In this document: positions 1-64,000 of the stretch, piece by piece | How positions within the stretch are numbered: position 1 is the stretch's first letter | Layout: every line of letters starts with the position of its first letter | Source: Bacteroidia bacterium | GTDB lineage: Bacteria; Bacteroidota; Bacteroidia; DATLTG01 | NCBI GenBank assembly: GCA_039924845.1 | Contig: JBDTAC010000073.1 | Location: 8,614-72,613, forward strand | Direction: 5' to 3' | DNA length: 64,000 bases | Position numbers and translations under genes: made by a program | The notes under the pieces: generated by a model | Database searches by the model: none | Told to the model about the DNA's origin: nothing | Seen by the model: the letters and a program-made list of their open reading frames with translations, nothing else

Positions 1-305
1 ATGTTTTTGCGATGAGCTCTGAAGAAGAAGGTTTGGGTAGTAGCGTTTTGGATGCCTTTATTTACAAGGTTTCGGTGGCAAGTACAAATGCTGGAGGATT
101 AAACGAATTGATTTCTGGAAGAGGGTTGGTTTCAGAAAAGAAAGATGCAAAAATGCTCGCAAAAAATATTTCGGAGCTGCTCGATAATCAAAATTTGAAA
201 AATGAATTGACTGAAAAAGCTTTTCTTTATGCTTCTGAAAGACATTCCATTCCCGCCATTACTGCCGAATATATAAGTGTTTTCGAAAAATTACTTTCCA
301 AGTAA
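1..305 (+). CDS. C-terminal fragment of a family 1/4 glycosyltransferase; the 5' end lies beyond the window start
   Basis: Open frame from position 3 to the stop at 305. The tail residues resemble GT1-fold C-termini. It is convergent with, and overlaps by 15 bp, the GT2 gene on the minus strand. Confidence 0.45.
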   Translation, partial: VFAMSSEEEGLGSSVLDAFIYKVSVASTNAGGLNELISGRGLVSEKKDAKMLAKNISELLDNQNLKNELTEKAFLYASERHSIPAITAEYISVFEKLLSK

Positions 306-1049
306 TTGCAATTTTTTATATTTCAAATACGTGTGTTTGGCTGAAATTTTACTGATGACAAATCCGTAATAACCATCCAAAAATCCTAAACGAATAAAAT
401 AACTACTGATAAATTTTGCAATCGGATTGAAATAAATAGTTGTGAAATTGGCTTTGTTTCCTTTGATATATAAGGCTTTTGAGGCAATATCGCTGAAATA
501 ATTTATTTGTTTGATATGATCTTCAATCGTGTAGAAACTATAATGTAAAATATCGCCTTGCAAAAATCCAAGTCTTGAATTTTTATTTTCCATTTCATAT
601 TTATCGTGTGGATTTGTGCCGCCCCATTTGCCTTTCCGACTATCCCACAAACGCATTTTTTTATCTGGATACCAGCCGCAATGCCTAATCCACTTCCCGC
701 AATAATTAGTCAAACGATTCATTTCATAACCATCAAACTGCCAATTCTTTTTAGCATCCGAAATATTTTTTTTCAAATTTTCGTCTAATGCTTCATCGGC
801 ATCTAATGATAAAATATGTGGATAAAGCGCTTGCGTAATCGCCCAATTTTTTTGTTCGATGTGCCCATCAAATTTATGAGAGATAAATCGCGCCTCGTAT
901 TTGCTACAAATTTCTTCCGTTTTATCAGTTGAAAAAGAGTCCACCACTACAATATCATCGGCAATATCTTTCACGGACGACAAACATCTTTCGATATTTA
1001 TTTCTTCGTTAAAGGCAATGATAACAACGGATAATTTTATTTCGTTCAT
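291..1049 (-). CDS. family 2 glycosyltransferase (GT-A fold)
   Basis: 252 aa. N-terminus LSVVIIAFNEE...DDIVVVDSFSTD...LDADE shows the typical GT2 DxD/nucleotide-binding signature. Confidence 0.8.
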   Translation of the reverse strand: MNEIKLSVVIIAFNEEINIERCLSSVKDIADDIVVVDSFSTDKTEEICSKYEARFISHKFDGHIEQKNWAITQALYPHILSLDADEALDENLKKNISDAKKNWQFDGYEMNRLTNYCGKWIRHCGWYPDKKMRLWDSRKGKWGGTNPHDKYEMENKNSRLGFLQGDILHYSFYTIEDHIKQINYFSDIASKALYIKGNKANFTTIYFNPIAKFISSYFIRLGFLDGYYGFVISKISAKHTYLKYKKLQLLGK

Positions 1050-1165
1050 CTTATTTTGTGAAACAAATGTACTATATAAAGGGAAATGAAACGTCCGAAA
1101 TTAGCGTTTGAAAAATTATTTTTTGAAAGCCTCTTTTGCATTATATCGTATATTTGTTTTGATTT

Positions 1166-2071
1166 ATGGAAGCCATTCAACAATTGATAAAATCTTTTAA
1201 AGCGGGCGATGCGAAAGCGTTGGCGCGTTGCATCACCATTGTTGAAAACGAATTAGAAGGACATTCGGAAATTTTAGCATCGCTAACGTTTACTAAAAAT
1301 ACACCTTTGATTGGCATTACTGGTCCACCAGGTGCAGGGAAAAGCACTCTCGTAAATGCGGTGATTTCGAAATTATCAGAACAAAAAAAGAAAATCGGAA
1401 TTGTTGCCATTGATCCTACATCGCCTTTTAATTACGGTTCTTTACTCGGAGATCGCCTACGAATGAGCGAACATTTTACGGATGAAAATATTTTTATTCG
1501 TTCGCTTGCTACGCGCGGATCGCTCGGTGGGTTGTCTGCTAAAACCATAGAAATTACAGATGTGATGCGTGCTTTCGGTTTTGATTATGTGTTTGTGGAA
1601 ACGGTGGGCGTGGGACAATCGGAAGTAGAGATTGCGGGTTTGGCGGACACGACGGTGCTTGTGTTGGTTCCAGAATCGGGCGATGATATACAAACCAGTA
1701 AATCTGGAATTATGGAGATTGCTGATATTTTTGTAGTGAATAAATCCGACAGAGAAGGCGCAGATATTTTTATGAAAAACCTGAAGCAATCTGTTGTTTC
1801 TAAAAGCGATTGGCACATTCCGATTTTAAAAACGATTGCTTCTCAAAATATTGGAATTATTGAGCTTGTAACTGCAATTGAGCAACATTTTAAAATAGGA
1901 ATTACCAACGAAAAAAAAATATTTTTGTTAGCTGAGAAAGCCTATAAATTGATACAATACGAGCGGATGAAAACGGTTTCTAAAAAAGAATTGCAAAATA
2001 AAATTTCTGTAAAAATAAAATTTCCTGATTTTAATTTGTATTGTTTTGTGAAGGATTTTTTCGCAGAATAA
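1166..2071 (+). CDS. meaB: methylmalonyl-CoA mutase-associated GTPase MeaB/ArgK
   Basis: 301 aa. P-loop GITGPPGAGKSTL, then the VETVGVGQSE and NKSD motifs characteristic of the MeaB/ArgK G3E GTPases. Confidence 0.85.
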   Translation: MEAIQQLIKSFKAGDAKALARCITIVENELEGHSEILASLTFTKNTPLIGITGPPGAGKSTLVNAVISKLSEQKKKIGIVAIDPTSPFNYGSLLGDRLRMSEHFTDENIFIRSLATRGSLGGLSAKTIEITDVMRAFGFDYVFVETVGVGQSEVEIAGLADTTVLVLVPESGDDIQTSKSGIMEIADIFVVNKSDREGADIFMKNLKQSVVSKSDWHIPILKTIASQNIGIIELVTAIEQHFKIGITNEKKIFLLAEKAYKLIQYERMKTVSKKELQNKISVKIKFPDFNLYCFVKDFFAE

Positions 2072-2184
2072 TTCTCCGGAAATAGTGCTTCGAAAAATTA
2101 TTTTTTTGAACGTGTTTTTTCTTCTCCTTTACAGCGTGCGAATCAGCGCTTATTTTCCTTACTTTTGAAAAAAATAAAATAATT

Positions 2185-3054
2185 ATGTTAAAATCTATGA
2201 CCGGTTTTGGAAAATCAAGTATTGATTTTTCTGAAAAAAAAATTTCTGTTGAGATGCGCTCTTTAAACAGCAAACAATTAGATCTAAGCGTTCGCATGCC
2301 AGGACGATACAAGGCGAAAGAAACAGAATTACGTTCGGAATTGGGAAAAATTCTCGATCGCGGAAAAGTGGATGTCGTAATTTATACCGAAGAAGAAGAG
2401 CGCGAAAAAAAATTTTCTGTCAATAAAGTATTAGCTAAACAATATTTTGACGAGTTGAAAGCCTTGGAAACAGAGCTGGATCAAACACCTCAAAATTATT
2501 TATCGGTGATTTTAAAAATGCCAGATGTATTGCAAGTAGAAAATTCAGAGCCAGATGAAAGCGAATGGTCTTCGGTAATGATTGCCGTAAAAGCAGCAGC
2601 TGAAAAATTAAATGAATTTCGCGGAGACGAAGGAAAGGTATTGGCGCAAGAGCTCGGAAAAAGAATTGAGAATATTTTGAAAGGTCTGAAAGACGTAGAA
2701 GAAGCTGATCCTTTAAGGATAAAAAAAATCAGAGATCGAATTCAAAAAAATATTTCTGAAGTTGTTGTTGTAGATAAAATAGATCATAACCGTTTCGAAC
2801 AAGAAATGATTTATTACGTTGAAAAAATTGATATCACAGAAGAAAAAGTGCGCCTAAAAACACATTGTAATTATTTTACGACAACGATGCAAGAGCCTTC
2901 TTGCGGAAGGAAACTCGGATTTATTTCCCAAGAAATTGGTCGCGAAATTAACACCATTGGCTCGAAAGCAAATGATGTAAGCATTCAAAAAATAATTGTT
3001 CAGATGAAAGATGAATTGGAAAAAATTAAAGAACAATCGCTAAACGTTTTGTAA
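2185..3054 (+). CDS. yicC: YicC family stress-induced protein
   Basis: 289 aa. N-terminal M(L)KSMTGFG motif and C-terminal region typical of YicC/TIGR00255. Sits directly upstream of gmk, the conserved arrangement. Confidence 0.85.
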   Translation: MLKSMTGFGKSSIDFSEKKISVEMRSLNSKQLDLSVRMPGRYKAKETELRSELGKILDRGKVDVVIYTEEEEREKKFSVNKVLAKQYFDELKALETELDQTPQNYLSVILKMPDVLQVENSEPDESEWSSVMIAVKAAAEKLNEFRGDEGKVLAQELGKRIENILKGLKDVEEADPLRIKKIRDRIQKNISEVVVVDKIDHNRFEQEMIYYVEKIDITEEKVRLKTHCNYFTTTMQEPSCGRKLGFISQEIGREINTIGSKANDVSIQKIIVQMKDELEKIKEQSLNVL

Positions 3055-3055
3055 A

Positions 3056-3619
3056 ATGAACGGTAAATTAATTATTTTTTCAGCTCCTTCCGGTGCAGGA
3101 AAAACAACCATTGTACATCATTTATTGAAAGTAAATTCTTTGTTGGAATTTTCCGTTTCGGCTTGTAGTAGAGCCAAAAGAGGAACTGAAAAAAATGGCG
3201 CGGATTATTATTTTTTAAGTGTAGAAGAATTTAAAAAACGAATCGAAAACAATGAATTTATTGAGTGGGAAGAAGTATATGAAAATCATTTTTATGGAAC
3301 ACTTCGCAGTGAAATTGAGCGTATTTGGAAAATGGGCAAACACGTTATTTTTGATGTGGATGTAGACGGAGGATTGAATTTGAAAAAACAATTTGGTGCG
3401 CAAGCATTGGCTATTTTTGTGATGCCGCCTTCCATTGCCAGTTTAGAAAAACGATTGAAAGGAAGAAAAACAGAAACGCCGGAAAGTATTGCCAGACGTA
3501 CTGCTAAAGCAGTTGTAGAATTAGAAAAAGCACACTTGTTTGATAAAATTTTATTGAATGAACATTTGCATATTGCCTTCGCGGAAGCAGAAAAATTAGT
3601 GAACGAATTTTTAACCTGA
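3056..3619 (+). CDS. gmk: guanylate kinase
   Basis: 187 aa. GKLIIFSAPSGAGKTT P-loop and a guanylate kinase fold. The gene starts 2 bp after the yicC stop. Confidence 0.9.
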   Translation: MNGKLIIFSAPSGAGKTTIVHHLLKVNSLLEFSVSACSRAKRGTEKNGADYYFLSVEEFKKRIENNEFIEWEEVYENHFYGTLRSEIERIWKMGKHVIFDVDVDGGLNLKKQFGAQALAIFVMPPSIASLEKRLKGRKTETPESIARRTAKAVVELEKAHLFDKILLNEHLHIAFAEAEKLVNEFLT

Positions 3620-3627
3620 TTTTTTAA

Positions 3628-4203
3628 ATGAAAATTGGACTTCTTTTCGGATCCTTCAACCCCATTCACGTTGGACACATGGTGATTGCCAATTACATGT
3701 TGGAATTTACCGATTTGGAACGCTTGTGGATTGTTGTTTCTCCGCATAATCCGCTGAAAGAAAAAAAAGGATTGTTAGCGAACAATCATCGCTTTGCCTT
3801 GGTACAAGAAGCAATTGGAGATCATCCAAAAATGAAAGCAAGTAAGATAGAATTTAATTTACCGCAGCCTTCATACACGATAAATACTCTTACCTATTTA
3901 AAAGAAAAACATCCAAAAGATGAATTTGTGTTGATTATGGGCAGCGATAATTTGAATACGTTTCATAAATGGAAAAATTACGAAAGCATTTTAGAAAATT
4001 ATCAGCTATACATTTATCCGCGCCCCAACGAAGTTGGAGATGATTTAAAAAATCATCCGAACGTAAAAATAACGGAAGCGCCGCTCATGGATATTTCTTC
4101 TTCTTTTATAAGAGAAGCCATTCGGAATAAAAAAAATGTCTCTCATTTTATGCCCGAACCCGTTGCACGTTACGTGCAGGAAATGAATTTCTACAAAAAA
4201 TAA
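3628..4203 (+). CDS. nadD: nicotinate-nucleotide adenylyltransferase
   Basis: 191 aa. GLLFGSFNPIHVGH (H/T-x-G-H nucleotidyltransferase motif) and an SxxxxR tail. Confidence 0.85.
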   Translation: MKIGLLFGSFNPIHVGHMVIANYMLEFTDLERLWIVVSPHNPLKEKKGLLANNHRFALVQEAIGDHPKMKASKIEFNLPQPSYTINTLTYLKEKHPKDEFVLIMGSDNLNTFHKWKNYESILENYQLYIYPRPNEVGDDLKNHPNVKITEAPLMDISSSFIREAIRNKKNVSHFMPEPVARYVQEMNFYKK

Positions 4204-4317
4204 AGAGCCGAAATTAGTCTTCAAAAAAATAATTTTTCAAAACACTTTTTCAAGTAAAAAAAAAGTTTTATTTTTACAGATATAGATTATTTTGATATCT
4301 CTTAAAAACCTAAAACC

Positions 4318-4662
4318 ATGAACGAAAAAATGCCATCCGTAACTTTAAAAAGAAAAAATATTTCTGCGCTGATAGAATATTGTTTAGACAATAAAATCGA
4401 TATGTCGGTTAAAGCGCAGGCCATTCAGCAAGATGAATTTGATATTGAATTCACTTCGCTCGATACGAAGAAAGCCATTTTACTCGGGATGTGCTTGCGC
4501 GATTTACGATTAGAATTGAACGGATTAAATACCTTGATGCCTTCGAAAGTGGCTAAAAAAACAATTCCTGCTAAAGAAATACCTGTTTCTAAAAAAGCGG
4601 AAAACAATGGAGCATTGGCTTTTGAAGAAAATTTAGAATTTAATTTAGAAGGTGCGAATTAA
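4318..4662 (+). CDS. hypothetical protein
   Basis: 114-aa ORF with no recognisable motif. It is followed by the palindromic terminator at 4679-4712. Confidence 0.4.
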   Translation: MNEKMPSVTLKRKNISALIEYCLDNKIDMSVKAQAIQQDEFDIEFTSLDTKKAILLGMCLRDLRLELNGLNTLMPSKVAKKTIPAKEIPVSKKAENNGALAFEENLEFNLEGAN

Positions 4663-4678
4663 TTTTTGCATTCATTTT

Positions 4679-4712
4679 TAAGGCTTCGAAAAATTAATTT
4701 TTCGAAGCCTTA
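4679..4712. terminator. bidirectional hairpin terminator, perfect 34-bp palindrome taaggcttcgaaaaattaatttttcgaagcctta
   Basis: Perfect inverted repeat with G/C-containing outer arms and an AAAAATTAATTTTT centre. It lies between the convergent hypothetical gene and dxs. Confidence 0.7.
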
Positions 4713-4716
4713 TTCT

Positions 4717-6672
4717 TTAAACAACCATTGCTTTGTTGTTCATTCCAATCATCTCCATTGCAGCATTTACAATACCTTCTGGATGATATCCACATTCGGT
4801 GTGAAGCTCCATTTGTTCCCCGTGTTCAATTACTCTATCGGGAATTCCCAATCGTTTTACTTGCGCAGAATAATTATTGTCTGCCATAAATTCAATCACG
4901 GCACTACCCATTCCGCCCATCACACAGCCATCTTCCACCGTAATTACTTTATTGAATTTAGAAAAAACTTCGTGTAATAATTTTTCATCAATCGGTTTTA
5001 CAAAACGCATATCGTAATGCGCTGCGCTGATACCTTTTTTCTCCAATTGTTTGCAAGCGTCCAACGCATAATTTCCCACATGACCAATCGTTAAAATTGC
5101 CAGATCCTCTCCATTCTTAATAGTTCTGGCTTTACCAATTTCTATCTCCGAAAAATCTTTTTTCCAATCAGGCATCACACCATTTCCACGCGGATAGCGA
5201 ATAGAAAATGGAGATTTTATTTTTTCTAACTGTGCTGTGTACATTAAATTTCGGAGCTCTTCTTCGTTCATTGGAGCGGAAACAATCATGTTTGGAATGC
5301 AGCGGAAATAAGCTAAATCGTAAGCTCCGTGATGCGTTGCGCCATCTGAACCTGCAATTCCACCTCTATCCAAACAAAAAACAACGTGCAAATTTTGAAT
5401 CGCCACATCGTGAATTACCTGATCGTAGGCACGTTGCATAAACGTAGAATAAATATTGCAAAAAGGCACTAAGCCTTGTGTAGCAAGCCCTGCAGAAAAT
5501 GTAACAGCGTGTTGTTCGGCAATCCCAACATCAAAAGCCCTTTCAGGCATCGCTTTCATCATAATATTCAAAGAACAACCAGAAGGCATTGCTGGGGTAA
5601 TCCCCATTATTTTAAGGTTTTTTTCTGCCAATTCCACCAAGGTATGTCCAAAAACATCTTGGTATTTGGGAGCTTGCGGCTCTTTCGGAATAATTTTAAT
5701 AATCTCACCGGTTTCTTTATTGAACAATCCGGGCGAATGCCAAATGGTTTGATTTCCTTCTTCCGAAAATTTATACCCTTTCCCTTTCATCGTCAAACAA
5801 TGCAAAATTTTAGGACCAGGAATATTTTTTAAATCTTCTAAAATTTTTGTCATTCGGATAACATCGTGTCCGTCAATCGGACCGAAATAACGGAATTTCA
5901 AGGATTCGAAAAGATTACTTTGTTTGAGCAAAGAAGATTTAATACCATTTTCTACTTTGGCAACAATTTCGCGCGCGCCAGGTCCGAATTTGCTAATTTT
6001 TCCGAGTAAATTCCACACTTCATCTTTTACTTTATTATAGGTATGCGAAGTGGTAATGTCCGTTAAATATTCGCGTAAAGCGCCCACATTCGGATCAATG
6101 GACATGCAATTATCATTGAGAATTACCAACAAATTAGAATTCTCGATACCCGCGTGGTTCAAGCCTTCAAAGGCAAGTCCGCCAGTCATCGCGCCATCGC
6201 CGATAATAGCAATGTGTTGACGATCATTTTCTTTTTTATAATGCGAAGCCACAGCCATACCAAGCGCTGCAGAGATAGAAGTAGACGAATGTCCTACACC
6301 AAATGTATCGTATTCACTTTCGCTGCGTTTCGGAAAACCGCTAATACCATGATAAATACGGTTAGTGTGAAAATTTTTTCGGCGACCTGTTAAAATTTTA
6401 TGTCCGTAAGCTTGATGTCCAACGTCCCAAACCAATTGATCGTAAGGCGTATTGAAAATATAATGCAAAGCAACGGTAAGCTCCACTACGCCTAAGCTGG
6501 CGCCGAAATGCCCGCCTTTTTTAGAAACCAAATCAATGATGTATTGACGAAGCTCGTCGCAAACTTGCGGCAATTCTTCTTCTTTTAATTTTCGTAAATC
6601 AGCAGGAACAACAATGTTTTCCAGTAATTTTCCGGTTTTAAAATCCATCTGTTTTCGTGTAATAGTATGCAA
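4717..6672 (-). CDS. dxs: 1-deoxy-D-xylulose-5-phosphate synthase
   Basis: 651 aa with the GHFGASLGVVELTVALHY TPP-binding signature and DXS domain order. The true start may be the internal Met 8 codons downstream. Confidence 0.9.
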   Translation of the reverse strand: MHTITRKQMDFKTGKLLENIVVPADLRKLKEEELPQVCDELRQYIIDLVSKKGGHFGASLGVVELTVALHYIFNTPYDQLVWDVGHQAYGHKILTGRRKNFHTNRIYHGISGFPKRSESEYDTFGVGHSSTSISAALGMAVASHYKKENDRQHIAIIGDGAMTGGLAFEGLNHAGIENSNLLVILNDNCMSIDPNVGALREYLTDITTSHTYNKVKDEVWNLLGKISKFGPGAREIVAKVENGIKSSLLKQSNLFESLKFRYFGPIDGHDVIRMTKILEDLKNIPGPKILHCLTMKGKGYKFSEEGNQTIWHSPGLFNKETGEIIKIIPKEPQAPKYQDVFGHTLVELAEKNLKIMGITPAMPSGCSLNIMMKAMPERAFDVGIAEQHAVTFSAGLATQGLVPFCNIYSTFMQRAYDQVIHDVAIQNLHVVFCLDRGGIAGSDGATHHGAYDLAYFRCIPNMIVSAPMNEEELRNLMYTAQLEKIKSPFSIRYPRGNGVMPDWKKDFSEIEIGKARTIKNGEDLAILTIGHVGNYALDACKQLEKKGISAAHYDMRFVKPIDEKLLHEVFSKFNKVITVEDGCVMGGMGSAVIEFMADNNYSAQVKRLGIPDRVIEHGEQMELHTECGYHPEGIVNAAMEMIGMNNKAMVV

Positions 6673-6807
6673 AGGTATGAAAATTTAATTTTTGCACGGG
6701 ACATTCTTCCATTGAAAAAATAGGCTTTGAAAAAATATTTTTTTGAAGGCATTATTTCTGTATCAAAAACTAATTCGAAGAAAAACTATCTTTGCAAAAA
6801 ATAAATC

Positions 6808-7776
6808 ATGAATCGTTTACTTACAGGCGTACAAAGCACAGGCATTCCACATCTCGGAAATTTACTCGGAGCCATTATTCCGGCAATTGAACTTTCTAAA
6901 AAAGGTGCGCACGAATCTTTTTTTTTCATTGCGGATATGCACTCGCTTACCACCGTTCGCAATTCTGAAACATTGAGAAACAACACGTACAGCACCGCAG
7001 CGGCGTGGCTTGCTTTTGGTTTCGATACCGAAAAAAATGTTTTTTACAGACAGTCCGATGTAACGGAAGTATGCGAATTGACTTGGATTTTAAGCTGTTT
7101 AACACCTTTTCCGATGTTGGCAAACGCACATTCTTTTAAAGATAAATCAAATCGTTTGGCGGATGTAAATGCTGGATTATTTACCTATCCAGTTTTGATG
7201 ACGGCAGATATTATTTTGTACGATGCCAACATTGTTCCTGTGGGGAAAGATCAATTGCAACACCTCGAAATGGCGCGCGATATTGCCGGAGTTTTTAATC
7301 GTACGTATGGAGAAACATTTGTTATTCCAGAACCGATGATTGATGCAAAAGTGATGATTGTGCCTGGTATCGACGGACAAAAAATGAGTAAATCGTATAA
7401 TAATTTTATCAATATTTTCTTACCAGATAAGGAGTTGAAAAAAATTATTTTATCCATTAAAACCGATACTACTCCTTTAGAAGCACCAAAAAATCCGGAT
7501 ACGTGTAACGTGTTTGCACTATATCAATTAATGGCATCAGAAACGCAAATTGCCGAAATGAAAGCGAATTATTTGAAAGGCGGATACGGTTACGGAACTG
7601 CTAAACAAGCGCTTTTTGAACTCATCGTCGAAAAATATAAAAACGAACGCGCATTGTTTCTTCATTACATGAACAACACAACCGAAATAGAAAAAAAACT
7701 TCAACAAGGCGCTATTAAAGCAAAAGCTGTCGCGCAACAAACATTAAAAAAAGTACGCGAAAAAGTGGGATACTAA
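6808..7776 (+). CDS. trpS: tryptophan--tRNA ligase
   Basis: 322 aa. HIGH-like GIPHLGN motif plus KMSKS: class I aminoacyl-tRNA synthetase, TrpS length. Confidence 0.9.
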   Translation: MNRLLTGVQSTGIPHLGNLLGAIIPAIELSKKGAHESFFFIADMHSLTTVRNSETLRNNTYSTAAAWLAFGFDTEKNVFYRQSDVTEVCELTWILSCLTPFPMLANAHSFKDKSNRLADVNAGLFTYPVLMTADIILYDANIVPVGKDQLQHLEMARDIAGVFNRTYGETFVIPEPMIDAKVMIVPGIDGQKMSKSYNNFINIFLPDKELKKIILSIKTDTTPLEAPKNPDTCNVFALYQLMASETQIAEMKANYLKGGYGYGTAKQALFELIVEKYKNERALFLHYMNNTTEIEKKLQQGAIKAKAVAQQTLKKVREKVGY

Positions 7777-7845
7777 AATTCGATTTGAAAATTTGCTGAT
7801 GCTAATTGAAAATTGAGAATGGAAAATTGACAATTGAAAAAGCGT

Positions 7846-7877
7846 TGTCATTCTGAACGCAGTGAAGAATCTGCACG
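7846..7877. repeat. short hairpin repeat copy 1: tgtcATTCTgaacgcagtgaAGAATctgcacg
   Basis: Same flanks and 5-bp ATTCT/AGAAT stem as the copies at 22541-22564 (inverted), 22594-22620 and 25184-25215; the loops differ. Confidence 0.6.
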
Positions 7878-7899
7878 TTTGAAAAATATTTTTTCAAAC
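7877..7899. terminator. palindrome gtttgaaaaatattttttcaaac after trpS
   Basis: Perfect 23-bp inverted repeat with the conserved A/T core. An A-rich run precedes it and an imperfect hairpin (aaaaatcccgca..ttgcgagattttt) follows at 7911-7946, before the convergent peptidase gene. Confidence 0.55.
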
Positions 7900-7973
7900 A
7901 AGAAAAAACAAAAAAATCCCGCATTATTTATTGCGAGATTTTTCATTTGAAAAAATAATTTTTTGAACTATTT

Positions 7974-9500
7974 TTATTTAATGGCGCTTTGATAAAAATT
8001 TTCTGCATCCGTTTTTAATTTCGCATCATCGGCTTTGTTCACATATAACATGTGTCCAGAATTGTAATAAGTAAGCGAAATATTTTTTCTCACATCTTTG
8101 CGCAAACCCATGTGATCAACGGCGTATTCGGCATTAAAAAAGGGAGTTGCCAAATCGTAATAACCGCAACATATCATCACTTTTAAATACGGATTTTCAG
8201 TCATCGCATCACGCAACGTTTCAGAAACATCTAAATAACTATTCGAGCTGCCAAAACTCCAAGGCCACACATTGGTAAGGGCTTCGTACTGCATATCGCT
8301 TTTGTAACCCAAATCTTTACGGATGTATTCATTAAATACGCCGTTAAAAAGTCCGCTTACGCCTGAATAACTTGGATCGTAAGAAGGTGCTTCGCCTGCG
8401 TCATCGGCATCTTCGCCGGTGTAACGACTGTCGTAACGACCTACCGTTTTGCCATCATCGCGCAATAATTGCTTGAAAAATCGCCAATCTTGGATGCGTT
8501 CGTTTGCGCTTCGAATGTATTCTTTGCTCAGTCCAGTAAAATAATTAAGCGAGTCAATTACTTTGTTGGTAAGCTCTATAGGTGCTTGATCGCCCAATAC
8601 TAAAAAATAATTGTACGTGCCTTCCGCAAAAATTTTTGTCTTTTGCGCTAAATCTGAAGGGCTCATTGCTTCCAATTCTGGTGAAAGTTTTTTATGAAAT
8701 TGAGCCGTGGTAGCGTAGGTTGGCAGATACAGCACATACGGAATTTCGTTGCCTTTATTAAATTCTAAATATTGATAATTAAGTACCGACGAAATAAGCG
8801 TAATACCATTCAAATACATTCCATACTCATTTTGCAAATAGCCGGAAAGACCCGAAGCGCGCGTAGTTCCATAACTTTCTCCAGTCAAAAATTTCGGACT
8901 TCCCCAACGATCGTTACGCGTTGTATACAATCGGATAAAATCTCCAACAGAAGCAATGTCTTGCGCATATCCGTGAAAACGGCGCGGACTCACACCTTTG
9001 TTGGTACGACTGTAACCAGTAGATACCGGATCGATAAAAACAAGATCCGTAAAACCAATCCAAGAGTTTGGATTGTCACCGTAAGTGTAAGGAGGCGCTG
9101 GCATTCCGCCATTGTCATCTCCAAAATGCACTCGTATCGGACTAATTGCGCCCATGTGCAACCAAATTGACGAAGAGCCTGGACCGCCATTAAATGCAAA
9201 GGTTACAGGACGTTTTGCAGCGGGCGCATCGTTGGTATAAGCAATGTAAAATATCTTTGCGAGAAGTTTGCCTAAACTGTCTTTCATAGGCATATAGCCA
9301 GTTGTAGCGGTATAATTAATTTCTTTTCCATCTATTGTGATGTGATGATGCGTAATAACGGGCGGCGGAACGCTGTCGCTTTTGTCGTACATCGCGCTAG
9401 CGTCTACAGAATGCGATTTTTCGGTATTCTTTTGTGCATACGAATTGTAAAATCCGATAAAACTAAATAGACAAACGGAAAATAGAAGATTTTTTTTCAT
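7974..9500 (-). CDS. S10 family serine carboxypeptidase, secreted
   Basis: 508 aa. N-terminal signal peptide. GGPGSSS, GESYG and C-terminal His-region motifs of the S10 carboxypeptidase family. Confidence 0.8.
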   Translation of the reverse strand: MKKNLLFSVCLFSFIGFYNSYAQKNTEKSHSVDASAMYDKSDSVPPPVITHHHITIDGKEINYTATTGYMPMKDSLGKLLAKIFYIAYTNDAPAAKRPVTFAFNGGPGSSSIWLHMGAISPIRVHFGDDNGGMPAPPYTYGDNPNSWIGFTDLVFIDPVSTGYSRTNKGVSPRRFHGYAQDIASVGDFIRLYTTRNDRWGSPKFLTGESYGTTRASGLSGYLQNEYGMYLNGITLISSVLNYQYLEFNKGNEIPYVLYLPTYATTAQFHKKLSPELEAMSPSDLAQKTKIFAEGTYNYFLVLGDQAPIELTNKVIDSLNYFTGLSKEYIRSANERIQDWRFFKQLLRDDGKTVGRYDSRYTGEDADDAGEAPSYDPSYSGVSGLFNGVFNEYIRKDLGYKSDMQYEALTNVWPWSFGSSNSYLDVSETLRDAMTENPYLKVMICCGYYDLATPFFNAEYAVDHMGLRKDVRKNISLTYYNSGHMLYVNKADDAKLKTDAENFYQSAIK

Positions 9501-9680
9501 GAGAATAGATATATAAATAAAGGCTTTCGTGCAAATATAATTATATTTTTTATTGAAAAAATTTTCTGGCGAATACAGATTTTATCTTCGAAAAAATATT
9601 TTTTTGAAGACCTTTTTTTCGTTCAAAATTTCGTGTTTGAAAAAATTATTTTTAGAGCACGTAAAATCCACAAATAAATT

Positions 9681-10940
9681 TTATAAATTCTTTACCACCA
9701 ATTGAACCGTATAACGACTTTTGTGTTCGAGTAAAATTTTCTTATTAACGCAAACCCTTTCTATCGTTGCTTGATCGTAATAGCGAATGGTAATTAATTC
9801 TAAATTATCATTGTACAAAACCCGAAAATATTTTTGAAGCAAAGCAATCAGTTTGGGAATTTTTTTTTCGTCATTGTCCATACAAACCGAAAAACTTATC
9901 GCAGAATTTTGCATCACATTTATCGTCATCCGATGTTCTGCGAAAAGTTTAAAAATAGTACTTAAATTTTCTTCTGCGATGAATGAAAAATCTTTCGGAG
10001 AAATAGAAATTAAAATCTGATTTATCTTGAAAATAAAGGACGGAATGGGCAAGGAAGTTTGCAAATGATTAATAATAGTTCCTTCTTTTTCGGGCGCCAT
10101 AAACGATTTTACGTACAGTGGAATTTTTTTATTTTGAAGCGGTTTAATTGTTTTCGGATGAATAACCGTTGCTCCGTAATACGCTAATTCAATGGCATCT
10201 TGATAAGAAAGGTGTTCTATTTTTTGTGTTGTATCAAACCATTTTGGATCTGCGTTCAGCACGCCTTGCACATCTTTCCAAATAGTAACACTTTCTGCAT
10301 CCAGCGCGTACGCGAGGATTGCCGCAGTATAATCAGAACCTTCGCGCCCTAAAGTTGTCGTAAAATTTTCGGAAGTGCCGCCAATAAAACCTTGTGTTAC
10401 AAAAATATTTATTTCGGTGTTCAAAAAAATATTTTTTGAAATCTCTTCCGTAACCTCCCAATTTACAGTACCTGCGCGGTAAGTATTGTCGGTACGAATA
10501 ATATCGCGTACGTCTTTCCAGCCGTTTTTTATTCCAGTTTCAGACAAATACGCACTCACAATTTTAGTTGAAATAATTTCTCCGACAGAAACAATTTGAT
10601 CGTATTCCTGATCGTAGGAATATTCCGGAAGCCCTTCTATCGCCCAATCCAATTCTACAAACGCATTGTTTATTTCATTGTAAACAGGATGGTTTTTATT
10701 CGGAAAAAGTTGTTCTAAAATATCAAAATGATATTTTTTTATTTCGTCTAATATCTTGGCAGGAATTTCTTTTTGATAAAAAAAAGCATCTGTTAAACGT
10801 TCCAGCGCATTCGTAATTTTTCCCATCGCAGAAACCACAATGACAACATTTTCGTGTTGGAATTGTCTCATTATTTTTGCTACATTTCTAACGCCTTCAG
10901 CATCTTTCACGGACGCTCCGCCAAACTTAAATATTTTCAT
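9681..10940 (-). CDS. lysC: aspartate kinase
   Basis: 419 aa. MKIFKFGGASV N-terminus, an amino-acid kinase domain and C-terminal ACT repeats. Confidence 0.9.
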   Translation of the reverse strand: MKIFKFGGASVKDAEGVRNVAKIMRQFQHENVVIVVSAMGKITNALERLTDAFFYQKEIPAKILDEIKKYHFDILEQLFPNKNHPVYNEINNAFVELDWAIEGLPEYSYDQEYDQIVSVGEIISTKIVSAYLSETGIKNGWKDVRDIIRTDNTYRAGTVNWEVTEEISKNIFLNTEINIFVTQGFIGGTSENFTTTLGREGSDYTAAILAYALDAESVTIWKDVQGVLNADPKWFDTTQKIEHLSYQDAIELAYYGATVIHPKTIKPLQNKKIPLYVKSFMAPEKEGTIINHLQTSLPIPSFIFKINQILISISPKDFSFIAEENLSTIFKLFAEHRMTINVMQNSAISFSVCMDNDEKKIPKLIALLQKYFRVLYNDNLELITIRYYDQATIERVCVNKKILLEHKSRYTVQLVVKNL

Positions 10941-10943
10941 TTT

Positions 10944-11450
10944 TTATTTATTAATCTCTTCTTCCGTCAGTTTGCAATTGATCCATTCGGCATCAAAATG
11001 GGAATTTAATTTTTTGTAAAATTCGATGGCTGATTCATTCCAATTTAATACTTGCCATTCCATTCGCCTTGCTTTCATTGATTTTGCGACTTTTACTACT
11101 TCTTGAAATAATTTTTTTCCGATACCAAATTTCCGAAAAGATTCTTTCACAATAATATCTTCTAAAAAAACACATTTGCCTTTCCACGTAGAATATTTGA
11201 TGTAGTACAAAGCAATTCCTACAATTTTTTTTTCACTTGTTTCTGCCACAAAAAAATGAAAAATAGGAGTTGCTCCGAAACCGTCGCGTTCTAACTCTTG
11301 CACCGTTACGGCAACTTCGTCGGACGCTTTTTCGAACGCAGCCAAATCTTTTATCAACTCTAAGAGTGCTGCTAAATCTCGCTTTTCGCCTTGTCGGAGG
11401 ATATATTCCATATCGCTTTTTTGAGGAAGCAAAGTTAAACTATTTTGCAC
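10944..11450 (-). CDS. GNAT family N-acetyltransferase (diamine/spermidine acetyltransferase-like)
   Basis: 168 aa with an acetyl-CoA-binding RKFGIGKKLF motif. Its stop lies 3 bp upstream of the lysC start. Confidence 0.75.
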   Translation of the reverse strand: MQNSLTLLPQKSDMEYILRQGEKRDLAALLELIKDLAAFEKASDEVAVTVQELERDGFGATPIFHFFVAETSEKKIVGIALYYIKYSTWKGKCVFLEDIIVKESFRKFGIGKKLFQEVVKVAKSMKARRMEWQVLNWNESAIEFYKKLNSHFDAEWINCKLTEEEINK

Positions 11451-11495
11451 ATGAAAATTTTACGATATTTGCCTTTTCAAAAATAAAAAAACACC

Positions 11496-12518
11496 ATGAG
11501 CAAAGTAAAGACACTTGGGCAATTCATCATCGAAAAACAATCTGATTTTCCGTATTCAAAAGGCGAATTATCTAGACTTTTAAGAGACATCGGAATAGCC
11601 GCCAAAATTGTAAACAGAGAAGTAAACAAAGCTGGATTGGCAGATATATTGGGCGAAGTAGGCGAAATAAATGTGCAAGGCGAAAGCGTAAAGAAATTAG
11701 ATATGTTTGCAAACGAACAATTTATTGCAGCCTTGAGTATGGGTGGAGAGTGCTGTGCCATTGCTTCGGAAGAGAATGAGGACATTGTGTTGATTGATAA
11801 TCACGTGTCGGCAAATGCGAAATATGTGGTGGCAATAGATCCTTTGGATGGTTCTTCGAACATTGATGTGAATGTTTCGGTGGGAACTATTTTTTCTATT
11901 TACCGCCGGACGTCGCTTACTGGACCGGGAACCTTGGAAGATTTTTTACAACGAGGAACCGAACAAGTGGCTGCAGGATATATTATTTATGGATCTTCTA
12001 CCATGCTTGTTTACACGACAGGTAAAGGTGTTAACGGATTTACACTGGATCCTTCCATCGGAGAATTTTGTTTGTCGCATCCTAATATGATGATGGCAAA
12101 AAATGGAAAAACATATTCCATTAACGAAGGTTATTACATTCATTTTCCGGATGGCGTGAAAAAATACATTAAGTATTGTCAGGAAGAAGACGCGAAAACA
12201 AATCGTCCGTATTCCTCGCGCTACATTGGTTCTGCGGTTGCTGATGTGCACCGAAATTTAATTACAGGCGGCATTTATATTTATCCCACTACTTCTAAAT
12301 CTCCGAGCGGAAAATTGCGTTTGTTGTACGAATGCAATCCGATGGCATTTATTGTTGAACAAGCAGGAGGAAAGGCAACTGATGGCTTTTCGCGTATTAT
12401 GGAACAAGACATCAAATCACTTCACCAACGCACTCCTTTTTATTGCGGATCGTCTGAAATGGTGGAGCTTTGCAAAGAATACATGGCAAAATATTCTGCC
12501 GTAGAAAGCAAAAATTAA
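11496..12518 (+). CDS. fbp: class 1 fructose-1,6-bisphosphatase
   Basis: 340 aa. LTxxL...DPLDGSSN metal-binding motif and GxxxYGxxT signature of FBPase class I. Confidence 0.9.
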
Positions 12519-12586
12519 GTAAAACGATAATTTGGATATCCGCGCAATTAGTATAAATTTGTGCTTCCAAAAAAATATTTTTTCAA

Positions 12587-13147
12587 ATGGCAACAACATC
12601 AGATATAGGCGTGGGATCCGTCATCCGTTTTAATGGCGAATTGTGTTACATTACCGAATATCAACATCGTACACCCGGAAATTTGCGCGCATTTTATCAA
12701 GCAAAAATGAAAAATTTAAAGAGCGGAAAATCGGTGGAATACCGTTTCCGTTCTGGCGAAGAAGTTGAAATGGTACGCGTGGATTATCGCATGTTGCAAT
12801 TTATTTATGCAGAAGGCGAACACATTGTATGTATGGATACGACTACGTTTGAACAAATTTATGTTCCTGCAAATCTTTTTGGTGACGGATTTAAATTTAT
12901 GAAAGAAGGAATGGAAGTGAAAGTTTCTTTCGAAGAAGATTTGGCACTATCCGCGGAAGCGCCAACGTTTGTGGAATTGGTTATTACCTATACCGAGCCT
13001 GGCGTAAAAGGCGATACTGCAACCAATACTTTAAAACAAGCAACGCTGGAAACAGGTGCTGTTATTAACGTTCCGCTTTTTATTGATGAAGGAGAAAAAA
13101 TTAAAGTAGATACACGCAACAGTTCTTACGTGGAAAGAGTAAAATAA
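12587..13147 (+). CDS. efp: elongation factor P
   Basis: 186 aa with KPGKG-like loop region (KNLKSGKS) and three OB domains. The A/T palindrome word lies directly upstream of the ATG. Confidence 0.9.
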   Translation: MATTSDIGVGSVIRFNGELCYITEYQHRTPGNLRAFYQAKMKNLKSGKSVEYRFRSGEEVEMVRVDYRMLQFIYAEGEHIVCMDTTTFEQIYVPANLFGDGFKFMKEGMEVKVSFEEDLALSAEAPTFVELVITYTEPGVKGDTATNTLKQATLETGAVINVPLFIDEGEKIKVDTRNSSYVERVK

Positions 13148-13171
13148 ATTTTAAATATCTTTTAGTATTTC

Positions 13172-13209
13172 GCGTCTCGAAAAAATATTTTTTCGAGACG
13201 CTTTTTTTT
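13172..13209. terminator. rho-independent-type terminator gcgtctcgaaaaaatattttttcgagacgc + T8
   Basis: Perfect 30-bp palindrome (8-bp G/C arms around A6-TAT-T6) followed by TTTTTTTT, downstream of efp. Confidence 0.8.
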
Positions 13210-13317
13210 GCGTTCAAATTTTAGCGAAGATTTCTCAAATAAATGTACCTTTGAATCGTATTAATCTTGGCTATTTAAAATAGTTTCATTACGAAAAATG
13301 AAAAAATATTTTTACAG

Positions 13318-14247
13318 ATGAAAATAAATCCTTCTCAAAAATTAAAAGCAATTGCTGCGATTATTAATGCCGAATTTGAAGGCAATCCCGACCACATCGT
13401 AAGCGGATTAAATGAAATTCACAAAGTAGAAGCGGGGGATATTGTTTTTGTGGATCATCCTAAATATTATGATAAAGCCTTGAAATCAAAGGCGGATACG
13501 ATTCTTATCAACCAAAAAGTAATTTGTCCGGAAGGCAAAGCATTAATTTTTTCCGACGATCCTTTTAGAGATTACAATAGTTTAGTCAATCATTTTCAGC
13601 CGGAAAAATTTTCTTTGGAACCGATTAGCGATACCGCGAAAATTGGAAAAGATACCGTGATTATGCCAGGTGTTTATTTGGGCAATAATGTGAGTGTTGG
13701 CAGCAATTGCGTGCTGCATCCGAATGTGGTTATTTATGATAATTGCATCATCGGAAACAATGTCATTATTCACTCAAATACCGTAATTGGCGGACATGCT
13801 TTTTACTATAAAAAACGTCCAGAAAAATTTGATAAAATGATTTCTTGCGGGCGTGTTGTGATCCACGATAACGTGGAAATTGGCGCGTGTTGTACCATCG
13901 ATAAAGGTGTTTCTGGCGATACGATTATCGGAGAAGGAACAAAAATAGACAATCAAATACAAGTTGGGCATGATACCGTAATCGGGAAAATGTGTTTGTT
14001 TGCTTCAGGAGTGGGCGTTGCAGGCGTTGTAACAATTGAAGACAACGTAACGCTTTGGGGACAAGTAGGTGTTAAAAGTGATGTGAAAATTGGCAAAGGT
14101 GCTGTTGTTTTGGCGCAATCGGGTGTGGGTGGTGATTTAGAAAGTGGAAAAACATATTTTGGTACACCGGCAAGTGAAGCACGCGGAAAAATGCGCGAAA
14201 TGGCGCTGCTGAAAAGGCTTCCGGAGATTGTAGAAAGATTGAAATAA
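13318..14247 (+). CDS. lpxD: UDP-3-O-(3-hydroxyacyl)glucosamine N-acyltransferase
   Basis: 309 aa. N-terminal LpxD domain plus a long left-handed beta-helix of hexapeptide repeats. Confidence 0.85.
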   Translation: MKINPSQKLKAIAAIINAEFEGNPDHIVSGLNEIHKVEAGDIVFVDHPKYYDKALKSKADTILINQKVICPEGKALIFSDDPFRDYNSLVNHFQPEKFSLEPISDTAKIGKDTVIMPGVYLGNNVSVGSNCVLHPNVVIYDNCIIGNNVIIHSNTVIGGHAFYYKKRPEKFDKMISCGRVVIHDNVEIGACCTIDKGVSGDTIIGEGTKIDNQIQVGHDTVIGKMCLFASGVGVAGVVTIEDNVTLWGQVGVKSDVKIGKGAVVLAQSGVGGDLESGKTYFGTPASEARGKMREMALLKRLPEIVERLK

Positions 14248-14271
14248 TCCTGTTTCAAAAAATAATTTTTC

Positions 14272-15783
14272 GTGGACATTTACTCAAAAAAACATCGCTG
14301 GAAATTATTTCTTTTTATTTCAGCGCTCGTTATCATTGGCTTTTCCTTGTGGTACACGAATACACTTGTACATAAAATTGCGAGTGATGAGCGGAATAAA
14401 GTTCAGCTATGGGCGGATGCCATTCAGCGCAAAGCGAGTTTAGTAAAATACACGAACGATCTATTTAAAAAAATAAAATCCGAAGAGCGCGAAAAAGTAG
14501 AATTGTGGGCGCAAGGCACGAAGGAATTAGCAAATCCTGATTTTAATTCGGGCGATGTGAGTTTTATTTTTGAAGTAATAAAAAATAACCAAACGGTTCC
14601 CGTTATTTTAACGGATGAAAAAGGAAAAATTATTTCTGCGCGTAATTTAGATTCGCTCAAACAAAATGACACTACTTATCTTCGCCAGCAATTACAAGCC
14701 ATGCGGGCACAACACGATCCAATAGAAATTGAAATTTCCAGCGGACGAAAAAATTATTTATACTACAAAGATTCTAAACTTTTCAGCCAATTAAAAAATG
14801 TGTTGGACGATCTCATCAAATCATTTATTTCGGAAGTAGCTATCAATTCCGCCTCCGTGCCAGTTATTTTTACTGATTCGACGAAACAAAATATCGTGGC
14901 TTCTGGAAACATAGACTCCGCTCATTTGAAAAATAAAGCGTTTCTTTCCGAAACCATTGATCTCATGGCTTCTGAACATGCCCCGATTGAAATTGATTTA
15001 GGTGAAAAAGGAAAAAATTATATTTTTTATCAAGATTCGTTTATCCTCACACAATTAAAATATTATCCTTATGCCCAATTTTTAATCATCGGATTATTTT
15101 TAATTATCGCTTATACTTTATTCAGTACATCGCGTAGCATCGAGCAAAATCAAGTTTGGGTGGGTATGTCGAAAGAAACAGCACATCAGCTCGGAACGCC
15201 TTTGTCATCGCTGCTTGCCTGGGTTGAATATTTGAAATTGAAAAACATGGACGATGAAATGTTGCATCAAGTGGAACAAGATATCAAGCGTTTAGAAACC
15301 ATTACGGAACGTTTTTCAAAAATCGGATCTTTGCCTGTTTTACAAGTAGAGAATTTGGTGGAAGTAACGGAAAAGGCGATCGAATACATTAAAACACGAA
15401 CGTCTAAAAATGTACATTTTATTCTTTTAGCAGATCATAAAACGCCTGTTTTTGCATCTATCAACGTGCCACTTTTTGAATGGGTGATTGAAAATTTATG
15501 TAAGAATGCAGTAGATGCGATGACGGGAAAAGGAATCATTACAGTTGCCTTTGAAGATCAGGAAAATCAAGTATTTATAGATATTACAGATACTGGGAAA
15601 GGTATTCCGAAATCGAATTTTAAAACTGTTTTTGAACCTGGTTATACCACTAAAAAGCGTGGTTGGGGGCTCGGATTATCACTCGTAAAAAGGATTATAG
15701 AAAATTACCATTCTGGGAAAATTTTTGTCAAGCACTCGGAAACTGGTAAAGGCACTACATTTCGCATTGTCATAAAGAAATAA
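14272..15783 (+). CDS. membrane sensor histidine kinase
   Basis: 503 aa. Two TM segments around a periplasmic domain, an H-box (ETAHQLGTPLSS) and HATPase_c N/G1/G2 boxes at the C-terminus. Confidence 0.75.
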   Translation: MDIYSKKHRWKLFLFISALVIIGFSLWYTNTLVHKIASDERNKVQLWADAIQRKASLVKYTNDLFKKIKSEEREKVELWAQGTKELANPDFNSGDVSFIFEVIKNNQTVPVILTDEKGKIISARNLDSLKQNDTTYLRQQLQAMRAQHDPIEIEISSGRKNYLYYKDSKLFSQLKNVLDDLIKSFISEVAINSASVPVIFTDSTKQNIVASGNIDSAHLKNKAFLSETIDLMASEHAPIEIDLGEKGKNYIFYQDSFILTQLKYYPYAQFLIIGLFLIIAYTLFSTSRSIEQNQVWVGMSKETAHQLGTPLSSLLAWVEYLKLKNMDDEMLHQVEQDIKRLETITERFSKIGSLPVLQVENLVEVTEKAIEYIKTRTSKNVHFILLADHKTPVFASINVPLFEWVIENLCKNAVDAMTGKGIITVAFEDQENQVFIDITDTGKGIPKSNFKTVFEPGYTTKKRGWGLGLSLVKRIIENYHSGKIFVKHSETGKGTTFRIVIKK

Positions 15784-15785
15784 TT

Positions 15786-16916
15786 ATGGCAGGTATTTAC
15801 ATTCATATTCCTTTTTGTAAGCAGGCGTGCAATTATTGCGATTTTCATTTTTCTACTTCTTTGAATCAAAAAAATAATTTTTTGGAGGCTTTAAAAAATG
15901 AAATTTTTCTTCAAAAAAATTACCTAGAAAAGCAAAAAATAAAAACGATTTATTTCGGAGGAGGAACTCCTTCGATACTTTCTGCGGATGAGTTAAATGT
16001 TATTTTTGAAGAAATTCAAAAACAGTTTGACATTGCTTCAGACGCAGAAATAACAATAGAAGCCAATCCTGATGATTTATCTCCGACTAAAATAAAGGCG
16101 TTGAAAAATAATTTTTTCAATCGATTTAGTATTGGCATTCAAAGTTTTTTTGATCGAGATTTGAAATTCATGAATCGTGCACACACTTCTACGGAAGCCA
16201 TTTCTTCTGTAAAAGGCTTGCAGGATGCGGGTTTTGAAAATATTTCCATCGATTTAATTTATGGAATTCAACGGTTAAGTGATGCGCGTTGGAAAATTAA
16301 TTTACAAAATGCCTTCGAGTTAGAAGTGAAACATATTTCAGCATATTGCCTGACAGTAGAGCCTCGTACGGCTTTGGCACATGCTATCAAAAATAAAAAA
16401 ATCGAAAATATAGACGATCAACAAGGAGCATCTCAGTTTGAAATAATGTTGGAGGAGATGAAAAAAAATAATTTTTTGCAGTATGAAATTTCCAATTTTT
16501 GTCGCGACAATTATTTTTCAAAACACAATAGTAATTATTGGTTAAAAGAACATTATTTAGGATTGGGACCTTCCGCACATTCTTACAACGGCAATAGCAG
16601 ACAATGGAATGTGGCGAACAATGTGCGTTATATACAGGCATTGAATGAAAATAAATTGGATATTGAAAAAGAAGATTTAACACCTCAAAAAAATTATAAT
16701 GAATATATTTTAACTTCGCTGAGAACGATGTGGGGAACGGATTTGAACTACATCGAAACTAATTTTGGAACTGATTTTTTGAAACAATGTTTGAATGAAT
16801 CTGAAAAATATATTCAGTCGAAAGATATTTTATTACAAGAAAAGAAATTATTTTTAAGCGATAAAGGAAAATTAATCGCAGATAAAATTGCGTCCGAACT
16901 TTTTAGTATTAATTAA
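15786..16916 (+). CDS. hemW: radical SAM heme chaperone HemW (coproporphyrinogen III oxidase-like)
   Basis: 376 aa. N-terminal GIYIHIPFCKQACNYCDF CxxxCxxC radical-SAM motif and HemN_C-like tail. Confidence 0.85.
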   Translation: MAGIYIHIPFCKQACNYCDFHFSTSLNQKNNFLEALKNEIFLQKNYLEKQKIKTIYFGGGTPSILSADELNVIFEEIQKQFDIASDAEITIEANPDDLSPTKIKALKNNFFNRFSIGIQSFFDRDLKFMNRAHTSTEAISSVKGLQDAGFENISIDLIYGIQRLSDARWKINLQNAFELEVKHISAYCLTVEPRTALAHAIKNKKIENIDDQQGASQFEIMLEEMKKNNFLQYEISNFCRDNYFSKHNSNYWLKEHYLGLGPSAHSYNGNSRQWNVANNVRYIQALNENKLDIEKEDLTPQKNYNEYILTSLRTMWGTDLNYIETNFGTDFLKQCLNESEKYIQSKDILLQEKKLFLSDKGKLIADKIASELFSIN

Positions 16917-16922
16917 AAAAAT

Positions 16923-17675
16923 ATGTTTACAACCATCAACCACAAAGGAAAAAATTACAAAACGGATTTATCGCAACCGATGGATATTTCCATTCCCTTG
17001 CGTGCTGGAGTTGATAATGTAAATGCTTGGTACGTTCCACCAGTAACAATGGAGCCTGTTAGAAATGCAGATTTTATTGGTGCTGTAAGTGAAGGTGGTT
17101 CCGTAAATTTCAGGAATATTTTTTTTAATCCGCACGGAAATGGTACGCATACCGAATGTGTAGGACATATCAGCAAAGAATTTTACAGTATTAATCAGTG
17201 TTTGAAAAATTATTTTTTCATCGCACAAGTCGTTACTATTTTACCAGATGAATTGGAAAATGGAGATCAGATTATTACTAAAAAACACATCGAAAATTGT
17301 TTGGACGGAAATCATCCTGAAGCGATAATTATTAGGACGTTGAGTAATCCTATTTCAAAAATTAATTTTCAATATTCCAATTCCAATCCTCCTTTTTTAC
17401 ATCACGAAGCAGCTAAATACATCGTGGATAGTGGTATCCAGCATTTATTAATTGATCTTCCTTCGGTTGATAAAGAAAGAGATGACGGAAAATTATTGGC
17501 ACATCATACTTTCTGGGAATATCCTCAAAACACGCAAAAACATCGAACCATCACCGAATTAATTTATGTGCCGAATACTATTTTAGATGGAGAATATTTT
17601 TTGAATTTACAAATAGCCAGTTTCGAAAACGATGCGAGCCCAAGTAAACCCGTGCTTTTCCGCTTGGTAAAATAA
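16923..17675 (+). CDS. cyclase family protein (kynurenine formamidase-like)
   Basis: 250 aa with an HGNGTHTECVGH metal-binding motif typical of the putative cyclase/arylformamidase family. Confidence 0.7.
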   Translation: MFTTINHKGKNYKTDLSQPMDISIPLRAGVDNVNAWYVPPVTMEPVRNADFIGAVSEGGSVNFRNIFFNPHGNGTHTECVGHISKEFYSINQCLKNYFFIAQVVTILPDELENGDQIITKKHIENCLDGNHPEAIIIRTLSNPISKINFQYSNSNPPFLHHEAAKYIVDSGIQHLLIDLPSVDKERDDGKLLAHHTFWEYPQNTQKHRTITELIYVPNTILDGEYFLNLQIASFENDASPSKPVLFRLVK

Positions 17676-17692
17676 TTTTTTCGGAAGTAATT

Positions 17693-17995
17693 TTATCTCC
17701 AATATCCCGATACCCATTCAGATCCATTCGGGCGGTTTATCCAATATCCGTGTACCCAAACGTGTCCAACGCGTTCTCTTATCCAATAGCCCCGCCTCCA
17801 TTGATATTGCCCAAATCGGCGATTCCAGTGCCAGTGTCCTTCGATCCAAATATAATGGCTGCCGGGGCAAACAGGTCGTATTCCTTCAACTGGTGCTATG
17901 GGTCGTATGCGAACTACAAATTGCGCTTGTGCGCTGTTGCTGCTAAAAAGGATTAATAACAGAATTACGGATAATGTTGCAATTATTTTTTTCAT
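17693..17995 (-). CDS. small secreted Trp/Tyr/Gly-repeat protein; paralogue of 62971-63936
   Basis: Signal peptide MKKIIATLSVILLLILFSSNSAQA. Mature region P..CPG..Y.W..G.W...Y.W..GYW... matches the second protein (PPCPVDGYVWEPGYW...). The ATG at 17995 was chosen over the ORF-track start at 18130 because it gives a proper signal peptide. Confidence 0.55.
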   Translation of the reverse strand: MKKIIATLSVILLLILFSSNSAQAQFVVRIRPIAPVEGIRPVCPGSHYIWIEGHWHWNRRFGQYQWRRGYWIRERVGHVWVHGYWINRPNGSEWVSGYWR

Positions 17996-18128
17996 GTTTT
18001 TTGTCCTCCTGAAAAATTTAATTTTTGACTTGTATATTTTAAAACAGTTTAATTCGAACGATTTCTTTTTCAGAAACAAAGAGGAAGAAATCCCTACTTT
18101 TACACCGCTAACCAAAATCGTACCACAC

Positions 18129-18701
18129 ATGAAAACATTTGCGCGTTATTTTATACAAGGCTTGCTAATAACGGTTCCGGTGGTATTTACCGGATTTATT
18201 ATTTTCAAAATATTTTTATTTATCGGCTCTTTGTTGAATATGTTTGGCTTGATTTTTAATCCCTACATCGATCCATTTATTGAACTTTCAGTATTATTAT
18301 TGCTGATATTTTTGATGGGAATGTTGGGTTCGTCGATTGTTTTCAAATCCTTTTTTACGGTATTTGAACATTTGATTGAAAGAGCTCCACTTGTAAAAAT
18401 TATTTATTCATCAGTAAAAGATTTTTTATCCGCATTTGTCGGACAAAAAAAACGATTCAATCGTCCGGTGTTAGTTATTATCAACCGCGAAGCGAGTGTT
18501 CAGCAATTAGGATTTATTACGCAAGATGATTTAGCAGAATTAGGAATAAAAGACGGACGAGTAGCTGTTTATATGCCACTTTCGTACGCATTCTCGGGAC
18601 GCTTGGTCATTGTTCCGAAAGAAAACATTACGCTTTTAGACGCATCTGCATCGGATGTCATGAAATTTATTATTTCGGGTGGTGTTACAGAAATTGAGTA
18701 A
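18129..18701 (+). CDS. DUF502 family membrane protein
   Basis: N-terminal TM helices, then the conserved APLVKxIYSSVKDF...RPVLV...G...YMP core of DUF502/COG2928. An internal ATG at 18129 was chosen to avoid the overlap produced by the long ORF. Confidence 0.7.
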   Translation: MKTFARYFIQGLLITVPVVFTGFIIFKIFLFIGSLLNMFGLIFNPYIDPFIELSVLLLLIFLMGMLGSSIVFKSFFTVFEHLIERAPLVKIIYSSVKDFLSAFVGQKKRFNRPVLVIINREASVQQLGFITQDDLAELGIKDGRVAVYMPLSYAFSGRLVIVPKENITLLDASASDVMKFIISGGVTEIE

Positions 18702-18827
18702 AACTAATATTTCGAAAAAAATGAGGTTGAAAAATTATTTTTTTGAAGAGGTGATTTTTAGTTCTAAGATTTTCTTGTATCTTGCTATTGATTTTCGAAT
18801 GAGAATTAACTAAAAAACATAAACGTT

Positions 18828-19490
18828 ATGAAAAAAATACTACTTACTGCCTTGGCTTTTTCTTGTGTGCTATCTGTCTTTGCACAAAAAATAAAAGTAA
18901 ACGAAGCCGATGAAAAGATCGGAAATGGAACTAATAATGCCTTGGTCGTTTCCATCTATGGTGCGAGTATCAAGGATATTGAGCACGAATGGAAATCCAT
19001 GATGAAAGATTATGGCGCTAAAGTTTCTACAAAGGATGGCGTTTTTGCGGACAATGCAGTTATCAAACAAATGGGGAATAATACTGTTGATATTTACGAA
19101 AAAAGTGAAGATAAAAAAAATGGAGAAGTAAAATTCATGGTAGCTTTCGACCTTGGTGGAGCTTATCTTTCCTCTTCTGCACAATCGGATAAATATAAAA
19201 TAGCTGAAAAAATAGTACATGATTTTGCTGTAAAAATGACCAGAGAGGCGATCGAAGAACAATTGAAACAACAACAAAAAGCACTCAACAAATTAAATGA
19301 TCAACAAAAGGATTTGGTGCACGACAACGATAAAATGAATAAAGACATTAAAAATTATCAAGATAAAATTAAAAATGATCAAGATGCACTTGTGAAGAAT
19401 AAAGCCGATCAAGAGAAAAAACAACAAGAAATAAATGGACAGCAAAAAGTGGTGGATGATGTGAATAAGAAAGCGAAAGCAGTGGAATAA
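18828..19490 (+). CDS. secreted coiled-coil protein, hypothetical
   Basis: 220 aa with a signal peptide and a C-terminal K/Q/D-rich coiled-coil region; no recognisable motif. Confidence 0.5.
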   Translation: MKKILLTALAFSCVLSVFAQKIKVNEADEKIGNGTNNALVVSIYGASIKDIEHEWKSMMKDYGAKVSTKDGVFADNAVIKQMGNNTVDIYEKSEDKKNGEVKFMVAFDLGGAYLSSSAQSDKYKIAEKIVHDFAVKMTREAIEEQLKQQQKALNKLNDQQKDLVHDNDKMNKDIKNYQDKIKNDQDALVKNKADQEKKQQEINGQQKVVDDVNKKAKAVE

Positions 19491-19504
19491 TATTTGTATT
19501 AAGT

Positions 19505-19548
19505 TAAAAAAGCGCCTCGAAAAAATATTTTTTCGAGGCGCTTTTTTT
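19505..19548. terminator. bidirectional terminator A7-gcgcctcgaaaaaatattttttcgaggcgc-T7
   Basis: Perfect 30-bp palindrome with an A-run before it and a T-run after it, between convergent genes. A second copy of the A/T word follows at 19549-19577. Confidence 0.8.
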
Positions 19549-19583
19549 GTATTCAAAAAAATAATTTTTGAGAGCGATAAAAT

Positions 19584-21704
19584 TTAGCTTTTCCAGCCGA
19601 GTGTTTTTTGTGCGCGTTTGCGGAGTTTATCAATTTCTTCTATCGGAGAAGTCATTAAATCGTTCAGTTGCGTAACTTTTTCATTGTCTTCGCTTGCATT
19701 TTGTTCTGGATAAATAACTACGAAACTGTTGCGCTGAAAGTGTTTGGCGAGTTTTTTTGGTATGTTATCCAAATACGGATTATAGGAAATGGTATGTGGG
19801 CGCGCATTAATCATTACAATTAGATCGTCTGGATTGATGTCTCGCGAAAGCATTAAAAAATCTTGCCATTCGTCAAAAACTTGAAAAGAAATATCGGCAG
19901 AAAATTTATTTTTCATCGCTTCGGATTTTATTTTTTCGGCACTAATTTGTGTGCTGAAAAAAATAATTTTTGAACCCGTTTGATCCGACAATATTTTCAT
20001 CGATTTTATCCATCTGGAAAAACCAATTTCCAGTTCTGCATTTTCGGGAACAAGCGTAATTATTTTTCGAAGCGTATTGAGTGGATGAATGATTTTTGTT
20101 ACGAAAATCATCTGATCTGTATTTTGAAGTAAATTGTCTAACACACTTCCGAAAATGCGATCTGTAGCGGAAATAGCAGCATTCCATCCAATAATGACAT
20201 CCGTAATAATTAATTCTTTGATGGCTCTGATAATTCCGCTGGAAACGTTGATATCCACACGCGAAACGTTTTGTATTTTTTGTTCCAGCGCAGAAGCATG
20301 AATCGCTAATTTTTCGAGCATTTTATCATTTGCTAAAATTTTTTCGCGCGCTTCTTCATCATCTTTCACAACAACCAAAGGGTATAGCGGACTTTTCGAT
20401 TTCGGATTTTTAATCATAAAAGCCAAATCAATCAAGCGTTCAATCGTATTTGGGTTGGAGATTGGTATTAAAATTCGTTGTGGAATCTGCGTCATATCAG
20501 GCTTTTTCTCACCTTCTATAATCGCTAATTTTCGTCCGTTATTTTCTACAATAAAAGAACTTACGAGACAGGTAATTAAAATCAATAAAATAGTTCCGTT
20601 CAAGGTATTTTCATTAAACAATCCCATTTTAAAACCTACTAAAACAACAGCCAATGTAGCAGCGGCATGAGAAGTACTCATCCCAAAAATAAGTTTTCGC
20701 TCGATGGCAGAAAAGCGGAAAATTTTTTGTGTAACAAAAGAAGCCAACCATTTTCCAATGTAGGCTGCGATGATAATGGTTCCAGCAACTACAAAGGCGT
20801 GGCTGCCATTAAACAAGACGTGTAAATCAACCAACATGCCTACGTTTATCAGAAAAAATGGAATGAAAAGAGTGTTGCCGACAAATACAATTCGGTTCAT
20901 CAAAGCAGATGTGTGTGGAATTAATCGGTTCAGTGCGAGCCCAGCTAAAAATGCACCAATAATAGGTTCTACGCCGGCAAGTTCTGCTAAAAATGCAGAA
21001 GTAAAAACAACAGCGAGCACAAAAACAAATTGGGAACTTCCTTCGCCTTCGAGCTTACGAAAAAACCATCTCCCGATGCGCGGAATAATTATCAATACAA
21101 TCAATACAAAAATTAATAGAGAAATACCGAGTCGGATCCAAAATTCGGAATTGAGTCCGCCTTTTGCTGAACCTGTAATTACTGCCAATACAAGGAGAAC
21201 GGCGGTGTCGGTAATAATCGTTCCGCCAATTGTCATCGTTACAGATTTACTTTTGGTTAAGCCCAAACGGCTTATAATTGGGTACGTAATTAAGGTGTGC
21301 GATGCAAACATGCTTGCTAAAAGAATGGAAGATGTGAAGCTAAATTTTAAAAAATAAAATGAAATGGCGGTTCCGAAACAGAGCGGAAAAAGAAAAGTAA
21401 GTGTGCCAAAAAACAAGCTGAGGTTTTTATTTTTGATAAAATCATTTAGGTCGATTTCCAAGCCTGCCAAAAACATAATATACAGCAAACCGATGGTTCC
21501 AAATAAATCAATGCTGGAATTTTTGACCAATAAATTGGTGCCGTGCGGACCAATTATGACACCTGCAATGATTAATCCGATGATACCTGGAATGCGTAAT
21601 TTTTTTAATAAAATAGGTGCGAATAAAATAATAGAAAGAACCAATGCGAACACGAGTACATTGTCTTGAAGCGGCAAAGAAAAATCAACAGAAAGTAGTG
21701 TCAT
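19584..21704 (-). CDS. cation:proton antiporter (Na+/H+ exchanger family) with a large C-terminal cytoplasmic domain
   Basis: About 706 aa. 12-13 TM helices of the Na_H_Exchanger family. The start was trimmed to the Met at 21704 because the upstream ORF extension overlaps a tRNA gene. Confidence 0.8.
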   Translation of the reverse strand: MTLLSVDFSLPLQDNVLVFALVLSIILFAPILLKKLRIPGIIGLIIAGVIIGPHGTNLLVKNSSIDLFGTIGLLYIMFLAGLEIDLNDFIKNKNLSLFFGTLTFLFPLCFGTAISFYFLKFSFTSSILLASMFASHTLITYPIISRLGLTKSKSVTMTIGGTIITDTAVLLVLAVITGSAKGGLNSEFWIRLGISLLIFVLIVLIIIPRIGRWFFRKLEGEGSSQFVFVLAVVFTSAFLAELAGVEPIIGAFLAGLALNRLIPHTSALMNRIVFVGNTLFIPFFLINVGMLVDLHVLFNGSHAFVVAGTIIIAAYIGKWLASFVTQKIFRFSAIERKLIFGMSTSHAAATLAVVLVGFKMGLFNENTLNGTILLILITCLVSSFIVENNGRKLAIIEGEKKPDMTQIPQRILIPISNPNTIERLIDLAFMIKNPKSKSPLYPLVVVKDDEEAREKILANDKMLEKLAIHASALEQKIQNVSRVDINVSSGIIRAIKELIITDVIIGWNAAISATDRIFGSVLDNLLQNTDQMIFVTKIIHPLNTLRKIITLVPENAELEIGFSRWIKSMKILSDQTGSKIIFFSTQISAEKIKSEAMKNKFSADISFQVFDEWQDFLMLSRDINPDDLIVMINARPHTISYNPYLDNIPKKLAKHFQRNSFVVIYPEQNASEDNEKVTQLNDLMTSPIEEIDKLRKRAQKTLGWKS

Positions 21705-21721
21705 CGGTAAATTTATGTTTG

Positions 21722-21804
21722 TGCCCTGAGGGAGACTCGAACTCCCAAGGATAGACTCCAACGGCTTCTGAGACCGCAACGTTTACCAATTTCGCCATCA
21801 GGGC
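21722..21804 (-). tRNA. tRNA-Leu (anticodon CAG), type II with long variable arm
   Basis: Reverse complement folds as acceptor GCCCTGA/TCAGGGC, U8, 3-bp D-stem with an AAATTGGTAAAC loop, anticodon loop CUCAGAA, long variable arm, T-arm GGGAG-TTCGAGT-CTCCC, discriminator A. CCA is not encoded. The layout parallels E. coli tRNA-Leu(CAG). Confidence 0.8.
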
Positions 21805-21962
21805 ACTAAAATTATCGTAAAGATATAATTATCGAAATGATAATCTTCGATTTTTTCGGATACAAAAAAGAGTCTTTAGAAAAATAATTTTTCGAGACAG
21901 AAAATCAAGAGGGTTATTCCGATTGATTTTTTACCTTTGACATTTATTCATAACGCTATTTT

Positions 21963-22508
21963 ATGGAATTTCACTACATCCTCGCACTTCACATCATTTT
22001 TATAGTAACTTGGTTTGCTGGACTTTTTTACATGCCGCGACTTTTTATTTATCACGTAGAAGCAGAAAAAAAACCGGAGCTCGAAAAAAAAATTCTGCAA
22101 ACGCAATTTAAAATAATGGAAAAAAATTTGTGGTACATCATCACTTGGCCCTCGATGATTTTAACCTTACTATTTGGTCCATGGATGGTGATTTTAAATC
22201 CAAGTTATTTAACGCACCCGTATTTTATTTTGAAATTATGTTTCGTTTTTGGATTGATTGTATACCATTTCCGTTGCCACATTATTTTCAAACAATTGCA
22301 AAATGACATCATCAAAACCACTTCTTTTCGCTTGCGTCTTTTTAACGAAATCGCCACTGTTTTTTTATTTGCTATCGTTTTTATAATTGTTTTAAAAGAT
22401 CAAACCAGCTTTATTTGGGGCTTACTCGGCTTGATTGTTTTTGCCGCTATGATGTTTGTCGTGATTAAGATGTACAAAAAAAGCAGAGAGAAAAACGAGC
22501 AGAAATAA
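21963..22508 (+). CDS. hemJ: protoporphyrinogen oxidase HemJ-like membrane protein (UPF0093)
   Basis: 181 aa and 4-5 TM. N-terminal LALHIIFIVTWFAGLFYMPRLFIYH matches the HemJ signature region. Confidence 0.65.
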   Translation: MEFHYILALHIIFIVTWFAGLFYMPRLFIYHVEAEKKPELEKKILQTQFKIMEKNLWYIITWPSMILTLLFGPWMVILNPSYLTHPYFILKLCFVFGLIVYHFRCHIIFKQLQNDIIKTTSFRLRLFNEIATVFLFAIVFIIVLKDQTSFIWGLLGLIVFAAMMFVVIKMYKKSREKNEQK

Positions 22509-22540
22509 AATAAAATGTACTGAAAGCTCCCGTTGTTTCG

Positions 22541-22564
22541 GATTCTTCGTTTCACTCAGAATGA
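22541..22564. repeat. short hairpin repeat, inverted copy (gattcttcgtttcactcagaatga)
   Basis: Reverse complement is tcATTCTgagtgaaacgaAGAATc: the same ATTCT/AGAAT stem and flanks as the other copies. With 22594-22620 it forms an inverted pair between the convergent hemJ and manC genes. Confidence 0.55.
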
Positions 22565-22593
22565 TAAAATGTTTTTTGAATCTCGTTTCTAAT

Positions 22594-22620
22594 TGTCATT
22601 CTGAACGGAGTGAAGAATCT
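22594..22620. repeat. short hairpin repeat copy tgtcATTCTgaacggagtgaAGAATct
   Basis: Near-identical to 7846-7877 (1 nt different in the loop). Confidence 0.6.
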
Positions 22621-22634
22621 ATTTTGTAAAATCA

Positions 22635-23774
22635 CTACACGAATTTATCGCCTTTTTCCACTTTTACATCATTCACAAAAGTGCGTATTTGCTGTTCGTC
22701 TTGTTTTTTACAGATCAATAAAATATTGTCGGAATCCACTACGATATAATCTTCCAAGCCTTCAATCACAGCTAATTTTCCAGCAGAAACATTCACAATA
22801 CATTTTTTAGAATCGTACATCATCACATTTTTTCCGACAATCGCATTTTCGTTTTCGTCTTTTTTGATGTGATTATAAAGCGATCCCCAGGTTCCTAAAT
22901 CCGACCACCCGATGACGGAAGAGCGCACATACACGTTGTCGGCTTTTTCCATCACACCATAATCAATTGAAATATTTTTGCAACGAGAGTACGCTTGCTT
23001 AATAAAATTAGGCTCTTCAGGAGTATCGTATTTTCCGATTCCTTCTTTAAAAATAGAATGCATTTCGGGCAAATGTTTTTCAAATGCTTCGACAATACTT
23101 TTGGCTGTCCAAATAAAAATACCCGAATTCCAAAGGAAATCACCACTTTTCATGAAAAAAGTCGCCATTTCCAAGTCCGGCTTTTCTGTAAATGTTTTTA
23201 CTTTTTTGATGCGCGAATCTTTTTCTTTTTTGTCAGAATCTTGGTATTGAATGTATCCGTAACCCGTGTCTGGCCGGCTTGGCTTGATGCCTAAAGTAAC
23301 CAAACAATTATCAGCGCTTGCTTTTTTGAAACAAGATTTAACAGCTTTTATAAACGTATTTTCTTTTAAGATAAGATGATCGGAAGGTGCCACAACAATG
23401 TTCGCTTCCGGATTGGTTTGATAAATTTTATAACAAGCATAAGCTACGCAGGGTGCGGTATTTTTACGTGCAGGTTCACACAAAATATTTTTTTCGGGAA
23501 TATCTGGTAATTGTTCGCGCACCATATTTTTGTACAATTCATTGGTAACAACAAAAATATTTTCTTTCGGACAAAGTGGTAAAAAGCGCGAATATGTTTG
23601 TTGCAATAAAGAACTCCCAGTTCCCAAAATATCTAAAAATTGTTTTGGATGTGCGGTGCGACTCATGGGCCAAAAGCGGCTTCCAATACCTCCCGCCATG
23701 ATCACACAAAAGTTTTTATCTTTTTTTCTCGAAAGGATTTTCCGAGGATCTAAAAAATATTTTTTCAAAGCCAT
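22635..23774 (-). CDS. manC: mannose-1-phosphate guanylyltransferase
   Basis: 379 aa. VIMAGGIGSRFWPMS nucleotidyltransferase motif and a C-terminal left-handed helix domain. The start codon lies 3 nt after the stop of the upstream aminotransferase (operon). An alternative start lies 26 codons in. Confidence 0.85.
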   Translation of the reverse strand: MALKKYFLDPRKILSRKKDKNFCVIMAGGIGSRFWPMSRTAHPKQFLDILGTGSSLLQQTYSRFLPLCPKENIFVVTNELYKNMVREQLPDIPEKNILCEPARKNTAPCVAYACYKIYQTNPEANIVVAPSDHLILKENTFIKAVKSCFKKASADNCLVTLGIKPSRPDTGYGYIQYQDSDKKEKDSRIKKVKTFTEKPDLEMATFFMKSGDFLWNSGIFIWTAKSIVEAFEKHLPEMHSIFKEGIGKYDTPEEPNFIKQAYSRCKNISIDYGVMEKADNVYVRSSVIGWSDLGTWGSLYNHIKKDENENAIVGKNVMMYDSKKCIVNVSAGKLAVIEGLEDYIVVDSDNILLICKKQDEQQIRTFVNDVKVEKGDKFV

Positions 23775-23777
23775 TTT

Positions 23778-25067
23778 CTATGATAATTTTTTCAATGCGT
23801 TTTTTAAATTTTCAAAAAAGCCTTTTATATCTTCCATGGAAGCTGTTCCTACTGAAAGGCGATACCAAGCAGAATCTCCGGAAGAACCAAATGCGTAAAA
23901 AGGAACAATAGCAATTTTTGCTTCGTCTAAAATATATTTTGTAACGTCTTTTGTGTCGTGTAAAATTTTTCCATCTGCAGTTTTCTTTCCTTGTAATTTT
24001 ATTTGAACCGTTAGATAAATAGCTGCTTGCGGAGCAATCGCATTTACTGAAAAGCCCTCGTTTTTCAATTCCATAAAGCCTTTGTAAAAAGAATCCAAAC
24101 GTTGAAAAATTTGTTGTTTGAAAGGATTTAAAAAATGATCAACAGCCGCATCGTTTACCAAAAATTTGGCGGTTGCTAATTGTTCTGCTTTTGGCGACCA
24201 AGCTCCCACGTGACTTAAAATCGCTTTCATTTTATCAATCACTTTTTTAGGTCCCATTGCCCAACCAACTCGAACACCAGTGGCGGCAAATGCTTTCGAA
24301 ATACCGTCAATAAAAATGGTGTAATTTTTCATTTCAGGACGTAAGGTAATTGGGTTGAAATGCTTGGTATCAGAAAAAGTGAGCATCCAATAAACTTGAT
24401 CAAAAAGCAAATACAATGGCTTTTCATTTTCGCCTCTGCGTTTATTTTCTGCTAAAATTAAATCACAAATTTCTTCTAAACCTTTTTTGGTAAATGTAGT
24501 TCCAGTGGGATTTAGAGGCGAACAAACAGCCAGCATTGCCGCTTTCTGAATGTGCGGTTTTAATTCTTCCGCAGTGGGCATAAAATTATTCTCCATCTTT
24601 GTTTCCACCATGATGCAATTGGCGTAAGAAAGATGTGTGTAGTGATTATTATTCCAAGAAGGAACTGGAAATAAAATAGAATCGTTTGGGTCAATTAATG
24701 CTTGATAAGTAGCGTAAATCAATGGGCGTGCGCCTCCGGAAATTAAAATTTCGTCTGCTTTAAAATCTAATTCTTGTCGCTTTTTTAAAAAATGTGCAAC
24801 CGAATTTATCAAAGCAGGCATTCCGCTGGCAGCGGGATAATTGGTTTCATTGTTCGTATATTCTTCTATTATTGCCGCCTTTAATTCGTTAGGAATGGGA
24901 AACATTTTGGGATTAAAATCGCCAATCGTTAGGTTGTAAATTTTTTCTCCATTCTTAATTTTTTCATTCACTTCGGCAGCCAGCTTTATAATTTCTGAAC
25001 CAATCAATGTTTCTGCCATTTGCGACACTTTTAAGTCGCGCATTTTTTCAATTGTTGAAGTGCTCAT
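23778..25067 (-). CDS. class I/II PLP-dependent aminotransferase
   Basis: 429 aa. The GISKAFAATGVRVGWA PLP-lysine region (SxxK) and the aminotransferase I/II fold pattern. Confidence 0.8.
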   Translation of the reverse strand: MSTSTIEKMRDLKVSQMAETLIGSEIIKLAAEVNEKIKNGEKIYNLTIGDFNPKMFPIPNELKAAIIEEYTNNETNYPAASGMPALINSVAHFLKKRQELDFKADEILISGGARPLIYATYQALIDPNDSILFPVPSWNNNHYTHLSYANCIMVETKMENNFMPTAEELKPHIQKAAMLAVCSPLNPTGTTFTKKGLEEICDLILAENKRRGENEKPLYLLFDQVYWMLTFSDTKHFNPITLRPEMKNYTIFIDGISKAFAATGVRVGWAMGPKKVIDKMKAILSHVGAWSPKAEQLATAKFLVNDAAVDHFLNPFKQQIFQRLDSFYKGFMELKNEGFSVNAIAPQAAIYLTVQIKLQGKKTADGKILHDTKDVTKYILDEAKIAIVPFYAFGSSGDSAWYRLSVGTASMEDIKGFFENLKNALKKLS

Positions 25068-25183
25068 GTTTTTGATGTTATTTATTGTCCGACAAATTTA
25101 ATAAAATAACATTCGCGGATAAATTTAGGAGAATTAAATAATGGATATCTCTACACTTTCTTTATAATTGTGATGAAAAAAAA

Positions 25184-25215
25184 TGTCATTCTCAACTTGA
25201 TTCAGAATCTGCACG
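25184..25215. repeat. short hairpin repeat copy tgtcATTCTcaacttgattcAGAATctgcacg
   Basis: Flanks tgtc...ctgcacg and the 5-bp stem are identical to copy 1; the loop is different. Confidence 0.55.
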
Positions 25216-25620
25216 ATGCAACGCGGTATCATTGCGGGAAAATTTAGGTTTTTCCATCTGCTCCAGAGGAGTGGAATAGTAATAGAAAATAACCAATCGT
25301 TAACCTGTTTTTAGCTCCGAAGGAGAGGAATAACATTCAATACAAAGAGAATTACCTTTCAAATAGCGTGTTTGTACTGCTACTTCGGAGCTATCTGTTT
25401 TTCTGCATCGAATTTCTCTTTTCATTTTAAAAGCCTCACCTAAATCCTCTCTCTTGGAGAGAATTTAGCACTTAGCTCCCTTCTCCAAAGGAGAAGGGCT
25501 GGGGATGAGGCTCGTTTATTCAAAATCTGATGTCGCTTTTTTATTTTGCATCTACACATTTTCAAATCTTCCAATTTAATTGCGTAAAAAAGTTATTTTT
25601 GTGGCGATAAGAGATAATTA

Positions 25621-26538
25621 ATGGCAATTAAGAAAAACATTCTTTCGACACTTCTTTTTTTAGTTGCTGGCACGCTCGGTGTTTTTGCTCAACCGTATGT
25701 GGATATTGTAAACACAGGCTGTCAATTGTTTTCTTCGTCTTATGTGCATGTGAATAATACTCCTTCGCAAAACCAAACGAACGATTATTATTTAAATCTT
25801 TTTTTCCCGAAGCAGCTCAAAAATAAAGATGTGTTGTTGTTTCGCATCAATGCGGAAAGAGTAGATTCCTACAGCAGTGATTCTTCATCTAATTCTCCTT
25901 CTGCTTCCTTGTACGCCTTGTCGGTTCCTGTTGGCATGCAAATCCTTTCCAAAAACGAAAAATGGAAAACTACTTTTTTAGCGATTCCAAAAATTGCGGG
26001 AGCACTTCAAAATTCGATAACAGCAAAAGAATTTCAAATGGGAGGCGCGTTGTTATTTACCTATCAAAAAAATAATTTTTTAGAATATAAAATTGGTTTG
26101 TATTACAACCGCGAAGCATTCGGGAATTTTTTTATGCCGCTTGGCGCAATTGAATGGAAAGCAAATAAACATTGGAAATTTTACGGAATTATACCCAGCA
26201 ATTATTACGTAGAATATAAGTGTAACGATAAACTATTTTTCGGGCTTAATTTCAAAGCCTTCACACGATCATTCCAATTAGCTGCCTCTCAAAATAATGA
26301 TTACGTGCGTTACAACGAAGAAGAGTTGAAGTTTTATGTAGATTATTTTGTCTATAAAAAACTACTTGCATTTGCGGAAGCAGGTTATAATCTTGGTAAA
26401 AACCCCATTCAGTATAATGAAGGAACATCTTTTTACTGCGATACCAACCCGATTTATTCTCCTGTAAAAAACTATTTTCTTTTTAACTTTGGCATCGCTT
26501 ATCGTTTGCGTTTTGATTTACTGGAGACGAAAATATAA
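25621..26538 (+). CDS. putative outer-membrane beta-barrel protein, hypothetical
   Basis: 305 aa. Signal peptide (LVAGTLGVFAQ), alternating amphipathic segments rich in aromatics and a C-terminal ...GIAYRLRF-like motif. Confidence 0.5.
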   Translation: MAIKKNILSTLLFLVAGTLGVFAQPYVDIVNTGCQLFSSSYVHVNNTPSQNQTNDYYLNLFFPKQLKNKDVLLFRINAERVDSYSSDSSSNSPSASLYALSVPVGMQILSKNEKWKTTFLAIPKIAGALQNSITAKEFQMGGALLFTYQKNNFLEYKIGLYYNREAFGNFFMPLGAIEWKANKHWKFYGIIPSNYYVEYKCNDKLFFGLNFKAFTRSFQLAASQNNDYVRYNEEELKFYVDYFVYKKLLAFAEAGYNLGKNPIQYNEGTSFYCDTNPIYSPVKNYFLFNFGIAYRLRFDLLETKI

Positions 26539-26575
26539 TACAAAATGAAACGATTCTTTTTTTAATTATTGATTT

Positions 26576-28366
26576 GTGCAAAAAATAAAAAAGATATTAC
26601 ATACATTTTCTGAATGGAGATTACGACACATCAGCAATCGTAATTTCTTATTGATATTAAGTGTTTTCGTAGGTGTTTTAGCAGGATTGGCTTCTGTTAT
26701 TTTAAAATTATCAGCTCACGAAATCGAAACCTTTTTAGATTTTATCGGCAGGAAAAACTATCCATATATATTTTTTCTGCTTCCCTTAATTGGTATTTTA
26801 TTGACCGTTTTATACGTGCAAATTTTCCGAAAAGGAAAAATAGGAAGAGGTATCAGCAGCATTCTGTTCGCGATTCATAAAAAATCGAGCAGAATAGAAA
26901 AAGATAAATTATATTCGCATATCATCTCCAGTGCCATTACGGTGGGTTTCGGAGGTTCTGTCGGATTAGAAGCTCCGATTGTTGTAACCGGTGCGGCAAT
27001 TGGTTCTAACACGTCCAAAGCATTTGGTTTGCATTACAAAGAACGTACCTTATTATTGGCTTGTGGTGCTGCCGCAGGTATTGGCGCTGTTTTTAATTGT
27101 CCGATTGCAGGTGTTCTATTTGCCGTAGAAGTATTGCTTTCCGAATTTTCCATTCCTTCTTTTATTCCATTGCTGATGGCGTCAGCAACGGCTTCCGTGG
27201 TTTCACAATTGTTGTATCAGAGTAAACTTTTTTACCTCGTTACGGATTCTTGGGATTTAAAAGCCATTCCATTTTACGTTTTATTGGGATTGATTACTGG
27301 AATACTTTCTGTTTACGTTACCCGAATGATGCGCTATACAGAAGAATTTTTCAAATCAAAGAAACATCCTTATCGAAAAGTATTAACTGGAGGAATTTTA
27401 CTTAGTGTTCTTATTTTCCTATTCCCTCCGCTATACGGCGAAGGTTACAAAATAGTGGAAATGCTCTTGGAAGGGAAATTTCATCAAATACTCGACAATA
27501 CTTTTTTTGCAGGTAGTAATAACGAATGGCTGATGGTTATTGTGGCTGCTTTGATTGTGTTGGTAAAACCTATTGCTACTTCGCTAACCCTTGGAGGAGG
27601 CGGAAATGGAGGTATTTTTGCGCCGTCTTTATTCCTGGGAGCTGTATTCGGTTTTGCATTTGCACACACCGTTAATATGTTGGGAATTTATCACCTCACG
27701 GAAGCAAATTTTATTGTGGTGGCGATGGCTGGTATTCTCAGCGGCGTGATTCACATTCCGCTTACCGCGATATTTTTGATTGCCGAAATTACAGGAGGTT
27801 ATATTTTATTGGTCCCTTTAATGATTGTTTCCGCGATTTCGTATTTTATCATTCGTTATTTTGAACCGTATTCGTTTTACATGAAGCAACTGGCGCGAAA
27901 AGGGCATTTGCCTACGAACGATAAAGATAAATTGGTGCTCAACAGAATGCACATTGATGAATTGGTAGAAAAAGATTTTGTTTCTGTTCCAGTAGAAGCC
28001 AGTTTGGGCGAATTGGTTCATGTGATTGCACATTCTAAACGGAATATTTTTCCGGTGCTGAGTGAAGATGGACGTTTGGCGGGCGTTATTTTGTTAGACA
28101 ACGTTCGAGAACAAATGTTTCAAACCGAAAAATACGATCAGATATTTGTCAAAGACTTAATGTTTCAGCCGCCGGCAAGTATTGATGTGAAAGAAAAAAT
28201 GTTTTCGGTGATGCATAAATTTGAAGAATTTAATTCGTGGAATTTACCTGTTTTGGATGATACGAAATACATCGGATTTGTTTCTAAGTCGGCTGTGTTT
28301 ACAAAGTATAGAGAGCTTTTACTAAAACAAGCGAAGCGTGCCGAACAAAGCAATTTAACACTTTGA
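26576..28366 (+). CDS. ClC family voltage-gated chloride channel with C-terminal CBS pair
   Basis: 596 aa. GGSVGLEAPIV, GIGAVFNCPIAGVLFAVE and GGIFAPSLFLGA selectivity-filter motifs, then two CBS domains. Confidence 0.85.
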   Translation: MQKIKKILHTFSEWRLRHISNRNFLLILSVFVGVLAGLASVILKLSAHEIETFLDFIGRKNYPYIFFLLPLIGILLTVLYVQIFRKGKIGRGISSILFAIHKKSSRIEKDKLYSHIISSAITVGFGGSVGLEAPIVVTGAAIGSNTSKAFGLHYKERTLLLACGAAAGIGAVFNCPIAGVLFAVEVLLSEFSIPSFIPLLMASATASVVSQLLYQSKLFYLVTDSWDLKAIPFYVLLGLITGILSVYVTRMMRYTEEFFKSKKHPYRKVLTGGILLSVLIFLFPPLYGEGYKIVEMLLEGKFHQILDNTFFAGSNNEWLMVIVAALIVLVKPIATSLTLGGGGNGGIFAPSLFLGAVFGFAFAHTVNMLGIYHLTEANFIVVAMAGILSGVIHIPLTAIFLIAEITGGYILLVPLMIVSAISYFIIRYFEPYSFYMKQLARKGHLPTNDKDKLVLNRMHIDELVEKDFVSVPVEASLGELVHVIAHSKRNIFPVLSEDGRLAGVILLDNVREQMFQTEKYDQIFVKDLMFQPPASIDVKEKMFSVMHKFEEFNSWNLPVLDDTKYIGFVSKSAVFTKYRELLLKQAKRAEQSNLTL

Positions 28367-28416
28367 AAAATTATTTTTTTGAAGGCTAAAACAAGTACCA
28401 ACTTCAGCAGATAAAA

Positions 28417-29541
28417 ATGAAAAAGAAGAAAGTAATTGTTTCTGTCATCAACGATTTAAGCACCGATCAGCGGGTTCATAAAGTATCCACAACTTTAAAA
28501 AAAATGGGCTTTGACGTTTTGCTCGTTGGTAGAAAGCAACGAAAAAGTTTAACGCTTGCTCCCAGAAATTATGCTACGAAAAGAATGTTTTTAGTCTTTG
28601 AAAAAGGCATTTTATTTTACGTTGAATTTCAGTTTCGATTATTCCTTTTTTTACTTTTTCACAAAGCAGACATCCTTGTGGCGAATGATTTAGATACACT
28701 TGCGCCGAATTATTTAATTTCGAAAATTAAAAATGTTCCCGTCGTTTACGACAGTCATGAAATTTTTACCGAAGTGCCAGAATTACAGCAAAATCAAGTA
28801 AAAAGAAAGATTTGGTTACGTCTTGAAAAAAATATTTTCCCGAAATTAAAAACTATTTTTACGGTGAATCATTCCATTGCGAATTACTTTTCCGATTTGT
28901 ATAAAGTTCCGGTAAACGTGTTGAGAAATGTTCCTTTTTCAAAAAAAAGAGAAACAAATTCGATTGAGAAAAATAAAATATTTGAAACGGATAAAAAAAT
29001 AATTTTGTTGCAAGGCGCCGGAATTAATATAGATAGAGGCGCGGAAGAATTGGTGGAAGCGATGCAATACATTGACGTTGCCATTTTAGTAATTGTCGGT
29101 TGCGGAGATGTGATTCCGATACTCGAAAAAATGATTGTGAAATGGAAGCTCGAAAAAAAAATTTTTCTGACGGGAAAAATTCCATTCGAAAAATTGTCGA
29201 ATTACACACATTTTGCAGACTTAGGTGTTACCTTGGATAAAGACACAAACATCAATTATAAATTTAGTTTGCCGAATAAGGTTTTTGATTACATCCAAGC
29301 AGGAGTACCTGTTCTAGCATCTGATTTAATAGAGTTGAAAAAAATAATTTTTCAATATCAAGTAGGAGATTGTATTCAAAATCACGATCCAAAACACATT
29401 GCCGAAAAAATCAATTCCATTTTTACCGACGAAAAATTGCTTCTGAAATGGAAAGAAAACACGAAAGTAGCGGCGCAAGAATTGTGTTGGGAAAACGAAG
29501 AGAAAATAGTAATAGAAACCTATCAGAAATTTTTAAAATAA
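28417..29541 (+). CDS. glycosyltransferase family 4 (GT-B fold)
   Basis: 374 aa. N-terminal GT4-like domain and a C-terminal GT1 domain with an E-x7-E-like region. Confidence 0.8.
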   Translation: MKKKKVIVSVINDLSTDQRVHKVSTTLKKMGFDVLLVGRKQRKSLTLAPRNYATKRMFLVFEKGILFYVEFQFRLFLFLLFHKADILVANDLDTLAPNYLISKIKNVPVVYDSHEIFTEVPELQQNQVKRKIWLRLEKNIFPKLKTIFTVNHSIANYFSDLYKVPVNVLRNVPFSKKRETNSIEKNKIFETDKKIILLQGAGINIDRGAEELVEAMQYIDVAILVIVGCGDVIPILEKMIVKWKLEKKIFLTGKIPFEKLSNYTHFADLGVTLDKDTNINYKFSLPNKVFDYIQAGVPVLASDLIELKKIIFQYQVGDCIQNHDPKHIAEKINSIFTDEKLLLKWKENTKVAAQELCWENEEKIVIETYQKFLK

Positions 29542-29561
29542 AAAAAATCAGCTCGAAACAC

Positions 29562-30674
29562 TTGCATATCGTGTCTTTTAACGTTCCTTTTCCGGCAAAT
29601 TACGGAGGAGTGATCGATATTTTTTATAAAATAAAAGCACTGCATCAACTCGGAATAAAAATTCATTTGCATTGTTTTCAATACGGAAGAACGGAAAGTA
29701 AAGAGCTCGAAAAATATTGTGAAAGTGTAAATTATTATCCTCGAAAAAATAATTTTTCGAATGCATTTCATTATCTGCCATACATTGTAGCAAGCAGAAG
29801 TTCCGAAAAATTGATGCAGAATATTTTAAAAAACGATGCGCCTATTTTATTTGAAGGCTTGCATTCTTGTCATTTTTTGAATGATGCACGCATTAAAAAT
29901 CGTTTGAAAATTTATCGCGAAAGCAATATCGAACATCACTATTATTGGCATCTTTTTAAATCAGAAAAAAATGTGTTCAAAAAAATATTTTTTCTGAGCG
30001 AGTATTTTAAACTTTTATTTTATCAAAAAATACTCAAATATTCAGATTTAATGCTTGTTGTAAGTGAAGCAGATAAAAAATATTTGCACGAAAAATTTCC
30101 GAATAAAAAAATAATTTATTTGACCAGCTTTCATGGAAATGAAAAATTAAATTCCATTACTGGAAAAGGAAATTACGTTTTGTATCACGGAAATTTATCT
30201 GTTGCAGAAAATGAAAATGCCGCAATGTATTTGCTTAAAACTATTTTTTCGGAGACTGAAATTCCTTTTAAAATTGCAGGACTAAACCCTTCGGAGCGAT
30301 TGAAAAAGACAATTGCTTCTTTTAAAAATGTAGAGTTGATAGAAAATCCGGACGATGCGAAAATGCAAGATTTAGTACAGCAAGCACATGTCCATTTTTT
30401 AATTACGTTTCAAGCAACGGGTTTAAAATTAAAATTATTAAATACGCTTTATAACGGTCGGTTTTGCTTGGTAAATAAGAATATGTTGAGCGGAACAAAT
30501 TTGGAAAATGTGTGTTGTGTGGCTGATACTGCGGAGGAAATGAAGCAAAAATTAAAAGAACTTTTTGAAATCGAATTTACTTCATCGGAAATAGAAAAAC
30601 GAAAAGGCGTTTTGAAAAATTATTTTTCTGACGAAGAAAATGCAAAGAAAATCAACGAATTAATTTTCGGATAA
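29562..30674 (+). CDS. glycosyltransferase family 1 (GT-B fold); start uncertain
   Basis: HIVSFNVPFPANYGGVIDIF N-terminus and a C-terminal GT1 domain. The ORF-track start ATG 29370 overlaps the upstream gene by 172 nt. The first in-frame start after the upstream stop is TTG 29562 (GTG 29571 is an alternative). Confidence 0.6.
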   Translation: MHIVSFNVPFPANYGGVIDIFYKIKALHQLGIKIHLHCFQYGRTESKELEKYCESVNYYPRKNNFSNAFHYLPYIVASRSSEKLMQNILKNDAPILFEGLHSCHFLNDARIKNRLKIYRESNIEHHYYWHLFKSEKNVFKKIFFLSEYFKLLFYQKILKYSDLMLVVSEADKKYLHEKFPNKKIIYLTSFHGNEKLNSITGKGNYVLYHGNLSVAENENAAMYLLKTIFSETEIPFKIAGLNPSERLKKTIASFKNVELIENPDDAKMQDLVQQAHVHFLITFQATGLKLKLLNTLYNGRFCLVNKNMLSGTNLENVCCVADTAEEMKQKLKELFEIEFTSSEIEKRKGVLKNYFSDEENAKKINELIFG

Positions 30675-31334
30675 TACGTGTCCATTTTCGCATTTGATAG
30701 TGCGCGAAGGAAACTTCTGAAATAGTAGAATGTCATGAGTTGCCACCAAAATTGCCCTTCCATTTTTACTAATATCGAACAACAATTTAATGATACCTTC
30801 GGAAGTTTCTGGATCCAAATTTCCGGTTGGTTCATCCGCTAAAATAACTTCCGGATCATTTATCAAAGCACGTGCAATGGACACTCTTTGTTGCTCTCCG
30901 CCCGAAAGTTCGTGCGGCATTTTAAATCCTTTTGTTTCCAAACCTACTTTTAAAAGAACATCTTGCATACGCGCTTGCATCGCCGCTTTGTCTTTCCAGC
31001 CAGTGGCTTTCATTACAAATAAAAGATTGTCGTTGATGGTGCGATCGCTTAATAATTGAAAATCTTGAAAAACAATTCCGAGTTTTCTTCTTAAAAATGG
31101 AATTTCTTTTCGCTTAATGGTTTTTAAATTATAGCCAGCAATGGACGCTTCGCCTTGGTTTAAGTGTAAATCCGCATAAAGCGTTTTTAATAAACTACTT
31201 TTTCCGCTACCCGTTTTTCCTACCAAATAAACAAATTCGCCTTTGTCGATTGCCAATGAAACATTGGATAGCACCATGTTTTGCTGTTGAAAAATAGAAA
31301 CATTTTCTAATTGAATGATATTATCGAGCGCCAT
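30660..31334 (-). CDS. ftsE: FtsE-like ABC transporter ATP-binding protein
   Basis: 224 aa. Walker A GKTGSGKSS, LSGGEQQR signature and Walker B ILADEPTGNLD. No ftsX is adjacent. Confidence 0.8.
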   Translation of the reverse strand: MALDNIIQLENVSIFQQQNMVLSNVSLAIDKGEFVYLVGKTGSGKSSLLKTLYADLHLNQGEASIAGYNLKTIKRKEIPFLRRKLGIVFQDFQLLSDRTINDNLLFVMKATGWKDKAAMQARMQDVLLKVGLETKGFKMPHELSGGEQQRVSIARALINDPEVILADEPTGNLDPETSEGIIKLLFDISKNGRAILVATHDILLFQKFPSRTIKCENGHVLSEN

Positions 31335-31457
31335 TTTTTGAAAAAATATTTTTAATAGATAATTTACAAAAATAGAAAATTAATTTTTGTAATATTGATT
31401 TCTCTTTCGATTCGTTGTAATTGAATTTTTTTAAATAAAATCTATAAAAATAAAAAC

Positions 31458-32105
31458 ATGAAAAAAATATTTTTGATTGCCGGTATTTGCTTGATGGCTA
31501 CACAAAGCTTTTCACAATCGTTTTATAAAAATGCCTTGGTAACCACTTTGGATTTTGGTTTTGATGTTTATCAGGTAGATTATCATTATCAATTGATTGG
31601 AACGAATGTTATAAAAGATAATAAGAATGGAGCTGCTTCCAGAAGTCTTGTTATTGGCGGAGAATATGGCTTGGCGAATTGGTTTGGAATTGGATTGTTG
31701 CTAAAACCGGAAACGTATTATACAAAATATGATACTTCTACAGGTTCAACGCCAACAGCAAAAAGTTTTGATGCTACTTTACTTTTGAATTTTCACGTTA
31801 TTCGGTCGGCACATTTTGATCTTCCATTGGGATTAAATTTAGGATTTTCGCACTTGCAATACAATGAAAATGATTTTGGGAATAATCAAATTTACGGTGC
31901 GGGCAGTTATGTTGATTTTCACATTAATCCGCGATTTTATTTTCAACGTTTTGGTTTGAATGCAGATGTGAGTTTCCCAATTATTAATTATAGCAATATG
32001 ACCAGTAATAATAGCACATTTAATCAATATGTGTTGGCAGATTGGAAAGGAAGTGGTGTTGGTTTTTCAATTGGGTTTCAATACCGTTTTTTGAATGGAA
32101 AATAA
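31458..32105 (+). CDS. small outer-membrane beta-barrel protein, hypothetical
   Basis: 215 aa. Signal peptide; alternating hydrophobic beta-strand pattern ending in an aromatic-rich motif. Confidence 0.5.
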   Translation: MKKIFLIAGICLMATQSFSQSFYKNALVTTLDFGFDVYQVDYHYQLIGTNVIKDNKNGAASRSLVIGGEYGLANWFGIGLLLKPETYYTKYDTSTGSTPTAKSFDATLLLNFHVIRSAHFDLPLGLNLGFSHLQYNENDFGNNQIYGAGSYVDFHINPRFYFQRFGLNADVSFPIINYSNMTSNNSTFNQYVLADWKGSGVGFSIGFQYRFLNGK

Positions 32106-32128
32106 AATTTTCGAAAAAAGAGGAAATG

Positions 32129-32170
32129 AAAAAAGGGCTTTGAAAAATTAATTTTTCAAAGCCCTTTTTT
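32129..32170. terminator. bidirectional terminator A6-gggctttgaaaaattaatttttcaaagccc-T6
   Basis: Perfect 30-bp palindrome flanked by A- and T-runs, between convergent genes. Confidence 0.8.
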
Positions 32171-32187
32171 ATGTTTTTTATTATTAC

Positions 32188-33366
32188 TTATTTCACGCTG
32201 ATCAGTTGTACATCAAATGTAAGCGTTGCTTTTGCAGGAATAACAGGCGGTCTACCTTGTTCTCCATACGCTAAATTATACGGAATAATCAATCTGAATT
32301 TATCGCCTTCGTGCATCAATGCAATGCCTTCTTCCCAACCGGGTATTACTCTTTTTTCGCCTAACGGAAATTCAATTGGTTGCCCACGTTCAACGGAAGA
32401 ATCGAAAATGCTACCATCCTCTAAATAACCGGTATAATCTACTTTTACCGTTTTTCCCGCTTCTGCTTTAGCACCAGTACCTTGGCTTATCACAATGTAT
32501 TGTAAACCACTTGCAGTTGTTTGCACTTTTTTTCCTTGAATATCATAAGGAGTGGGTTTAGGCTCTGGTGCAATATTTATCATTTCCACATCAAAAACCA
32601 AAGTAGCTGCGGGAGGAATAGGACCATACCCTTTTTCGCCATACGCAATGTTATACGGAATAATCAATCGCGCTTTATCACCTTTGTGAAGCAATAGCAA
32701 GGCCTCGTCCCAACCTTTAATTACTTGTCCTTTACCCACATTAAACGAAAAAGGTTCTCCGCGTTGAACAGAAGAGTCAAACATTTTTCCGTCCAATAAA
32801 TAACCGCTGTAATTCACGGTAACTTTATCTCCTTTTACTGCTTTAATACTATCAGGATTTGATTTTACGAGAATGTATTTTAATCCGGAAGCAGTTGTAA
32901 TGGTATCTTTTCCTGCAATATCAAAAGGACGAGGAGCAGGAGTTACTTTTACCAATTCCACATCAAATTTAAGCGTAGAATTGGCAGGAATTTTTCCTAC
33001 TACTTTATCTGCGTAAGCCAAACTTGGAGGAACAACAAATGATGCTTTGTCACCTTCGTGCATTAGCATAATTCCTTCGTCCCAACCTTTTATTACATCT
33101 CCATCTCCAATTCGGAAAGTATAGGCTTTTCCGTGTTTTTCAGATGCATCAAAAACGGTATCGTTCATTAATTTTCCCACATAATTTACCGTTACCATAT
33201 CGCCTTTTTGTGGCTGAATGCCGGTTCCTTTAGTAGTAATCATATACTGCAATCCGTCCGAAGTTGTTGTCATTACGGGAGCTTTTGGCGTTTTACGAAA
33301 TAGCTTGCACGAAGGGAAAATTAAAATTCCGACAGCAGCACATACGATAAAAATATTTTTTTTCAT
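32188..33366 (-). CDS. FKBP-type peptidyl-prolyl cis-trans isomerase lipoprotein with three tandem FKBP domains
   Basis: 392 aa. Lipoprotein signal (...LIFPSC). Three repeats of the FKBP_C signature (GDxVxVxYxGxLxDGxxFDSS...GxGxVIxGWDEG...PxxLAYG). Confidence 0.85.
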   Translation of the reverse strand: MKKNIFIVCAAVGILIFPSCKLFRKTPKAPVMTTTSDGLQYMITTKGTGIQPQKGDMVTVNYVGKLMNDTVFDASEKHGKAYTFRIGDGDVIKGWDEGIMLMHEGDKASFVVPPSLAYADKVVGKIPANSTLKFDVELVKVTPAPRPFDIAGKDTITTASGLKYILVKSNPDSIKAVKGDKVTVNYSGYLLDGKMFDSSVQRGEPFSFNVGKGQVIKGWDEALLLLHKGDKARLIIPYNIAYGEKGYGPIPPAATLVFDVEMINIAPEPKPTPYDIQGKKVQTTASGLQYIVISQGTGAKAEAGKTVKVDYTGYLEDGSIFDSSVERGQPIEFPLGEKRVIPGWEEGIALMHEGDKFRLIIPYNLAYGEQGRPPVIPAKATLTFDVQLISVK

Positions 33367-33388
33367 TCTGATTTAATGGATTGAAAAA

Positions 33389-34333
33389 TTATTTTTTTGC
33401 AACTGATTTTCCTTTGATTATTTTCACGATACTGATATCAAACAATAAAGGAGAATACGGTTGTATCATTCCGCCCGGAGACATTTCACCATAAGCCATT
33501 GATGATGGGATCAAAACTTCTGCTTGTTCACCTTCGTTCATCATTTGCAATACTTCATCCCAACCTTTGATAACAGCATTTACTCCAACTGGAAATTTAA
33601 CCGGTTTAGAATTCGCGCCTCTATCAGAAGTATCAAATACAGTTCCGTCCAACAACATGCCTTTGTAAGTTACTTGCACTGTATCTCCAGCAATTGCTTT
33701 CGGACCTTTTCCTTTTGTTTTTTCGATGAAATAAATTCCACTTGCAGTTGGTGCTACGGTAATTTTATTATCCGTAATGTATTTTTGAATGGTTCCTGCT
33801 TCTTGTCCTTTACGCAAATCAGTTTCAGCTTTTCTTTTTTGCATTGCCTCTTGCTGCTCTTTTTGAGCTTCTTCTTTCGACATAACACCCACTAATTTTA
33901 CTTCAAACGTAAGCATTGTACCAGCTTCCGCATATTTTGGAAGTGTTTTTGCTTTGAATGTTTTTAAATAAACAGAATCGGAGCTAAGTTTGAAACTTGC
34001 GCTATCGCCTACGGACATCATACTTAAGGCATCTTCAAAACTTCCTTGGAAAGTGGATTTTGCCAAAGGAAAACGGATAGCACCGCTGCTATCTCTCGAA
34101 AATCTTTTTGAATCAAACAGAGTAGAATCCTTCCCGTTTTTATACAACATTTTTACGGAAACAATGTCTCCTTCTTTTGGATGTTGTCCTTTGTCATTTT
34201 GTTTGTAAAATTTGTAATACAAACCTGTTGTATCTTTTTTGTAACCAGGATAAGGTGATTGGCTGCACGATGCGAAAATAAAAATTCCGGAAGTGAGCAA
34301 TAATACGCTTGTTTTGAAAGAAAAAATTTTCAT
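33389..34333 (-). CDS. FKBP-type peptidyl-prolyl isomerase lipoprotein (FkpA-like, N-domain + FKBP)
   Basis: 314 aa. Lipobox ...FASCSQ and a C-terminal FKBP domain (GDTVQVTYKGMLLDGTVFDTS...VIKGWDE). Confidence 0.8.
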   Translation of the reverse strand: MKIFSFKTSVLLLTSGIFIFASCSQSPYPGYKKDTTGLYYKFYKQNDKGQHPKEGDIVSVKMLYKNGKDSTLFDSKRFSRDSSGAIRFPLAKSTFQGSFEDALSMMSVGDSASFKLSSDSVYLKTFKAKTLPKYAEAGTMLTFEVKLVGVMSKEEAQKEQQEAMQKRKAETDLRKGQEAGTIQKYITDNKITVAPTASGIYFIEKTKGKGPKAIAGDTVQVTYKGMLLDGTVFDTSDRGANSKPVKFPVGVNAVIKGWDEVLQMMNEGEQAEVLIPSSMAYGEMSPGGMIQPYSPLLFDISIVKIIKGKSVAKK

Positions 34334-34364
34334 GTTTTTTGAATTGATTGTTTTTAATTTATTT

Positions 34365-35258
34365 TTAATTGACGTTTAAAAGTTCTACTTCGTAAATAAC
34401 TGTTGTGTATGGTGGCACCATTTTATTGGATGAACCATTTTCCCCAAAAGCAAGTTGCGAAGGTATAATAAATTTTGCTTTCCCACCTTGTTTCATTAAA
34501 GAAATTCCGGAAGCGAGCCCTGCAATAACCTGATCCTGCTCTCCCAATACAAATTCGAACGGTACGCGTGTGGAATCAAACAATCGTCCATCCATAAAAT
34601 AACCTTTATAATTAACTCTTACAGATGTTCCTTCTTCTGCATTTTTTCCCGTTCCGTCCTTTTCAGGGAGATAATAAATACCGCTCGAAATGGGTGAAAG
34701 ATTTAATTTTTCAGTTTTTAAATAGTGCTGTAATTTTTCGCGTTCTATCAAATCCATATCGTCCGTCATTTCTTGTAGATGCGCCATTTCTTTGCTGTAT
34801 TCATCCGCCGTTAAAATTTTCACCAATTTGGTTTCTATTTTTACCAAACTTCCGGAGTGGATAAAAACGGGCAAGGTTTTCAGTTTCAAAAATTGATTGC
34901 AAAGAGAATCTGCATTCACTAAAAAGGTCAAACTATCACCTTCGTTCATTTCTGGAAAATATTCTTCAAAACTTCCTGAAAAACTTGGTTTGCTTTTAAA
35001 AGGAATAAACGCTGCGCCATCACTGTATAAAGCTTCTTGCGTATTTAAAAATACGGAATCTTTTTCCGTTTTATATACCATTTGTAATTCCAAATAATTT
35101 CCGATAACGGGGCGTTTACGACTGTCTTCGAAAGATTGTAATTTGTAAAATAAACCAGAATCTGTTTCTGTAAAACCAACGTGTTTTTCTGTTTTTTTCT
35201 GACACGAAAAAACAAAACAAAGAGAACTAAAAAGGAGTAGAAAAAATATTTTTTTCAA
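34365..35258 (-). CDS. FKBP-type peptidyl-prolyl isomerase lipoprotein
   Basis: 297 aa. Lipobox ...VFSCQ and a C-terminal FKBP domain (GTSVRVNYKGYFMDGRLFDST...VIAGLASG). Confidence 0.8.
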   Translation of the reverse strand: MKKIFFLLLFSSLCFVFSCQKKTEKHVGFTETDSGLFYKLQSFEDSRKRPVIGNYLELQMVYKTEKDSVFLNTQEALYSDGAAFIPFKSKPSFSGSFEEYFPEMNEGDSLTFLVNADSLCNQFLKLKTLPVFIHSGSLVKIETKLVKILTADEYSKEMAHLQEMTDDMDLIEREKLQHYLKTEKLNLSPISSGIYYLPEKDGTGKNAEEGTSVRVNYKGYFMDGRLFDSTRVPFEFVLGEQDQVIAGLASGISLMKQGGKAKFIIPSQLAFGENGSSNKMVPPYTTVIYEVELLNVN

Positions 35259-35264
35259 ACAGAT

Positions 35265-35810
35265 TTATTTTAAAGATACCAATTCAAGATCATACACTAC
35301 ACTGGCTTTCGGCGGAATTTTTTCACGATCACCCACCATTCCTGCTGCCAAGTTAGAAGGTAAAATGAAAACGGCTTTATCGCCCACGTGCATCAGTTGC
35401 ACGGCTTCGTGCAATCCGGTTTCTACTTGGTCTTTACCAATCAAAAAACTTTTCAAACCTTCTTTGTCTGACGAATAACAAAGCGTGCCGTCCAACAAAC
35501 TAATCGTAAATTTCACTACCGCCGTTTCACCTGCTTTGGCTTGTTCGCCGTTTCCTTTTTGATAAATCCAATAATAAATTCCGGATGCAGTAGCTTGCAT
35601 ATTGTAATGATGGTGATGGATGTATTCTTGAATTTCATCGCGTTCCTGTACGGCAAACATGGTGTTGGAATTAATCAATTTTGTATTCACTTCCACTTGA
35701 GAAAGTGTGTCGGCAGGATTTATTTTTTCGTCTGTTGCGTTATTATTACACGCTTGCGCGAACATTAAAACGGCACTTAAAAAAAACAGTTTCAAAAAAT
35801 AATTTTTCAC
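35265..35810 (-). CDS. FKBP-type peptidyl-prolyl isomerase lipoprotein (GldI-like size/architecture); GTG start
   Basis: 181 aa. Lipobox MFAQAC and a single FKBP domain. The only in-frame start upstream of the signal peptide is GTG at 35810. Confidence 0.7.
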   Translation of the reverse strand: MKNYFLKLFFLSAVLMFAQACNNNATDEKINPADTLSQVEVNTKLINSNTMFAVQERDEIQEYIHHHHYNMQATASGIYYWIYQKGNGEQAKAGETAVVKFTISLLDGTLCYSSDKEGLKSFLIGKDQVETGLHEAVQLMHVGDKAVFILPSNLAAGMVGDREKIPPKASVVYDLELVSLK

Positions 35811-35820
35811 GAGGATAATA

Positions 35821-36831
35821 TTAGATAATTTCAGATTTGTATTCTTCCAGCACTAAAATAAATTTATCTACCGTCTCTTTCATTGATAGTTGAGAAGCGC
35901 CACCAGCAGCATTTTTATGTCCACCGCCATCAAAATGTTTGCGTGCAAAAAGGTTCACGTCAAAATTTCCTTTCGAACGAAAAGAAGTTTTTATAAGTCC
36001 GTCGCGTTCCGCAAAAAAAGCTGCTAATTTAATATCTCTTATAGAAAGGGCATAATTTACAAACCCTTCTGTATCGCCTTTTTTACATTTGAATTTTTTT
36101 TGTTCCGCTTCATCCAGCGTGATGTAAGCAGTATTAAATTGAGGTAATACTTTCAGTTTTTCATTTAAACAAAAACCCAATAAATGAATTTTATCTTCCG
36201 AATTGTCATCGTAAATACGGTTGTGAATTTCTGCGTGATTCGCTCCTACTTCTAATAAACAGGCAATGGCGCGATGTGTTTGCGCCGAAGTGGAAGGAAA
36301 TCGGAACGACCCAGTATCCGTCATAATGCCTGTGTACAAACATTCTGCGACACTTTTGTTTATTTTATTTTCATCTCCAAGAAGGCAAATAAAATCAAAA
36401 ACCAATTCAGCGGTAGATGATTTTTTTACATCGTGATGGAAAATTTGAGCAATTGGATCGGGTTGCAAATGGTGATCAATCATTATTTTGAAAGCTGCGG
36501 ATTCTTCAATGTGTTTTCCTAATTCGTCGATGCGTTTCAAGGAATTAAAATCCAACAAGAAAATAATTTCGGCTTCGTTTACCGATTTTATCGAATTAAC
36601 GGGATCTTTTTGATAATTGAGAATTTTATCGTTTCCTTCCATCCAATTTAAAAAAGGCGGATAATCATTCGGCACAATTACTTTTACATCGTGTTTTCCG
36701 AGAAGTAAATAATTATACAAACCCAAGGAAGAACCAATGGCATCACCATCTGGTGACCAGTGTGTTACCAAAATTATTTTTTTGGGATGAGTTAATAATT
36801 CTTGAATTTTTTCGATTTCTATTGTTGTCAA
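35821..36831 (-). CDS. DHH family phosphoesterase (NrnA-like bifunctional oligoribonuclease/pAp phosphatase)
   Basis: 336 aa. DHH motifs (HWSPDGDAIGS, IMIDHH) and a DHHA1 C-terminal GGGH motif. Confidence 0.8.
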   Translation of the reverse strand: MTTIEIEKIQELLTHPKKIILVTHWSPDGDAIGSSLGLYNYLLLGKHDVKVIVPNDYPPFLNWMEGNDKILNYQKDPVNSIKSVNEAEIIFLLDFNSLKRIDELGKHIEESAAFKIMIDHHLQPDPIAQIFHHDVKKSSTAELVFDFICLLGDENKINKSVAECLYTGIMTDTGSFRFPSTSAQTHRAIACLLEVGANHAEIHNRIYDDNSEDKIHLLGFCLNEKLKVLPQFNTAYITLDEAEQKKFKCKKGDTEGFVNYALSIRDIKLAAFFAERDGLIKTSFRSKGNFDVNLFARKHFDGGGHKNAAGGASQLSMKETVDKFILVLEEYKSEII

Positions 36832-36862
36832 AATTTTTTTTTGAAAAGGAATGCAAATTTAG

Positions 36863-36899
36863 AAAACTGTTTGGATGTAGCTTCAAAAAATTATTTTTT
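36863..36899. repeat. 37-nt perfect direct repeat, left copy (aaaactgtttggatgtagcttcaaaaaattatttttt)
   Basis: Identical to 39236-39272. Contains TTTG...(18 nt)...TTATTTTT, which resembles a Bacteroidetes sigmaA -33/-7 promoter, and ends in the A/T word. Confidence 0.7.
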
Positions 36900-36971
36900 A
36901 TAATCTATTTAAGATTTGGAAAAAAAAGGTAGTTTCGCGGTCTATTTTTAAACTAATAATAAAAAAAATTT

Positions 36972-39170
36972 ATGAAAAAAACATTACTTTCTTTTTTGAG
37001 TGCTGCTGCTTTCTGCCTGATGGCATTAAACGGTAACGCTACGGGTTGTATTCCGAACTATCCTGCAGGATGCGGGGTTGCAACTATTTCTATTCCATCT
37101 GGAGGGGCAACTAATGGTTGGTCTCCATGGCAATATATTTTTGGAGATCCAATTCCGAGTGGTTCGTATATCACAGGAATAGATTTAACATATACTGCTG
37201 TTGATCAAGGATGGGGAGGAACAGGCGCAAATAGTACTATGAATGTACAAGGTGTTAATATTGGTTATGGCACGCTTCTACATACTTCTCAAACTTTTAA
37301 CCTCACTTACTCGGGGACTTTTCCAAATTATAGATACGGAATGAATGATACGTTAAGTATGTATTTCGTTGGATGGAGTGGTTGGCAAGCCAACTGGCAA
37401 GGTGGAACAATGACAATTCATTATAGTAACTTGCCTATTGTAACAAGCCAATGTGGTGTTTCTCTTACAGCACCAACTACCACAAATACTTGTGCTGCAA
37501 CAATTACTGGTACTACAGCTACTGTTTTTCCGGATACTGCACAAGGCGCAAGTATAGTTAATTGGCAATTCGCGAGTGGCTTGGATACTATTATCGTTGG
37601 TCAAAAAGTTATTATTCATGACACGATTGCTCCTGTTCCTAATGCTGCATCGTTACCAAATGTTACAGCACAATGTACCATCGATTCAATAATACCACCA
37701 ACAGCAACAGATAATTGTACTGGTACTATTACAGGAACGACAACTACTGTATTTCCGATTTCGGCTCATGACACTACCATTGTTATTTGGACGTTTAGAG
37801 ATGGGCACGGAAACACTTCCACTCAAAGTCAAAATGTAATTATTAATGATATTACCCCTCCAAATCCTCCTGTAGGAGTTTTGCCTGGAACTGTGGTAGT
37901 TACTATTCCATCTGGAGGGGCAACTAATGGTTGGTCTCCATGGCAATATATTTTTGCAGATCCAATTCCGAGTGGTTCTTACATCACGGGAATAGACTTA
38001 ACCTATACTGCCGTTGATCAAGGATGGGGAGGAACAGGCGCGAACAGCACTATAAATATCCAAGGGATTAATATGGGTTATGGTACACTTCTACATACTC
38101 CACAAACTTTTAATCTCAGTTACACTGGGGCTTTTCCAAACTATAGATACGGAATGAATGATACGTTAAGTATGTATTTCGTTGGATGGGGCGGTTGGCA
38201 AGCCAATTGGCAAGGTGGAGTGATGACAATTCATTACAGTAGTTTACCTGTTGTTACAAGCCAATGTACTGTTGCTTCCATAACAGCACCAACAACTACG
38301 GATAATTGTGCAGGTACTATTACTGGTACAACAACTACGGTATTCCCTATTTCAACGCAAGGTACAACCGTTGTTAATTGGAAATTTACAGATAATAATT
38401 CAAATTCGATCACAATACCTCAAACGGTTATTATCCATGATACAATTGCTCCAGTTCCTAACGTGGCATCTTTGTCAAATGTAACAAGTCAATGTACAAT
38501 TGATTCGGTAACCGCACCAACAGCAATGGATAATTGTGCTGGAACGATAACAGGAACAACAACTACAGTATTTCCGATTTCAACACAAGGTACAACAGTA
38601 GTTACTTGGACGTTTAACGATGGTAATGGGAATACATTTACCCAAAGCCAAAATGTAATTGTCCGCGATACAATTGCTCCTGCATCAGATTCTACATCTT
38701 TGATAGATGTTGTAAGTTGTGTGCCAATTGACTCAATTGCTGCTCCATTTGGGACAGATAATTGCATGGGCTCTGTTAGAGGGACAACGACCACAACGTT
38801 TCCGATATCTACTGTTGGAACAACTGTAGTTACTTGGACGTTTAGTGACGGTAATGGAAACTCATCTACTCAAACTCAAAATGCAATTGTTGAGAATTGT
38901 ACAGGTATAGCAACTTATACAGAATCAAATTCATTCAATGTTTTTCCTAATCCAACTTCTGGAATGTTTACTATTGTTGAAGGAAATACGAGTTTGATTG
39001 AGAACTCTACAATAACAATTAGTGATATTCTAGGAAAACAAATCTACAGTATTCAACCAGGTAAATTGCAAACATTAGTTGATTTGCGCGAATACACAAA
39101 TGGAGTATATTTTGTTAGAATAAGTTCAAAAAACAGTGTAAAAACGATTAGATTGGTACTCATCAAATAA
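36972..39170 (+). CDS. T9SS C-terminal sorting-domain (type A) surface protein with six HYR-like repeats and two copies of a ~125-aa N-terminal module
   Basis: 732 aa. Signal peptide, HYR-like TDNC.GTITGTTTTVFP repeats, and a C-terminal Por secretion tail (...NVFPNPTSGMFTI...GVYFVRI...). Confidence 0.8.
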   Translation: MKKTLLSFLSAAAFCLMALNGNATGCIPNYPAGCGVATISIPSGGATNGWSPWQYIFGDPIPSGSYITGIDLTYTAVDQGWGGTGANSTMNVQGVNIGYGTLLHTSQTFNLTYSGTFPNYRYGMNDTLSMYFVGWSGWQANWQGGTMTIHYSNLPIVTSQCGVSLTAPTTTNTCAATITGTTATVFPDTAQGASIVNWQFASGLDTIIVGQKVIIHDTIAPVPNAASLPNVTAQCTIDSIIPPTATDNCTGTITGTTTTVFPISAHDTTIVIWTFRDGHGNTSTQSQNVIINDITPPNPPVGVLPGTVVVTIPSGGATNGWSPWQYIFADPIPSGSYITGIDLTYTAVDQGWGGTGANSTINIQGINMGYGTLLHTPQTFNLSYTGAFPNYRYGMNDTLSMYFVGWGGWQANWQGGVMTIHYSSLPVVTSQCTVASITAPTTTDNCAGTITGTTTTVFPISTQGTTVVNWKFTDNNSNSITIPQTVIIHDTIAPVPNVASLSNVTSQCTIDSVTAPTAMDNCAGTITGTTTTVFPISTQGTTVVTWTFNDGNGNTFTQSQNVIVRDTIAPASDSTSLIDVVSCVPIDSIAAPFGTDNCMGSVRGTTTTTFPISTVGTTVVTWTFSDGNGNSSTQTQNAIVENCTGIATYTESNSFNVFPNPTSGMFTIVEGNTSLIENSTITISDILGKQIYSIQPGKLQTLVDLREYTNGVYFVRISSKNSVKTIRLVLIK

Positions 39171-39190
39171 TTGTAAAACACCATAATTTA

Positions 39191-39224
39191 AGGGCTGTCT
39201 TAATACAAGACAGCCCTTTTTTTG
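39191..39224 (+). terminator. rho-independent terminator agggctgtctt-aataca-agacagccct + T7
   Basis: 10-bp G/C-rich stem, 6-nt loop and a U-run immediately downstream of the stop at 39170. Confidence 0.85.
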
Positions 39225-39235
39225 TTATTAATTAT

Positions 39236-39272
39236 AAAACTGTTTGGATGTAGCTTCAAAAAATTATTTTTT
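39236..39272. repeat. 37-nt perfect direct repeat, right copy
   Basis: Identical to 36863-36899. It lies 60 bp upstream of the esterase gene. Confidence 0.7.
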
Positions 39273-39331
39273 TGATTTTCTTTATCTTCGTCAAAAAATA
39301 AATGATGTATAGAGAAGAACAGCAATATAAA

Positions 39332-40162
39332 ATGAATAAAATATATTTTACCTTGCTGTTATTTTGCCTGATTAGTTTGCATTCCATTGCGCAAGATAGT
39401 ACGAGACTAAAACAGAATTCACCTTTTGTTTTGGGAACAACTGTCGAAATCTACTCATCACAATTAGGTGAAAAACGCACGTTAAATATTTATTTCCCGG
39501 AAGGGTATAATCCGAAAGATACTGTCAAGTATCCGGTGATTTATTTATTGGATGGTTCCGCAGAGGAAGATTTCATCCACATCGCTGGAATTGTTCAGTT
39601 TTTAAATTTCCCTTGGGTAAATATATTGCCAAAATCCATTGTTGTGGGTATTGCCAATGTGGATAGACAAAGAGATTTTACATTTCCGACACATATAGAA
39701 AAAGACAAAAAAGCATTTCCGACAACTGGTGGTTCCGAAAGATTTATTGCTTTTATTGAAAAAGAATTGCAGCCATACATCGAGAAAAATTATAAAACGA
39801 ATTCTTCCAAAACCATTATCGGAGAATCTTTAGGTGGACTTTTGGCAACAGAAATTTTATTTAAAAAGCCGAAACTTTTTACTAATTATATTATTGTAAG
39901 TCCGAGTTTGTGGTGGGATAATGAATCTTTGTTTTCTGCAGATTCGACGTTTCTGAAAACAAAATTGAATGTTCAAACTTCTGTGTATGTTGCTGTAGGC
40001 AAGGAGGGAGGACGAATGCAAAAAGATGCCAAAAAATTAGCTCACTTTTTAAGGAAGCAAAGAAATAAAAACGTACGTGTGAAATTTCACTATTTTATAA
40101 ATGAAAATCATGCAACCATTATGCACCAAGCCGTTTACAAAGCGTTTGAATATTTGAAATAA
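39332..40162 (+). CDS. secreted alpha/beta-hydrolase esterase (putative esterase family)
   Basis: GESLGG nucleophile elbow. The signal peptide starts at the internal Met (MNKIYFTLLLF...), 10 codons downstream of the ORF-track start. Confidence 0.7.
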   Translation: MNKIYFTLLLFCLISLHSIAQDSTRLKQNSPFVLGTTVEIYSSQLGEKRTLNIYFPEGYNPKDTVKYPVIYLLDGSAEEDFIHIAGIVQFLNFPWVNILPKSIVVGIANVDRQRDFTFPTHIEKDKKAFPTTGGSERFIAFIEKELQPYIEKNYKTNSSKTIIGESLGGLLATEILFKKPKLFTNYIIVSPSLWWDNESLFSADSTFLKTKLNVQTSVYVAVGKEGGRMQKDAKKLAHFLRKQRNKNVRVKFHYFINENHATIMHQAVYKAFEYLK

Positions 40163-40170
40163 AAAGAATC

Positions 40171-40884
40171 TTATTTATACAAGAGGAAAATTGTCGGGCG
40201 TTTTTGAATGTCCGGCAATTTTTTTTTCCACTCTAAAATACTTTGCGTAACAATCATTTCCGAAGGAAGTGTTACGTCACAAGCCACGCACAGCAAGGTA
40301 TTCGAATCGCAAGTAGAAATAATATCTTCCAGCAAATGTTGATTGCGATAAGGCGTTTCAATAAAAATTTGTGTTTGTTGCTTTTGAAAAATATTTTTTT
40401 CGAGCTCTTTTATTTTCCGAATACGATCACTTTTTTCTTTCGGCAAATAACCGTTAAAAGCAAAATTTTGTCCGTTAAATCCGGATGCCATCAACGCCAA
40501 TAAAATAGAAGATGGACCGGTAAGCGGAACTACTTTTATTTTTTTTTGATGCGCCAATTTCACAATTACAGCACCAGGATCAGCGATACATGGACAACCC
40601 GCTTCGGAAATAATTCCCATATTTTTTCCTTCTTCTATCGCATTCAAATAAGAAGAATAAATTTCCGGATTTGTTTGTGTATTGAGTGGATAAAGGACAA
40701 TTTCGTTGAGCGATTTCTGAATACCCATTTTTTTTAAAAAATGCCGCGCGGATTTTTCATTTTCCACAATGTAATGATCAATTTCGTTGATTATTTTTCC
40801 GACAATTGCTGGAATACTTTCAGAGATTTCTGCTTCTGTCCCAAGCGTTGTGGGTATCAAATAAAGAGTGCCTTTTTTGTTCAT
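40171..40884 (-). CDS. SAM-dependent methyltransferase, tetrapyrrole-methylase fold (RsmI-like)
   Basis: 237 aa. N-terminal GTLYLIPTTLG resembles the RsmI/COG0313 N-terminus. Confidence 0.65.
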   Translation of the reverse strand: MNKKGTLYLIPTTLGTEAEISESIPAIVGKIINEIDHYIVENEKSARHFLKKMGIQKSLNEIVLYPLNTQTNPEIYSSYLNAIEEGKNMGIISEAGCPCIADPGAVIVKLAHQKKIKVVPLTGPSSILLALMASGFNGQNFAFNGYLPKEKSDRIRKIKELEKNIFQKQQTQIFIETPYRNQHLLEDIISTCDSNTLLCVACDVTLPSEMIVTQSILEWKKKLPDIQKRPTIFLLYK

Positions 40885-40893
40885 CCGAAAATT

Positions 40894-41352
40894 TTATTTT
40901 AAAGAATGCAAAATAGTGTCGCAGGTTTTATCCAACAATTGAAAAACGGTTTCGAAGCCTTCTTCGCCACCAAAATAAGGGTCGGGAACACTTTTATTGC
41001 TTTTTGGATACAAGCGATTTAAAATAATTTCCACTTTATTTTTGTCGTGATCGGTTCGCGTCAAACGCAAAATATCGTTGTAATTGGAAACGTCCATTGC
41101 AAAAATAATATCAAACGCATCAAAATCTTTCACGGAAAATTGTCGAGCTTTTAATTTTGAAATATCTACCTGATGCGATTGTGCATTCTCAATCGCGCGA
41201 TGATCGGGATGTTCGCCAATATGATAATTGGATGTTCCTGCCGAATCCACAAAAATAGGAAAGTTAATCGCGTTTGCTTTTTCGCGCAAAATACCTTCCG
41301 CCAATGGTGAGCGACAAATATTCCCTAAACAAACCATTAAAATTTTTTGCAC
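40894..41352 (-). CDS. low-molecular-weight protein-tyrosine phosphatase
   Basis: 152 aa. P-loop CLGNICRS (CX5R) at the N-terminus and a DPY motif near the C-terminus. Confidence 0.85.
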   Translation of the reverse strand: MQKILMVCLGNICRSPLAEGILREKANAINFPIFVDSAGTSNYHIGEHPDHRAIENAQSHQVDISKLKARQFSVKDFDAFDIIFAMDVSNYNDILRLTRTDHDKNKVEIILNRLYPKSNKSVPDPYFGGEEGFETVFQLLDKTCDTILHSLK

Positions 41353-41425
41353 GATGCTTGTTTTTTAACTTGATTTTTAGACCTTCAAAAAAATAATTTT
41401 TCAAACGTGTTTTTTAACTTCAAAA

Positions 41426-41457
41426 TAAAAAAGGAATTCCGAAGAACTCCTTTTTTT
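41426..41457 (-). terminator. hairpin terminator downstream of dnaA (A7-ggaattccgaagaactcc-T7)
   Basis: Imperfect 7-bp stem flanked by A- and T-runs, 25 bp past the dnaA stop. Confidence 0.55.
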
Positions 41458-41481
41458 ATAAAAATTACTATTTCATTTTTA

Positions 41482-42912
41482 TTACTGAATGCTGATTTTT
41501 TTATTCAATTCATCGATGTATGCTTTAAAGCGTTTGTCGGTATCCATTAAATTATTAACGGTACGACAAGCGTGTAAAACCGTTGCGTGGTCTTTTCCTC
41601 CGCAATGCAAACCAATGTTTGCTAAAGAAGATTTTGTCATACTTTTTGCAAAATACATTGCTATTTGACGCGCTTGAACCACTTCTCTTTTACGTGTTTT
41701 TGATTTCAATAATTCGAGTGGCAAATCAAAATAATCGCATACTACTTTTTGAATATAATCAATGGAAACTTCTCTGGCTGTGTTTTTTACAAACTTGTCA
41801 ATCATTGATTTGGCAAGCTCCATCGTGATTGCTTTTTTATTAAGCGATGATTGTGCGAGCAAAGAAATCAAAGCTCCTTCTAATTCACGAACGTTGTTGG
41901 TGATGGAGTATGCAAGGTATTCGATGACATCTTTCGGAAGTTCCAATCCATCAGCATATACTTTTTTCTCTAAAATTGCAATTCTGGTTTCTACTCCTGG
42001 AACTTGTAAATCCGCGGATAGTCCCCATTTGAAGCGAGACAACAAGCGTTGTTCCATTCCTTGCATTTCTACGGGAGCCTTATCGGAAGTTAATACCAAT
42101 TGTTTGCCAGTTTGGTGTAAATGATTAAAAATATGGAAAAATACATCTTGTGTTTTTTCTTTCCCTGCTAAAAATTGAACATCATCAATAATTAGCACAT
42201 CAATCATTTGATAAAAATGTATAAAATCATTTTGATTATTATTTTTTACGGAATCAATAAATTGATGTGCAAATTTTTCGGAAGCCACATACAATACTGT
42301 TTTACTTGGAAAATTATTTTTAATTTGAATTCCGATTGCATGCGCCAAGTGTGTTTTTCCTAAACCAGCGCCGCCATAAATCAACAAAGGATTGAATGCG
42401 GTTCCGCCCGGTTTGTTGGCTACTGCAAATCCGGCAGAACGAGCCAAACGATTACAATCTCCTTCAATAAGATTTTCGAAAGAATAATTGGAATTCAATT
42501 GTGATTCAACCGTCAAACTTTTTAATCCGGGAATAATAAATGGATTGCGAATTGTTTTTTGATTCAAATCAATGGGCATTGCCACCGAGTGATTTTTCAA
42601 ATCTTTTTTTCCAGAGGTAGGAATTTTAACGGTGTAAGGTTTCGCATTTGTTTGCGAATTTTCCATGATGATGCTATACTCCAAGCGACCTTCGCTGCCT
42701 AATTCTTTACGTACTGTTTTCTTTAATAAAGTAACATAATGTTCTTCTAACCATTCGTAAAAAAATTGACTTGGAACTTGTATTGTTAAAACACTTCCGT
42801 TTAATTTAATTGGTTTAATTGGGTCAAACCATGTTTTGAAATTTTGTGAGCTAACATTGTCTTTTACTATTTCCAGACAATTTTCCCAAATTTTTACGTG
42901 TGTCTTCTCCAT
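41482..42912 (-). CDS. dnaA: chromosomal replication initiator protein DnaA
   Basis: 476 aa. N-terminal DnaA_N, AAA+ Walker A GGAGLGKTHL, Walker B IDDVQF, sensor motifs and a C-terminal DNA-binding domain. Confidence 0.9.
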   Translation of the reverse strand: MEKTHVKIWENCLEIVKDNVSSQNFKTWFDPIKPIKLNGSVLTIQVPSQFFYEWLEEHYVTLLKKTVRKELGSEGRLEYSIIMENSQTNAKPYTVKIPTSGKKDLKNHSVAMPIDLNQKTIRNPFIIPGLKSLTVESQLNSNYSFENLIEGDCNRLARSAGFAVANKPGGTAFNPLLIYGGAGLGKTHLAHAIGIQIKNNFPSKTVLYVASEKFAHQFIDSVKNNNQNDFIHFYQMIDVLIIDDVQFLAGKEKTQDVFFHIFNHLHQTGKQLVLTSDKAPVEMQGMEQRLLSRFKWGLSADLQVPGVETRIAILEKKVYADGLELPKDVIEYLAYSITNNVRELEGALISLLAQSSLNKKAITMELAKSMIDKFVKNTAREVSIDYIQKVVCDYFDLPLELLKSKTRKREVVQARQIAMYFAKSMTKSSLANIGLHCGGKDHATVLHACRTVNNLMDTDKRFKAYIDELNKKISIQ

Positions 42913-43292
42913 TACTTGTGCTACTATTAAAATGTGATATTATATCGAAGTAGTTAATTTCTACTTTAGTTCAATTTTTCTTCAAATGTAATTTTTTCTA
43001 ATTGCAACGGCTAAAGTTTTCAAAAAAAAAGTTTCATTTTTTTTTCAGTTTGCTATTGACTTTATCATTTTTTTTATTCTGACTTTTTTATTTTTTTAGC
43101 GAATGAAGAAAATATGCTGATTTTGCTACAATCTTCAAACGCTTGCAATGATAAGCCTTTTTGTTGAGAAATAAGTTGAAAATAAAAAAATATTTTTTTT
43201 TAGAAAAAATATTTCGTGTTTGTTTTTTTGTATATTGTTTCCGCGAAAAAATAATTTTTCAAGGGCTGAAAAAAATATTTTTTTTAACGCTC

Positions 43293-43937
43293 CTAATTAT
43301 CAGATGCTTTTTTCTTCTTCTGAAATTTAATTTTTGATTCTTCTTTTCGGAGTAAACGATGAATGTTTTTTTGATGTGTTATCACCACCATAATAGCAAT
43401 CAAAAGAGAAAAGATAATTAAGGTTGGAAATTTTATTTTTAAAATAACAATCACGATAAAAGGAAAAGCAAGTGCGGCAACAATAGACGCAAGCGATACG
43501 TAGCGAAAAAGAAAAAAAACGGTTCCAAAAACCGCAATCGACATTAAGGCTGCGTCTGGCGCGATGGCAATTAAAATACCGAGTAAGGTGGCAATGCCTT
43601 TACCGCCTCTAAAACCAACATAAATCGGAAATATATGTCCGATGAGTGCCGCAATTCCCAATACAATTTGAAAATTTACAAAGCCTTCCGCACTTTGTTT
43701 CACCGGTAAGATGTACGCCATTTGTACGGAGAGATATCCTTTCAGAATATCTAAAAACAAAACAGGAATACCGGCTTTTTTACCAAGTACACGAAAGGTA
43801 TTGGTGGCACCTGCATTTCCGCTTCCATATTCGCGTACGTCTATGCCGTAAAAAATACGTCCTATCCAAACGGAAGAAGGGACAGATCCCAGCAAATAAG
43901 CTGCAAACAAAATAAGAATCTGATAAAATAAAATCAT
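43293..43937 (-). CDS. plsY: glycerol-3-phosphate acyltransferase PlsY
   Basis: 214 aa. GSGNAGATN motif, 5 TM helices and a short basic C-terminal tail. Confidence 0.85.
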   Translation of the reverse strand: MILFYQILILFAAYLLGSVPSSVWIGRIFYGIDVREYGSGNAGATNTFRVLGKKAGIPVLFLDILKGYLSVQMAYILPVKQSAEGFVNFQIVLGIAALIGHIFPIYVGFRGGKGIATLLGILIAIAPDAALMSIAVFGTVFFLFRYVSLASIVAALAFPFIVIVILKIKFPTLIIFSLLIAIMVVITHQKNIHRLLRKEESKIKFQKKKKASDN

Positions 43938-43952
43938 TTTTTTGTTATGTTC

Positions 43953-46900
43953 TTATTCTCCGCTATTGCTGATGTGTCTTAAGAATGCTGATTTCTTATT
44001 CAAGGTAGAAAGATTAAAATAATACGTTCCGCCTTGTGCTTTATCTCCTTTTTGTTCACGTTTATCTGGTTTCAAACTACTGATGGCATTATTGAAATTG
44101 GCATCGGATGAAATCGCTTGCATGGTTCCGCGTGCATAATTAAAATAATACCAATTATTACCGTCCAACTCAATATAAATATTAAGTTCATCGCCGGCTC
44201 TGTTCTTTTTAAACTCAATGTGTCCGTTCACATATTTATTGATTTGAGTTTTGTTGAAATTGCCAATACCTATTTTTCCACTTGATATAAAAGAGCGAGT
44301 TTGTGGATTCCATTTCATTTGTACGTCGGTAAAGAACATACTTTTTTTCAATTCATCTGGAAATTTTTTAAATGATCCGTACAAATTTACTTGGGAAATT
44401 AATTTGTCGGCTTTATCTTTTCCAAGCAATTCTCTCAAGCCTTTTTCGTATTCAGGCTTAGAGAAATCAATGGAGTTAAGTCCGGCATAATTGTTAATGG
44501 CTTCACCCATTTTCTGGATGGCATTTTCGTCGAAGAAAAAATCCAAACTAAACATGAGATGAAAAGCAGTTGAATCCGGAATTAAATAATGCGTAATATT
44601 TCCAACGGTATTCATTTGCACTTGTCCGTAATCGGTTCCTACATTTATTTTTCCTTCCCCATAAACGATACATTTATTAACATTCAAGCTTAAATAATTT
44701 CCTGTTAAATTTCGTTCTACCAATTTCTCTTTATTGGATATTCTATATTCTGTGGAAGCCTTATCGTAAAATAAAAATCCTGTTGCAGGCAATAATTGAA
44801 TGTCTTGTCGCCCGACGATTTTCGATAGGAAGGCAGAATAAATTCTAGTAGAATCTTTCGTGTACATAATAGAAGCTGCAATTTTATTGCCTTTGTCATC
44901 GTAAAGCGTATCTGAAACTGGAATGTAAATTTGTTCTGGATTTATTTCAGAAGTAAAAGCAAACCAGGTTTTGCTAACAGCATCGCAACCATGCTGAATT
45001 CGAGTAGTTCCCGAAAACACTAAAAACTGATTGTTGGCGGCTAATTTTACTTTTCCTTTGTAATCATAATTAGGACTTAGCGTAAAATGAACACTGTCAG
45101 GAATAGTTGTTTCAGCATAGGTTTGCAAGGTAGTGTCCACACTAATATTACTAAAATAAATAGATTCCTTTTTCTTCAATTCATCGATGTAATCATAAAA
45201 GCCGGAGCCAGCATATTTTTTTCGACTAAATACATTTACGGTAGCATTGTATAAATGATGATAACGAGTAGTGGTGTTTGCTAAAATTTTTGCGCTGTCT
45301 AAAGTTTCCATGTATGCCTTTTTCCGAATGATAACCAATCCGTTATTTGGATAAATCAAGGCATCTGCTACACGTATATATTTTACTTCTTTCGCAGTAA
45401 TCACGTATTTTTTCAAATCGTATTTAGCAGAAGGTGCTTTAAATCGCAAAGAATCTTGTTTTGGATGAATGGAAATAAATTCCGAACCAGCTAAGTCAAT
45501 ATCTGAATTTGGGCTTGCCCCGCTGGCAGCAGCTACGTTTGCACTGGCTTTGTTTTTATCGGAACTTAACTCAATACTGTTTTTATCCATTAACCAGTTG
45601 AATTTATCCATAAAACACATGTATTGATTAACCGGGAATTTAACGATTGAACCCTTTCCGTTGGATTTGAAATCACCTTTGCGCTCGTCAAAATTAATGT
45701 GAGCATTCACGTTGGTGGTGGTAAAAGCAAGATTTGCGGTGTCAAGTGCTTTGAGTTGAAAATCGGCCGTATCCGAAAGCATCTCGTGCTGTAAAAAATT
45801 TGTTTTGACTGCAGTTAATTCAGCACCAGAAAAATCGGCTTTTCCATTTCCGGTGAGCACTTTTGGCGTTAAACTAAATTTCCCTGAAAAGGTAGATTGT
45901 CCGTTGAAACATTGAAAAACAGAATCTTTTTTATTGCTCGCATCCATTACATCCAATATAGGAACCCAGTGTATCCGGACGTGCTGCCCGTGAACTTGAG
46001 GAAATTGTGGATTTGTTTTTTGTTCTTTTATATCAAAATTTTGAGCAATTGTATTGGTGGAATCTGGATAAAAAATAAAATTGTTGGATGTTGTTGTAGA
46101 AGTTACATAATCTACGGTTCCATCGCCTCTCAAACCTTGGTTGCTGAGTTTAATTTGATTTTTGAAAACACCTTTTCCGCCATACACGGCAAATCCATCA
46201 GGAGGAGTAGAGCGAATAAATCCAAGCGAATAATCTTTTTGAAGCGTAAGTTGTTCTGCAAACTGAGGAAAAATTCCTGCTGAAACAAAATCACCTTGAA
46301 AATGCAAACTTGCATTTGTGAAATTATCTAAACTGTCAATCGTAAATGGTTTTAAATGAAAATAAAATTTGTCTTTTTTATAGGCGCCTTTTTGAATTGA
46401 TCGCTTGTCGTAATACACATACGCATCCTTGTTACTTTTGAAAATAGGATATTTCGCAAAATCTTTTACGCCTGATTTATTGGCAGGATTATCAATAAAT
46501 AATTCTCCATTGATATTTTGAATAACCGTTTTTACAGGAACTAAGCGATGTTGTCCATAAGGGTCTGCATCAAATGATTCGGCTTTCAAGCGAAGCGAAT
46601 CTACATTGGTTAAATTGATTTTAAAATCATTGTACTCAAATGAAAATACTTTTCCGAAAAAATCAAAGCGCCCAGCGTGCACTATTCCGGCAAAAGTAAA
46701 GTTTCTATTTTTCTTCAAAACTACTTCCGAGTCCTTCGGAAAAATATAAACATTCTGAGAATCGCTTAACAAAATACCAGCTACGCCGTGGATCGTGATG
46801 TCGTAATTCAACAAATTCATGCTGGCATTTATTTGTCCTCGGTTCACAGAGTGAAAATCAAGTACGTCGTAATCTGTTCGACCGGCGTTATCAGTAATGT

Positions 46901-48455
46901 ATTTGAATAGTTTTTCTTTCAAGTGAATTTGATCATTTCCCGTATTAAATGTCAAAAAGCCCATGCTCGCTAATTGGATTAATAAAGGGTGAATGTCATC
47001 CGCAGTATGTCCCATAAATCCGGCTAAATTATCGCCTAAAAAATCGCGCGATCCGCCCAAAGATTTGGAGTAACCGGCAATCGTAATCAACGGACTAACA
47101 TTCGCTTGTCCTTGGATGTTATCGTACAAATCGCGTTTAAAATAATTTGTGGATGCAAAATCCGCAACACCTTGAGAGTTTCCTGGTAACATTTCCATAT
47201 CAATTTTTGGCTCATCTGTTTTCCAAGATAAATATTCGAAGTACATATCCACATTATGATACGTATCAGAATACGGTGTTTTTGAAACTCCTTCATCTGT
47301 GCGGATAAATGTTAAGTGTTTGGTGGCAATGATGTAACGCATTTCTAAATTCGGATGATAAATAGAATCGGTATCCAAAATCATTTTTATGGCTGTTTCT
47401 GGACAAAGAATTCGGTCTTTACGGATGTCAAAACTTTTCGCGGAAGCAACAATAAAAATAGAATCGTTTCTTTTAAAATACAAATAAGCATTTTCAGTAG
47501 CACTTCCAGAGCCAATAAATTTTCCGCCTCTCATCGAAAAACCTCCATCGTAATCCACATTCGGAGCAATATTTTTAATTGAGAAACGCTTGTTATACGA
47601 ATCAAAACGCGGAAAAGAATTAACACCTTTTGCTTCTGCCACATCTTTGTCGTTTAACACTCCGATAAGTGGCTTATCAAAATATTTTTTTTGATAAAAA
47701 ATAACAGAATCTGCCGTGTAACCGCCTGTTTTCAGAATGATGTGATATGTATTTAATTGTGCGAAAATAGTATTCGCATCCAAACTATCTCGCGACCAAT
47801 CTACTTTCCCTCCATAACCGTCCCATTTATTCGTCAAAGGATAGAAAACGCCTTTTGTATTGTAAATAAAAGTACTATCAGAGCGTTCATTTAAGCAGCG
47901 CAAATTAGCGCTTGGAAAAATAATTTTTGGAACCTCGTTTTCATAAACCATTTGATAATTACTGGTGCTCGAACTCCATTTGTAAGTGGGCGAAGTATAA
48001 AAAGTATTGGAGCCAAAGAGGTTCGCGCTCATCACGACAAAGTCAGTATAATTTTTGATTGTTCTGCCCGTCAGCATGCTGTGCAAGGTAGCTTGCCATA
48101 CTTCAAAATTTTTATCAGATTGTCCAGAATTGACAAAATTATTCAGTGCATCTAAATAATTTTTAAAATCAGGAAAAGGGCGCATGCGTTTTTTTAACAT
48201 TAAATTACATACATCATAAGCTGCTTGTTTGTATTTATCGGTAAATTTAGGCGCATTCCACGATATGGTAAATTGCTCCATGTATGTTTTTATTTCTTTT
48301 TTGTTGCCGTTTCCGCTTTCGAAAAAGTCGTGCAATTCGCTCAGAAATTTAACTGGATCAGAGGTAAATTGAACCAGTTTGCTTTGTGCATTTGCATTCG
48401 GATGAATGAAAAACAATCCGATAAAAAGTGCAATAATAAAGTTGAATTTTTTCAT
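43953..48455 (-). CDS. very large (1500 aa) secreted hypothetical protein
   Basis: Uninterrupted 4.5-kb ORF with an N-terminal signal peptide (IHPNANAQ). No catalytic or sorting-domain motif recognised. Confidence 0.6.
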   Translation of the reverse strand: MKKFNFIIALFIGLFFIHPNANAQSKLVQFTSDPVKFLSELHDFFESGNGNKKEIKTYMEQFTISWNAPKFTDKYKQAAYDVCNLMLKKRMRPFPDFKNYLDALNNFVNSGQSDKNFEVWQATLHSMLTGRTIKNYTDFVVMSANLFGSNTFYTSPTYKWSSSTSNYQMVYENEVPKIIFPSANLRCLNERSDSTFIYNTKGVFYPLTNKWDGYGGKVDWSRDSLDANTIFAQLNTYHIILKTGGYTADSVIFYQKKYFDKPLIGVLNDKDVAEAKGVNSFPRFDSYNKRFSIKNIAPNVDYDGGFSMRGGKFIGSGSATENAYLYFKRNDSIFIVASAKSFDIRKDRILCPETAIKMILDTDSIYHPNLEMRYIIATKHLTFIRTDEGVSKTPYSDTYHNVDMYFEYLSWKTDEPKIDMEMLPGNSQGVADFASTNYFKRDLYDNIQGQANVSPLITIAGYSKSLGGSRDFLGDNLAGFMGHTADDIHPLLIQLASMGFLTFNTGNDQIHLKEKLFKYITDNAGRTDYDVLDFHSVNRGQINASMNLLNYDITIHGVAGILLSDSQNVYIFPKDSEVVLKKNRNFTFAGIVHAGRFDFFGKVFSFEYNDFKINLTNVDSLRLKAESFDADPYGQHRLVPVKTVIQNINGELFIDNPANKSGVKDFAKYPIFKSNKDAYVYYDKRSIQKGAYKKDKFYFHLKPFTIDSLDNFTNASLHFQGDFVSAGIFPQFAEQLTLQKDYSLGFIRSTPPDGFAVYGGKGVFKNQIKLSNQGLRGDGTVDYVTSTTTSNNFIFYPDSTNTIAQNFDIKEQKTNPQFPQVHGQHVRIHWVPILDVMDASNKKDSVFQCFNGQSTFSGKFSLTPKVLTGNGKADFSGAELTAVKTNFLQHEMLSDTADFQLKALDTANLAFTTTNVNAHINFDERKGDFKSNGKGSIVKFPVNQYMCFMDKFNWLMDKNSIELSSDKNKASANVAAASGASPNSDIDLAGSEFISIHPKQDSLRFKAPSAKYDLKKYVITAKEVKYIRVADALIYPNNGLVIIRKKAYMETLDSAKILANTTTRYHHLYNATVNVFSRKKYAGSGFYDYIDELKKKESIYFSNISVDTTLQTYAETTIPDSVHFTLSPNYDYKGKVKLAANNQFLVFSGTTRIQHGCDAVSKTWFAFTSEINPEQIYIPVSDTLYDDKGNKIAASIMYTKDSTRIYSAFLSKIVGRQDIQLLPATGFLFYDKASTEYRISNKEKLVERNLTGNYLSLNVNKCIVYGEGKINVGTDYGQVQMNTVGNITHYLIPDSTAFHLMFSLDFFFDENAIQKMGEAINNYAGLNSIDFSKPEYEKGLRELLGKDKADKLISQVNLYGSFKKFPDELKKSMFFTDVQMKWNPQTRSFISSGKIGIGNFNKTQINKYVNGHIEFKKNRAGDELNIYIELDGNNWYYFNYARGTMQAISSDANFNNAISSLKPDKREQKGDKAQGGTYYFNLSTLNKKSAFLRHISNSGE

Positions 48456-48465
48456 GATTGAAAAA

Positions 48466-49332
48466 TTATTTTTTTGAAAAGTGCAAAAATAACCAATTGT
48501 TTTCGGATACTTCTTCTTGAAAAATAAAGCCTGTTTCGAAGGCTTTTGTTTTCAAGGTTTCCGCATCTTGTTTTAAAAATCCGCTCATTAATAAATCGCC
48601 ATTTTTTTCGAGCGCCGAAAAATAAATTTTCATATCGTCCAATAATACATTCCGATTAATATTTGCTAAAATAATATCAAATTTTTTGTCTGCCAAAATT
48701 TGCGCATCTCCTTTACAAACATCCACATTTTTAGTATTGTTGATTACGGTATTTTCAAGTGTGTTTTTGTACGACCATTCATCAATATCCACTGCAAAGA
48801 CTGTTGCTGCGCCGCGTTTAGAAGCCATTATGGACAATACGCCGCTTCCACAGCCCATGTCTAAAATATTTTTTTTATCGAGTGATAATTTTAGCAATGC
48901 GCGCATCATCAATAAAGTGGTGTCGTGATGTCCCGTTCCGAACGCCATTTTTGGCTCGATGATAATTTCGTATTTCATATTTTTGGGAGCGTGAAAAGGA
49001 GCGCGAATAACACAATTTTCACTCACAATAACAGGATGATAATTATGTTCCCATTCTTCATTCCAATTTTTATCGGGAATGTTTTTTTGCTGAAAACTGA
49101 AGTCGAAAAAATATTTTTTTGAAGCAATAAGATCAGCTGTTTTTTCTTCCGAAAAATCTTTTTCAGAAACGTAAGCCAAGAAACCATTTTCGGTTTCTAC
49201 AAAACTTTCAAAACCAATATCGGCGAGCTCTGCGATTAAAATATCGCTTGCAGGAGCAGGCGTTTTTACCGAAAAATCAAATTCAATATAATTCAAAATG
49301 CAACGATTAAAAGGAATGAATAATCTGAACAA
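48466..49332 (-). CDS. prmA: ribosomal protein L11 methyltransferase
   Basis: FGTGHHDTTLLMM and DMGCGSGVLSI SAM-binding motifs. The start is uncertain: the ORF overlaps tpiA by 26 nt and the conserved N-terminus begins at LNYIEF. Confidence 0.8.
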   Translation of the reverse strand: MFRLFIPFNRCILNYIEFDFSVKTPAPASDILIAELADIGFESFVETENGFLAYVSEKDFSEEKTADLIASKKYFFDFSFQQKNIPDKNWNEEWEHNYHPVIVSENCVIRAPFHAPKNMKYEIIIEPKMAFGTGHHDTTLLMMRALLKLSLDKKNILDMGCGSGVLSIMASKRGAATVFAVDIDEWSYKNTLENTVINNTKNVDVCKGDAQILADKKFDIILANINRNVLLDDMKIYFSALEKNGDLLMSGFLKQDAETLKTKAFETGFIFQEEVSENNWLFLHFSKK

Positions 49333-50062
49333 AATCTTCGGCTTTCAGCGAAGCGCCACCAATTAATCCACCGTCAATATCGGCGCAAGAAAATAATTCT
49401 TTTGCGTTTGCTGCATTGCAACTTCCGCCATACAAAATAGAAATTTGTTCCGCGATTTCCTTACCGTATTTTTCGGAAATAATTTTCCGAATGTGTTGAT
49501 GCATTTCTTGTGCTTGCTCGCTTGTCGCGGTAACTCCTGTTCCGATTGCCCAAACAGGTTCGTAAGCAATTATGAGCTTTGAAAAATGATTTTTATCCAA
49601 ATGAAAAAGACTTTCTCTTAATTGTTTTTCTACAATTTCAAATTGTAGATTAGAATTTCTTTCTTCTAATTTTTCGCCAACACAAAAAATAGGTTGTAGA
49701 TTATTTTCGAGGCAACGATTTACTTTTTTTGTAAGAATTTCATGTGTTTCAAAAAAATAATTTCTACGTTCAGAATGTCCGATGATTATATTTTGTACAC
49801 CCACGGAATAAAGCATTTTTGCTGAAATTTCTCCAGTAAAAGCGCCATTTTTTTCGGAAGAACAATTTTGTGCAGATAGAATTAATTCGTCTAATTTTTT
49901 TGAGATCCCATTCAGGTAAATAAAAGGAGGAGCGATTATTTTTTCAATATTTGGCGCTGGTTTTTCCTTGAGTAAAAAAATAATTTTTTGAAGTAAAAAA
50001 TTTACTTCGTCGGGAAGCAAATTCATTTTCCAATTTCCGCACACTATTTTTTTTCGTCCCAT
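49307..50062 (-). CDS. tpiA: triose-phosphate isomerase
   Basis: 251 aa. VCGNWKMN, IGHSERR and the catalytic E-containing AYEPVWAIGTG motif. Confidence 0.9.
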   Translation of the reverse strand: MGRKKIVCGNWKMNLLPDEVNFLLQKIIFLLKEKPAPNIEKIIAPPFIYLNGISKKLDELILSAQNCSSEKNGAFTGEISAKMLYSVGVQNIIIGHSERRNYFFETHEILTKKVNRCLENNLQPIFCVGEKLEERNSNLQFEIVEKQLRESLFHLDKNHFSKLIIAYEPVWAIGTGVTATSEQAQEMHQHIRKIISEKYGKEIAEQISILYGGSCNAANAKELFSCADIDGGLIGGASLKAEDFVQIIHSF

Positions 50063-50071
50063 AAAAAGAAA

Positions 50072-51154
50072 TTATTGAACTCTCACACGCGGATCTAAAA
50101 TGCCGTAAATAATATCTACAAAAATATTTATTACGACAAATATCAGTGCTGTAACCAGCACTACGCCCATTACTACGGGCAAATCGTATTTTTCGAGTGC
50201 ATCCACCACTTCTTTTCCGATACCTTTCCAGCCGAAAATATATTCTACAAAAACAGCACCTGCCATTAAACTGGCAAACCAGCCAGAAATAGCTGTAATA
50301 ACAGGATTTAGTGCGTTTTTTAAAGCATGTTTTGCAATGATTTTATAAAAACTTAAGCCTTTTGCTTTAGCAGTTCGGATGTAATCTTGCGATAAAACAT
50401 CGAGTAAAGAACTTCGCGTAAGCTGTACTATAATTGCCAAAGGACGAATTCCTAAAGTTAGTGCTGGCAAAATTAAATTTTTCAAATCGAGTACTTGTCC
50501 ATTTCCGTAATCGTCAATTGTATATAAACTCCCGACGGTATTCAATCCAGTATATTTATGAAGTACGTATCCGAATATCCAGGCGAAAATAAGTCCGATA
50601 AAAAAAGAGGGACCAGACATTCCGAGAATAGAAAAAACGAGCGAGGAATGGTCGAACCAAGAATCTTTTTTTATTGCTGAAAAAATACCGAGAATAATGC
50701 CGACGACGGAGGCAAAAAGAATGGCAGCAAAAGCCAATACAGCAGTTTCTGGAAGTGTGGCAGCAATGATTTCGCTTACTTTTCGTTTGCTTTGATAGGA
50801 GCGCCTTAAATATGGATATTTTAGTATAATGACTTTTGATTTTGATACCTGAAATAGTTTTTCGTAAGAGGAATATTTTGCTGGATCGAGGTAAATAAAA
50901 TCATTCGGATTTTTATCGTCGTTGATGGAAATAGGCGATAAATCGTTGAGGTACATAAAAAATTGAACTTGAATCGGTTTATCGCGTCCCAAATCTTTGT
51001 TAATGGCATCAATCGAAGCTTGGTCGGCTCTTTGTCCGAGCATCATCCGAGCTGGGTCGCCAGGTAAGACATTAAATAAGATGAAAATAACTGTGATTAC
51101 TCCCAACAGTACGAGCAATCCGTACACTATTTTTTTTATAATAAATGTGGTCAC
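50072..51154 (-). CDS. ABC transporter permease (DppB/OppB-like)
   Basis: 360 aa. N-terminal TM, a long periplasmic loop, 5 more TM helices and an EAA-like motif (SQDYIRTAKAKGL). Confidence 0.75.
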   Translation of the reverse strand: MTTFIIKKIVYGLLVLLGVITVIFILFNVLPGDPARMMLGQRADQASIDAINKDLGRDKPIQVQFFMYLNDLSPISINDDKNPNDFIYLDPAKYSSYEKLFQVSKSKVIILKYPYLRRSYQSKRKVSEIIAATLPETAVLAFAAILFASVVGIILGIFSAIKKDSWFDHSSLVFSILGMSGPSFFIGLIFAWIFGYVLHKYTGLNTVGSLYTIDDYGNGQVLDLKNLILPALTLGIRPLAIIVQLTRSSLLDVLSQDYIRTAKAKGLSFYKIIAKHALKNALNPVITAISGWFASLMAGAVFVEYIFGWKGIGKEVVDALEKYDLPVVMGVVLVTALIFVVINIFVDIIYGILDPRVRVQ

Positions 51155-52266
51155 TGTGCTTTCAAATAAGTTGTTTTAATTTCACTAAATGATGGTATGG
51201 AATGGAAATGCCACATGGCAATCACGACTCCTTTTTTTAATAATATTAATCCAGGATTGGAGCGAATCATCGTTTTTAATACCGTTCCGTCGGTGGCATA
51301 AAAAGGATACGCTGCTTGTACTTGATGTCTGAAATTTTTTATCTTTTCATTGTCGGATGCCGTGAGTGCTGCAAATTTTATTTTATTTTCATCGCACAAA
51401 GCGGCAAAATCATTTATTTTATTTTGAACGTTTATATTGGCTTTATCCAAATCGTATTCAATCAATAAAAAATTATAATTCGGATTGTTCATAATAGTAT
51501 CTGTCAAATCATCTCCGATCGCATCCGAGATACTAAAATCGAGTATGGCTGCTTGCTTTCCTTTTGTTACCACTTCCGTGCGATTGCTCACATAATCCCA
51601 TTCAGTATCCCAGTTTTTTGGCCAAGCATCAAACTCTTTTGTTTCGCCTGATTTTTTATTTTTTAAGGTGTAATAATATTTCAAAACGTCGGGTGTACCT
51701 TTGGTTTGCTCTAAAATATTGGTTCCTACTTTATACGGACGAAAATCAATTACTGGAAGATAATTATACGTATATAATGGAAATCCTAAGGAACACAATG
51801 CGAAAATAATAACGGCAACGTTTTCGCCAGTTTTAACGAGCAAAGGGTGGATGTTTTTTTTCTGAAAAAACAGAATACCAATCATCGTTAATAATAAAAT
51901 GTTTTTTGCGAAGGATTGCCAAGCAGTCATCGGAATGGCATCGCCAAAGCAGCCACATTCGGTTACTTTGTGATAGTACGCGGTGTAAAAAGTAAGGAAG
52001 GTAAAAAAGACAATCATTAAAACCAATAGCCACATAGTTGTTTTAATACGCGCGCCGAGCAACAGCATAAATCCCAATAACATTTCGAAAATACAAATGA
52101 GGATGGCTAAAAAAAGTGCTGTAGGAACGAGCCATTCAATGTGGAAAGCGGCAAAATATTCTTCTAATTTATAGGCAAATCCTAAAGCATCGTTTGCTTT
52201 GATAAAGCCCGAAAAAATGAACAATATCCCCACAAAAATCCGACAAATGTTAACAAGAATTCTCAT
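51151..52266 (-). CDS. DoxX family membrane protein with C-terminal soluble domain
   Basis: 4 TM N-terminal DoxX-like region (IFVGILFIFSGFIKAND). Start set to ATG 52266; the ORF track used TTG 52272. It overlaps the permease stop by 4 nt. Confidence 0.65.
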   Translation of the reverse strand: MRILVNICRIFVGILFIFSGFIKANDALGFAYKLEEYFAAFHIEWLVPTALFLAILICIFEMLLGFMLLLGARIKTTMWLLVLMIVFFTFLTFYTAYYHKVTECGCFGDAIPMTAWQSFAKNILLLTMIGILFFQKKNIHPLLVKTGENVAVIIFALCSLGFPLYTYNYLPVIDFRPYKVGTNILEQTKGTPDVLKYYYTLKNKKSGETKEFDAWPKNWDTEWDYVSNRTEVVTKGKQAAILDFSISDAIGDDLTDTIMNNPNYNFLLIEYDLDKANINVQNKINDFAALCDENKIKFAALTASDNEKIKNFRHQVQAAYPFYATDGTVLKTMIRSNPGLILLKKGVVIAMWHFHSIPSFSEIKTTYLKAQ

Positions 52267-52284
52267 CGTCAAAAAAATAATTTT

Positions 52285-52821
52285 TTAAGCGCTTATTTTT
52301 ATCAGTGCAAAAATAGCATAATTAATCATATCGTAGTAATTGGCGTCAATTCCTTCTGATATAAGCGTTGCGCCTTTGTTATCTTCTATTTGTTTTACGC
52401 GCAAAAGTTTCATCAAAATTAAATCCGTTAAAGAGCTGGTTCGCATGTCGCGCCATGCTTCTCCGTAATCGTGATTTTTATTTTCCATTAAATTTTTCGC
52501 GGCAAACGCATATTTATCGTACAAAGGTGAAATTTCTTCCGCGCTTAATTCCATGCGTTCATCATTTAGCAAATCTAATTGTATCAAGGCAATTACGCAA
52601 TAATTCACAATTCCAATGTATTCCGATTTAATGTCATCTCCCACCTTTTGCGTACCTTTATCTTCGATGCTTCGGATGCGTTGTGCTTTGATAAAAATTT
52701 GATCGGTGAGAGAACTCGGGCGTAAAATCCGCCACGCGCTTCCATAGTCTTTCATCTTCTTAATAAAAATATCTTTGCATTGTTTGATGGCTGCATCAAA
52801 TTGAATGGAAGTAGTATTCAT
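52285..52821 (-). CDS. DUF1599-like protein (duplicated ~80-aa domain)
   Basis: Two internal repeats (KDYGSAWRILRPSSLTDQIFIKAQRIRSIED / HDYGEAWRDMRTSSLTDLILMKLLRVKQIED). Start set to ATG 52821 so it does not overlap folP. Confidence 0.6.
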   Translation of the reverse strand: MNTTSIQFDAAIKQCKDIFIKKMKDYGSAWRILRPSSLTDQIFIKAQRIRSIEDKGTQKVGDDIKSEYIGIVNYCVIALIQLDLLNDERMELSAEEISPLYDKYAFAAKNLMENKNHDYGEAWRDMRTSSLTDLILMKLLRVKQIEDNKGATLISEGIDANYYDMINYAIFALIKISA

Positions 52822-52874
52822 GTAAATTTGCCGTGTAAATGAGTGCACAAGATACAGTTTTTTCAGAAAAAAAA

Positions 52875-53705
52875 ATGCTCGATTTCGGCGTGTGCGTTCT
52901 TGATTTATCAAGTCCCGTCGTGATGGGTATTTTAAACGTTACGCCCGATTCGTTTTACGATGGAGGAAATTATTTTTCTGAAAAAAAATTTTTCGAACAG
53001 GTCGAAAAAATATTTCTGGAAGGTGCTGATATGATTGATGTCGGAGCCGTTTCCACACGACCAAAAGCTGTATTTGTATCGGAAGAAGAAGAATTAAAAC
53101 GCTTGCTTCCAGTAATTGAATACGTACGAAAAAACCATCCGAAAAAAATAATTTCTGTAGATACTTTTCGTGCCGAAGTGGCAAAAAAAGCCGTTACTGA
53201 AGGTGCCAATATGATTAATGATATTTCTGGCGGAAAGATGGATCCAAAAATGTTTGAAACAGTAGCAAAATTAAATGTTCCGTACGTGTTGATGCACATT
53301 CAAGGTATACCCGAAACGATGCAAGAAAATCCGCAATATGAAAACGTTTTGGAGGAAGTGAAAAAATATTTTTTGGAGCGACTTTTTTTGCTTAAAAAAT
53401 TAGGTCTTGAAAAAATAATTTTGGATCCAGGTTTTGGTTTCGGGAAAAATAATTCGCATAATTTCCAATTGCTAAAATATTTGAATGAATTTAAATCGTT
53501 CGGATTTCCTTTAATGGTTGGAGTTTCTCGTAAATCAATGATTCAAAACGTGTTGAATATTTCTGCTGCCGAATCCTTGAATGCAACCACATCTTTAAAC
53601 ACTATTGCTTTATTAAACGGCGCAACTATTTTGCGTGTACATGATGTAAAAGAAGCAAAACAGGCGGTTGAATTGCTTGCTTTTTATCAAAAAGCAAGCG
53701 ATTAA
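52875..53705 (+). CDS. folP: dihydropteroate synthase
   Basis: VMGILNVTPDSFYDGG pterin-binding signature. Start set at the internal Met (MLDFG) because the N-terminal extension in the ORF track would overlap the divergent gene; 52839 is the alternative. Confidence 0.8.
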   Translation: MLDFGVCVLDLSSPVVMGILNVTPDSFYDGGNYFSEKKFFEQVEKIFLEGADMIDVGAVSTRPKAVFVSEEEELKRLLPVIEYVRKNHPKKIISVDTFRAEVAKKAVTEGANMINDISGGKMDPKMFETVAKLNVPYVLMHIQGIPETMQENPQYENVLEEVKKYFLERLFLLKKLGLEKIILDPGFGFGKNNSHNFQLLKYLNEFKSFGFPLMVGVSRKSMIQNVLNISAAESLNATTSLNTIALLNGATILRVHDVKEAKQAVELLAFYQKASD

Positions 53706-53710
53706 TAAAA

Positions 53711-53745
53711 GGTTCAGAAAAATATTTTTTCGAACCGCTTTTAAT
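53711..53745. terminator. near-perfect palindrome ggttcagaaaaatattttttcgaacc + gcttttaat
   Basis: 5-bp G/C arms plus the A/T core (one mismatch, or a G.U pair in RNA), 6 nt after the folP stop. Confidence 0.6.
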
Positions 53746-53867
53746 AAACCTCTCAAAAAAGTTATCCACATAAGGGAGCAAAAACTGTTGAAAAATGGAT
53801 TTTCACTCTGTTTTTTTTACAAAGATTTTATTATATTTGTCCTGCTCAAAAAACAAGGAAAGTACGT

Positions 53868-54938
53868 ATGATAGAAATTAAAACAAGACATTTTTTTAGT
53901 TCCATTTTTTGTTTTTTGATGCTCGTGTTTGCTACGAATGCAAATGCTCAATTGGTTGTCAGTGCAGGAAGCAATCAAACAATTTGCCTTGGCGATTCAG
54001 TTACAATTGGCGGAAGTCCAACAGCAACAGGAGGAAGGGCTCCTTATAATTATCTTTGGACACCTTCTGCTTCGCTGAATCAGAACAACATTGCGAATCC
54101 GAAAGCAAGCCCGACAAGTACTACGAAATATTATTTGACTGTTGTTGATTCCTTAGGTAATCGCGCGACAGATTCTGTAACGGTCAGTTTGTATCAAGTA
54201 AATTATATGGGAGCAGGACGAGATACTTCTGTTTGTAAAAATCAACCAGCACAATTGGGAAATTCGGCAAATTCAAGTGCTGGCGGAATTACTTTTTATT
54301 GGTCTCCTGCAACTGGACTAAATAATGCCGCGGCTCCTAATCCAACGGCTACGGTAAGCACAACAACAACATATACTTTAATTATCAATAGCACTACTTG
54401 TCCGCCAGAAACATCTATTGTAACAATAACCGTGAAATCACCACCTGCTGTGGAAGCAGGCGCTAACGTTACGATTAACGAAGGGCAAAATGTAACGCTT
54501 ACCGGTTCGGGAGCTTCTATTTATTCTTGGACTCCAGCAAACAATTTATCATCTCCGAACACGGCAATAACGCAAGCAGAGCCAATTGTTACCACGCAAT
54601 ATATTTTATACGGAGAGCAAAATGGTTGCATTGGATCGGATACTGTTACGGTTTTTGTGATACCCGATTCGAAACTTGTTTTTTACAATACGTTTACGCC
54701 CAATGGTGATGGTGTAAATGATACGTGGTTCATCGGTAATATTTGGCAATGCCCGAACAATGTGTTGGATGTTTACAACCGTTATGGCAAACTTGTTTTT
54801 CATGCGAATGATTATCAAAATTCTTGGAGAGGTCTCGGAACAGATAATAATAATTTGCCTTCCGCAACGTATTATTATATTTTGGATCCAGGCAATGGAA
54901 CTGGTAAATATCATGGGTCTGTAACAATTATTAGATAA
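53868..54938 (+). CDS. T9SS type B sorting-domain (gliding motility-associated C-terminal domain) secreted protein
   Basis: 356 aa. Signal peptide, Ig-like repeats and C-terminal FTPNGDGVNDTW...YNRYGKLVF...WRG. Confidence 0.8.
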   Translation: MIEIKTRHFFSSIFCFLMLVFATNANAQLVVSAGSNQTICLGDSVTIGGSPTATGGRAPYNYLWTPSASLNQNNIANPKASPTSTTKYYLTVVDSLGNRATDSVTVSLYQVNYMGAGRDTSVCKNQPAQLGNSANSSAGGITFYWSPATGLNNAAAPNPTATVSTTTTYTLIINSTTCPPETSIVTITVKSPPAVEAGANVTINEGQNVTLTGSGASIYSWTPANNLSSPNTAITQAEPIVTTQYILYGEQNGCIGSDTVTVFVIPDSKLVFYNTFTPNGDGVNDTWFIGNIWQCPNNVLDVYNRYGKLVFHANDYQNSWRGLGTDNNNLPSATYYYILDPGNGTGKYHGSVTIIR

Positions 54939-54945
54939 TTAAAGG

Positions 54946-55884
54946 ATGAAAAAAATAATTTTCCTAAGTGCTTTTTTTCTGTATTCTTTAAGTAATTTTG
55001 CACAGCAATTACCTTATTATACTCAGTTTAGAGCCAATGATTTATTTTTTAATCCTGCTATAGCAGGAACAAAAAAATTGATTGATATACGTACTGATTA
55101 TCGTTTGCAATGGGTTGGATTTGATGGTGCGCCTGTTACCAAAACACTCACCTTAAACAGCCGTTTTATGAATGGAAAAATGGGTGCGGGAGCTTGTATT
55201 TATGTAGATCAAACAGGACCAACCACGCGTACTAATTACATGTTAGATTACGCCTATCACATAAAATTTAACGATGCTGAATTATCTTTTGGATTATCTG
55301 GATCGATGACCGAATATTTTTTAGATGGCGGCTTAATGACGATACACAATAGCCAAGATCCATCCGTCAATCAGGCTTTAACCGATAAATCATGGGCGCC
55401 CGATGCAGGAGCTGGGATTTATTTGTACAATGATCGCTATCATTTCGGATTAAGTATGTCGAATTTATTGCAAGGCACGGAACGTTTCAAAGCTTCTGAT
55501 GCCAAAGTTGCTTTCGCACCTCATTATTATTCTTCTATAGGATATAATTTCTCCGTCAATCCCGATTATATTTTTGAACACACACTTTTTATTAATTATG
55601 TTGGTGGCGCACCATTTTTAGTAGATTACAGTTTGAGAATGCACTACAAAGAAAAAATGTTTATTGGTTTGTGTTACATCATGCAAGATGCTATTTCATT
55701 ACAAGCTGGCGTAACGGTTAAAACAAATTTTCAAGTTAGTTATTCATACGATTTGGTAACTTCGCCACTGCATCTTTACAACAACGGATCGCATGAAATA
55801 ATGCTTATTTACAGCACCGATTTGAAAAAGAAAAAAGGTACGAATAGCGATTTTCTGAAAAAGAAATACGGGTATCTTTTTTAA
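54946..55884 (+). CDS. PorP/SprF family type IX secretion system membrane protein
   Basis: 312 aa. Signal peptide plus the conserved QLPYYTQFRANDLFFNPAIAG start of the PorP/SprF beta-barrels. Sits immediately downstream of a type B CTD cargo gene, the usual arrangement. Confidence 0.85.
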   Translation: MKKIIFLSAFFLYSLSNFAQQLPYYTQFRANDLFFNPAIAGTKKLIDIRTDYRLQWVGFDGAPVTKTLTLNSRFMNGKMGAGACIYVDQTGPTTRTNYMLDYAYHIKFNDAELSFGLSGSMTEYFLDGGLMTIHNSQDPSVNQALTDKSWAPDAGAGIYLYNDRYHFGLSMSNLLQGTERFKASDAKVAFAPHYYSSIGYNFSVNPDYIFEHTLFINYVGGAPFLVDYSLRMHYKEKMFIGLCYIMQDAISLQAGVTVKTNFQVSYSYDLVTSPLHLYNNGSHEIMLIYSTDLKKKKGTNSDFLKKKYGYLF

Positions 55885-55937
55885 GCGTCGAAAAAATAAT
55901 TTTTCGAATGCGTTTTTTCTCCTTGAAAAAATATTTT

Positions 55938-57155
55938 TTAGGAAAGATTAAATTTTTCAACTGCCATTTCACACACTGCACTTCCAATTGCCAGCGATGC
56001 CGTTGCCGCCGGAGAAGGCGCATTTAAAATATGAATGGCGTTTCCGCGATGTTCAATTTTAAAGTCGTCAATCATTTCACCTTCGGGAGCCAATGCCATT
56101 GCGCGAACACCCGCTCTTCCCGGAACAATATCGTCCATTTGCAAATCAGGAATTAGTGTGCGCAAGCGTTTCAAAAAATATTTTTTCGAAAAAGCGCCGC
56201 GGTATTCGTCCAAACCGAATTTCATATTCTTGGCAAAAAATTTCCAGGTTCCGCCAAAACTAAATGCTTCGGCAGTATCGCGTAATGAAAAATCTGTTTT
56301 TCCGTAACCTTCGCGTTTAAAAACAAAAACCGCATTCGGTCCGCATTCCACGCCACCGTGAATCATTCGTGTAAAATGAACACCCAAAAACGGATATTTC
56401 GGATTGGGAACCGGATAAATTAAATTTTTCACTTTGTGCATTCCTTTTTCAGATAAATCAAAATAATCGCCTCTGAAACCAACAATGGCAGCATCTGTTT
56501 TCGTGCCTTCTTTTTTCGCGATGCGATCGGATTGCAATCCCGCGCAAGTAATAATATAGCTGCCCGAAAAAATATTTTTTTGAGTGATGACATTTGTGTA
56601 ATTCTCGTGGTGTTCAAACGCTTTTACTTCTTCTCCTGTCAAAACTTTACTTCCCGGAAATTTATTTTCGATTAATTCTCTGTATTTTCGAGTAACTTCG
56701 GAGTAATCAATGATTCCGGTGCAAGGGACCCAAATTCCTTCGATGCCTTCGCAAAAAGGTTCAATCTCTTTTATCTTGTCGCGATTTATTTTTTCGATTC
56801 CTTCTACATCGTTTGCCAAACCGTTATTGAAAACTTTGTTCATATGCGCCAATTCCGATTGATGCGTTGCCACAATTAATTTTCCGCAGATGTCGTGTGC
56901 AATTTTATGTTCCTTCGCGAAAGCAACCAATTCACGTCTTCCATCCACACAATTTTTTGCTTTATACGAACCTGGTTTGTAATAAATTCCGGAATGAATA
57001 ACGCCCGAATTATGCCCGGTTTGATGTGCAGCTACTTCTTTTTCTTTTTCAAGAACAAGAATTTTTTTTTGAGGAAATTTTAAATTGATTTTATAAGCCG
57101 AAGCCAAACCAACAATTCCTCCGCCTACAATAATGATGTCGTATTTATTTTCCAC
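55938..57155 (-). CDS. lhgO: L-2-hydroxyglutarate oxidase (FAD-dependent)
   Basis: 405 aa. N-terminal IIIVGGGIVGLASAY dinucleotide-binding motif and the LhgO length/pattern. GTG start. Confidence 0.75.
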   Translation of the reverse strand: MENKYDIIIVGGGIVGLASAYKINLKFPQKKILVLEKEKEVAAHQTGHNSGVIHSGIYYKPGSYKAKNCVDGRRELVAFAKEHKIAHDICGKLIVATHQSELAHMNKVFNNGLANDVEGIEKINRDKIKEIEPFCEGIEGIWVPCTGIIDYSEVTRKYRELIENKFPGSKVLTGEEVKAFEHHENYTNVITQKNIFSGSYIITCAGLQSDRIAKKEGTKTDAAIVGFRGDYFDLSEKGMHKVKNLIYPVPNPKYPFLGVHFTRMIHGGVECGPNAVFVFKREGYGKTDFSLRDTAEAFSFGGTWKFFAKNMKFGLDEYRGAFSKKYFLKRLRTLIPDLQMDDIVPGRAGVRAMALAPEGEMIDDFKIEHRGNAIHILNAPSPAATASLAIGSAVCEMAVEKFNLS

Positions 57156-57195
57156 TGAAAAAATATTTTTGCAAAATTAAAATAATTTTATGGAT

Positions 57196-57830
57196 TGTTA
57201 TCCACGATTTATAGCCCACGATTTAAATCGTGGGCTAATAGAAATAAAATATTGAAATAACCGTTTAAACGGTTTAACAAACACGTCTAGAAATGTCGCA
57301 TTCATATAACAAAATAGGACTTCATGTTATTTTTGCTACTAAATTTCGTATCCCATTAATTAGTTCTTTTGTTGAAATAAAAATATATAGCTATATGCGC
57401 CAACAATTGATAGATAATGGTTGTACTGTCAGAATTATTAATGGTATGCCTGATCATATTCATTTGTTGTTTTTACAAAATCCTAAAATGGCTATTTCAG
57501 ATATATTTACAATCAAAAAGCACATCATTCAAAAAAAGCTTTTAGTAAAGAATACGAAGAGTTTATTGTAGTAAATGGGTTCTTAAAAGAAGATGAGTAA
57601 CGACGATCTCAGTAACAAGTGCTCAAAGATGTAAAGGTTCCTATTTGTTTAAAATGTGTGATTTATGTAACTTTCCTTCTTAGTTATGTAAGAATATTGA
57701 TTTGTTATTGCTCAGCTTTGTCGAAATAATAATTGGTATTAAAATATCTGGTATTTCGACTTCTCTACTTTTATCAAAATTAAAATAGATATTGTGAAAG
57801 AATCTCGGGTGGGCTTGGTAAATAATACGT
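57196..57830. mobile_element. decayed IS200/IS605-family insertion sequence
   Basis: Sub-terminal hairpins (tagcccacgatttaaatcgtgggcta at 57209-57234; ataaccgtttaaacggtttaac at 57255-57276) precede a truncated HuH transposase ORF. A partial match to the left hairpin (cgggtgggct) lies near 57805-57820. The exact ends were not determined. Confidence 0.45.
57293..57600 (+). pseudogene. tnpA: IS200/IS605 TnpA (Y1 HuH transposase / RAYT-like) remnant, frameshifted and truncated
   Basis: 92-aa ORF with an HIHLL HuH motif. After a frameshift in an A-run the +1 frame continues as ...KKAFSKEYEEF, resembling the conserved segment before the catalytic Tyr. The catalytic Tyr region is missing. Confidence 0.55.
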
Positions 57831-57865
57831 ATCTTGATAAAAACGCAAATTAATAACTCTCAAAT

Positions 57866-58441
57866 TTGAAACTCTACATTAAAAATATGGTCAGCCTTCG
57901 CTGTAAGATGCTGGTCAAAGAAGAGTTGAAAAAACTCGGACTTCATTTTATTATTGTTGATTTAGGTGAAATCGAAATCATGGAAACTATTTCTGCTGAA
58001 TTGCGAGAGGATTTGAATATCGCCTTACTTAAATCAGGTTTGGAGCTGATGGACGACAAAAAAGCGATTTTGATTGAAAAAGTAAAAAATCTAATTATCG
58101 AGATGATTCATCATTCAGATGATTTGCCGGAAGTGAATTATTCGGATTACATAAGTGAAAAATTAAAATACGATTATACTTATTTGTCCAATATTTTTTC
58201 GGAAGTGAAAGGCATAACCATACAGCAATTTATCATTATTCATAAAATTGAAAGAGTAAAAGAATTTTTGCTGTACGATGAACTTAATCTCACGGAAATA
58301 TCCTATAAATTGCATTACAGCAGTGTAGCACATTTGTCTAATCAATTCAAAAAAATCACAGGATTTTCTCCCTCTCACTTTAAACAGTTAAAAGAGAAAA
58401 GGCAAAATACAATTGAAGAAATTGGGAATTCGACGTTATAA
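57866..58441 (+). CDS. AraC family transcriptional regulator
   Basis: 191 aa with a C-terminal AraC-type double HTH. Confidence 0.7.
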   Translation: MKLYIKNMVSLRCKMLVKEELKKLGLHFIIVDLGEIEIMETISAELREDLNIALLKSGLELMDDKKAILIEKVKNLIIEMIHHSDDLPEVNYSDYISEKLKYDYTYLSNIFSEVKGITIQQFIIIHKIERVKEFLLYDELNLTEISYKLHYSSVAHLSNQFKKITGFSPSHFKQLKEKRQNTIEEIGNSTL

Positions 58442-58450
58442 GAAAATAGA

Positions 58451-61093
58451 ATGGAGAAACTAAAAAGAGAAAAATCTGAGTACGGTAGAAGTTTGATGGA
58501 AGCAAGTTTAGATTCTTTATTTGTGGTAAATCCCATTGGTAAGATTTTAGATGTAAACGAAGTTACGCTGAAGACTACAGAAAAATTGAGGGACGAGATT
58601 ATTGGTACCGACTTTTTAAAATATTTTACTGAACCCGAAAAAGCACGAAAAGCTTACGAACAAATATTTGCCAAAGGGATTATAAAAAATTATTCACTTA
58701 CCATAAAAGATGGAAAAGAAACTCCTGTATTGTGTAATGGTTCGGTTTTTAAAGACAACAAAGGAAATGTAGAAGGAGTTGTGATTACTATCAGAGATAT
58801 TACGGTTAGAAAAGCCGATGAGTTAATCATTGCCAACAAAGAATTAGCATTTCAAAACGAAGAAAAAGGAAAACGTGCCGATGAGTTAATCATTGCCAAC
58901 AAAGAACTAGCATTTCAAAACGAAGAAAAAGGAAAACGTGCCGATGAGTTAATCGTTGCCAACAAAGAACTTGCTTTTCAAAATGATGAAAAAGAAAAAC
59001 GTGCAGCAGAATTAGTTATTGCTGACGTAGAACTTCTTTTTCAAAACAAAGAAAAAGAAAGAAGAGAAATTGCAAATAAAGAATTGGAAGCATTTAGTTA
59101 TGTTGCAAAATTAGCTTCTCAATATTCACTTAGTCTTATAGAAGCCAGTCGTGATCCATTGGTTACCATCAATACGAAAGGTAAAATTACGGATATGAAT
59201 GAAGCAACGGCAAATATTACAGGACTAACTCGCAAAGAGCTTACAGGTACAGATTTCTTTAATTATTTTACGGAACCACAAAAGGCTCGTGAGGTGTATC
59301 AGGAAGTTTTTGCGAAAGGTTCAGTTGCCGATTCTCCATTAACACTTCGTCATAAAGATGGGAAACTTACCGATGTATTATTTAACGGTTCTGTCTATAA
59401 AGATGACAAAGGCAATGTATTAGGTGTGGTAATTGTTGCGAGAGATGTTACCGACCAAAAAAGAATTGCAACCGAATTATTGGAAGCAAAAATATTCGCC
59501 GAGTTAGCTACAGAAATTGCTGAAGAAGCAAAACGTAAAGCAGAAAGCGCTACTCGTATTGCAGAAGATGCGGTAAAAGCGAAGCAGCAATTTTTGTCGA
59601 ATATGAGTCATGAAATTCGTACACCTATGAATGCCATTATTGGTTTTACTAAAGTGGTATTGAAAACAGATTTATCGTCCAAACAAAAAGAATATTTATC
59701 GGCAATAAAAGTGAGCGGTGATGCTTTAGTTGTGCTTATTAACGACATACTTGATTTGGCAAAAGTAGATGCTGGAAAAATGAACTTCGAGCACATTCCT
59801 TTTAAATTGGCATCGTCTATTTCCGCTATGTTGCATTTGTTTGAAACTAAAATTCAGGAAAAAAATTTAGAATTAGTTAAGGAGTACGATACTAATATTC
59901 CCGACGTATTGGCGGGTGACCCTGTGCGCCTGCATCAAATTATTTTAAACTTGGTAAGCAATGCCGTAAAGTTTACAACTGAAGGAAAAATAACAGTGAG
60001 TGTTCGTTTAGTATATGAAGACAATGAAAAAATAAAAGTAGAATTTGCCGTTAAAGACACAGGAATTGGAATAACGGAAAATAAAATAAAAAATATTTTT
60101 GAAAATTTTCAACAAGCAACCAGTGGCACGTCCAGATTATATGGAGGAACGGGTTTAGGACTTGCCATTGTTAAACAACTGGTAGAACCGCAGGGAGGTA
60201 CTATACGTGTGGAAAGTAAAATGGGCGAAGGCTCTACATTTAGTTTTATATTGCCTTTTTTAAAAACAAATGCAGCAGCTGAATTAGAAAACAACTTAGT
60301 GGAATTAGATACTGACGTTAAGAACATAAAAGTATTGGTGGTTGAAGACATTGCGCTTAATCAATTATTAATGAAAACGCTGTTTGATGATTTTGGTTTT
60401 GAACCAGACATTGCAGATAATGGAAAAATAGCGATTGAAAAACTAAAGACACAATCGTACGATATTATTTTGATGGATTTGCAAATGCCCGAAATGAATG
60501 GCTTTGAGGCAACTGAATACATCCGAAATAAAATGAATTTAAAAATTCCAATAATTGCTTTAACAGCCGATGTAACTACGGTTGATTTAGCAAAGTGCAA
60601 AGCCGTTGGTATGAATGATTATATTTCAAAGCCTGTTGACGAAAGGATATTATACAATAAAATAATTAGCTCGGTAAGAAAAACGATATCTATAAAACAG
60701 GATGATCAAAAAGAGAACAAGAGCAAAAAAACAAAATGTATAGACTTAAATTATTTAACCCATCGTACCAAATCTAATCCAACATTGATGATGGAAATGA
60801 TATCGCTTTATTTAGAACAAACACCGCCACTGATTAGTGCCATGAAAACGAGTTTGCAAAATAAAGATTGGAATTTATTACAAGCTTCAGTGCACAAAAT
60901 GATTCCCTCTTTTTCAATTATGGGCATCAGTGCAGACTTTGAAAATATGGCAAAAAAAGTACATGAATATGCCCGCAATCAGCAACAAGCAGATAACATA
61001 TCTGATTTGGTTTTGCAGCTCGAAAATATATGCACGCAAGCATGTCTTGAATTGGAAGAAGAATTTAATATAATTAAAAACAAAAAAGAATGA
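58451..61093 (+). CDS. hybrid sensor histidine kinase/response regulator (2x PAS, HisKA, HATPase_c, REC, HPt)
   Basis: 880 aa. PAS cores, H-box SHEIRTPMNAI, N/G1/G2 boxes, REC domain and C-terminal HPt. Contains three tandem 54-nt repeats encoding ADELIIANKELAFQNEEKGKR. Confidence 0.85.
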   Translation: MEKLKREKSEYGRSLMEASLDSLFVVNPIGKILDVNEVTLKTTEKLRDEIIGTDFLKYFTEPEKARKAYEQIFAKGIIKNYSLTIKDGKETPVLCNGSVFKDNKGNVEGVVITIRDITVRKADELIIANKELAFQNEEKGKRADELIIANKELAFQNEEKGKRADELIVANKELAFQNDEKEKRAAELVIADVELLFQNKEKERREIANKELEAFSYVAKLASQYSLSLIEASRDPLVTINTKGKITDMNEATANITGLTRKELTGTDFFNYFTEPQKAREVYQEVFAKGSVADSPLTLRHKDGKLTDVLFNGSVYKDDKGNVLGVVIVARDVTDQKRIATELLEAKIFAELATEIAEEAKRKAESATRIAEDAVKAKQQFLSNMSHEIRTPMNAIIGFTKVVLKTDLSSKQKEYLSAIKVSGDALVVLINDILDLAKVDAGKMNFEHIPFKLASSISAMLHLFETKIQEKNLELVKEYDTNIPDVLAGDPVRLHQIILNLVSNAVKFTTEGKITVSVRLVYEDNEKIKVEFAVKDTGIGITENKIKNIFENFQQATSGTSRLYGGTGLGLAIVKQLVEPQGGTIRVESKMGEGSTFSFILPFLKTNAAAELENNLVELDTDVKNIKVLVVEDIALNQLLMKTLFDDFGFEPDIADNGKIAIEKLKTQSYDIILMDLQMPEMNGFEATEYIRNKMNLKIPIIALTADVTTVDLAKCKAVGMNDYISKPVDERILYNKIISSVRKTISIKQDDQKENKSKKTKCIDLNYLTHRTKSNPTLMMEMISLYLEQTPPLISAMKTSLQNKDWNLLQASVHKMIPSFSIMGISADFENMAKKVHEYARNQQQADNISDLVLQLENICTQACLELEEEFNIIKNKKE

Positions 61094-61524
61094 AAAACAA
61101 TAATAAAATAAACCTTTTTTTGGTAGATGACGATGCGGTGTTTTTAAAATCACTTGAAATTGAGTTTTTAGAACATGCTGATTTTAATATTGAAATGTTT
61201 GCAACGGGGGAACTTTGCATAGAGAACTTAGCGCACAATCCAGATGTAATTATTTTAGATTACCACTTGGATGGCATTGATAAAAATGCAATAAACGGAA
61301 TAGAAACACTGGATAAAATAAAAGAATTTAATCCGAATATTCCTGTTATCATGCTGTCCTCTCAAGATAAAATTAATGTGGCTGTTAACTGTATGCACCA
61401 TAAAGCAACTGATTATGTGGTAAAAAGTGAAACTGCTTTCATACGTCTGAAAAAGATTATTACCACAGTTCTACGACAACAAGAAACGGAAAAGCAATTG
61501 AATTGGTACATAGAAAGGATGTAA
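61090..61524 (+). CDS. stand-alone response-regulator receiver protein
   Basis: 144-aa REC domain (DDD...D, S/T, K pattern). It overlaps the hybrid kinase stop by 4 nt (ATGA). Confidence 0.8.
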   Translation: MKNNNKINLFLVDDDAVFLKSLEIEFLEHADFNIEMFATGELCIENLAHNPDVIILDYHLDGIDKNAINGIETLDKIKEFNPNIPVIMLSSQDKINVAVNCMHHKATDYVVKSETAFIRLKKIITTVLRQQETEKQLNWYIERM

Positions 61525-61670
61525 CTTCTTTTTTATTTTTTCATTCTCCTTTCATCTGTATTGATCCCGTGAATTATGCAAATCATTTACAAGATTGTGT
61601 AACGCTTACGTATAGAAACATCGGCACCTTTGTATCGTAATAATTCAGTTACAAAATAAATCCTAAAAAA

Positions 61671-61928
61671 ATGACAACTACATCAAATCCAGTTAAAGCA
61701 GAGAACCAAAAAGGATCTACTACTGAAAATCAAAAAGGTATTGAAAACCACAAAGAGATTGCATCTCATTGTGAAGCAGCAGCAAAAAATCACTTGGAAG
61801 CGGCAAAGTGCCATACAGAAGGAAACCACGAAAAAGCTGCCCAGTGTACAATTAAAGCGCAAGGACACATTCATCTTGCAAGTAAAGGACAAAGACAAGA
61901 TGCAAAGCATCATGCACTGAATAACTAA
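61671..61928 (+). CDS. small His/Cys-rich hypothetical protein
   Basis: 85 aa. Repeated H..EAAK.H / C-H motifs with no signal peptide; possibly metal-binding. Confidence 0.4.
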   Translation: MTTTSNPVKAENQKGSTTENQKGIENHKEIASHCEAAAKNHLEAAKCHTEGNHEKAAQCTIKAQGHIHLASKGQRQDAKHHALNN

Positions 61929-62118
61929 ATTTCCGTTAGTTCTTAAAAAAGCACTGTGTTATAACATGGTGCTTTTTTTATTCAAAGTCATTGCAAAATT
62001 TGAAACGACAAATCTGTGAATAATGTAACTTATATCCGATTTTGTGTAATACTTCTATAAATAAAGTAGCGCACTTTTGCTTCGTAATTATTTTTAACCA
62101 TTTAAACACTTACAAACT

Positions 62119-62691
62119 ATGAAAAAATTATCCTCATCTATTCTTTTATTTATTGGTGCAAGCATTTTGCTTTCTTCTTGTGGCAACCGATTAATCTCCA
62201 TAACAAAGCGCCACTATAGAAGTGGATATTATGTTGATAATGTTTACAAGAAATCAACAGTAACGCAGCAAGCAAAAAAGCCTGTTTATACGAAACAAAT
62301 GTTGGCTGTTTCACCACAAGTTATTGCGCCGATAGTTGTGAAAGTTGACAGAGGAAATGCGGTGATGCCAATTGCGGTTAAAAAACAAAACGTAAGACTC
62401 GTAACGGCTACAAACAGCAAACCAGTTGTAAATCCACATGTGCTATCTACAAATATGCCTGAGATTGTTTCTGCGAATATCCCGAAAGTTAAAACAATGC
62501 GTGAACGTTTAGATCAAGGAGATAATTATTCAAGCAATGCGCGTAGTCTTTTTTGGCTGGTCATTACGATATTGCTAATTCTATGGCTATTGGCGATTCT
62601 TTCTGGTGGTTGGGGATTGGGAGGATTGGTAAATGTACTTCTTGTTATCGCCTTAGTATTATTTATTCTGTGGCTCTTTCGTTTGATATAG
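62119..62691 (+). CDS. lipoprotein with C-terminal lmo0937-like double-TM tail, hypothetical
   Basis: Lipobox LLSSCGN. The C-terminus LLILWLLAILSGGWGLGGLVNVLLVIALVLFILWLF resembles the small lmo0937-family membrane proteins. Confidence 0.5.
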   Translation: MKKLSSSILLFIGASILLSSCGNRLISITKRHYRSGYYVDNVYKKSTVTQQAKKPVYTKQMLAVSPQVIAPIVVKVDRGNAVMPIAVKKQNVRLVTATNSKPVVNPHVLSTNMPEIVSANIPKVKTMRERLDQGDNYSSNARSLFWLVITILLILWLLAILSGGWGLGGLVNVLLVIALVLFILWLFRLI

Positions 62692-62767
62692 ATTTTTAGT
62701 ACGCAACGTAAAGTTCCGGTTAAAAAAAGTATTTCTTAAAAAATAATTTTCACTTATATATATAACA

Positions 62768-62923
62768 ATGAACAATCTATTATATATCATCGCGATAATC
62801 TTTATCATTGCTTGGTTTATTGGCTTTTTTGCTTTCAATGTAGGAGCTGTTATTCACATCCTTCTGATAATTGCAATCGTCGCAATCTTGTTGCGCCTGA
62901 TAAGAGGTAAAGACATCATTTAA
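62768..62923 (+). CDS. lmo0937 family small membrane protein (51 aa); not in the supplied ORF track
   Basis: MNNLLYIIAIIFIIAWFIGFFAFNVGAVIHILLIIAIVAILLRLIRGKDII: two TM helices and the family consensus (LLYII.I..I.W..GFF.....HILLVIAI.A.L). It is below the 60-aa track cutoff. Confidence 0.5.
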   Translation: MNNLLYIIAIIFIIAWFIGFFAFNVGAVIHILLIIAIVAILLRLIRGKDII

Positions 62924-62970
62924 TGTCAATAAAAATTATAAGATCAAATAAATAATTATAAGAAAATACT

Positions 62971-63936
62971 ATGAAAAAAATCACAATTGTAATGATCGTA
63001 CTATCTTCTTTCCTATTTGGTAGTGAAACTATTTATGCGCAGGTTAGTGCAAGTGTGCAAATTCAGATTGCACCACCAGAAATGCCTGAATATGTGCAAC
63101 CTCCTTGCCCTGTTGATGGGTATGTTTGGGAGCCTGGATATTGGGCTTATGGTATCGAAGGATATTATTGGGTACCCGGAGTATGGATTTATCCAGCACA
63201 AGTTGGCTTTTTATGGACGCCCGGTTATTGGGGTTTTGAAGGTGGCTATTATGGCTGGAGTGCTGGTTATTGGGGAGAAAATGTTGGTTTTTACGGCGGA
63301 GTATGTTATGGAAATGGATATAACGGTGAAGGATATTACGGCGGACGCTGGGAAGGACAGCATTTTCGTTATAACACAGCAGTAAGTAACGTAAATGTAA
63401 CTGTCATCCACAATACTTACGTAGATAGAACCAATATTAATAATGTTGAAGTTAACCATTCCAGCTTTAATGGAGTAGGAGGAGTTGCGAGACGTCCATC
63501 TGCAAATGAACAAGTAGCGATGAAAGAAAAGCATATTCAGCCCACTTCCAGACAATTATCACATCAACAGGCCGCAAGTAAAAATAGAAACGAACTTTAT
63601 TCAGTAAATAAAGGGCATCCTGCTTCAACATCCACGAGCAGAGCAAGTAAGCAACCTGTTCATAATGCAGCAATTAAAACGCATCAAGCGAGTCCTGCAA
63701 ATGGTAATAGAACCAAACAACAATCTCCTACTCCAACGCAGAATCGTGTTCAGAGAAACGCTGTACATCACCAAGCTACAGCTCCGAAACACACTAATCA
63801 ACAACAAGAAAGAAGACAACCTGAACATCATGCTGCTGCCCCAAAACAAGTTAATCAACAACAAGAAAGAAGACAGCCTCAAGAACATGCTGCTCAACCA
63901 AGAGAACAAGAACATAGTAGAGAAGGAGGAAGATAA
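62971..63936 (+). CDS. secreted Trp/Tyr/Gly-repeat protein with Q/H/R-rich tandem-repeat tail; paralogue of 17693-17995
   Basis: 321 aa. Signal peptide, PPCPVDGYVWEPGYW...YYWVPGVW...LWTPGYW...YGWSAGYW repeats, then a low-complexity tail containing ~57-nt tandem repeats. Confidence 0.6.
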   Translation: MKKITIVMIVLSSFLFGSETIYAQVSASVQIQIAPPEMPEYVQPPCPVDGYVWEPGYWAYGIEGYYWVPGVWIYPAQVGFLWTPGYWGFEGGYYGWSAGYWGENVGFYGGVCYGNGYNGEGYYGGRWEGQHFRYNTAVSNVNVTVIHNTYVDRTNINNVEVNHSSFNGVGGVARRPSANEQVAMKEKHIQPTSRQLSHQQAASKNRNELYSVNKGHPASTSTSRASKQPVHNAAIKTHQASPANGNRTKQQSPTPTQNRVQRNAVHHQATAPKHTNQQQERRQPEHHAAAPKQVNQQQERRQPQEHAAQPREQEHSREGGR

Positions 63937-63961
63937 TAAATCTCTTTGTTTCTACCTTTAT

Positions 63962-64000
63962 AAAAAACACGTTTGAAAAAATATTTTTTCAAACGTGTTT
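63962..64000. terminator. A6-cacgtttgaaaaaatattttttcaaacgtg-TTT (runs to the window end)
   Basis: Perfect 30-bp palindrome with the conserved A6-TAT-T6 core, 26 nt after the stop at 63936. Confidence 0.75.

Follow-up and report, generated by a model that had tools for sequence, protein, structure and literature searches.

A lineage-specific, hyper-abundant A/T palindrome (GAAAAAATATTTTTTC) as a word on duplex DNA in a Bacteroidia genome

The window analyzed here is a 64-kb stretch of an uncultured Bacteroidia genome carrying, among others, lysC, efp, lpxD, hemW, manC, dnaA, plsY, prmA, tpiA and folP. Distributed over it is a word with the consensus R-A5-W-TA-W-T5-Y, the full form of which is 5'-(T)-Y|R-A5-W-T|A-W-T5-Y|R-(A)-3', with a modal span of 16 bp (of the 61 copies, 33 span 16 bp, 17 span 15 and 11 have other lengths). 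The copies, of the form A5+ (T)TA(A) T5+, were located with the regular expression A{5,}[AT]{1,4}?T{5,} and are listed here without strand, followed by near-copies.

1111..1124, ttgAAAAATTATTTTTTgaa, intergenic, divergent genes
1911..1926, within meaB-like gene 1166-2071 (plus strand)
2093..2107, tcgAAAAATTATTTTTTTgaa, between plus-strand genes, stop 29 nt before
4223..4237, ttcAAAAAAATAATTTTTcaa, between plus-strand genes
4689..4702, TTAA centre, 10-bp extended stem, convergent junction, terminator-like
6730..6744, intergenic, divergent genes
7882..7894, 5 extra pairs, convergent junction
7950..7964, between the stop of gene 7974-9500 (minus strand) and that gene's motif-free terminator
9591..9605, between minus-strand genes, paired with the copy 49 nt further on
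9640..9653, between minus-strand genes, 35 nt past the lysC stop
10423..10437, deep in lysC (SKNIFL)
12569..12583, efp leader, ATG 3 nt after copy; directly follows consensus promoter TTG-N19-TAnnTTTG
13180..13193, tip of hairpin 13172-13201 with T8; resembles an efp terminator (-19.4 kcal/mol)
13301..13313, lpxD ATG 4 nt after copy
14257..14270, between the lpxD stop and a kinase gene that starts with GTG
15868..15883, hemW (QKNNFL; NKDAFL in others), common to sister species
16104..16117, hemW (KNNFF in place of conserved KNTP[IV])
16461..16477, hemW (KKNNFL)
17205..17218, cyclase gene (KNYFF; KKF[MF]F in outgroups), common to sister species
18730..18744, between plus-strand genes
19520..19533, tip of 14-bp extended hairpin flanked by an A-run and a T-run; resembles a bidirectional terminator, -26.5 kcal/mol
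19555..19569, 35 nt after copy 19520, convergent junction
19957..19971, within Na/H exchanger gene
21880..21892, intergenic, near tRNA-Leu
23752..23765, manC first codons (MALKKYFL)
26066..26081, within DUF6268 gene
28366..28380, adjoins TGA stop of CLC channel gene
29153..29166, variant A9T5, within glycosyltransferase gene
29338..29352, within glycosyltransferase gene (KKIIF, ATA codon)
29744..29757, within unannotated gene ending 30674
29979..29993, within unannotated gene ending 30674 (KKIFF, ATA codon)
30615..30627, within unannotated gene ending 30674
31341..31353, 7 nt before the start of an ftsE-like ABC gene (minus strand)
31461..31474, first codons (MKKIFL)
32143..32156, TTAA centre, tip of 14-bp extended hairpin, convergent junction, terminator-like
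33349..33363, FKBP gene first codons (MKKNIF)
33384..33398, gives TAA stop of FKBP gene 33389-34333 (minus strand)
35241..35255, first codons; start codon is the copy's TTG flank
35794..35807, first codons after GTG start
36885..36899, in 53-nt direct repeat (partner 39232-39284)
39258..39273, in partner repeat 39232-39284, downstream of motif-free terminator
40387..40400, within TP_methylase-like gene
41387..41401, between motif-free dnaA terminator and next gene start
43184..43201, long variant A7TAT9, 380-nt dnaA-upstream spacer
43246..43259, 380-nt dnaA-upstream spacer
43269..43285, plsY stop plus 8 nt
47916..47928, within 1500-aa gene
48461..48475, gives prmA TAA stop; 6 nt before 1500-aa gene start
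49106..49120, within prmA
49974..49989, within tpiA
52271..52286, fills gap between two co-directional genes
52981..52993, variant A8T5, folP (EKKFF; EKKLL in others)
53361..53374, folP (KKYFL)
53718..53730, folP stop plus 19 nt; partial stem and T-run
55891..55904, convergent junction, 3 extra pairs and T-run
55926..55939, adjoins DAO (lhgO-like) gene stop, 35 nt from copy 55891
56173..56186, within DAO gene
56567..56581, within DAO gene
57158..57170, 3 nt upstream of DAO gene start
60088..60100, hybrid kinase gene
63976..63989, tip of 11-bp extended hairpin, after gene 62971-63936
Near-copies, each with one mismatch:
2987..3000
7032..7045
7440..7453
15013..15026
18395..18408, common to sister species
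23480..23493
28994..29007
30106..30119
36769..36782
49752..49765
53143..53156, folP
53410..53423, folP, 49 nt after copy 53361
54950..54963
62738..62751

The abundance of the word, counted in the window, is real and strong, as the original prediction had claimed, and exceeds any composition model as well as GC-matched relatives. The strict form, A5+ T(W)A T5+, occurs 57 times; Markov models trained on the window itself predict 0.9 (order 1), 1.7 (order 3), 5.0 +/- 2.2 (order 5) and 17.5 +/- 5.3 (order 7) occurrences. The mirror arrangement, a T-run followed by an A-run, served as a control and was at expectation (4 found, 4.9 expected). When up to one mismatch to any of three 14-mer templates was allowed, 74 sites were found, or 1.16 per kb. 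The commonest 14-mers of the whole window are all forms of this kind, AAAAAATATTTTTT (17), AAAAAATAATTTTT (16) and AAAAATTATTTTTT (9), and the A/T motif accounts for 14 of the 20 largest repeat families shown by a repeat finder; the exact 16-mer of the title occurs only 3 times. A copy was present in each of the 52 intervals predicted originally, complete in 49 and shifted by 5-7 nt in three (10428, 15873 and 47923), and nine further copies were absent from that list (1911, 29153, 31461, 33349, 36885, 39258, 43184, 52981 and 60088). Spacing between copies is random (CV 0.99) and not more even than that.

The strong positional bias claimed for the word was borne out. Wholly intergenic copies number 29 of 61, five straddle a gene end, five lie within the first 12 nt of a gene, and the remaining 22 are deep inside genes, where they occupy all three reading frames. 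Intergenic DNA holds 7.65 copies per kb (7.7 when given for intergenic and gene-edge DNA together) versus 0.37 per kb deep within genes. On checking, the cited gene-start examples (efp, lpxD, the kinase, manC, ftsE, the 1500-aa gene and lhgO) and stop-codon examples (28364, 33389 and 48466) were confirmed.

Copies within genes leave an imprint on the encoded proteins. In three protein alignments, covering three sites in hemW, two in folP and one in the cyclase gene, the word was found to have arisen by substitution, with no indels. At these sites NKDAFL is replaced by QKNNFL and the conserved KNTP[IV] by KNNFF in hemW, and EKKLL by EKKFF in folP. Synonymous codon choice is also skewed toward the word: isoleucine after Lys-Lys is encoded by the rare codon ATA in 7 of 9 cases versus 18% usage overall (P = 1.6e-4). 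The frequency of K[KN][INY][FI][FL] pentapeptides is 1.39 per 1000 aa here, 0.77 in a sister species and 0.08 in GC-matched relatives, a 17-fold enrichment. The uptake sequences USS and DUS are reported to leave a proteome imprint (PMC2817400), and the enrichment seen here is of the same kind. The word multiplies by point substitution in place rather than by transposition, overriding protein and codon preferences.

The sister species, at about 80% nucleotide identity (HemW 78%, FolP 77%), carries the word at 0.9-1.1 sites per kb, and most of these sites are in orthologous positions. Motif cores were more conserved than their surroundings both in genes (93% vs 79%, P = 5e-4) and between genes (72% vs 54%, P = 0.005) in a test drawing on only some 160 motif columns of a single 6.4-kb alignment; when the control was AT-rich, the in-gene difference was marginal (P = 0.065). 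Relatives of equal GC content whose HemW is 70% identical have 0.05 sites per kb, and other Bacteroidia have 0.032 per kb across 82 loci (1.21 Mb), including GC-matched loci at 0.32-0.36. The word is specific to this Bacteroidia genome and its sister species, and kept at orthologous sites in both.

The flanks of the word are symmetric by composition, with TT/AA followed by about 4 GC-rich bases and then an A/T-rich stretch, and coding copies show the same pattern. Outside six terminator-like copies no base-pair covariation was seen between left and right flanks, and asymmetric variants did not consistently run with or against transcription (8 in the same orientation and 10 in the opposite one, by our own tally). 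Both observations favor a reading as duplex DNA. The motif is a hyper-abundant word on duplex DNA that is specific to its lineage.

A word this specific, at about one per kb inside genes, would need a transmission or fixation advantage for each copy, and the proposal of uptake or recombination follows from this. To our knowledge, the only known mechanism for such an advantage is biased DNA uptake or recombination in natural transformation (molecular drive). Examples are the USS of Pasteurellaceae and the DUS of Neisseria, and drive is now proposed for cyanobacterial HIP1. The word behaves like the Haemophilus and Neisseria uptake sequences or the HIP1 palindrome; however, the USS and DUS known so far are not palindromes, include G+C and keep to a fixed length, whereas this word is palindromic, A/T-only and of variable span. 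Among the three roles suggested originally, with no choice made between them, a DNA-uptake-like or nucleoid-protein site is favored, the word being clade-specific, orthologously conserved, orientation-independent, present in all three frames and made by substitution. In this reading it is kept up by drive or selection, and would most likely mark self-DNA for uptake or recombination. The best explanation, which we advance tentatively, is a lineage-specific duplex-DNA word with this lineage's uptake/recombination machinery as its reader. A dimeric or shape-reading component of that machinery would recognize a pair of rigid A-tracts joined by a flexible TpA hinge and bordered by flexible pyrimidine-purine steps; fragments bearing the word would be preferentially taken up or recombined, and purifying selection on proteins would remove most coding copies, giving the 20-fold intergenic excess. 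Easy kinking has been proposed as relevant to USS uptake (PMC3458573), and Riemerella, also of the Bacteroidota, shows natural transformation that prefers its own DNA, with no known uptake sequence (PMC7965970, PMC8459023).

The main rival to uptake or recombination is a site for a nucleoid or chromosome-structuring protein, kept by selection, which would give most of the same patterns. Genes for competence, methyltransferase or nucleoid proteins were not found within the 64-kb window. A terminator/insulator hairpin, another of the suggested roles, fits only 6 of the 61 copies (4689, 7882, 13180, 19520, 32143 and 63976), which have GC-rich extended stems and a T-run; a few intergenic copies may have gained such arms and now double as terminators. 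The core-only hairpins of the remainder fold at just 0 to -5 kcal/mol and lack flank covariation, copies also occur within genes and between divergent genes, and ordinary motif-free terminators adjoin some of them. The third role, a REP-like element mobilized by a transposase of the IS200/RAYT type, was rejected, since 27 copies lie in genes, the three protein alignments contain no indels, and the transposase gene is flanked by a different hairpin.

The degraded IS200-type transposase reported at 57293 is itself a real but truncated Y1 transposase gene (57293-57571), and its distinct GC-rich hairpin, TAGCCCACGATTTAAATCGTGGGCTA, lies at about 57212-57240 (coordinates by eye). This remnant and unannotated genes are contained in a motif-poor stretch at 57.2-63.9 kb, a single region in which the copy at 60088 is the only one versus 7 expected (P = 0.007), resembling the depletion of USS in acquired genes.

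The source of the window is an uncultured Bacteroidia metagenome-assembled genome, and its GC content is 35.3%. The same sequence was present in two independent Logan assemblies, so an assembly artefact is excluded. The word is an A/T palindrome in which an A-run, a TA centre and a T-run follow one another; written out as an oligonucleotide it is TTGAAAAAATATTTTTTCAA. The pattern A5+ [1-4 W] T5+ was found 61 times in the window and the strict form, A5+ T(W)A T5+, 57 times. A search allowing up to one mismatch to the three commonest 14-mers returned 74 sites (1.16 per kb). The three 14-mers of the word are the commonest of all 14-mers in the window, and 14 of the 20 largest families shown by the repeat finder are the word. 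The 16-mer of the title, GAAAAAATATTTTTTC, has only three exact matches and is thus to be read as a consensus. All 52 intervals listed in the original prediction contain a copy, and nine further copies were found that it did not list.

Markov models of orders 1, 3, 5 and 7 were trained on the window itself and gave 0.9, 1.7, 5.0 +/- 2.2 and 17.5 +/- 5.3 expected strict copies, respectively, against 57 observed. The original prediction had proposed a Markov-5 comparison and a search of related genomes; the former, done on the window, leaves the word far in excess (57 strict copies, 5.0 expected), and the latter found it in a sister species (a relative at approximately 80% nucleotide identity) and at only 0.05 sites per kb in relatives at 70% HemW identity. 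The mirror arrangement, a T-run followed by an A-run, served as a control and was observed 4 times with 4.9 expected. Relatives are a better, biological control than Markov models. Across 1.21 Mb, made up of 80 efp-region loci from other Bacteroidia and two loci of the nearest HemW relatives (70% identity, GC 0.355), the density was 0.032 sites per kb. Given this density in relatives, AT-richness, homopolymer bias and signal peptides of the MKKIFF type do not explain the word; these causes, and codon bias, are ruled out by the Markov-1 to Markov-7 models, the unenriched mirror and the 1.2 Mb of relatives, among which are GC-matched genomes.

The variants of the word reduce to R-A5-W-TA-W-T5-Y once the border base is assigned to a pyrimidine-purine step, either TG, CG or a CA that runs into the A-run. 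Of the 61 copies, 33 span 16 bp, 17 span 15 bp and 11 some other length, with run lengths that vary from A5 to A9 and from T5 to T9. The two W positions vary approximately independently, and thereby give the centres ATAT, ATAAT/ATTAT and ATTAAT. The border bases are G..C in 19 copies, G..G in 18, C..C in 7 and C..G in 4. Outside the core the composition is symmetric, with the border base, TT/AA, about four GC-enriched positions and then an A/T-rich stretch, and coding copies show the same pattern. These compositional flanks reach about 13 bp per side, for a total of roughly 40 bp. Pairing between the left and right flanks was not in excess of that obtained with partners shuffled among sites, and hairpins formed by the core only have energies of 0 to -5 kcal/mol. 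Two readings of the G..G type were rejected. For G-U wobble hairpins, the stabler strand was independent of the direction of transcription (for example at 4223, 33384 and 48461); for target-site duplications (for example GAGGT at 18730), symmetric same-base matches were at the shuffle expectation. Short flanking direct matches were also not above chance. Recognition by a dimeric or shape-reading protein is suggested by the dyad symmetry, by a border that accepts G or C alike and by an A-tract/TpA/T-tract design bounded by flexible steps.

When the copies were mapped onto the predicted genes, 29 were entirely intergenic, 5 straddled a gene end and 27 lay fully within genes, 22 of these deep inside and 5 within 12 nt of the gene start. 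Three of the five that straddle a gene end supply or abut the stop codon, and in two cases a TTG or GTG flank is the start codon. The bias toward gene boundaries noted in the original prediction was confirmed, with 7.65 copies per kb at spacers and edges vs 0.37 per kb in gene interiors; even the latter exceeds the total density of relatives by a factor of more than 10. Of the 32 spacers that measure 30 nt or more, 23 hold a copy, among them six divergent promoter regions and five of the six sizeable convergent junctions. For ten copies a start codon is at most about 12 nt away. Copies in leaders sit 1-4 nt ahead of the start codon, and the efp copy is in the leader directly downstream of a consensus Bacteroidetes promoter. 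A role as promoter or UP element was rejected: the distance to TAnnTTTG -7 boxes was not fixed and a sigma-70 scan was at background. The window has only seven perfect TTG-N17-21-TAnnTTTG promoters. Within the 64 kb the copies showed no regular spacing (CV 0.99, as expected at random), and asymmetric variants had no orientation preference relative to transcription or to dnaA.

Some copies occur in pairs at two preferred spacings:

19520/19555, 33349/33384 and 55891/55926: copy pairs 35 nt apart
9591/9640 and 53361/53410: copy pairs 49 nt apart
9590-9652: 63-nt pair in a spacer, 78% identical to the folP pair at 53360-53422

These pairs suggest a larger composite (core, about 8 nt, T-run, A-run, core). 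One stretch, 57.2-63.9 kb, was poor in the word, with 1 copy vs 7 expected (P = 0.007; a single region and a small sample). The genes in 57200-63900 are an IS200 remnant, an AraC regulator, a hybrid kinase, a response regulator and three unannotated genes, and this stretch may be a recently acquired island.

The copies within genes occupy all three reading frames and are substitutions, not insertions. No indels were found at six copy sites in protein alignments of three genes, and the three copies in HemW were free of gaps when aligned with 11 homologues. In HemW, NKDAFL is replaced by QKNNFL, and the conserved KNTP[IV] is KNNFF in the window and KNSFF in the sister species; in FolP, EKKLL is replaced by EKKFF, and in the cyclase KKF[MF]F by KNYFF. 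Codon choice was affected as well. The rare codon ATA was used for 7 of 9 Ile residues after Lys-Lys, compared with 18% overall (P = 1.6e-4). Pentapeptides of the form K[KN][INY][FI][FL] were found 1.39 times per 1000 amino acids in the window, 0.77 in the sister species and 0.08 in GC-matched relatives, a 17-fold enrichment. Taken together, the substitutions, the ATA bias and the excess of these pentapeptides indicate that proteins have been reshaped by a DNA word. Four consecutive genes for FKBP-type peptidyl-prolyl isomerases lie on the minus strand at 32188-35810; three of them open with a copy (MKKNIF, (L)KKIFF and (V)KNYFL), and in two of these three the start codon, TTG or GTG, comes from the motif flank.

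Two sources of sequence underlie these results, the single 64-kb window and about 25 kb from the sister species. The sister species (GCA_035533735.1) was the only close relative among 5.8 billion proteins, with 78% identity in HemW and 77% in FolP; the next relatives had identities of at most 70%. It carries 0.9-1.1 sites per kb, many in a one-mismatch form. Of the 11 window sites covered by a 6.4-kb alignment at 80% identity, 6 overlapped a sister site, and most of the others were opposite a near-match. In small samples, core columns in genes were 93% identical vs 79% for other columns (P = 5e-4) and 86% for AT-rich controls (P = 0.065), and core columns between genes were 72% identical vs 54% for other spacer columns (P = 0.005; P = 0.023 against AT-rich controls). 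The conservation of the core and the sites shared with the sister species indicate that the word is older than the split between the two species and has been maintained. Synteny with 80 GTDB relatives was limited to efp-lpxD, too weak for a comparison of intergenic sites. Scans of metagenomes and viral sequences with TGAAAAATTATTTTTTTGA gave matches that were nearly all single and chance-like, and no motif-rich phage was found in the viral scans. Two contigs near the GC content of the clade (about 0.32-0.34), L172 and L176, were clearly motif-rich, and both came from the JGI sample of the sister species; the other high-density loci in the scans were very AT-rich or very short. The word is confined to two sampled species, a very narrow clade range.

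This is a lineage-specific word of duplex DNA: its copies originate through point substitution, are retained at orthologous sites and take precedence over the preferred codons and amino acids. Our leading, if still tentative, explanation, made by analogy with USS, DUS or HIP1, is that it serves as a self-DNA tag in transformation or recombination. We place this ahead of a nucleoid-architecture site, and the latter ahead of a repair or mutation bias. Biased uptake or recombination would act as a molecular drive that spreads the word, even into conserved protein positions. Drive is favored because the per-site advantage needed to invade such positions is hard to obtain from selection at about one site per kb. 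Invasion of this kind is the expected outcome of molecular drive according to Maughan et al. 2010, in the form in which that work is cited in PMC3458573. The Bacteroidota include naturally competent species, such as Riemerella, that show a preference for self DNA and for which no uptake sequence is known (PMC7965970, PMC8459023). No candidate for a competence gene, a DNA methyltransferase or a reader protein was found within the 64-kb window. An uptake-like or nucleoid-protein site had been among the roles first proposed, and of these two the uptake-like half now leads with the nucleoid half next. A more specific proposal, possible but held with less confidence than the tag itself, is that the Bacteroidota have in this word their first sequence for DNA uptake or self-recognition, and one of a new physical type. 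It would be an A/T-only, dyad-symmetric site of approximately 16 bp with a footprint of approximately 40 bp, read by its shape, with TpA as the hinge between two A-tracts and a pyrimidine-purine step at either end. The site would provide a kink for uptake or recombination and be strong enough to rewrite conserved protein positions.

The word has many properties in common with USS (Pasteurellaceae) and DUS (Neisseriaceae), which also have a density of about one per kb, clade-specific dialects, copies in either orientation and intragenic copies in more than one frame. USS and DUS reach hundreds to thousands of copies in a genome. Like the word, they leave an imprint on proteome and codon usage, described as a signature of these sequences (PMC2817400). 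They are likewise enriched between genes, with some copies within terminator hairpins. USS and DUS are depleted in recently acquired DNA; the one stretch poor in the word (1 copy vs 7 expected) may be a counterpart if it is foreign. The AT-tracts of USS resemble the extended flank composition around the core of the word. As with USS and DUS, the word is far above the composition expectation in the window, entered several frames by substitution and has a dialect limited to close relatives. However, neither USS nor DUS is a palindrome; both include G+C and have an asymmetric core of fixed length, whereas the word is an A/T-only palindrome with some variation in span. In addition, the role of USS and DUS is established by uptake assays, with ComP as the DUS receptor; the word belongs to another phylum, and a corresponding role for it is putative.

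HIP1 (GCGATCGC) of cyanobacteria, which has gone unexplained for about 30 years, resembles the word as a palindrome of extreme abundance, within ORFs as well as between them. Its orthologous sites are conserved more strongly than control sequence, there is no evidence that it acts through peptides, RNA or gene regulation (PMC5861425), and its function is debated between nucleoid structure and transformation or uptake (10.1101/2024.09.10.611283; 10.64898/2026.06.24.733823). Conservation above control was likewise found for the word, in a small sample and with P = 0.065 in genes against AT-rich columns. HIP1, however, is 8 bp long, GC-rich, phylum-wide and read by two orphan methyltransferases, whereas the word is approximately 16 bp, A/T-only and found in two sampled species. 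The distribution of HIP1 is periodic at 10-90 kb; within the 64 kb of the window the word has random local spacing. Differing in sequence and phylum, the word is an analogue of HIP1 and not a member. What is new relative to USS, DUS and HIP1 is the phylum, the A/T-only type of approximately 16 bp with its footprint of approximately 40 bp, and the narrow clade; the class of phenomenon is itself known. A search for the 14-mers of the word in the literature library that was available returned no prokaryotic report.

Sites at which the shape of A-tracts is read, such as the UP element of RNA polymerase (AAAWWTWTTTT) and sites of the Fis/IHF type, also have an A-run followed by a T-run and flexible pyrimidine-purine steps, and tolerate G or C at the border in either orientation. 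These sites are degenerate and found at fixed promoter positions or in low copy, whereas the word is iterated; no report of such a site as an exact, iterated word is known to us. The word could be the site of an abundant, lineage-specific homodimer that reads A-tract shape and structures the nucleoid or chromosome, maintained by selection for chromosome organisation, which we judge rather unlikely but the closest competitor of the self-DNA tag. It would account for the dyad symmetry, the interchangeable G or C at a flank that reduces to a pyrimidine-purine step, the compositional footprint, which resembles that of an architectural protein, the conservation of orthologous sites and the strong intergenic enrichment. 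The forced amino-acid replacements at conserved positions argue against it, as do the very weak selection expected per site and, within the 64 kb, the irregular spacing and the lack of a candidate gene. We know of no nucleoid protein that drove a word of at least 14-16 bp to about one copy per kb or forced amino-acid replacements. There is a precedent in the literature, in that selection for chromosome organisation was proposed for HIP1 by Xu et al. (PMC5861425).

It is improbable, in our estimate, that the word is a functionless side effect of biased mutation or repair in this lineage, by which near-matches are turned into the word, for example through short-patch repair or a nicking system, or through template switching at quasi-palindromes combined with homopolymer slippage. 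Run lengths do vary as slippage would produce, one-mismatch forms are numerous in the sister species, and A5+/T5+ runs are found at 16 per kb in the window compared with roughly 8-12 in GC-matched relatives. Such a bias is difficult to reconcile with the unenriched mirror, with cores that are more conserved than flanks between species, or with the specific flanks and the modal fixed span. To our knowledge, no A/T-specific repair system of this kind has been described.

The proposal that the word acts first of all as an intrinsic terminator or insulator hairpin of this lineage, its coding copies being incidental, holds for few copies and is very unlikely as a general account. At least five extra complementary pairs were found in only six copies (4689, 7882, 13180, 19520, 32143 and 63976). 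Five of these have hairpin energies of -17 to -26 kcal/mol, and 7882, with only 5 extra pairs, about -8. A T-run lies within about 10 nt of five of the six hairpins and follows directly in three; none follows 7882, and the run at 63976 is cut by the end of the window. These six, which lie at 3' ends and convergent junctions and match exactly the A-tract, GC hairpin and U-tract of bidirectional intrinsic terminators, are good terminator candidates. The average anatomy of the word (A-run, GC-rich, core, GC-rich, T-run) mimics that of such terminators, and most of the sizeable convergent junctions bear a copy. But 55 of the 61 copies have at most three extra pairs, their flanks pair at the shuffled level and their core-only hairpins are weak. 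Copies are also found where the position or orientation is wrong for termination, in divergent promoter regions, leaders and deep gene interiors. Moreover, canonical GC-rich terminators free of the motif adjoin copies (after dnaA and after the genes at 7974-9500 and 36972-39170), and relatives end transcription without the word. The hairpin first proposed is thus upheld for 6 of 61 copies; the others are stemless or misplaced.

Still less likely is a signal at the RNA level, A6UAU6, recognised by an RNA-binding protein or RNase in mRNA decay or at translation start. The palindrome is identical in RNA of either strand, ten copies lie near start codons, and Bacteroidota start translation on A/U-rich leaders without Shine-Dalgarno sequences. 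Yet copies are found in spacers that do not appear to be transcribed and on either strand relative to genes, asymmetric variants lack a strand preference relative to transcription, and the compositional flanks are symmetric on the DNA rather than gene-oriented. In an Rfam search of the window no family matched the word, and tRNA-Leu was the sole match.

The least probable reading, a REP- or MITE-like element spread by an IS200/RAYT-type (Y1) transposase with a remnant at 57293, draws on the short, abundant, palindromic and mostly extragenic nature of the word and on a genuine Y1_Tnp/IS200 fragment (Pfam E = 1.9e-12; NCBIfam IS200 48.7 bits, below the cutoff of 55), but it is already contradicted by 27 intragenic copies, three alignments without indels, orthologous positions in the sister species, the lack of target duplications and of covariation between unpaired flanks, and a Y1 remnant with a different, GC-rich hairpin. 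REPs are found only outside genes, where they flank RAYT genes; they fold into stable GC-rich stem-loops that carry a conserved 5' tetranucleotide and are spread by transposase, whereas the word is also intragenic, born by substitution and without stable stem or tetranucleotide; nor does it have the inserted unit, terminal inverted repeats and target-site duplication of a MITE. The REP-like element of the original prediction is accordingly rejected, but the degraded transposase that it placed at 57293 is real:

57293-57571: truncated IS200/IS605-type Y1 gene, 92 aa, profile positions 3-74 of 121
about 57212-57240 (by eye): perfect hairpin TAGCCCACGATTTAAATCGTGGGCTA upstream of the Y1 gene, unrelated to the word

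Hyper-abundant genomic words are rare, the known cases being USS, DUS and HIP1, and they inform on forces at the DNA level that compete with selection at the protein level. An independent case, in another phylum, of wholly different sequence and likely shape-read, would provide a second system for testing drive vs selection. The word would point to an uptake or self-recognition signal in the Bacteroidota, where none is known despite the self-preference of Riemerella. It also marks the clade sharply, which is of use for binning and host assignment. It should be noted that gene calling is distorted, because the word supplies TTG/GTG starts and TAA/TGA stops and also mimics signal-peptide-like MKKIFF N-termini.

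Several other features of the window were recorded.

41482-42912, minus strand: dnaA
42913-43292: A/T-rich 380-nt spacer upstream of dnaA, with many long T- and A-runs and three copies
21721-21804, minus strand: tRNA-Leu(CAG)
36859-36911 and 39232-39284: 53-nt direct repeat, 89% identical, each copy ending in a motif copy
36972-39170: T9SS-sorted HYR-domain gene, 732 aa, bracketed by the 53-nt repeats
37087-38888: internal repeats of 200-300 nt in the HYR-domain gene
7847-7872 and 22595-22620: second, unrelated repeat, GTCATTCTGAACG(C/G)AGTGAAGAATCT, in two spacers (0 expected by chance)
near 25190 (by eye, coordinate approximate): degenerate third copy of the same repeat
25068-25620: largest spacer, 553 nt, with short GC-rich inverted repeats such as TAGCTCCGAAGGAG / CTACTTCGGAGCTA
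58814-59057: 63-nt tandem repeat, 3.9 copies with 87% match, in frame (21 codons) in the hybrid histidine-kinase gene

The spacer upstream of dnaA may be oriC; cumulative GC skew had no clear turn in the window. The largest spacer has no motif copy, no long ORF and no significant Rfam match. A mechanically called ORF, 19584-21779, overruns tRNA-Leu, and the true start of this Na+/H+ exchanger must therefore lie further downstream. The 53-nt repeats could mark the boundary of a duplication or cassette, and GTCATTCTGAACG(C/G)AGTGAAGAATCT looks like a separate small repeat family.

Follow-up and report, generated by a model that had tools for sequence, protein, structure and literature searches.

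Predicted intrinsic terminators that appear to host a lineage-specific DNA palindrome in a Bacteroidia genome

Most of seven hairpins in a 64-kb stretch of Bacteroidia DNA (hereafter the window) are, on balance, probably intrinsic terminators, so classed by their anatomy, whose tips host a lineage-specific palindrome over-represented at the level of DNA and comparable to the DUS/USS or HIP1 motifs of other bacteria. The palindrome is a 14-nt core, A5WTAWT5, found in 44 exact copies in the window (0.69 per kb, or about 1 per 1.5 kb); 1.21 Mb of related Bacteroidota DNA contains a single exact copy (0.001 per kb). The analysis covered 64 kb of the window genome, confirmed by two independent assemblies and read against an approximate gene map, together with about 15 kb of a sister species.

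The seven hairpins had been singled out in the initial annotation as perfect palindromes with an invariant A6-TAT-T6 centre, each placed just after a stop codon, and all seven are present in the window (Table 1). They form a small minority of a far larger core family, most members of which lack pairing arms. Perfect symmetry holds at five of them (4679, 13172, 19512, 32135 and 63968), which extend over 30 to 42 nt or more and have predicted RNA folding energies of -17.5 to -26.9 kcal/mol (z -6.3 to -8.7); at 7877 and 53711 symmetry is imperfect and folding weak. Rather than being invariant, the centre is an even, 14-nt palindrome, A5-W-TA-W-T5, that comes in variants: AAAAAATATTTTTT at 13172, 19512 and 63968, AAAAATTAATTTTT at 4679 and 32135, and AAAAATATTTTTT, one base shorter, at 7877 and 53711. 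Six sites do lie 5-31 nt past a stop codon, and the strong, terminator-like stems, which carry U-tracts of varying strength, lie 15-31 nt 3' of theirs. The exception at 7877, 100 nt past the stop of a trpS-like gene and without a U-tract, is probably a stand-alone copy of the core, and the predicted true terminator of that spacer is the core-less hairpin at 7912-7943. Bracketing by an A-run and a T-run, reported for four sites, is clear at 19512, 32135 and 63968 and weak at 53711, and 13172 has only a T8 run. Three copies share exactly one layout (A6, 8-nt arm, core, 8-nt arm, T6), and the sites at 13172 and 19512 are 95% identical across 37 nt. Apparent arm sub-families (GCGYCTCG, GGCTTYG and CACGTTTG) are not significant; with about 86 half-sites to draw on, chance alone would, on a rough estimate, produce shared outer 4-mers.

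Table 1. Core-bearing elements and core-less contrast hairpins in the window, with predicted folding energies. Core, A5WTAWT5.
Coordinates	Strand	Feature	Position and remarks	Energy (kcal/mol), z
4679..4712		34-nt perfect palindrome, core AAAAATTAATTTTT at 4689-4702	between convergent 114-aa ORF (stop 4662) and dxs (stop 4717; Pfam)	-19.6, z -6.5
7877..7899		imperfect 23-nt palindrome GTTTG-A5TAT6-CAAAC, A5 facing T6		-7.7
13172..13201	+	30-nt perfect palindrome, predicted efp terminator	arms GCGTCTCG/CGAGACGC, core AAAAAATATTTTTT, then T8	-19.6, z -6.3
19506..19547		42-nt perfect palindrome A6-GCGCCTCG-core-CGAGGCGC-T6	contains 30-nt site 19512-19541; convergent gene stops at 19490 and 19584	-26.9, z -8.7
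32129..32170		42-nt perfect palindrome A6-GGGCTTTG-AAAAATTAATTTTT-CAAAGCCC-T6	contains 30-nt site 32135-32164; convergent gene stops at 32105 and 32188	-23.7, z -7.1
53711..53736	+	imperfect 26-nt hairpin with bulge, GGTTCAG-A5TAT6-CGAACC	5 nt past folP stop (folP by Pfam)	-8.9, z -3.3
63965..64000	+	perfect palindrome of at least 36 nt, AAA-CACGTTTG-core-CAAACGTG-TTT	A6 upstream; about 30 nt past stop at 63936; cut by window end	-17.5
2085..2121	+	weak core hairpin needing G.U pairs, then T6	21 nt past meaB-like gene stop	-6.3, z -1.85
9585..9610		core hairpin TCTTCG-core-TGAAGA, then T7 on + strand		-9.1
55883..55918	+	imperfect core hairpin GCGTCG-AAAAAATAATTTTT-CGAATGC, then T6	6 nt past PorP/SprF-like gene stop	-9.3, z -1.75
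7912..7943		core-less hairpin, ordinary bidirectional terminator by anatomy	contrast case	
39190-39218		core-less hairpin of ordinary bidirectional type		
41427-41456		core-less hairpin of ordinary bidirectional type		
6730..6743		core	divergent promoter spacer (dxs / trpS-like gene), no terminator expected	
1111-1124		core	comparable divergent spacer	
36886-36899		core	comparable divergent spacer	
12570..12583		core	3 nt upstream of efp ATG	
13301-13314		one-mismatch copy	before lpxD; sister species also has a copy upstream of lpxD	
48461..48474		core	start-proximal; fills 10-nt operon junction	
33384-33397		core	operon junction, used like 48461..48474	
52272-52285		core	start-proximal	
43185..43283		three cores (43185, 43246, 43270)	AT-rich spacer upstream of dnaA	
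15869..15882		core in hemW	encodes KNNF; K[DE]AF in the wider family	
16104..16117		core-like site AAAAATAATTTTTT in hemW		
16463..16476		core in hemW	encodes KKNNFL	
17205..17218		core in cyclase-family gene	sister species keeps core, as A6TAT6 instead of A5TTAT6	
53361..53374		core in folP	encodes VKKYFLE	

The anatomy of several sites bears out the proposed terminator architecture. The stem at 13172 is followed by U8, and those at 19506 and 32129 have an A6-stem-T6/7 arrangement between convergent genes. A U-tract 3' of the stem is clear at these three sites (T8 at 13172, T6/A6 at the other two), weak at 4679 (UUCUUU) and 53711 (CUUUUAAU), absent at 7877 and, at 63965, truncated by the end of the window. 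By these features the elements at 4679, 13172, 19506, 32129 and 63965 would be factor-independent terminators, and those at 2085 and 55883 weaker ones, each with its own unrelated GC-rich stem. The bidirectional design of A-run, stem and T-run seen in three core hairpins is also found in core-less terminators of the window, and about half of the strong hairpins have the core exactly at the dyad. At 9585..9610 the T-run is on the plus strand and both flanking genes are on the minus strand, the wrong orientation for a sense terminator.

Selection on RNA pairing, which had been read from arms that appeared to co-vary, finds no support across the family. Only about 5 to 9 of the 44 copies fold stably, and roughly 80-90% have no stable pairing arms. 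The 43 testable copies are 64.8% paired, compared with 63.5 ± 1.2% after shuffling (79 of 500 shuffles reach that value), and their covariation is 0.178, compared with 0.164 in shuffles. Once the four testable strong exact-core hairpins are removed, arm complementarity amounts to 2.72 of 8 positions, versus 2.85 when permuted. The covariation noted originally is circular, since the sites had been selected as palindromes. Nor do the sense strands prefer G.U over A.C (G..T occurs 4 times, A..C 10 times), and cores in tandem spacers, as a class, have no sense-oriented T-run. Together with the copies in divergent promoter spacers and those within genes, which occur in all three reading frames, these results speak against an RNA site for the processing enzyme or binding protein that had been suggested, and such a role is unlikely. 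The suggestion that the centre is under pressure of its own fares better; the core is not confined to hairpins. A conserved loop with compensating arms can therefore be a by-product of a DNA motif and should not be taken as RNA covariation.

The over-representation is steep and specific. Matches to AAAAAATATTTTTT within one mismatch number 54 in the window and 1.65 ± 1.34 in dinucleotide shuffles, and exact copies of the core outnumber its one-mismatch copies (44, 34 and 53 at 0, 1 and 2 mismatches). The full dyad spans 22 bp, TTYR-core-YRAA, and behaves as two statistically independent 11-bp half-sites: the W/W positions are A..T in 17 copies, T..A in 2 and mixed in 25, where independence predicts about 19, 5 and 20. 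The TTYR flank consensus is also seen around copies in coding sequence. A compositional by-product of an AT-rich genome, arising from K, N, I, Y and F codons, MKKIF-type signal-peptide starts and AT-rich spacers, would account for the matches that encode MKKIF-like N-terminal peptides (31462, 33348, 35241, 54949) and would fit the strong AAA/TTT bias in codon usage. It is already contradicted by the shuffles, by relatives of equal GC content (0.32-0.36) that have essentially no cores and by synonymous permutation of the genes (see below), as well as by the specific TTYR/YRAA consensus of the flanks, and we give it almost no weight. A scan of the whole of IMG/VR matched only 65 contigs, with one hit apiece. 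At least 120 metagenome stretches matched, nearly all of them single chance hits among the matches listed, and these were uninformative about the lineage. An Rfam scan of the window returned one match, a tRNA, and no family for the core, and a literature search with the motif string found nothing relevant.

Core density follows the number of gene 3' ends per spacer. It falls from 11.1 per kb in convergent spacers through 6.1 in tandem and 1.3 in divergent spacers to 0.28 in coding sequence, and non-coding DNA as a whole has 17 times the density of coding DNA. Intergenic copies lie mostly 0-40 nt past a stop codon. This gradient, that spacing and the share of strong hairpins with the core at their dyad would also be expected if the AU-rich apex were itself a functional part of 3'-end formation, either as a loop recognised by a factor for termination or processing or as the target of an RNase, with genic copies as spill-over, for example where thousands of intergenic copies act as donors in short-patch gene conversion. 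We regard this as unlikely. Copies in tandem spacers show no orientation bias to transcription, whether in T-runs or wobble pairs; the loop-closing W/W positions act as independent half-sites; most copies have no stem; no Rfam family matches; and cores also stand directly before start codons, in operon junctions and in genes. At 48461..48474 the TTA of the core (TAA on the minus strand) provides the prmA stop codon, with the following ATG 5 nt further on. PrmA itself is a protein methyltransferase, not a DNA methyltransferase. A role as promoter or UP-element was rejected as well: the distance of the core from TAnnTTTG-like -7 boxes varies (about 50-60 nt or more), and spacers that hold only promoters, the divergent ones, are the poorest in cores.

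Sixteen of the 44 cores (36%) are genic, compared with 4.5 ± 1.75 expected from synonymous permutation (500 runs, none above 10), a 3.5-fold excess that is based, as regards enrichment in genes, on these 16 sites and one protein family alignment. Peptides that the core can encode are 14-fold enriched, at 36 per 20,205 aa in the window versus 12 per 92,885 aa in AT-rich relatives. In HemW, the family aligned, derived residues have moved toward the motif: K[DE]AFL has become KNNFL, and the conserved TP[IV] has become NFF. The latter change, at 16104..16117, gives NFF in the window genome and SFF in the sister species; at 16463..16476 a derived V/I to L change completes the T-run and the YR flank. 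The three HemW copies align to homologues without indels and therefore arose by substitution, not insertion.

Substitution in place bears on the suggestion of a REP-like mobile unit, in its fullest form a palindrome of about 42 bp, REP- or MITE-like, that spreads between genes, doubles as a terminator and decays to core-only remnants. Such a unit would explain the uniform A6/8-nt/14-nt/8-nt/T6 layout of three copies, a weak GGC...GCC consensus in the arms, the A/T-rich positions 9-12 nt from the core that persist even where arms do not pair, the copies in divergent spacers and the T-runs on the wrong strand for local genes, and it would fit the DUF502-ORF220 spacer, which is 38 nt longer in the window than in the sister species, by a difference that is not a clean unit. 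It is nevertheless improbable. The arms are not conserved, and their sharing of 4-mers is within chance on a rough estimate; no GTAG/CGTC-type tag and no target duplication flank the copies; the genic cores include the HemW sites just described; exact cores are commoner than those with one mismatch, whereas a burst in decay would give the reverse; and the window holds no transposase or RAYT gene. What survives of the initial annotation is the terminator anatomy and the pressure on the centre, and what falls away is arm covariation, the RNA site and the REP-like unit.

Comparison with relatives places the motif within a narrow lineage. The sister species (81.5% nucleotide identity) has about 0.26 cores per kb, and most sites are positionally conserved as a core or near-core; over the roughly 6 kb of orthologous sequence compared, the window has the better match to the motif at 8 of 11 aligned sites. 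Relatives whose Dxs is 84% identical, or whose EF-P is 76% identical or less, have close to zero cores, and a scan of the genome collection with EF-P returned nothing closer than 76% identity. At the 3' end of efp, most of 18 relatives carry an unrelated stem-loop and T-run at the same position; the ordinary, unrelated hairpins that the initial annotation had named as evidence against its reading are thus found for efp, in distant relatives only. Other assemblies of the window species are all 99.99-100% identical, so core gain or loss between strains is not scorable, and in a relative with 94% Dxs identity the spacer downstream of dxs is too diverged to call insertion versus evolution in situ.

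The preferred reading, terminators that host a DNA-level palindrome, would account for these observations as follows. The common centre would be a copy of a lineage-specific palindrome over-represented across the genome and held at about 0.7 copies per kb by pressure on DNA rather than on RNA pairing. As a self-complementary motif of A/T only that does no more than lengthen the stem, it would be costless at a terminator tip; it would therefore accumulate where tolerated, at gene 3' ends more than in promoter spacers and in promoter spacers more than in genes. A constant centre between variable, compensating arms would result from this accumulation at terminator tips. The pressure itself may be selection for binding by an abundant dimeric DNA-binding protein or a methylase, as has been proposed for HIP1, or molecular drive, for example uptake and recombination that favour certain DNA sequences, on the model of DUS/USS. 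We tentatively advance, at rather less than even confidence, the stronger proposal that the 22-bp dyad TTYR-A5WTAWT5-YRAA is a previously undescribed genome-wide signal with thousands of copies per genome, its two half-sites read by a dimeric protein or by an uptake and recombination machinery; in Bacteroidota it would correspond to DUS/USS or HIP1. With equal tentativeness, the motif may overwrite terminator loops, operon junctions and conserved protein residues, and, being self-complementary, would supply the apex of a hairpin and not its stem.

Several observations run against the preferred reading. The convergent to tandem to divergent gradient is equally expected from a true 3'-end function of the core, the uniform layout of three copies and the identity of 13172 and 19512 hint at common descent or copying, and known uptake signals are not palindromic. 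The 64-kb window holds no competence gene, DNA methylase or candidate binding protein, no DNA uptake machinery was seen in it, and a search of it for a partner gene (transposase, RAYT, GIY-YIG nuclease, DNA methylase or competence gene) found none.

Hyper-abundant short motifs such as DUS, USS, HIP1, Chi and REP have each pointed to a dedicated molecular machine, and, as far as a limited literature search goes, none is known to be documented for Bacteroidota. Here, inside a genus-level clade, a palindrome of 14-22 bp has climbed from virtually no copies to about 0.7 per kb; about half of the strong terminator hairpins contain it, and in a conserved enzyme it has driven amino-acid replacements. 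Should the pressure be biased DNA uptake or binding by a lineage-specific nucleoid protein, the gradient toward the sister species would be a natural experiment for finding the gene responsible. There is also a practical consequence, in that perfect palindromes break short-read assemblies exactly at the core hairpins: an independent Logan assembly terminates within 19506..19547, and Logan contigs L278 and L279 both end at 63965..64000.

Among known systems, the hairpins resemble ordinary intrinsic terminators in their GC-rich stem followed by a U-tract, in the upstream A-tract of copies between convergent genes, in lying a few tens of nucleotides past stop codons and in the efp element, whose position but not sequence is conserved in most relatives. 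They differ in having no free loop: a fixed, self-complementary AT block of 14 nt forms the apex and contributes 5-6 further A-U pairs. The full element is a perfect 30-42-nt DNA palindrome, and the AT block is abundant outside hairpins. The NTS/SRM repeats of Ssn single-strand nucleases likewise comprise hundreds of hairpin-repeat copies, with a dedicated protein and a link to transformation (PMC11893778). SRMs, however, are GC-rich (ATTCCC-N8-GGGAAT), with oriented flanks and clustering near particular genes, and bear no sequence resemblance to the core. REP/BIME elements, mobilised by RAYT, are palindromes of 20-40 bp that commonly stand at the ends of operons and have been proposed to act in termination and in mRNA stability (PMC3733652). 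REPs are extragenic and conserve their stem sequence and a GTAG or CGTC tag, whereas here stems vary among copies (arm positions -5 to -8 carry at most 0.4 bits), the tag is absent and 36% of cores are genic.

Further parallels are with motifs over-represented in DNA. HIP1 (GCGATCGC) and other iterated palindromes of cyanobacteria are hyper-abundant both in genes and between them, keep their positions across related genomes and have no apparent RNA or peptide function (PMC5861425). HIP1 is an 8-bp, GC-rich site that is tied to orphan methyltransferases and spread fairly evenly, whereas the core, at 14-22 bp with an A/T-only centre, is concentrated at gene 3' ends and limited to a genus-level clade. 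The DUS of Neisseriaceae and the USS of Pasteurellaceae are also clade-specific, occur at roughly one copy per kb and have more perfect than near-perfect copies. Like the core, they lie in genes, where they shift peptide usage and replace amino acids, USS reshaping proteomes (PMC2817400), and a large share, about half of copies, is found in terminators (10.1101/2025.10.24.684340). DUS and USS are oriented, non-palindromic 9-12-mers that build terminator stems from inverted pairs; the core is instead a single self-complementary AT motif that serves as the apex, and its intergenic bias (17-fold) is the stronger.

The seven palindromes singled out in the initial annotation are a small part of a much larger family, built on the 14-nt core A5-W-TA-W-T5, which occurs in 44 exact copies in the window. 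At up to one mismatch, AAAAAATATTTTTT is found 54 times, compared with 1.65 ± 1.34 in dinucleotide shuffles, and 83 other Bacteroidota loci, many of them with equal GC, together contain a single exact core in 1.21 Mb. The analysis draws on 64 kb of chromosomal DNA from an uncultured Bacteroidia bacterium (35% GC; housekeeping genes dxs, efp-lpxD, hemW, tpiA, folP, dnaA and type IX secretion components) and ~15 kb of a sister species (~81.5% nucleotide identity in syntenic genes; amino-acid identity 78% for HemW and 94% for Dxs), beyond which relatives in public collections are far more distant (EF-P ≤76%, Dxs ~84%). An assembly artefact is ruled out by two independent Logan assemblies, which agree with the window at 99.99-100% identity, and HemW of the window matches a protein of an NCBI Bacteroidia MAG at 100% identity. 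Ends of same-strain Logan contigs (L271, L278, L279) fall exactly within perfect palindromes (window 19520, 63976), so these elements fragment short-read assemblies.

Core densities per kb at 0, 1 and 2 mismatches are 0.69, 0.53 and 0.83 in the window, 0.26, 0.45 and 1.16 in the sister species, and 0.001, 0.03 and 0.22 in other relatives. A decaying 42-bp mobile palindrome keeps some weight as the origin of the family, given the uniform A6/8/14/8/T6 layout and two copies that are 95% identical over 37 nt, but a decaying burst would look different, because perfect cores exceed one-mismatch cores in the window. A degenerate 19-mer of the motif matched only 65 contigs in the entire IMG/VR database, once each. 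Metagenomes gave at least 120 matching stretches, nearly all of them isolated chance matches and thus uninformative; three search-pattern matches at 92-94-nt spacing, in a tandem repeat of an unrelated metagenome contig (L206, 48-252), were likewise picked up by chance. The shuffles, the equal-GC relatives, synonymous permutation and the mismatch densities exclude an origin from base composition alone.

Division of each site into halves yields the consensus (A/T-rich)-(weak GGC)-T-T-Y-R-AAAAA-W-T, which makes the complete element a 22-bp dyad, TTYR-A5WTAWT5-YRAA, whose flank preferences recur in in-gene copies. Combinations at the two W positions are those of independent half-sites (17 A..T, 2 T..A and 25 mixed, versus ~19, 5 and 20 expected from marginal frequencies). 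At the seven original sites, all of which lie where first placed, the supposedly invariant A6-TAT-T6 centre proves to be a 14-nt even palindrome with a TA dyad: AAAAAATATTTTTT at three, AAAAATTAATTTTT at two and a form shorter by one base at two. Five are perfect palindromes as described, folding as RNA at -17.5 to -26.9 kcal/mol (z -6.3 to -8.7); those at 7877 and 53711 are imperfect (-7.7 and -8.9 kcal/mol). Location just after a stop codon holds for six (gap 5-31 nt) and fails for 7877 (gap 100 nt), which adjoins an ordinary terminator without a core at 7912-7943.

Coordinates of core copies and neighboring features in the window
Feature	Position	Strand	Remarks
Exact core starts	1111, 2093, 4224, 4689, 6730, 7950, 9591, 10424, 12570, 13180, 14257, 15869, 16463, 17205, 18730, 19520, 19556, 19958, 23752, 26067, 28366, 29339, 29744, 29980, 32143, 33384, 35241, 35794, 36886, 39259, 41388, 43185, 43246, 43270, 48461, 49106, 49975, 52272, 53361, 55891, 55926, 56173, 56567, 63976		
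Perfect palindrome	4679-4712		
Perfect palindrome, efp end	13172-13201		then T8
Perfect palindrome	19512-19541		extends to perfect 42-mer 19506-19547
Perfect palindrome	32135-32164		extends to perfect 42-mer 32129-32170
Perfect palindrome	63968-63997		runs on to ≥36 nt, reaching window edge
Four FKBP-type peptidyl-prolyl isomerase genes in series	32188-35810	-	first gene 392 aa, three FKBP domains; cores in joining spacers
53-nt duplicated segment	36859-36911, 39232-39284		89% identity; core at end of each copy
Internal DNA repeats in HYR-domain/T9SS-tail gene	37087-38888	+	repeat length 200-300 nt
dnaA	41482-42912	-	
Spacer upstream of dnaA	42913-43292		380 nt, very AT-rich, long A and T runs; exact cores at 43185, 43246, 43270
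1500-aa ORF	43953-48455	-	zero Pfam matches
Tandem repeat in PAS hybrid histidine kinase gene	58751-59060		63-nt period, 4 copies

When each core copy is folded with 12-nt flanks, just four form very stable hairpins (five if the window-edge copy is counted), a handful are intermediate (-6 to -9 kcal/mol), and ~30 fold no better than controls with shuffled flanks. With the four strong hairpins removed, permutation of right arms among sites reveals no excess of Watson-Crick arm complementarity (2.72 versus 2.85 ± 0.18 of 8 positions). When 43 copies are aligned without gaps, 64.8% of cells pair under the full hairpin model (63.5 ± 1.2% in shuffles) and covariation is 0.178 (0.164 in shuffles), values reached by 76-79 of 500 shuffles. 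Within genes and tandem spacers, wobble-compatible pairs are not favored on the sense strand (4 G..T versus 10 mirror A..C), and in 17 tandem spacers the sense-downstream T-run (mean 4.06) equals the upstream A-run (mean 4.12). From these tests, a family-wide RNA pairing or orientation signal is absent. The proposal that arms co-vary to keep pairing thus finds no excess over shuffles across the 43 copies; the seven sites appeared to have compensating arms because palindromes were what got selected.

On a gene map refined by Pfam hits and public gene calls, with approximate gene starts, non-coding DNA (6.0 kb) holds 28 cores, or 4.66 per kb, and coding DNA (58 kb) holds 16, or 0.28 per kb; an exact core occurs in 19 of the 28 spacers that are 50 nt or longer. 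Density per kb is 11.1 in convergent, 6.1 in tandem and 1.3 in divergent spacers, the poverty of the last excluding a promoter or UP-element role. This distribution is compatible either with 3'-end function or with build-up at lowest constraint, and its gradient leaves some weight on a genuine RNA-level 3'-end role of the apex. Operon junctions are also filled by copies, the core TAA doubling as stop codon at two (33384, 48461); four copies lie 3-5 nt upstream of ATG (12570, 13301, 48461, 52272), and a few encode MKKIF-type signal-peptide starts. The spacer upstream of dnaA may be a replication origin or its unwinding element. Copies of the 53-nt repeat lie upstream of two + strand genes, for the HYR/T9SS-tail protein and an esterase, and may be a common regulatory or promoter module.

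Within genes, the 16 cores compare with 4.5 ± 1.75 after synonymous-codon permutation (maximum 10 in 500 runs). Core-encoding peptides in the three frames (K[KN]YF[FL], [KEQ]K[IL][IF]F and K[NI][NI]F) number 36 in 20,205 ORF residues of the window versus 12 in 92,885 of relatives with GC <0.365. In HemW, the family consensus K[DE]AFL becomes KNNFL in both the window and sister species; the family-wide conserved TP[IV] becomes NFF and SFF, respectively, coinciding exactly with core-like DNA at 16104-16117 (hemW codons ~107-111); and a V/I to L change completes the core at a third site. Alignment with the sister species places most sites at a common position; of 11 aligned sites, 8 are nearer consensus in the window and 1 in the sister. 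These differences are substitutions at alignable positions, not insertions, and one family alignment (HemW) together with bulk peptide counts suggests that motif pressure extends into proteins.

Most of 18 relatives close efp, at the corresponding position, with a GC-rich stem that is capped by an unrelated loop of 4-9 nt and followed by a T-run; the AT core occurs there in the window genome only. The palindromes at 19506 and 32129 lie between convergent genes, flanked by A6 and T6/7, and terminators of the same A-run/stem/T-run style without a core occur at 7912, 39190 and 41427. In ~6 of ~13 real strong hairpins in the window, the core is exactly at the dyad; no core-bearing terminator was found in ~15 kb of the sister species, where ~2 would be expected, a difference that is not significant. 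The interpretation with the strongest support is one in which ordinary intrinsic terminators with individual stems would carry at the tip a lineage-specific, over-represented DNA-level palindrome. Constant centers and variable arms would arise because a self-complementary AT block can sit in a hairpin apex at no cost. The efp gene of the closest EF-P relative (76%; L001 10587-10614) ends in a perfect 28-nt palindrome with apex GAAAATTTTC; AT-palindromic tips, with another motif, therefore occur outside the clade. Two core elements amid exclusively - strand genes, at 9585-9619 and 41388-41413, carry their T6-7 run on the + strand and would, if anything, stop antisense transcription only.

The motif resembles uptake signal sequences, about half of which lie in terminators (10.1101/2025.10.24.684340) and which reshape proteomes (PMC2817400), and the comparison palindrome HIP1 (PMC5861425), in its independent half-site dyad, sharp zero-mismatch peak, protein effect and clade gradient. 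Unlike both, it is AT-only, 14-22 bp long, self-complementary and strongly biased to 3' spacers.
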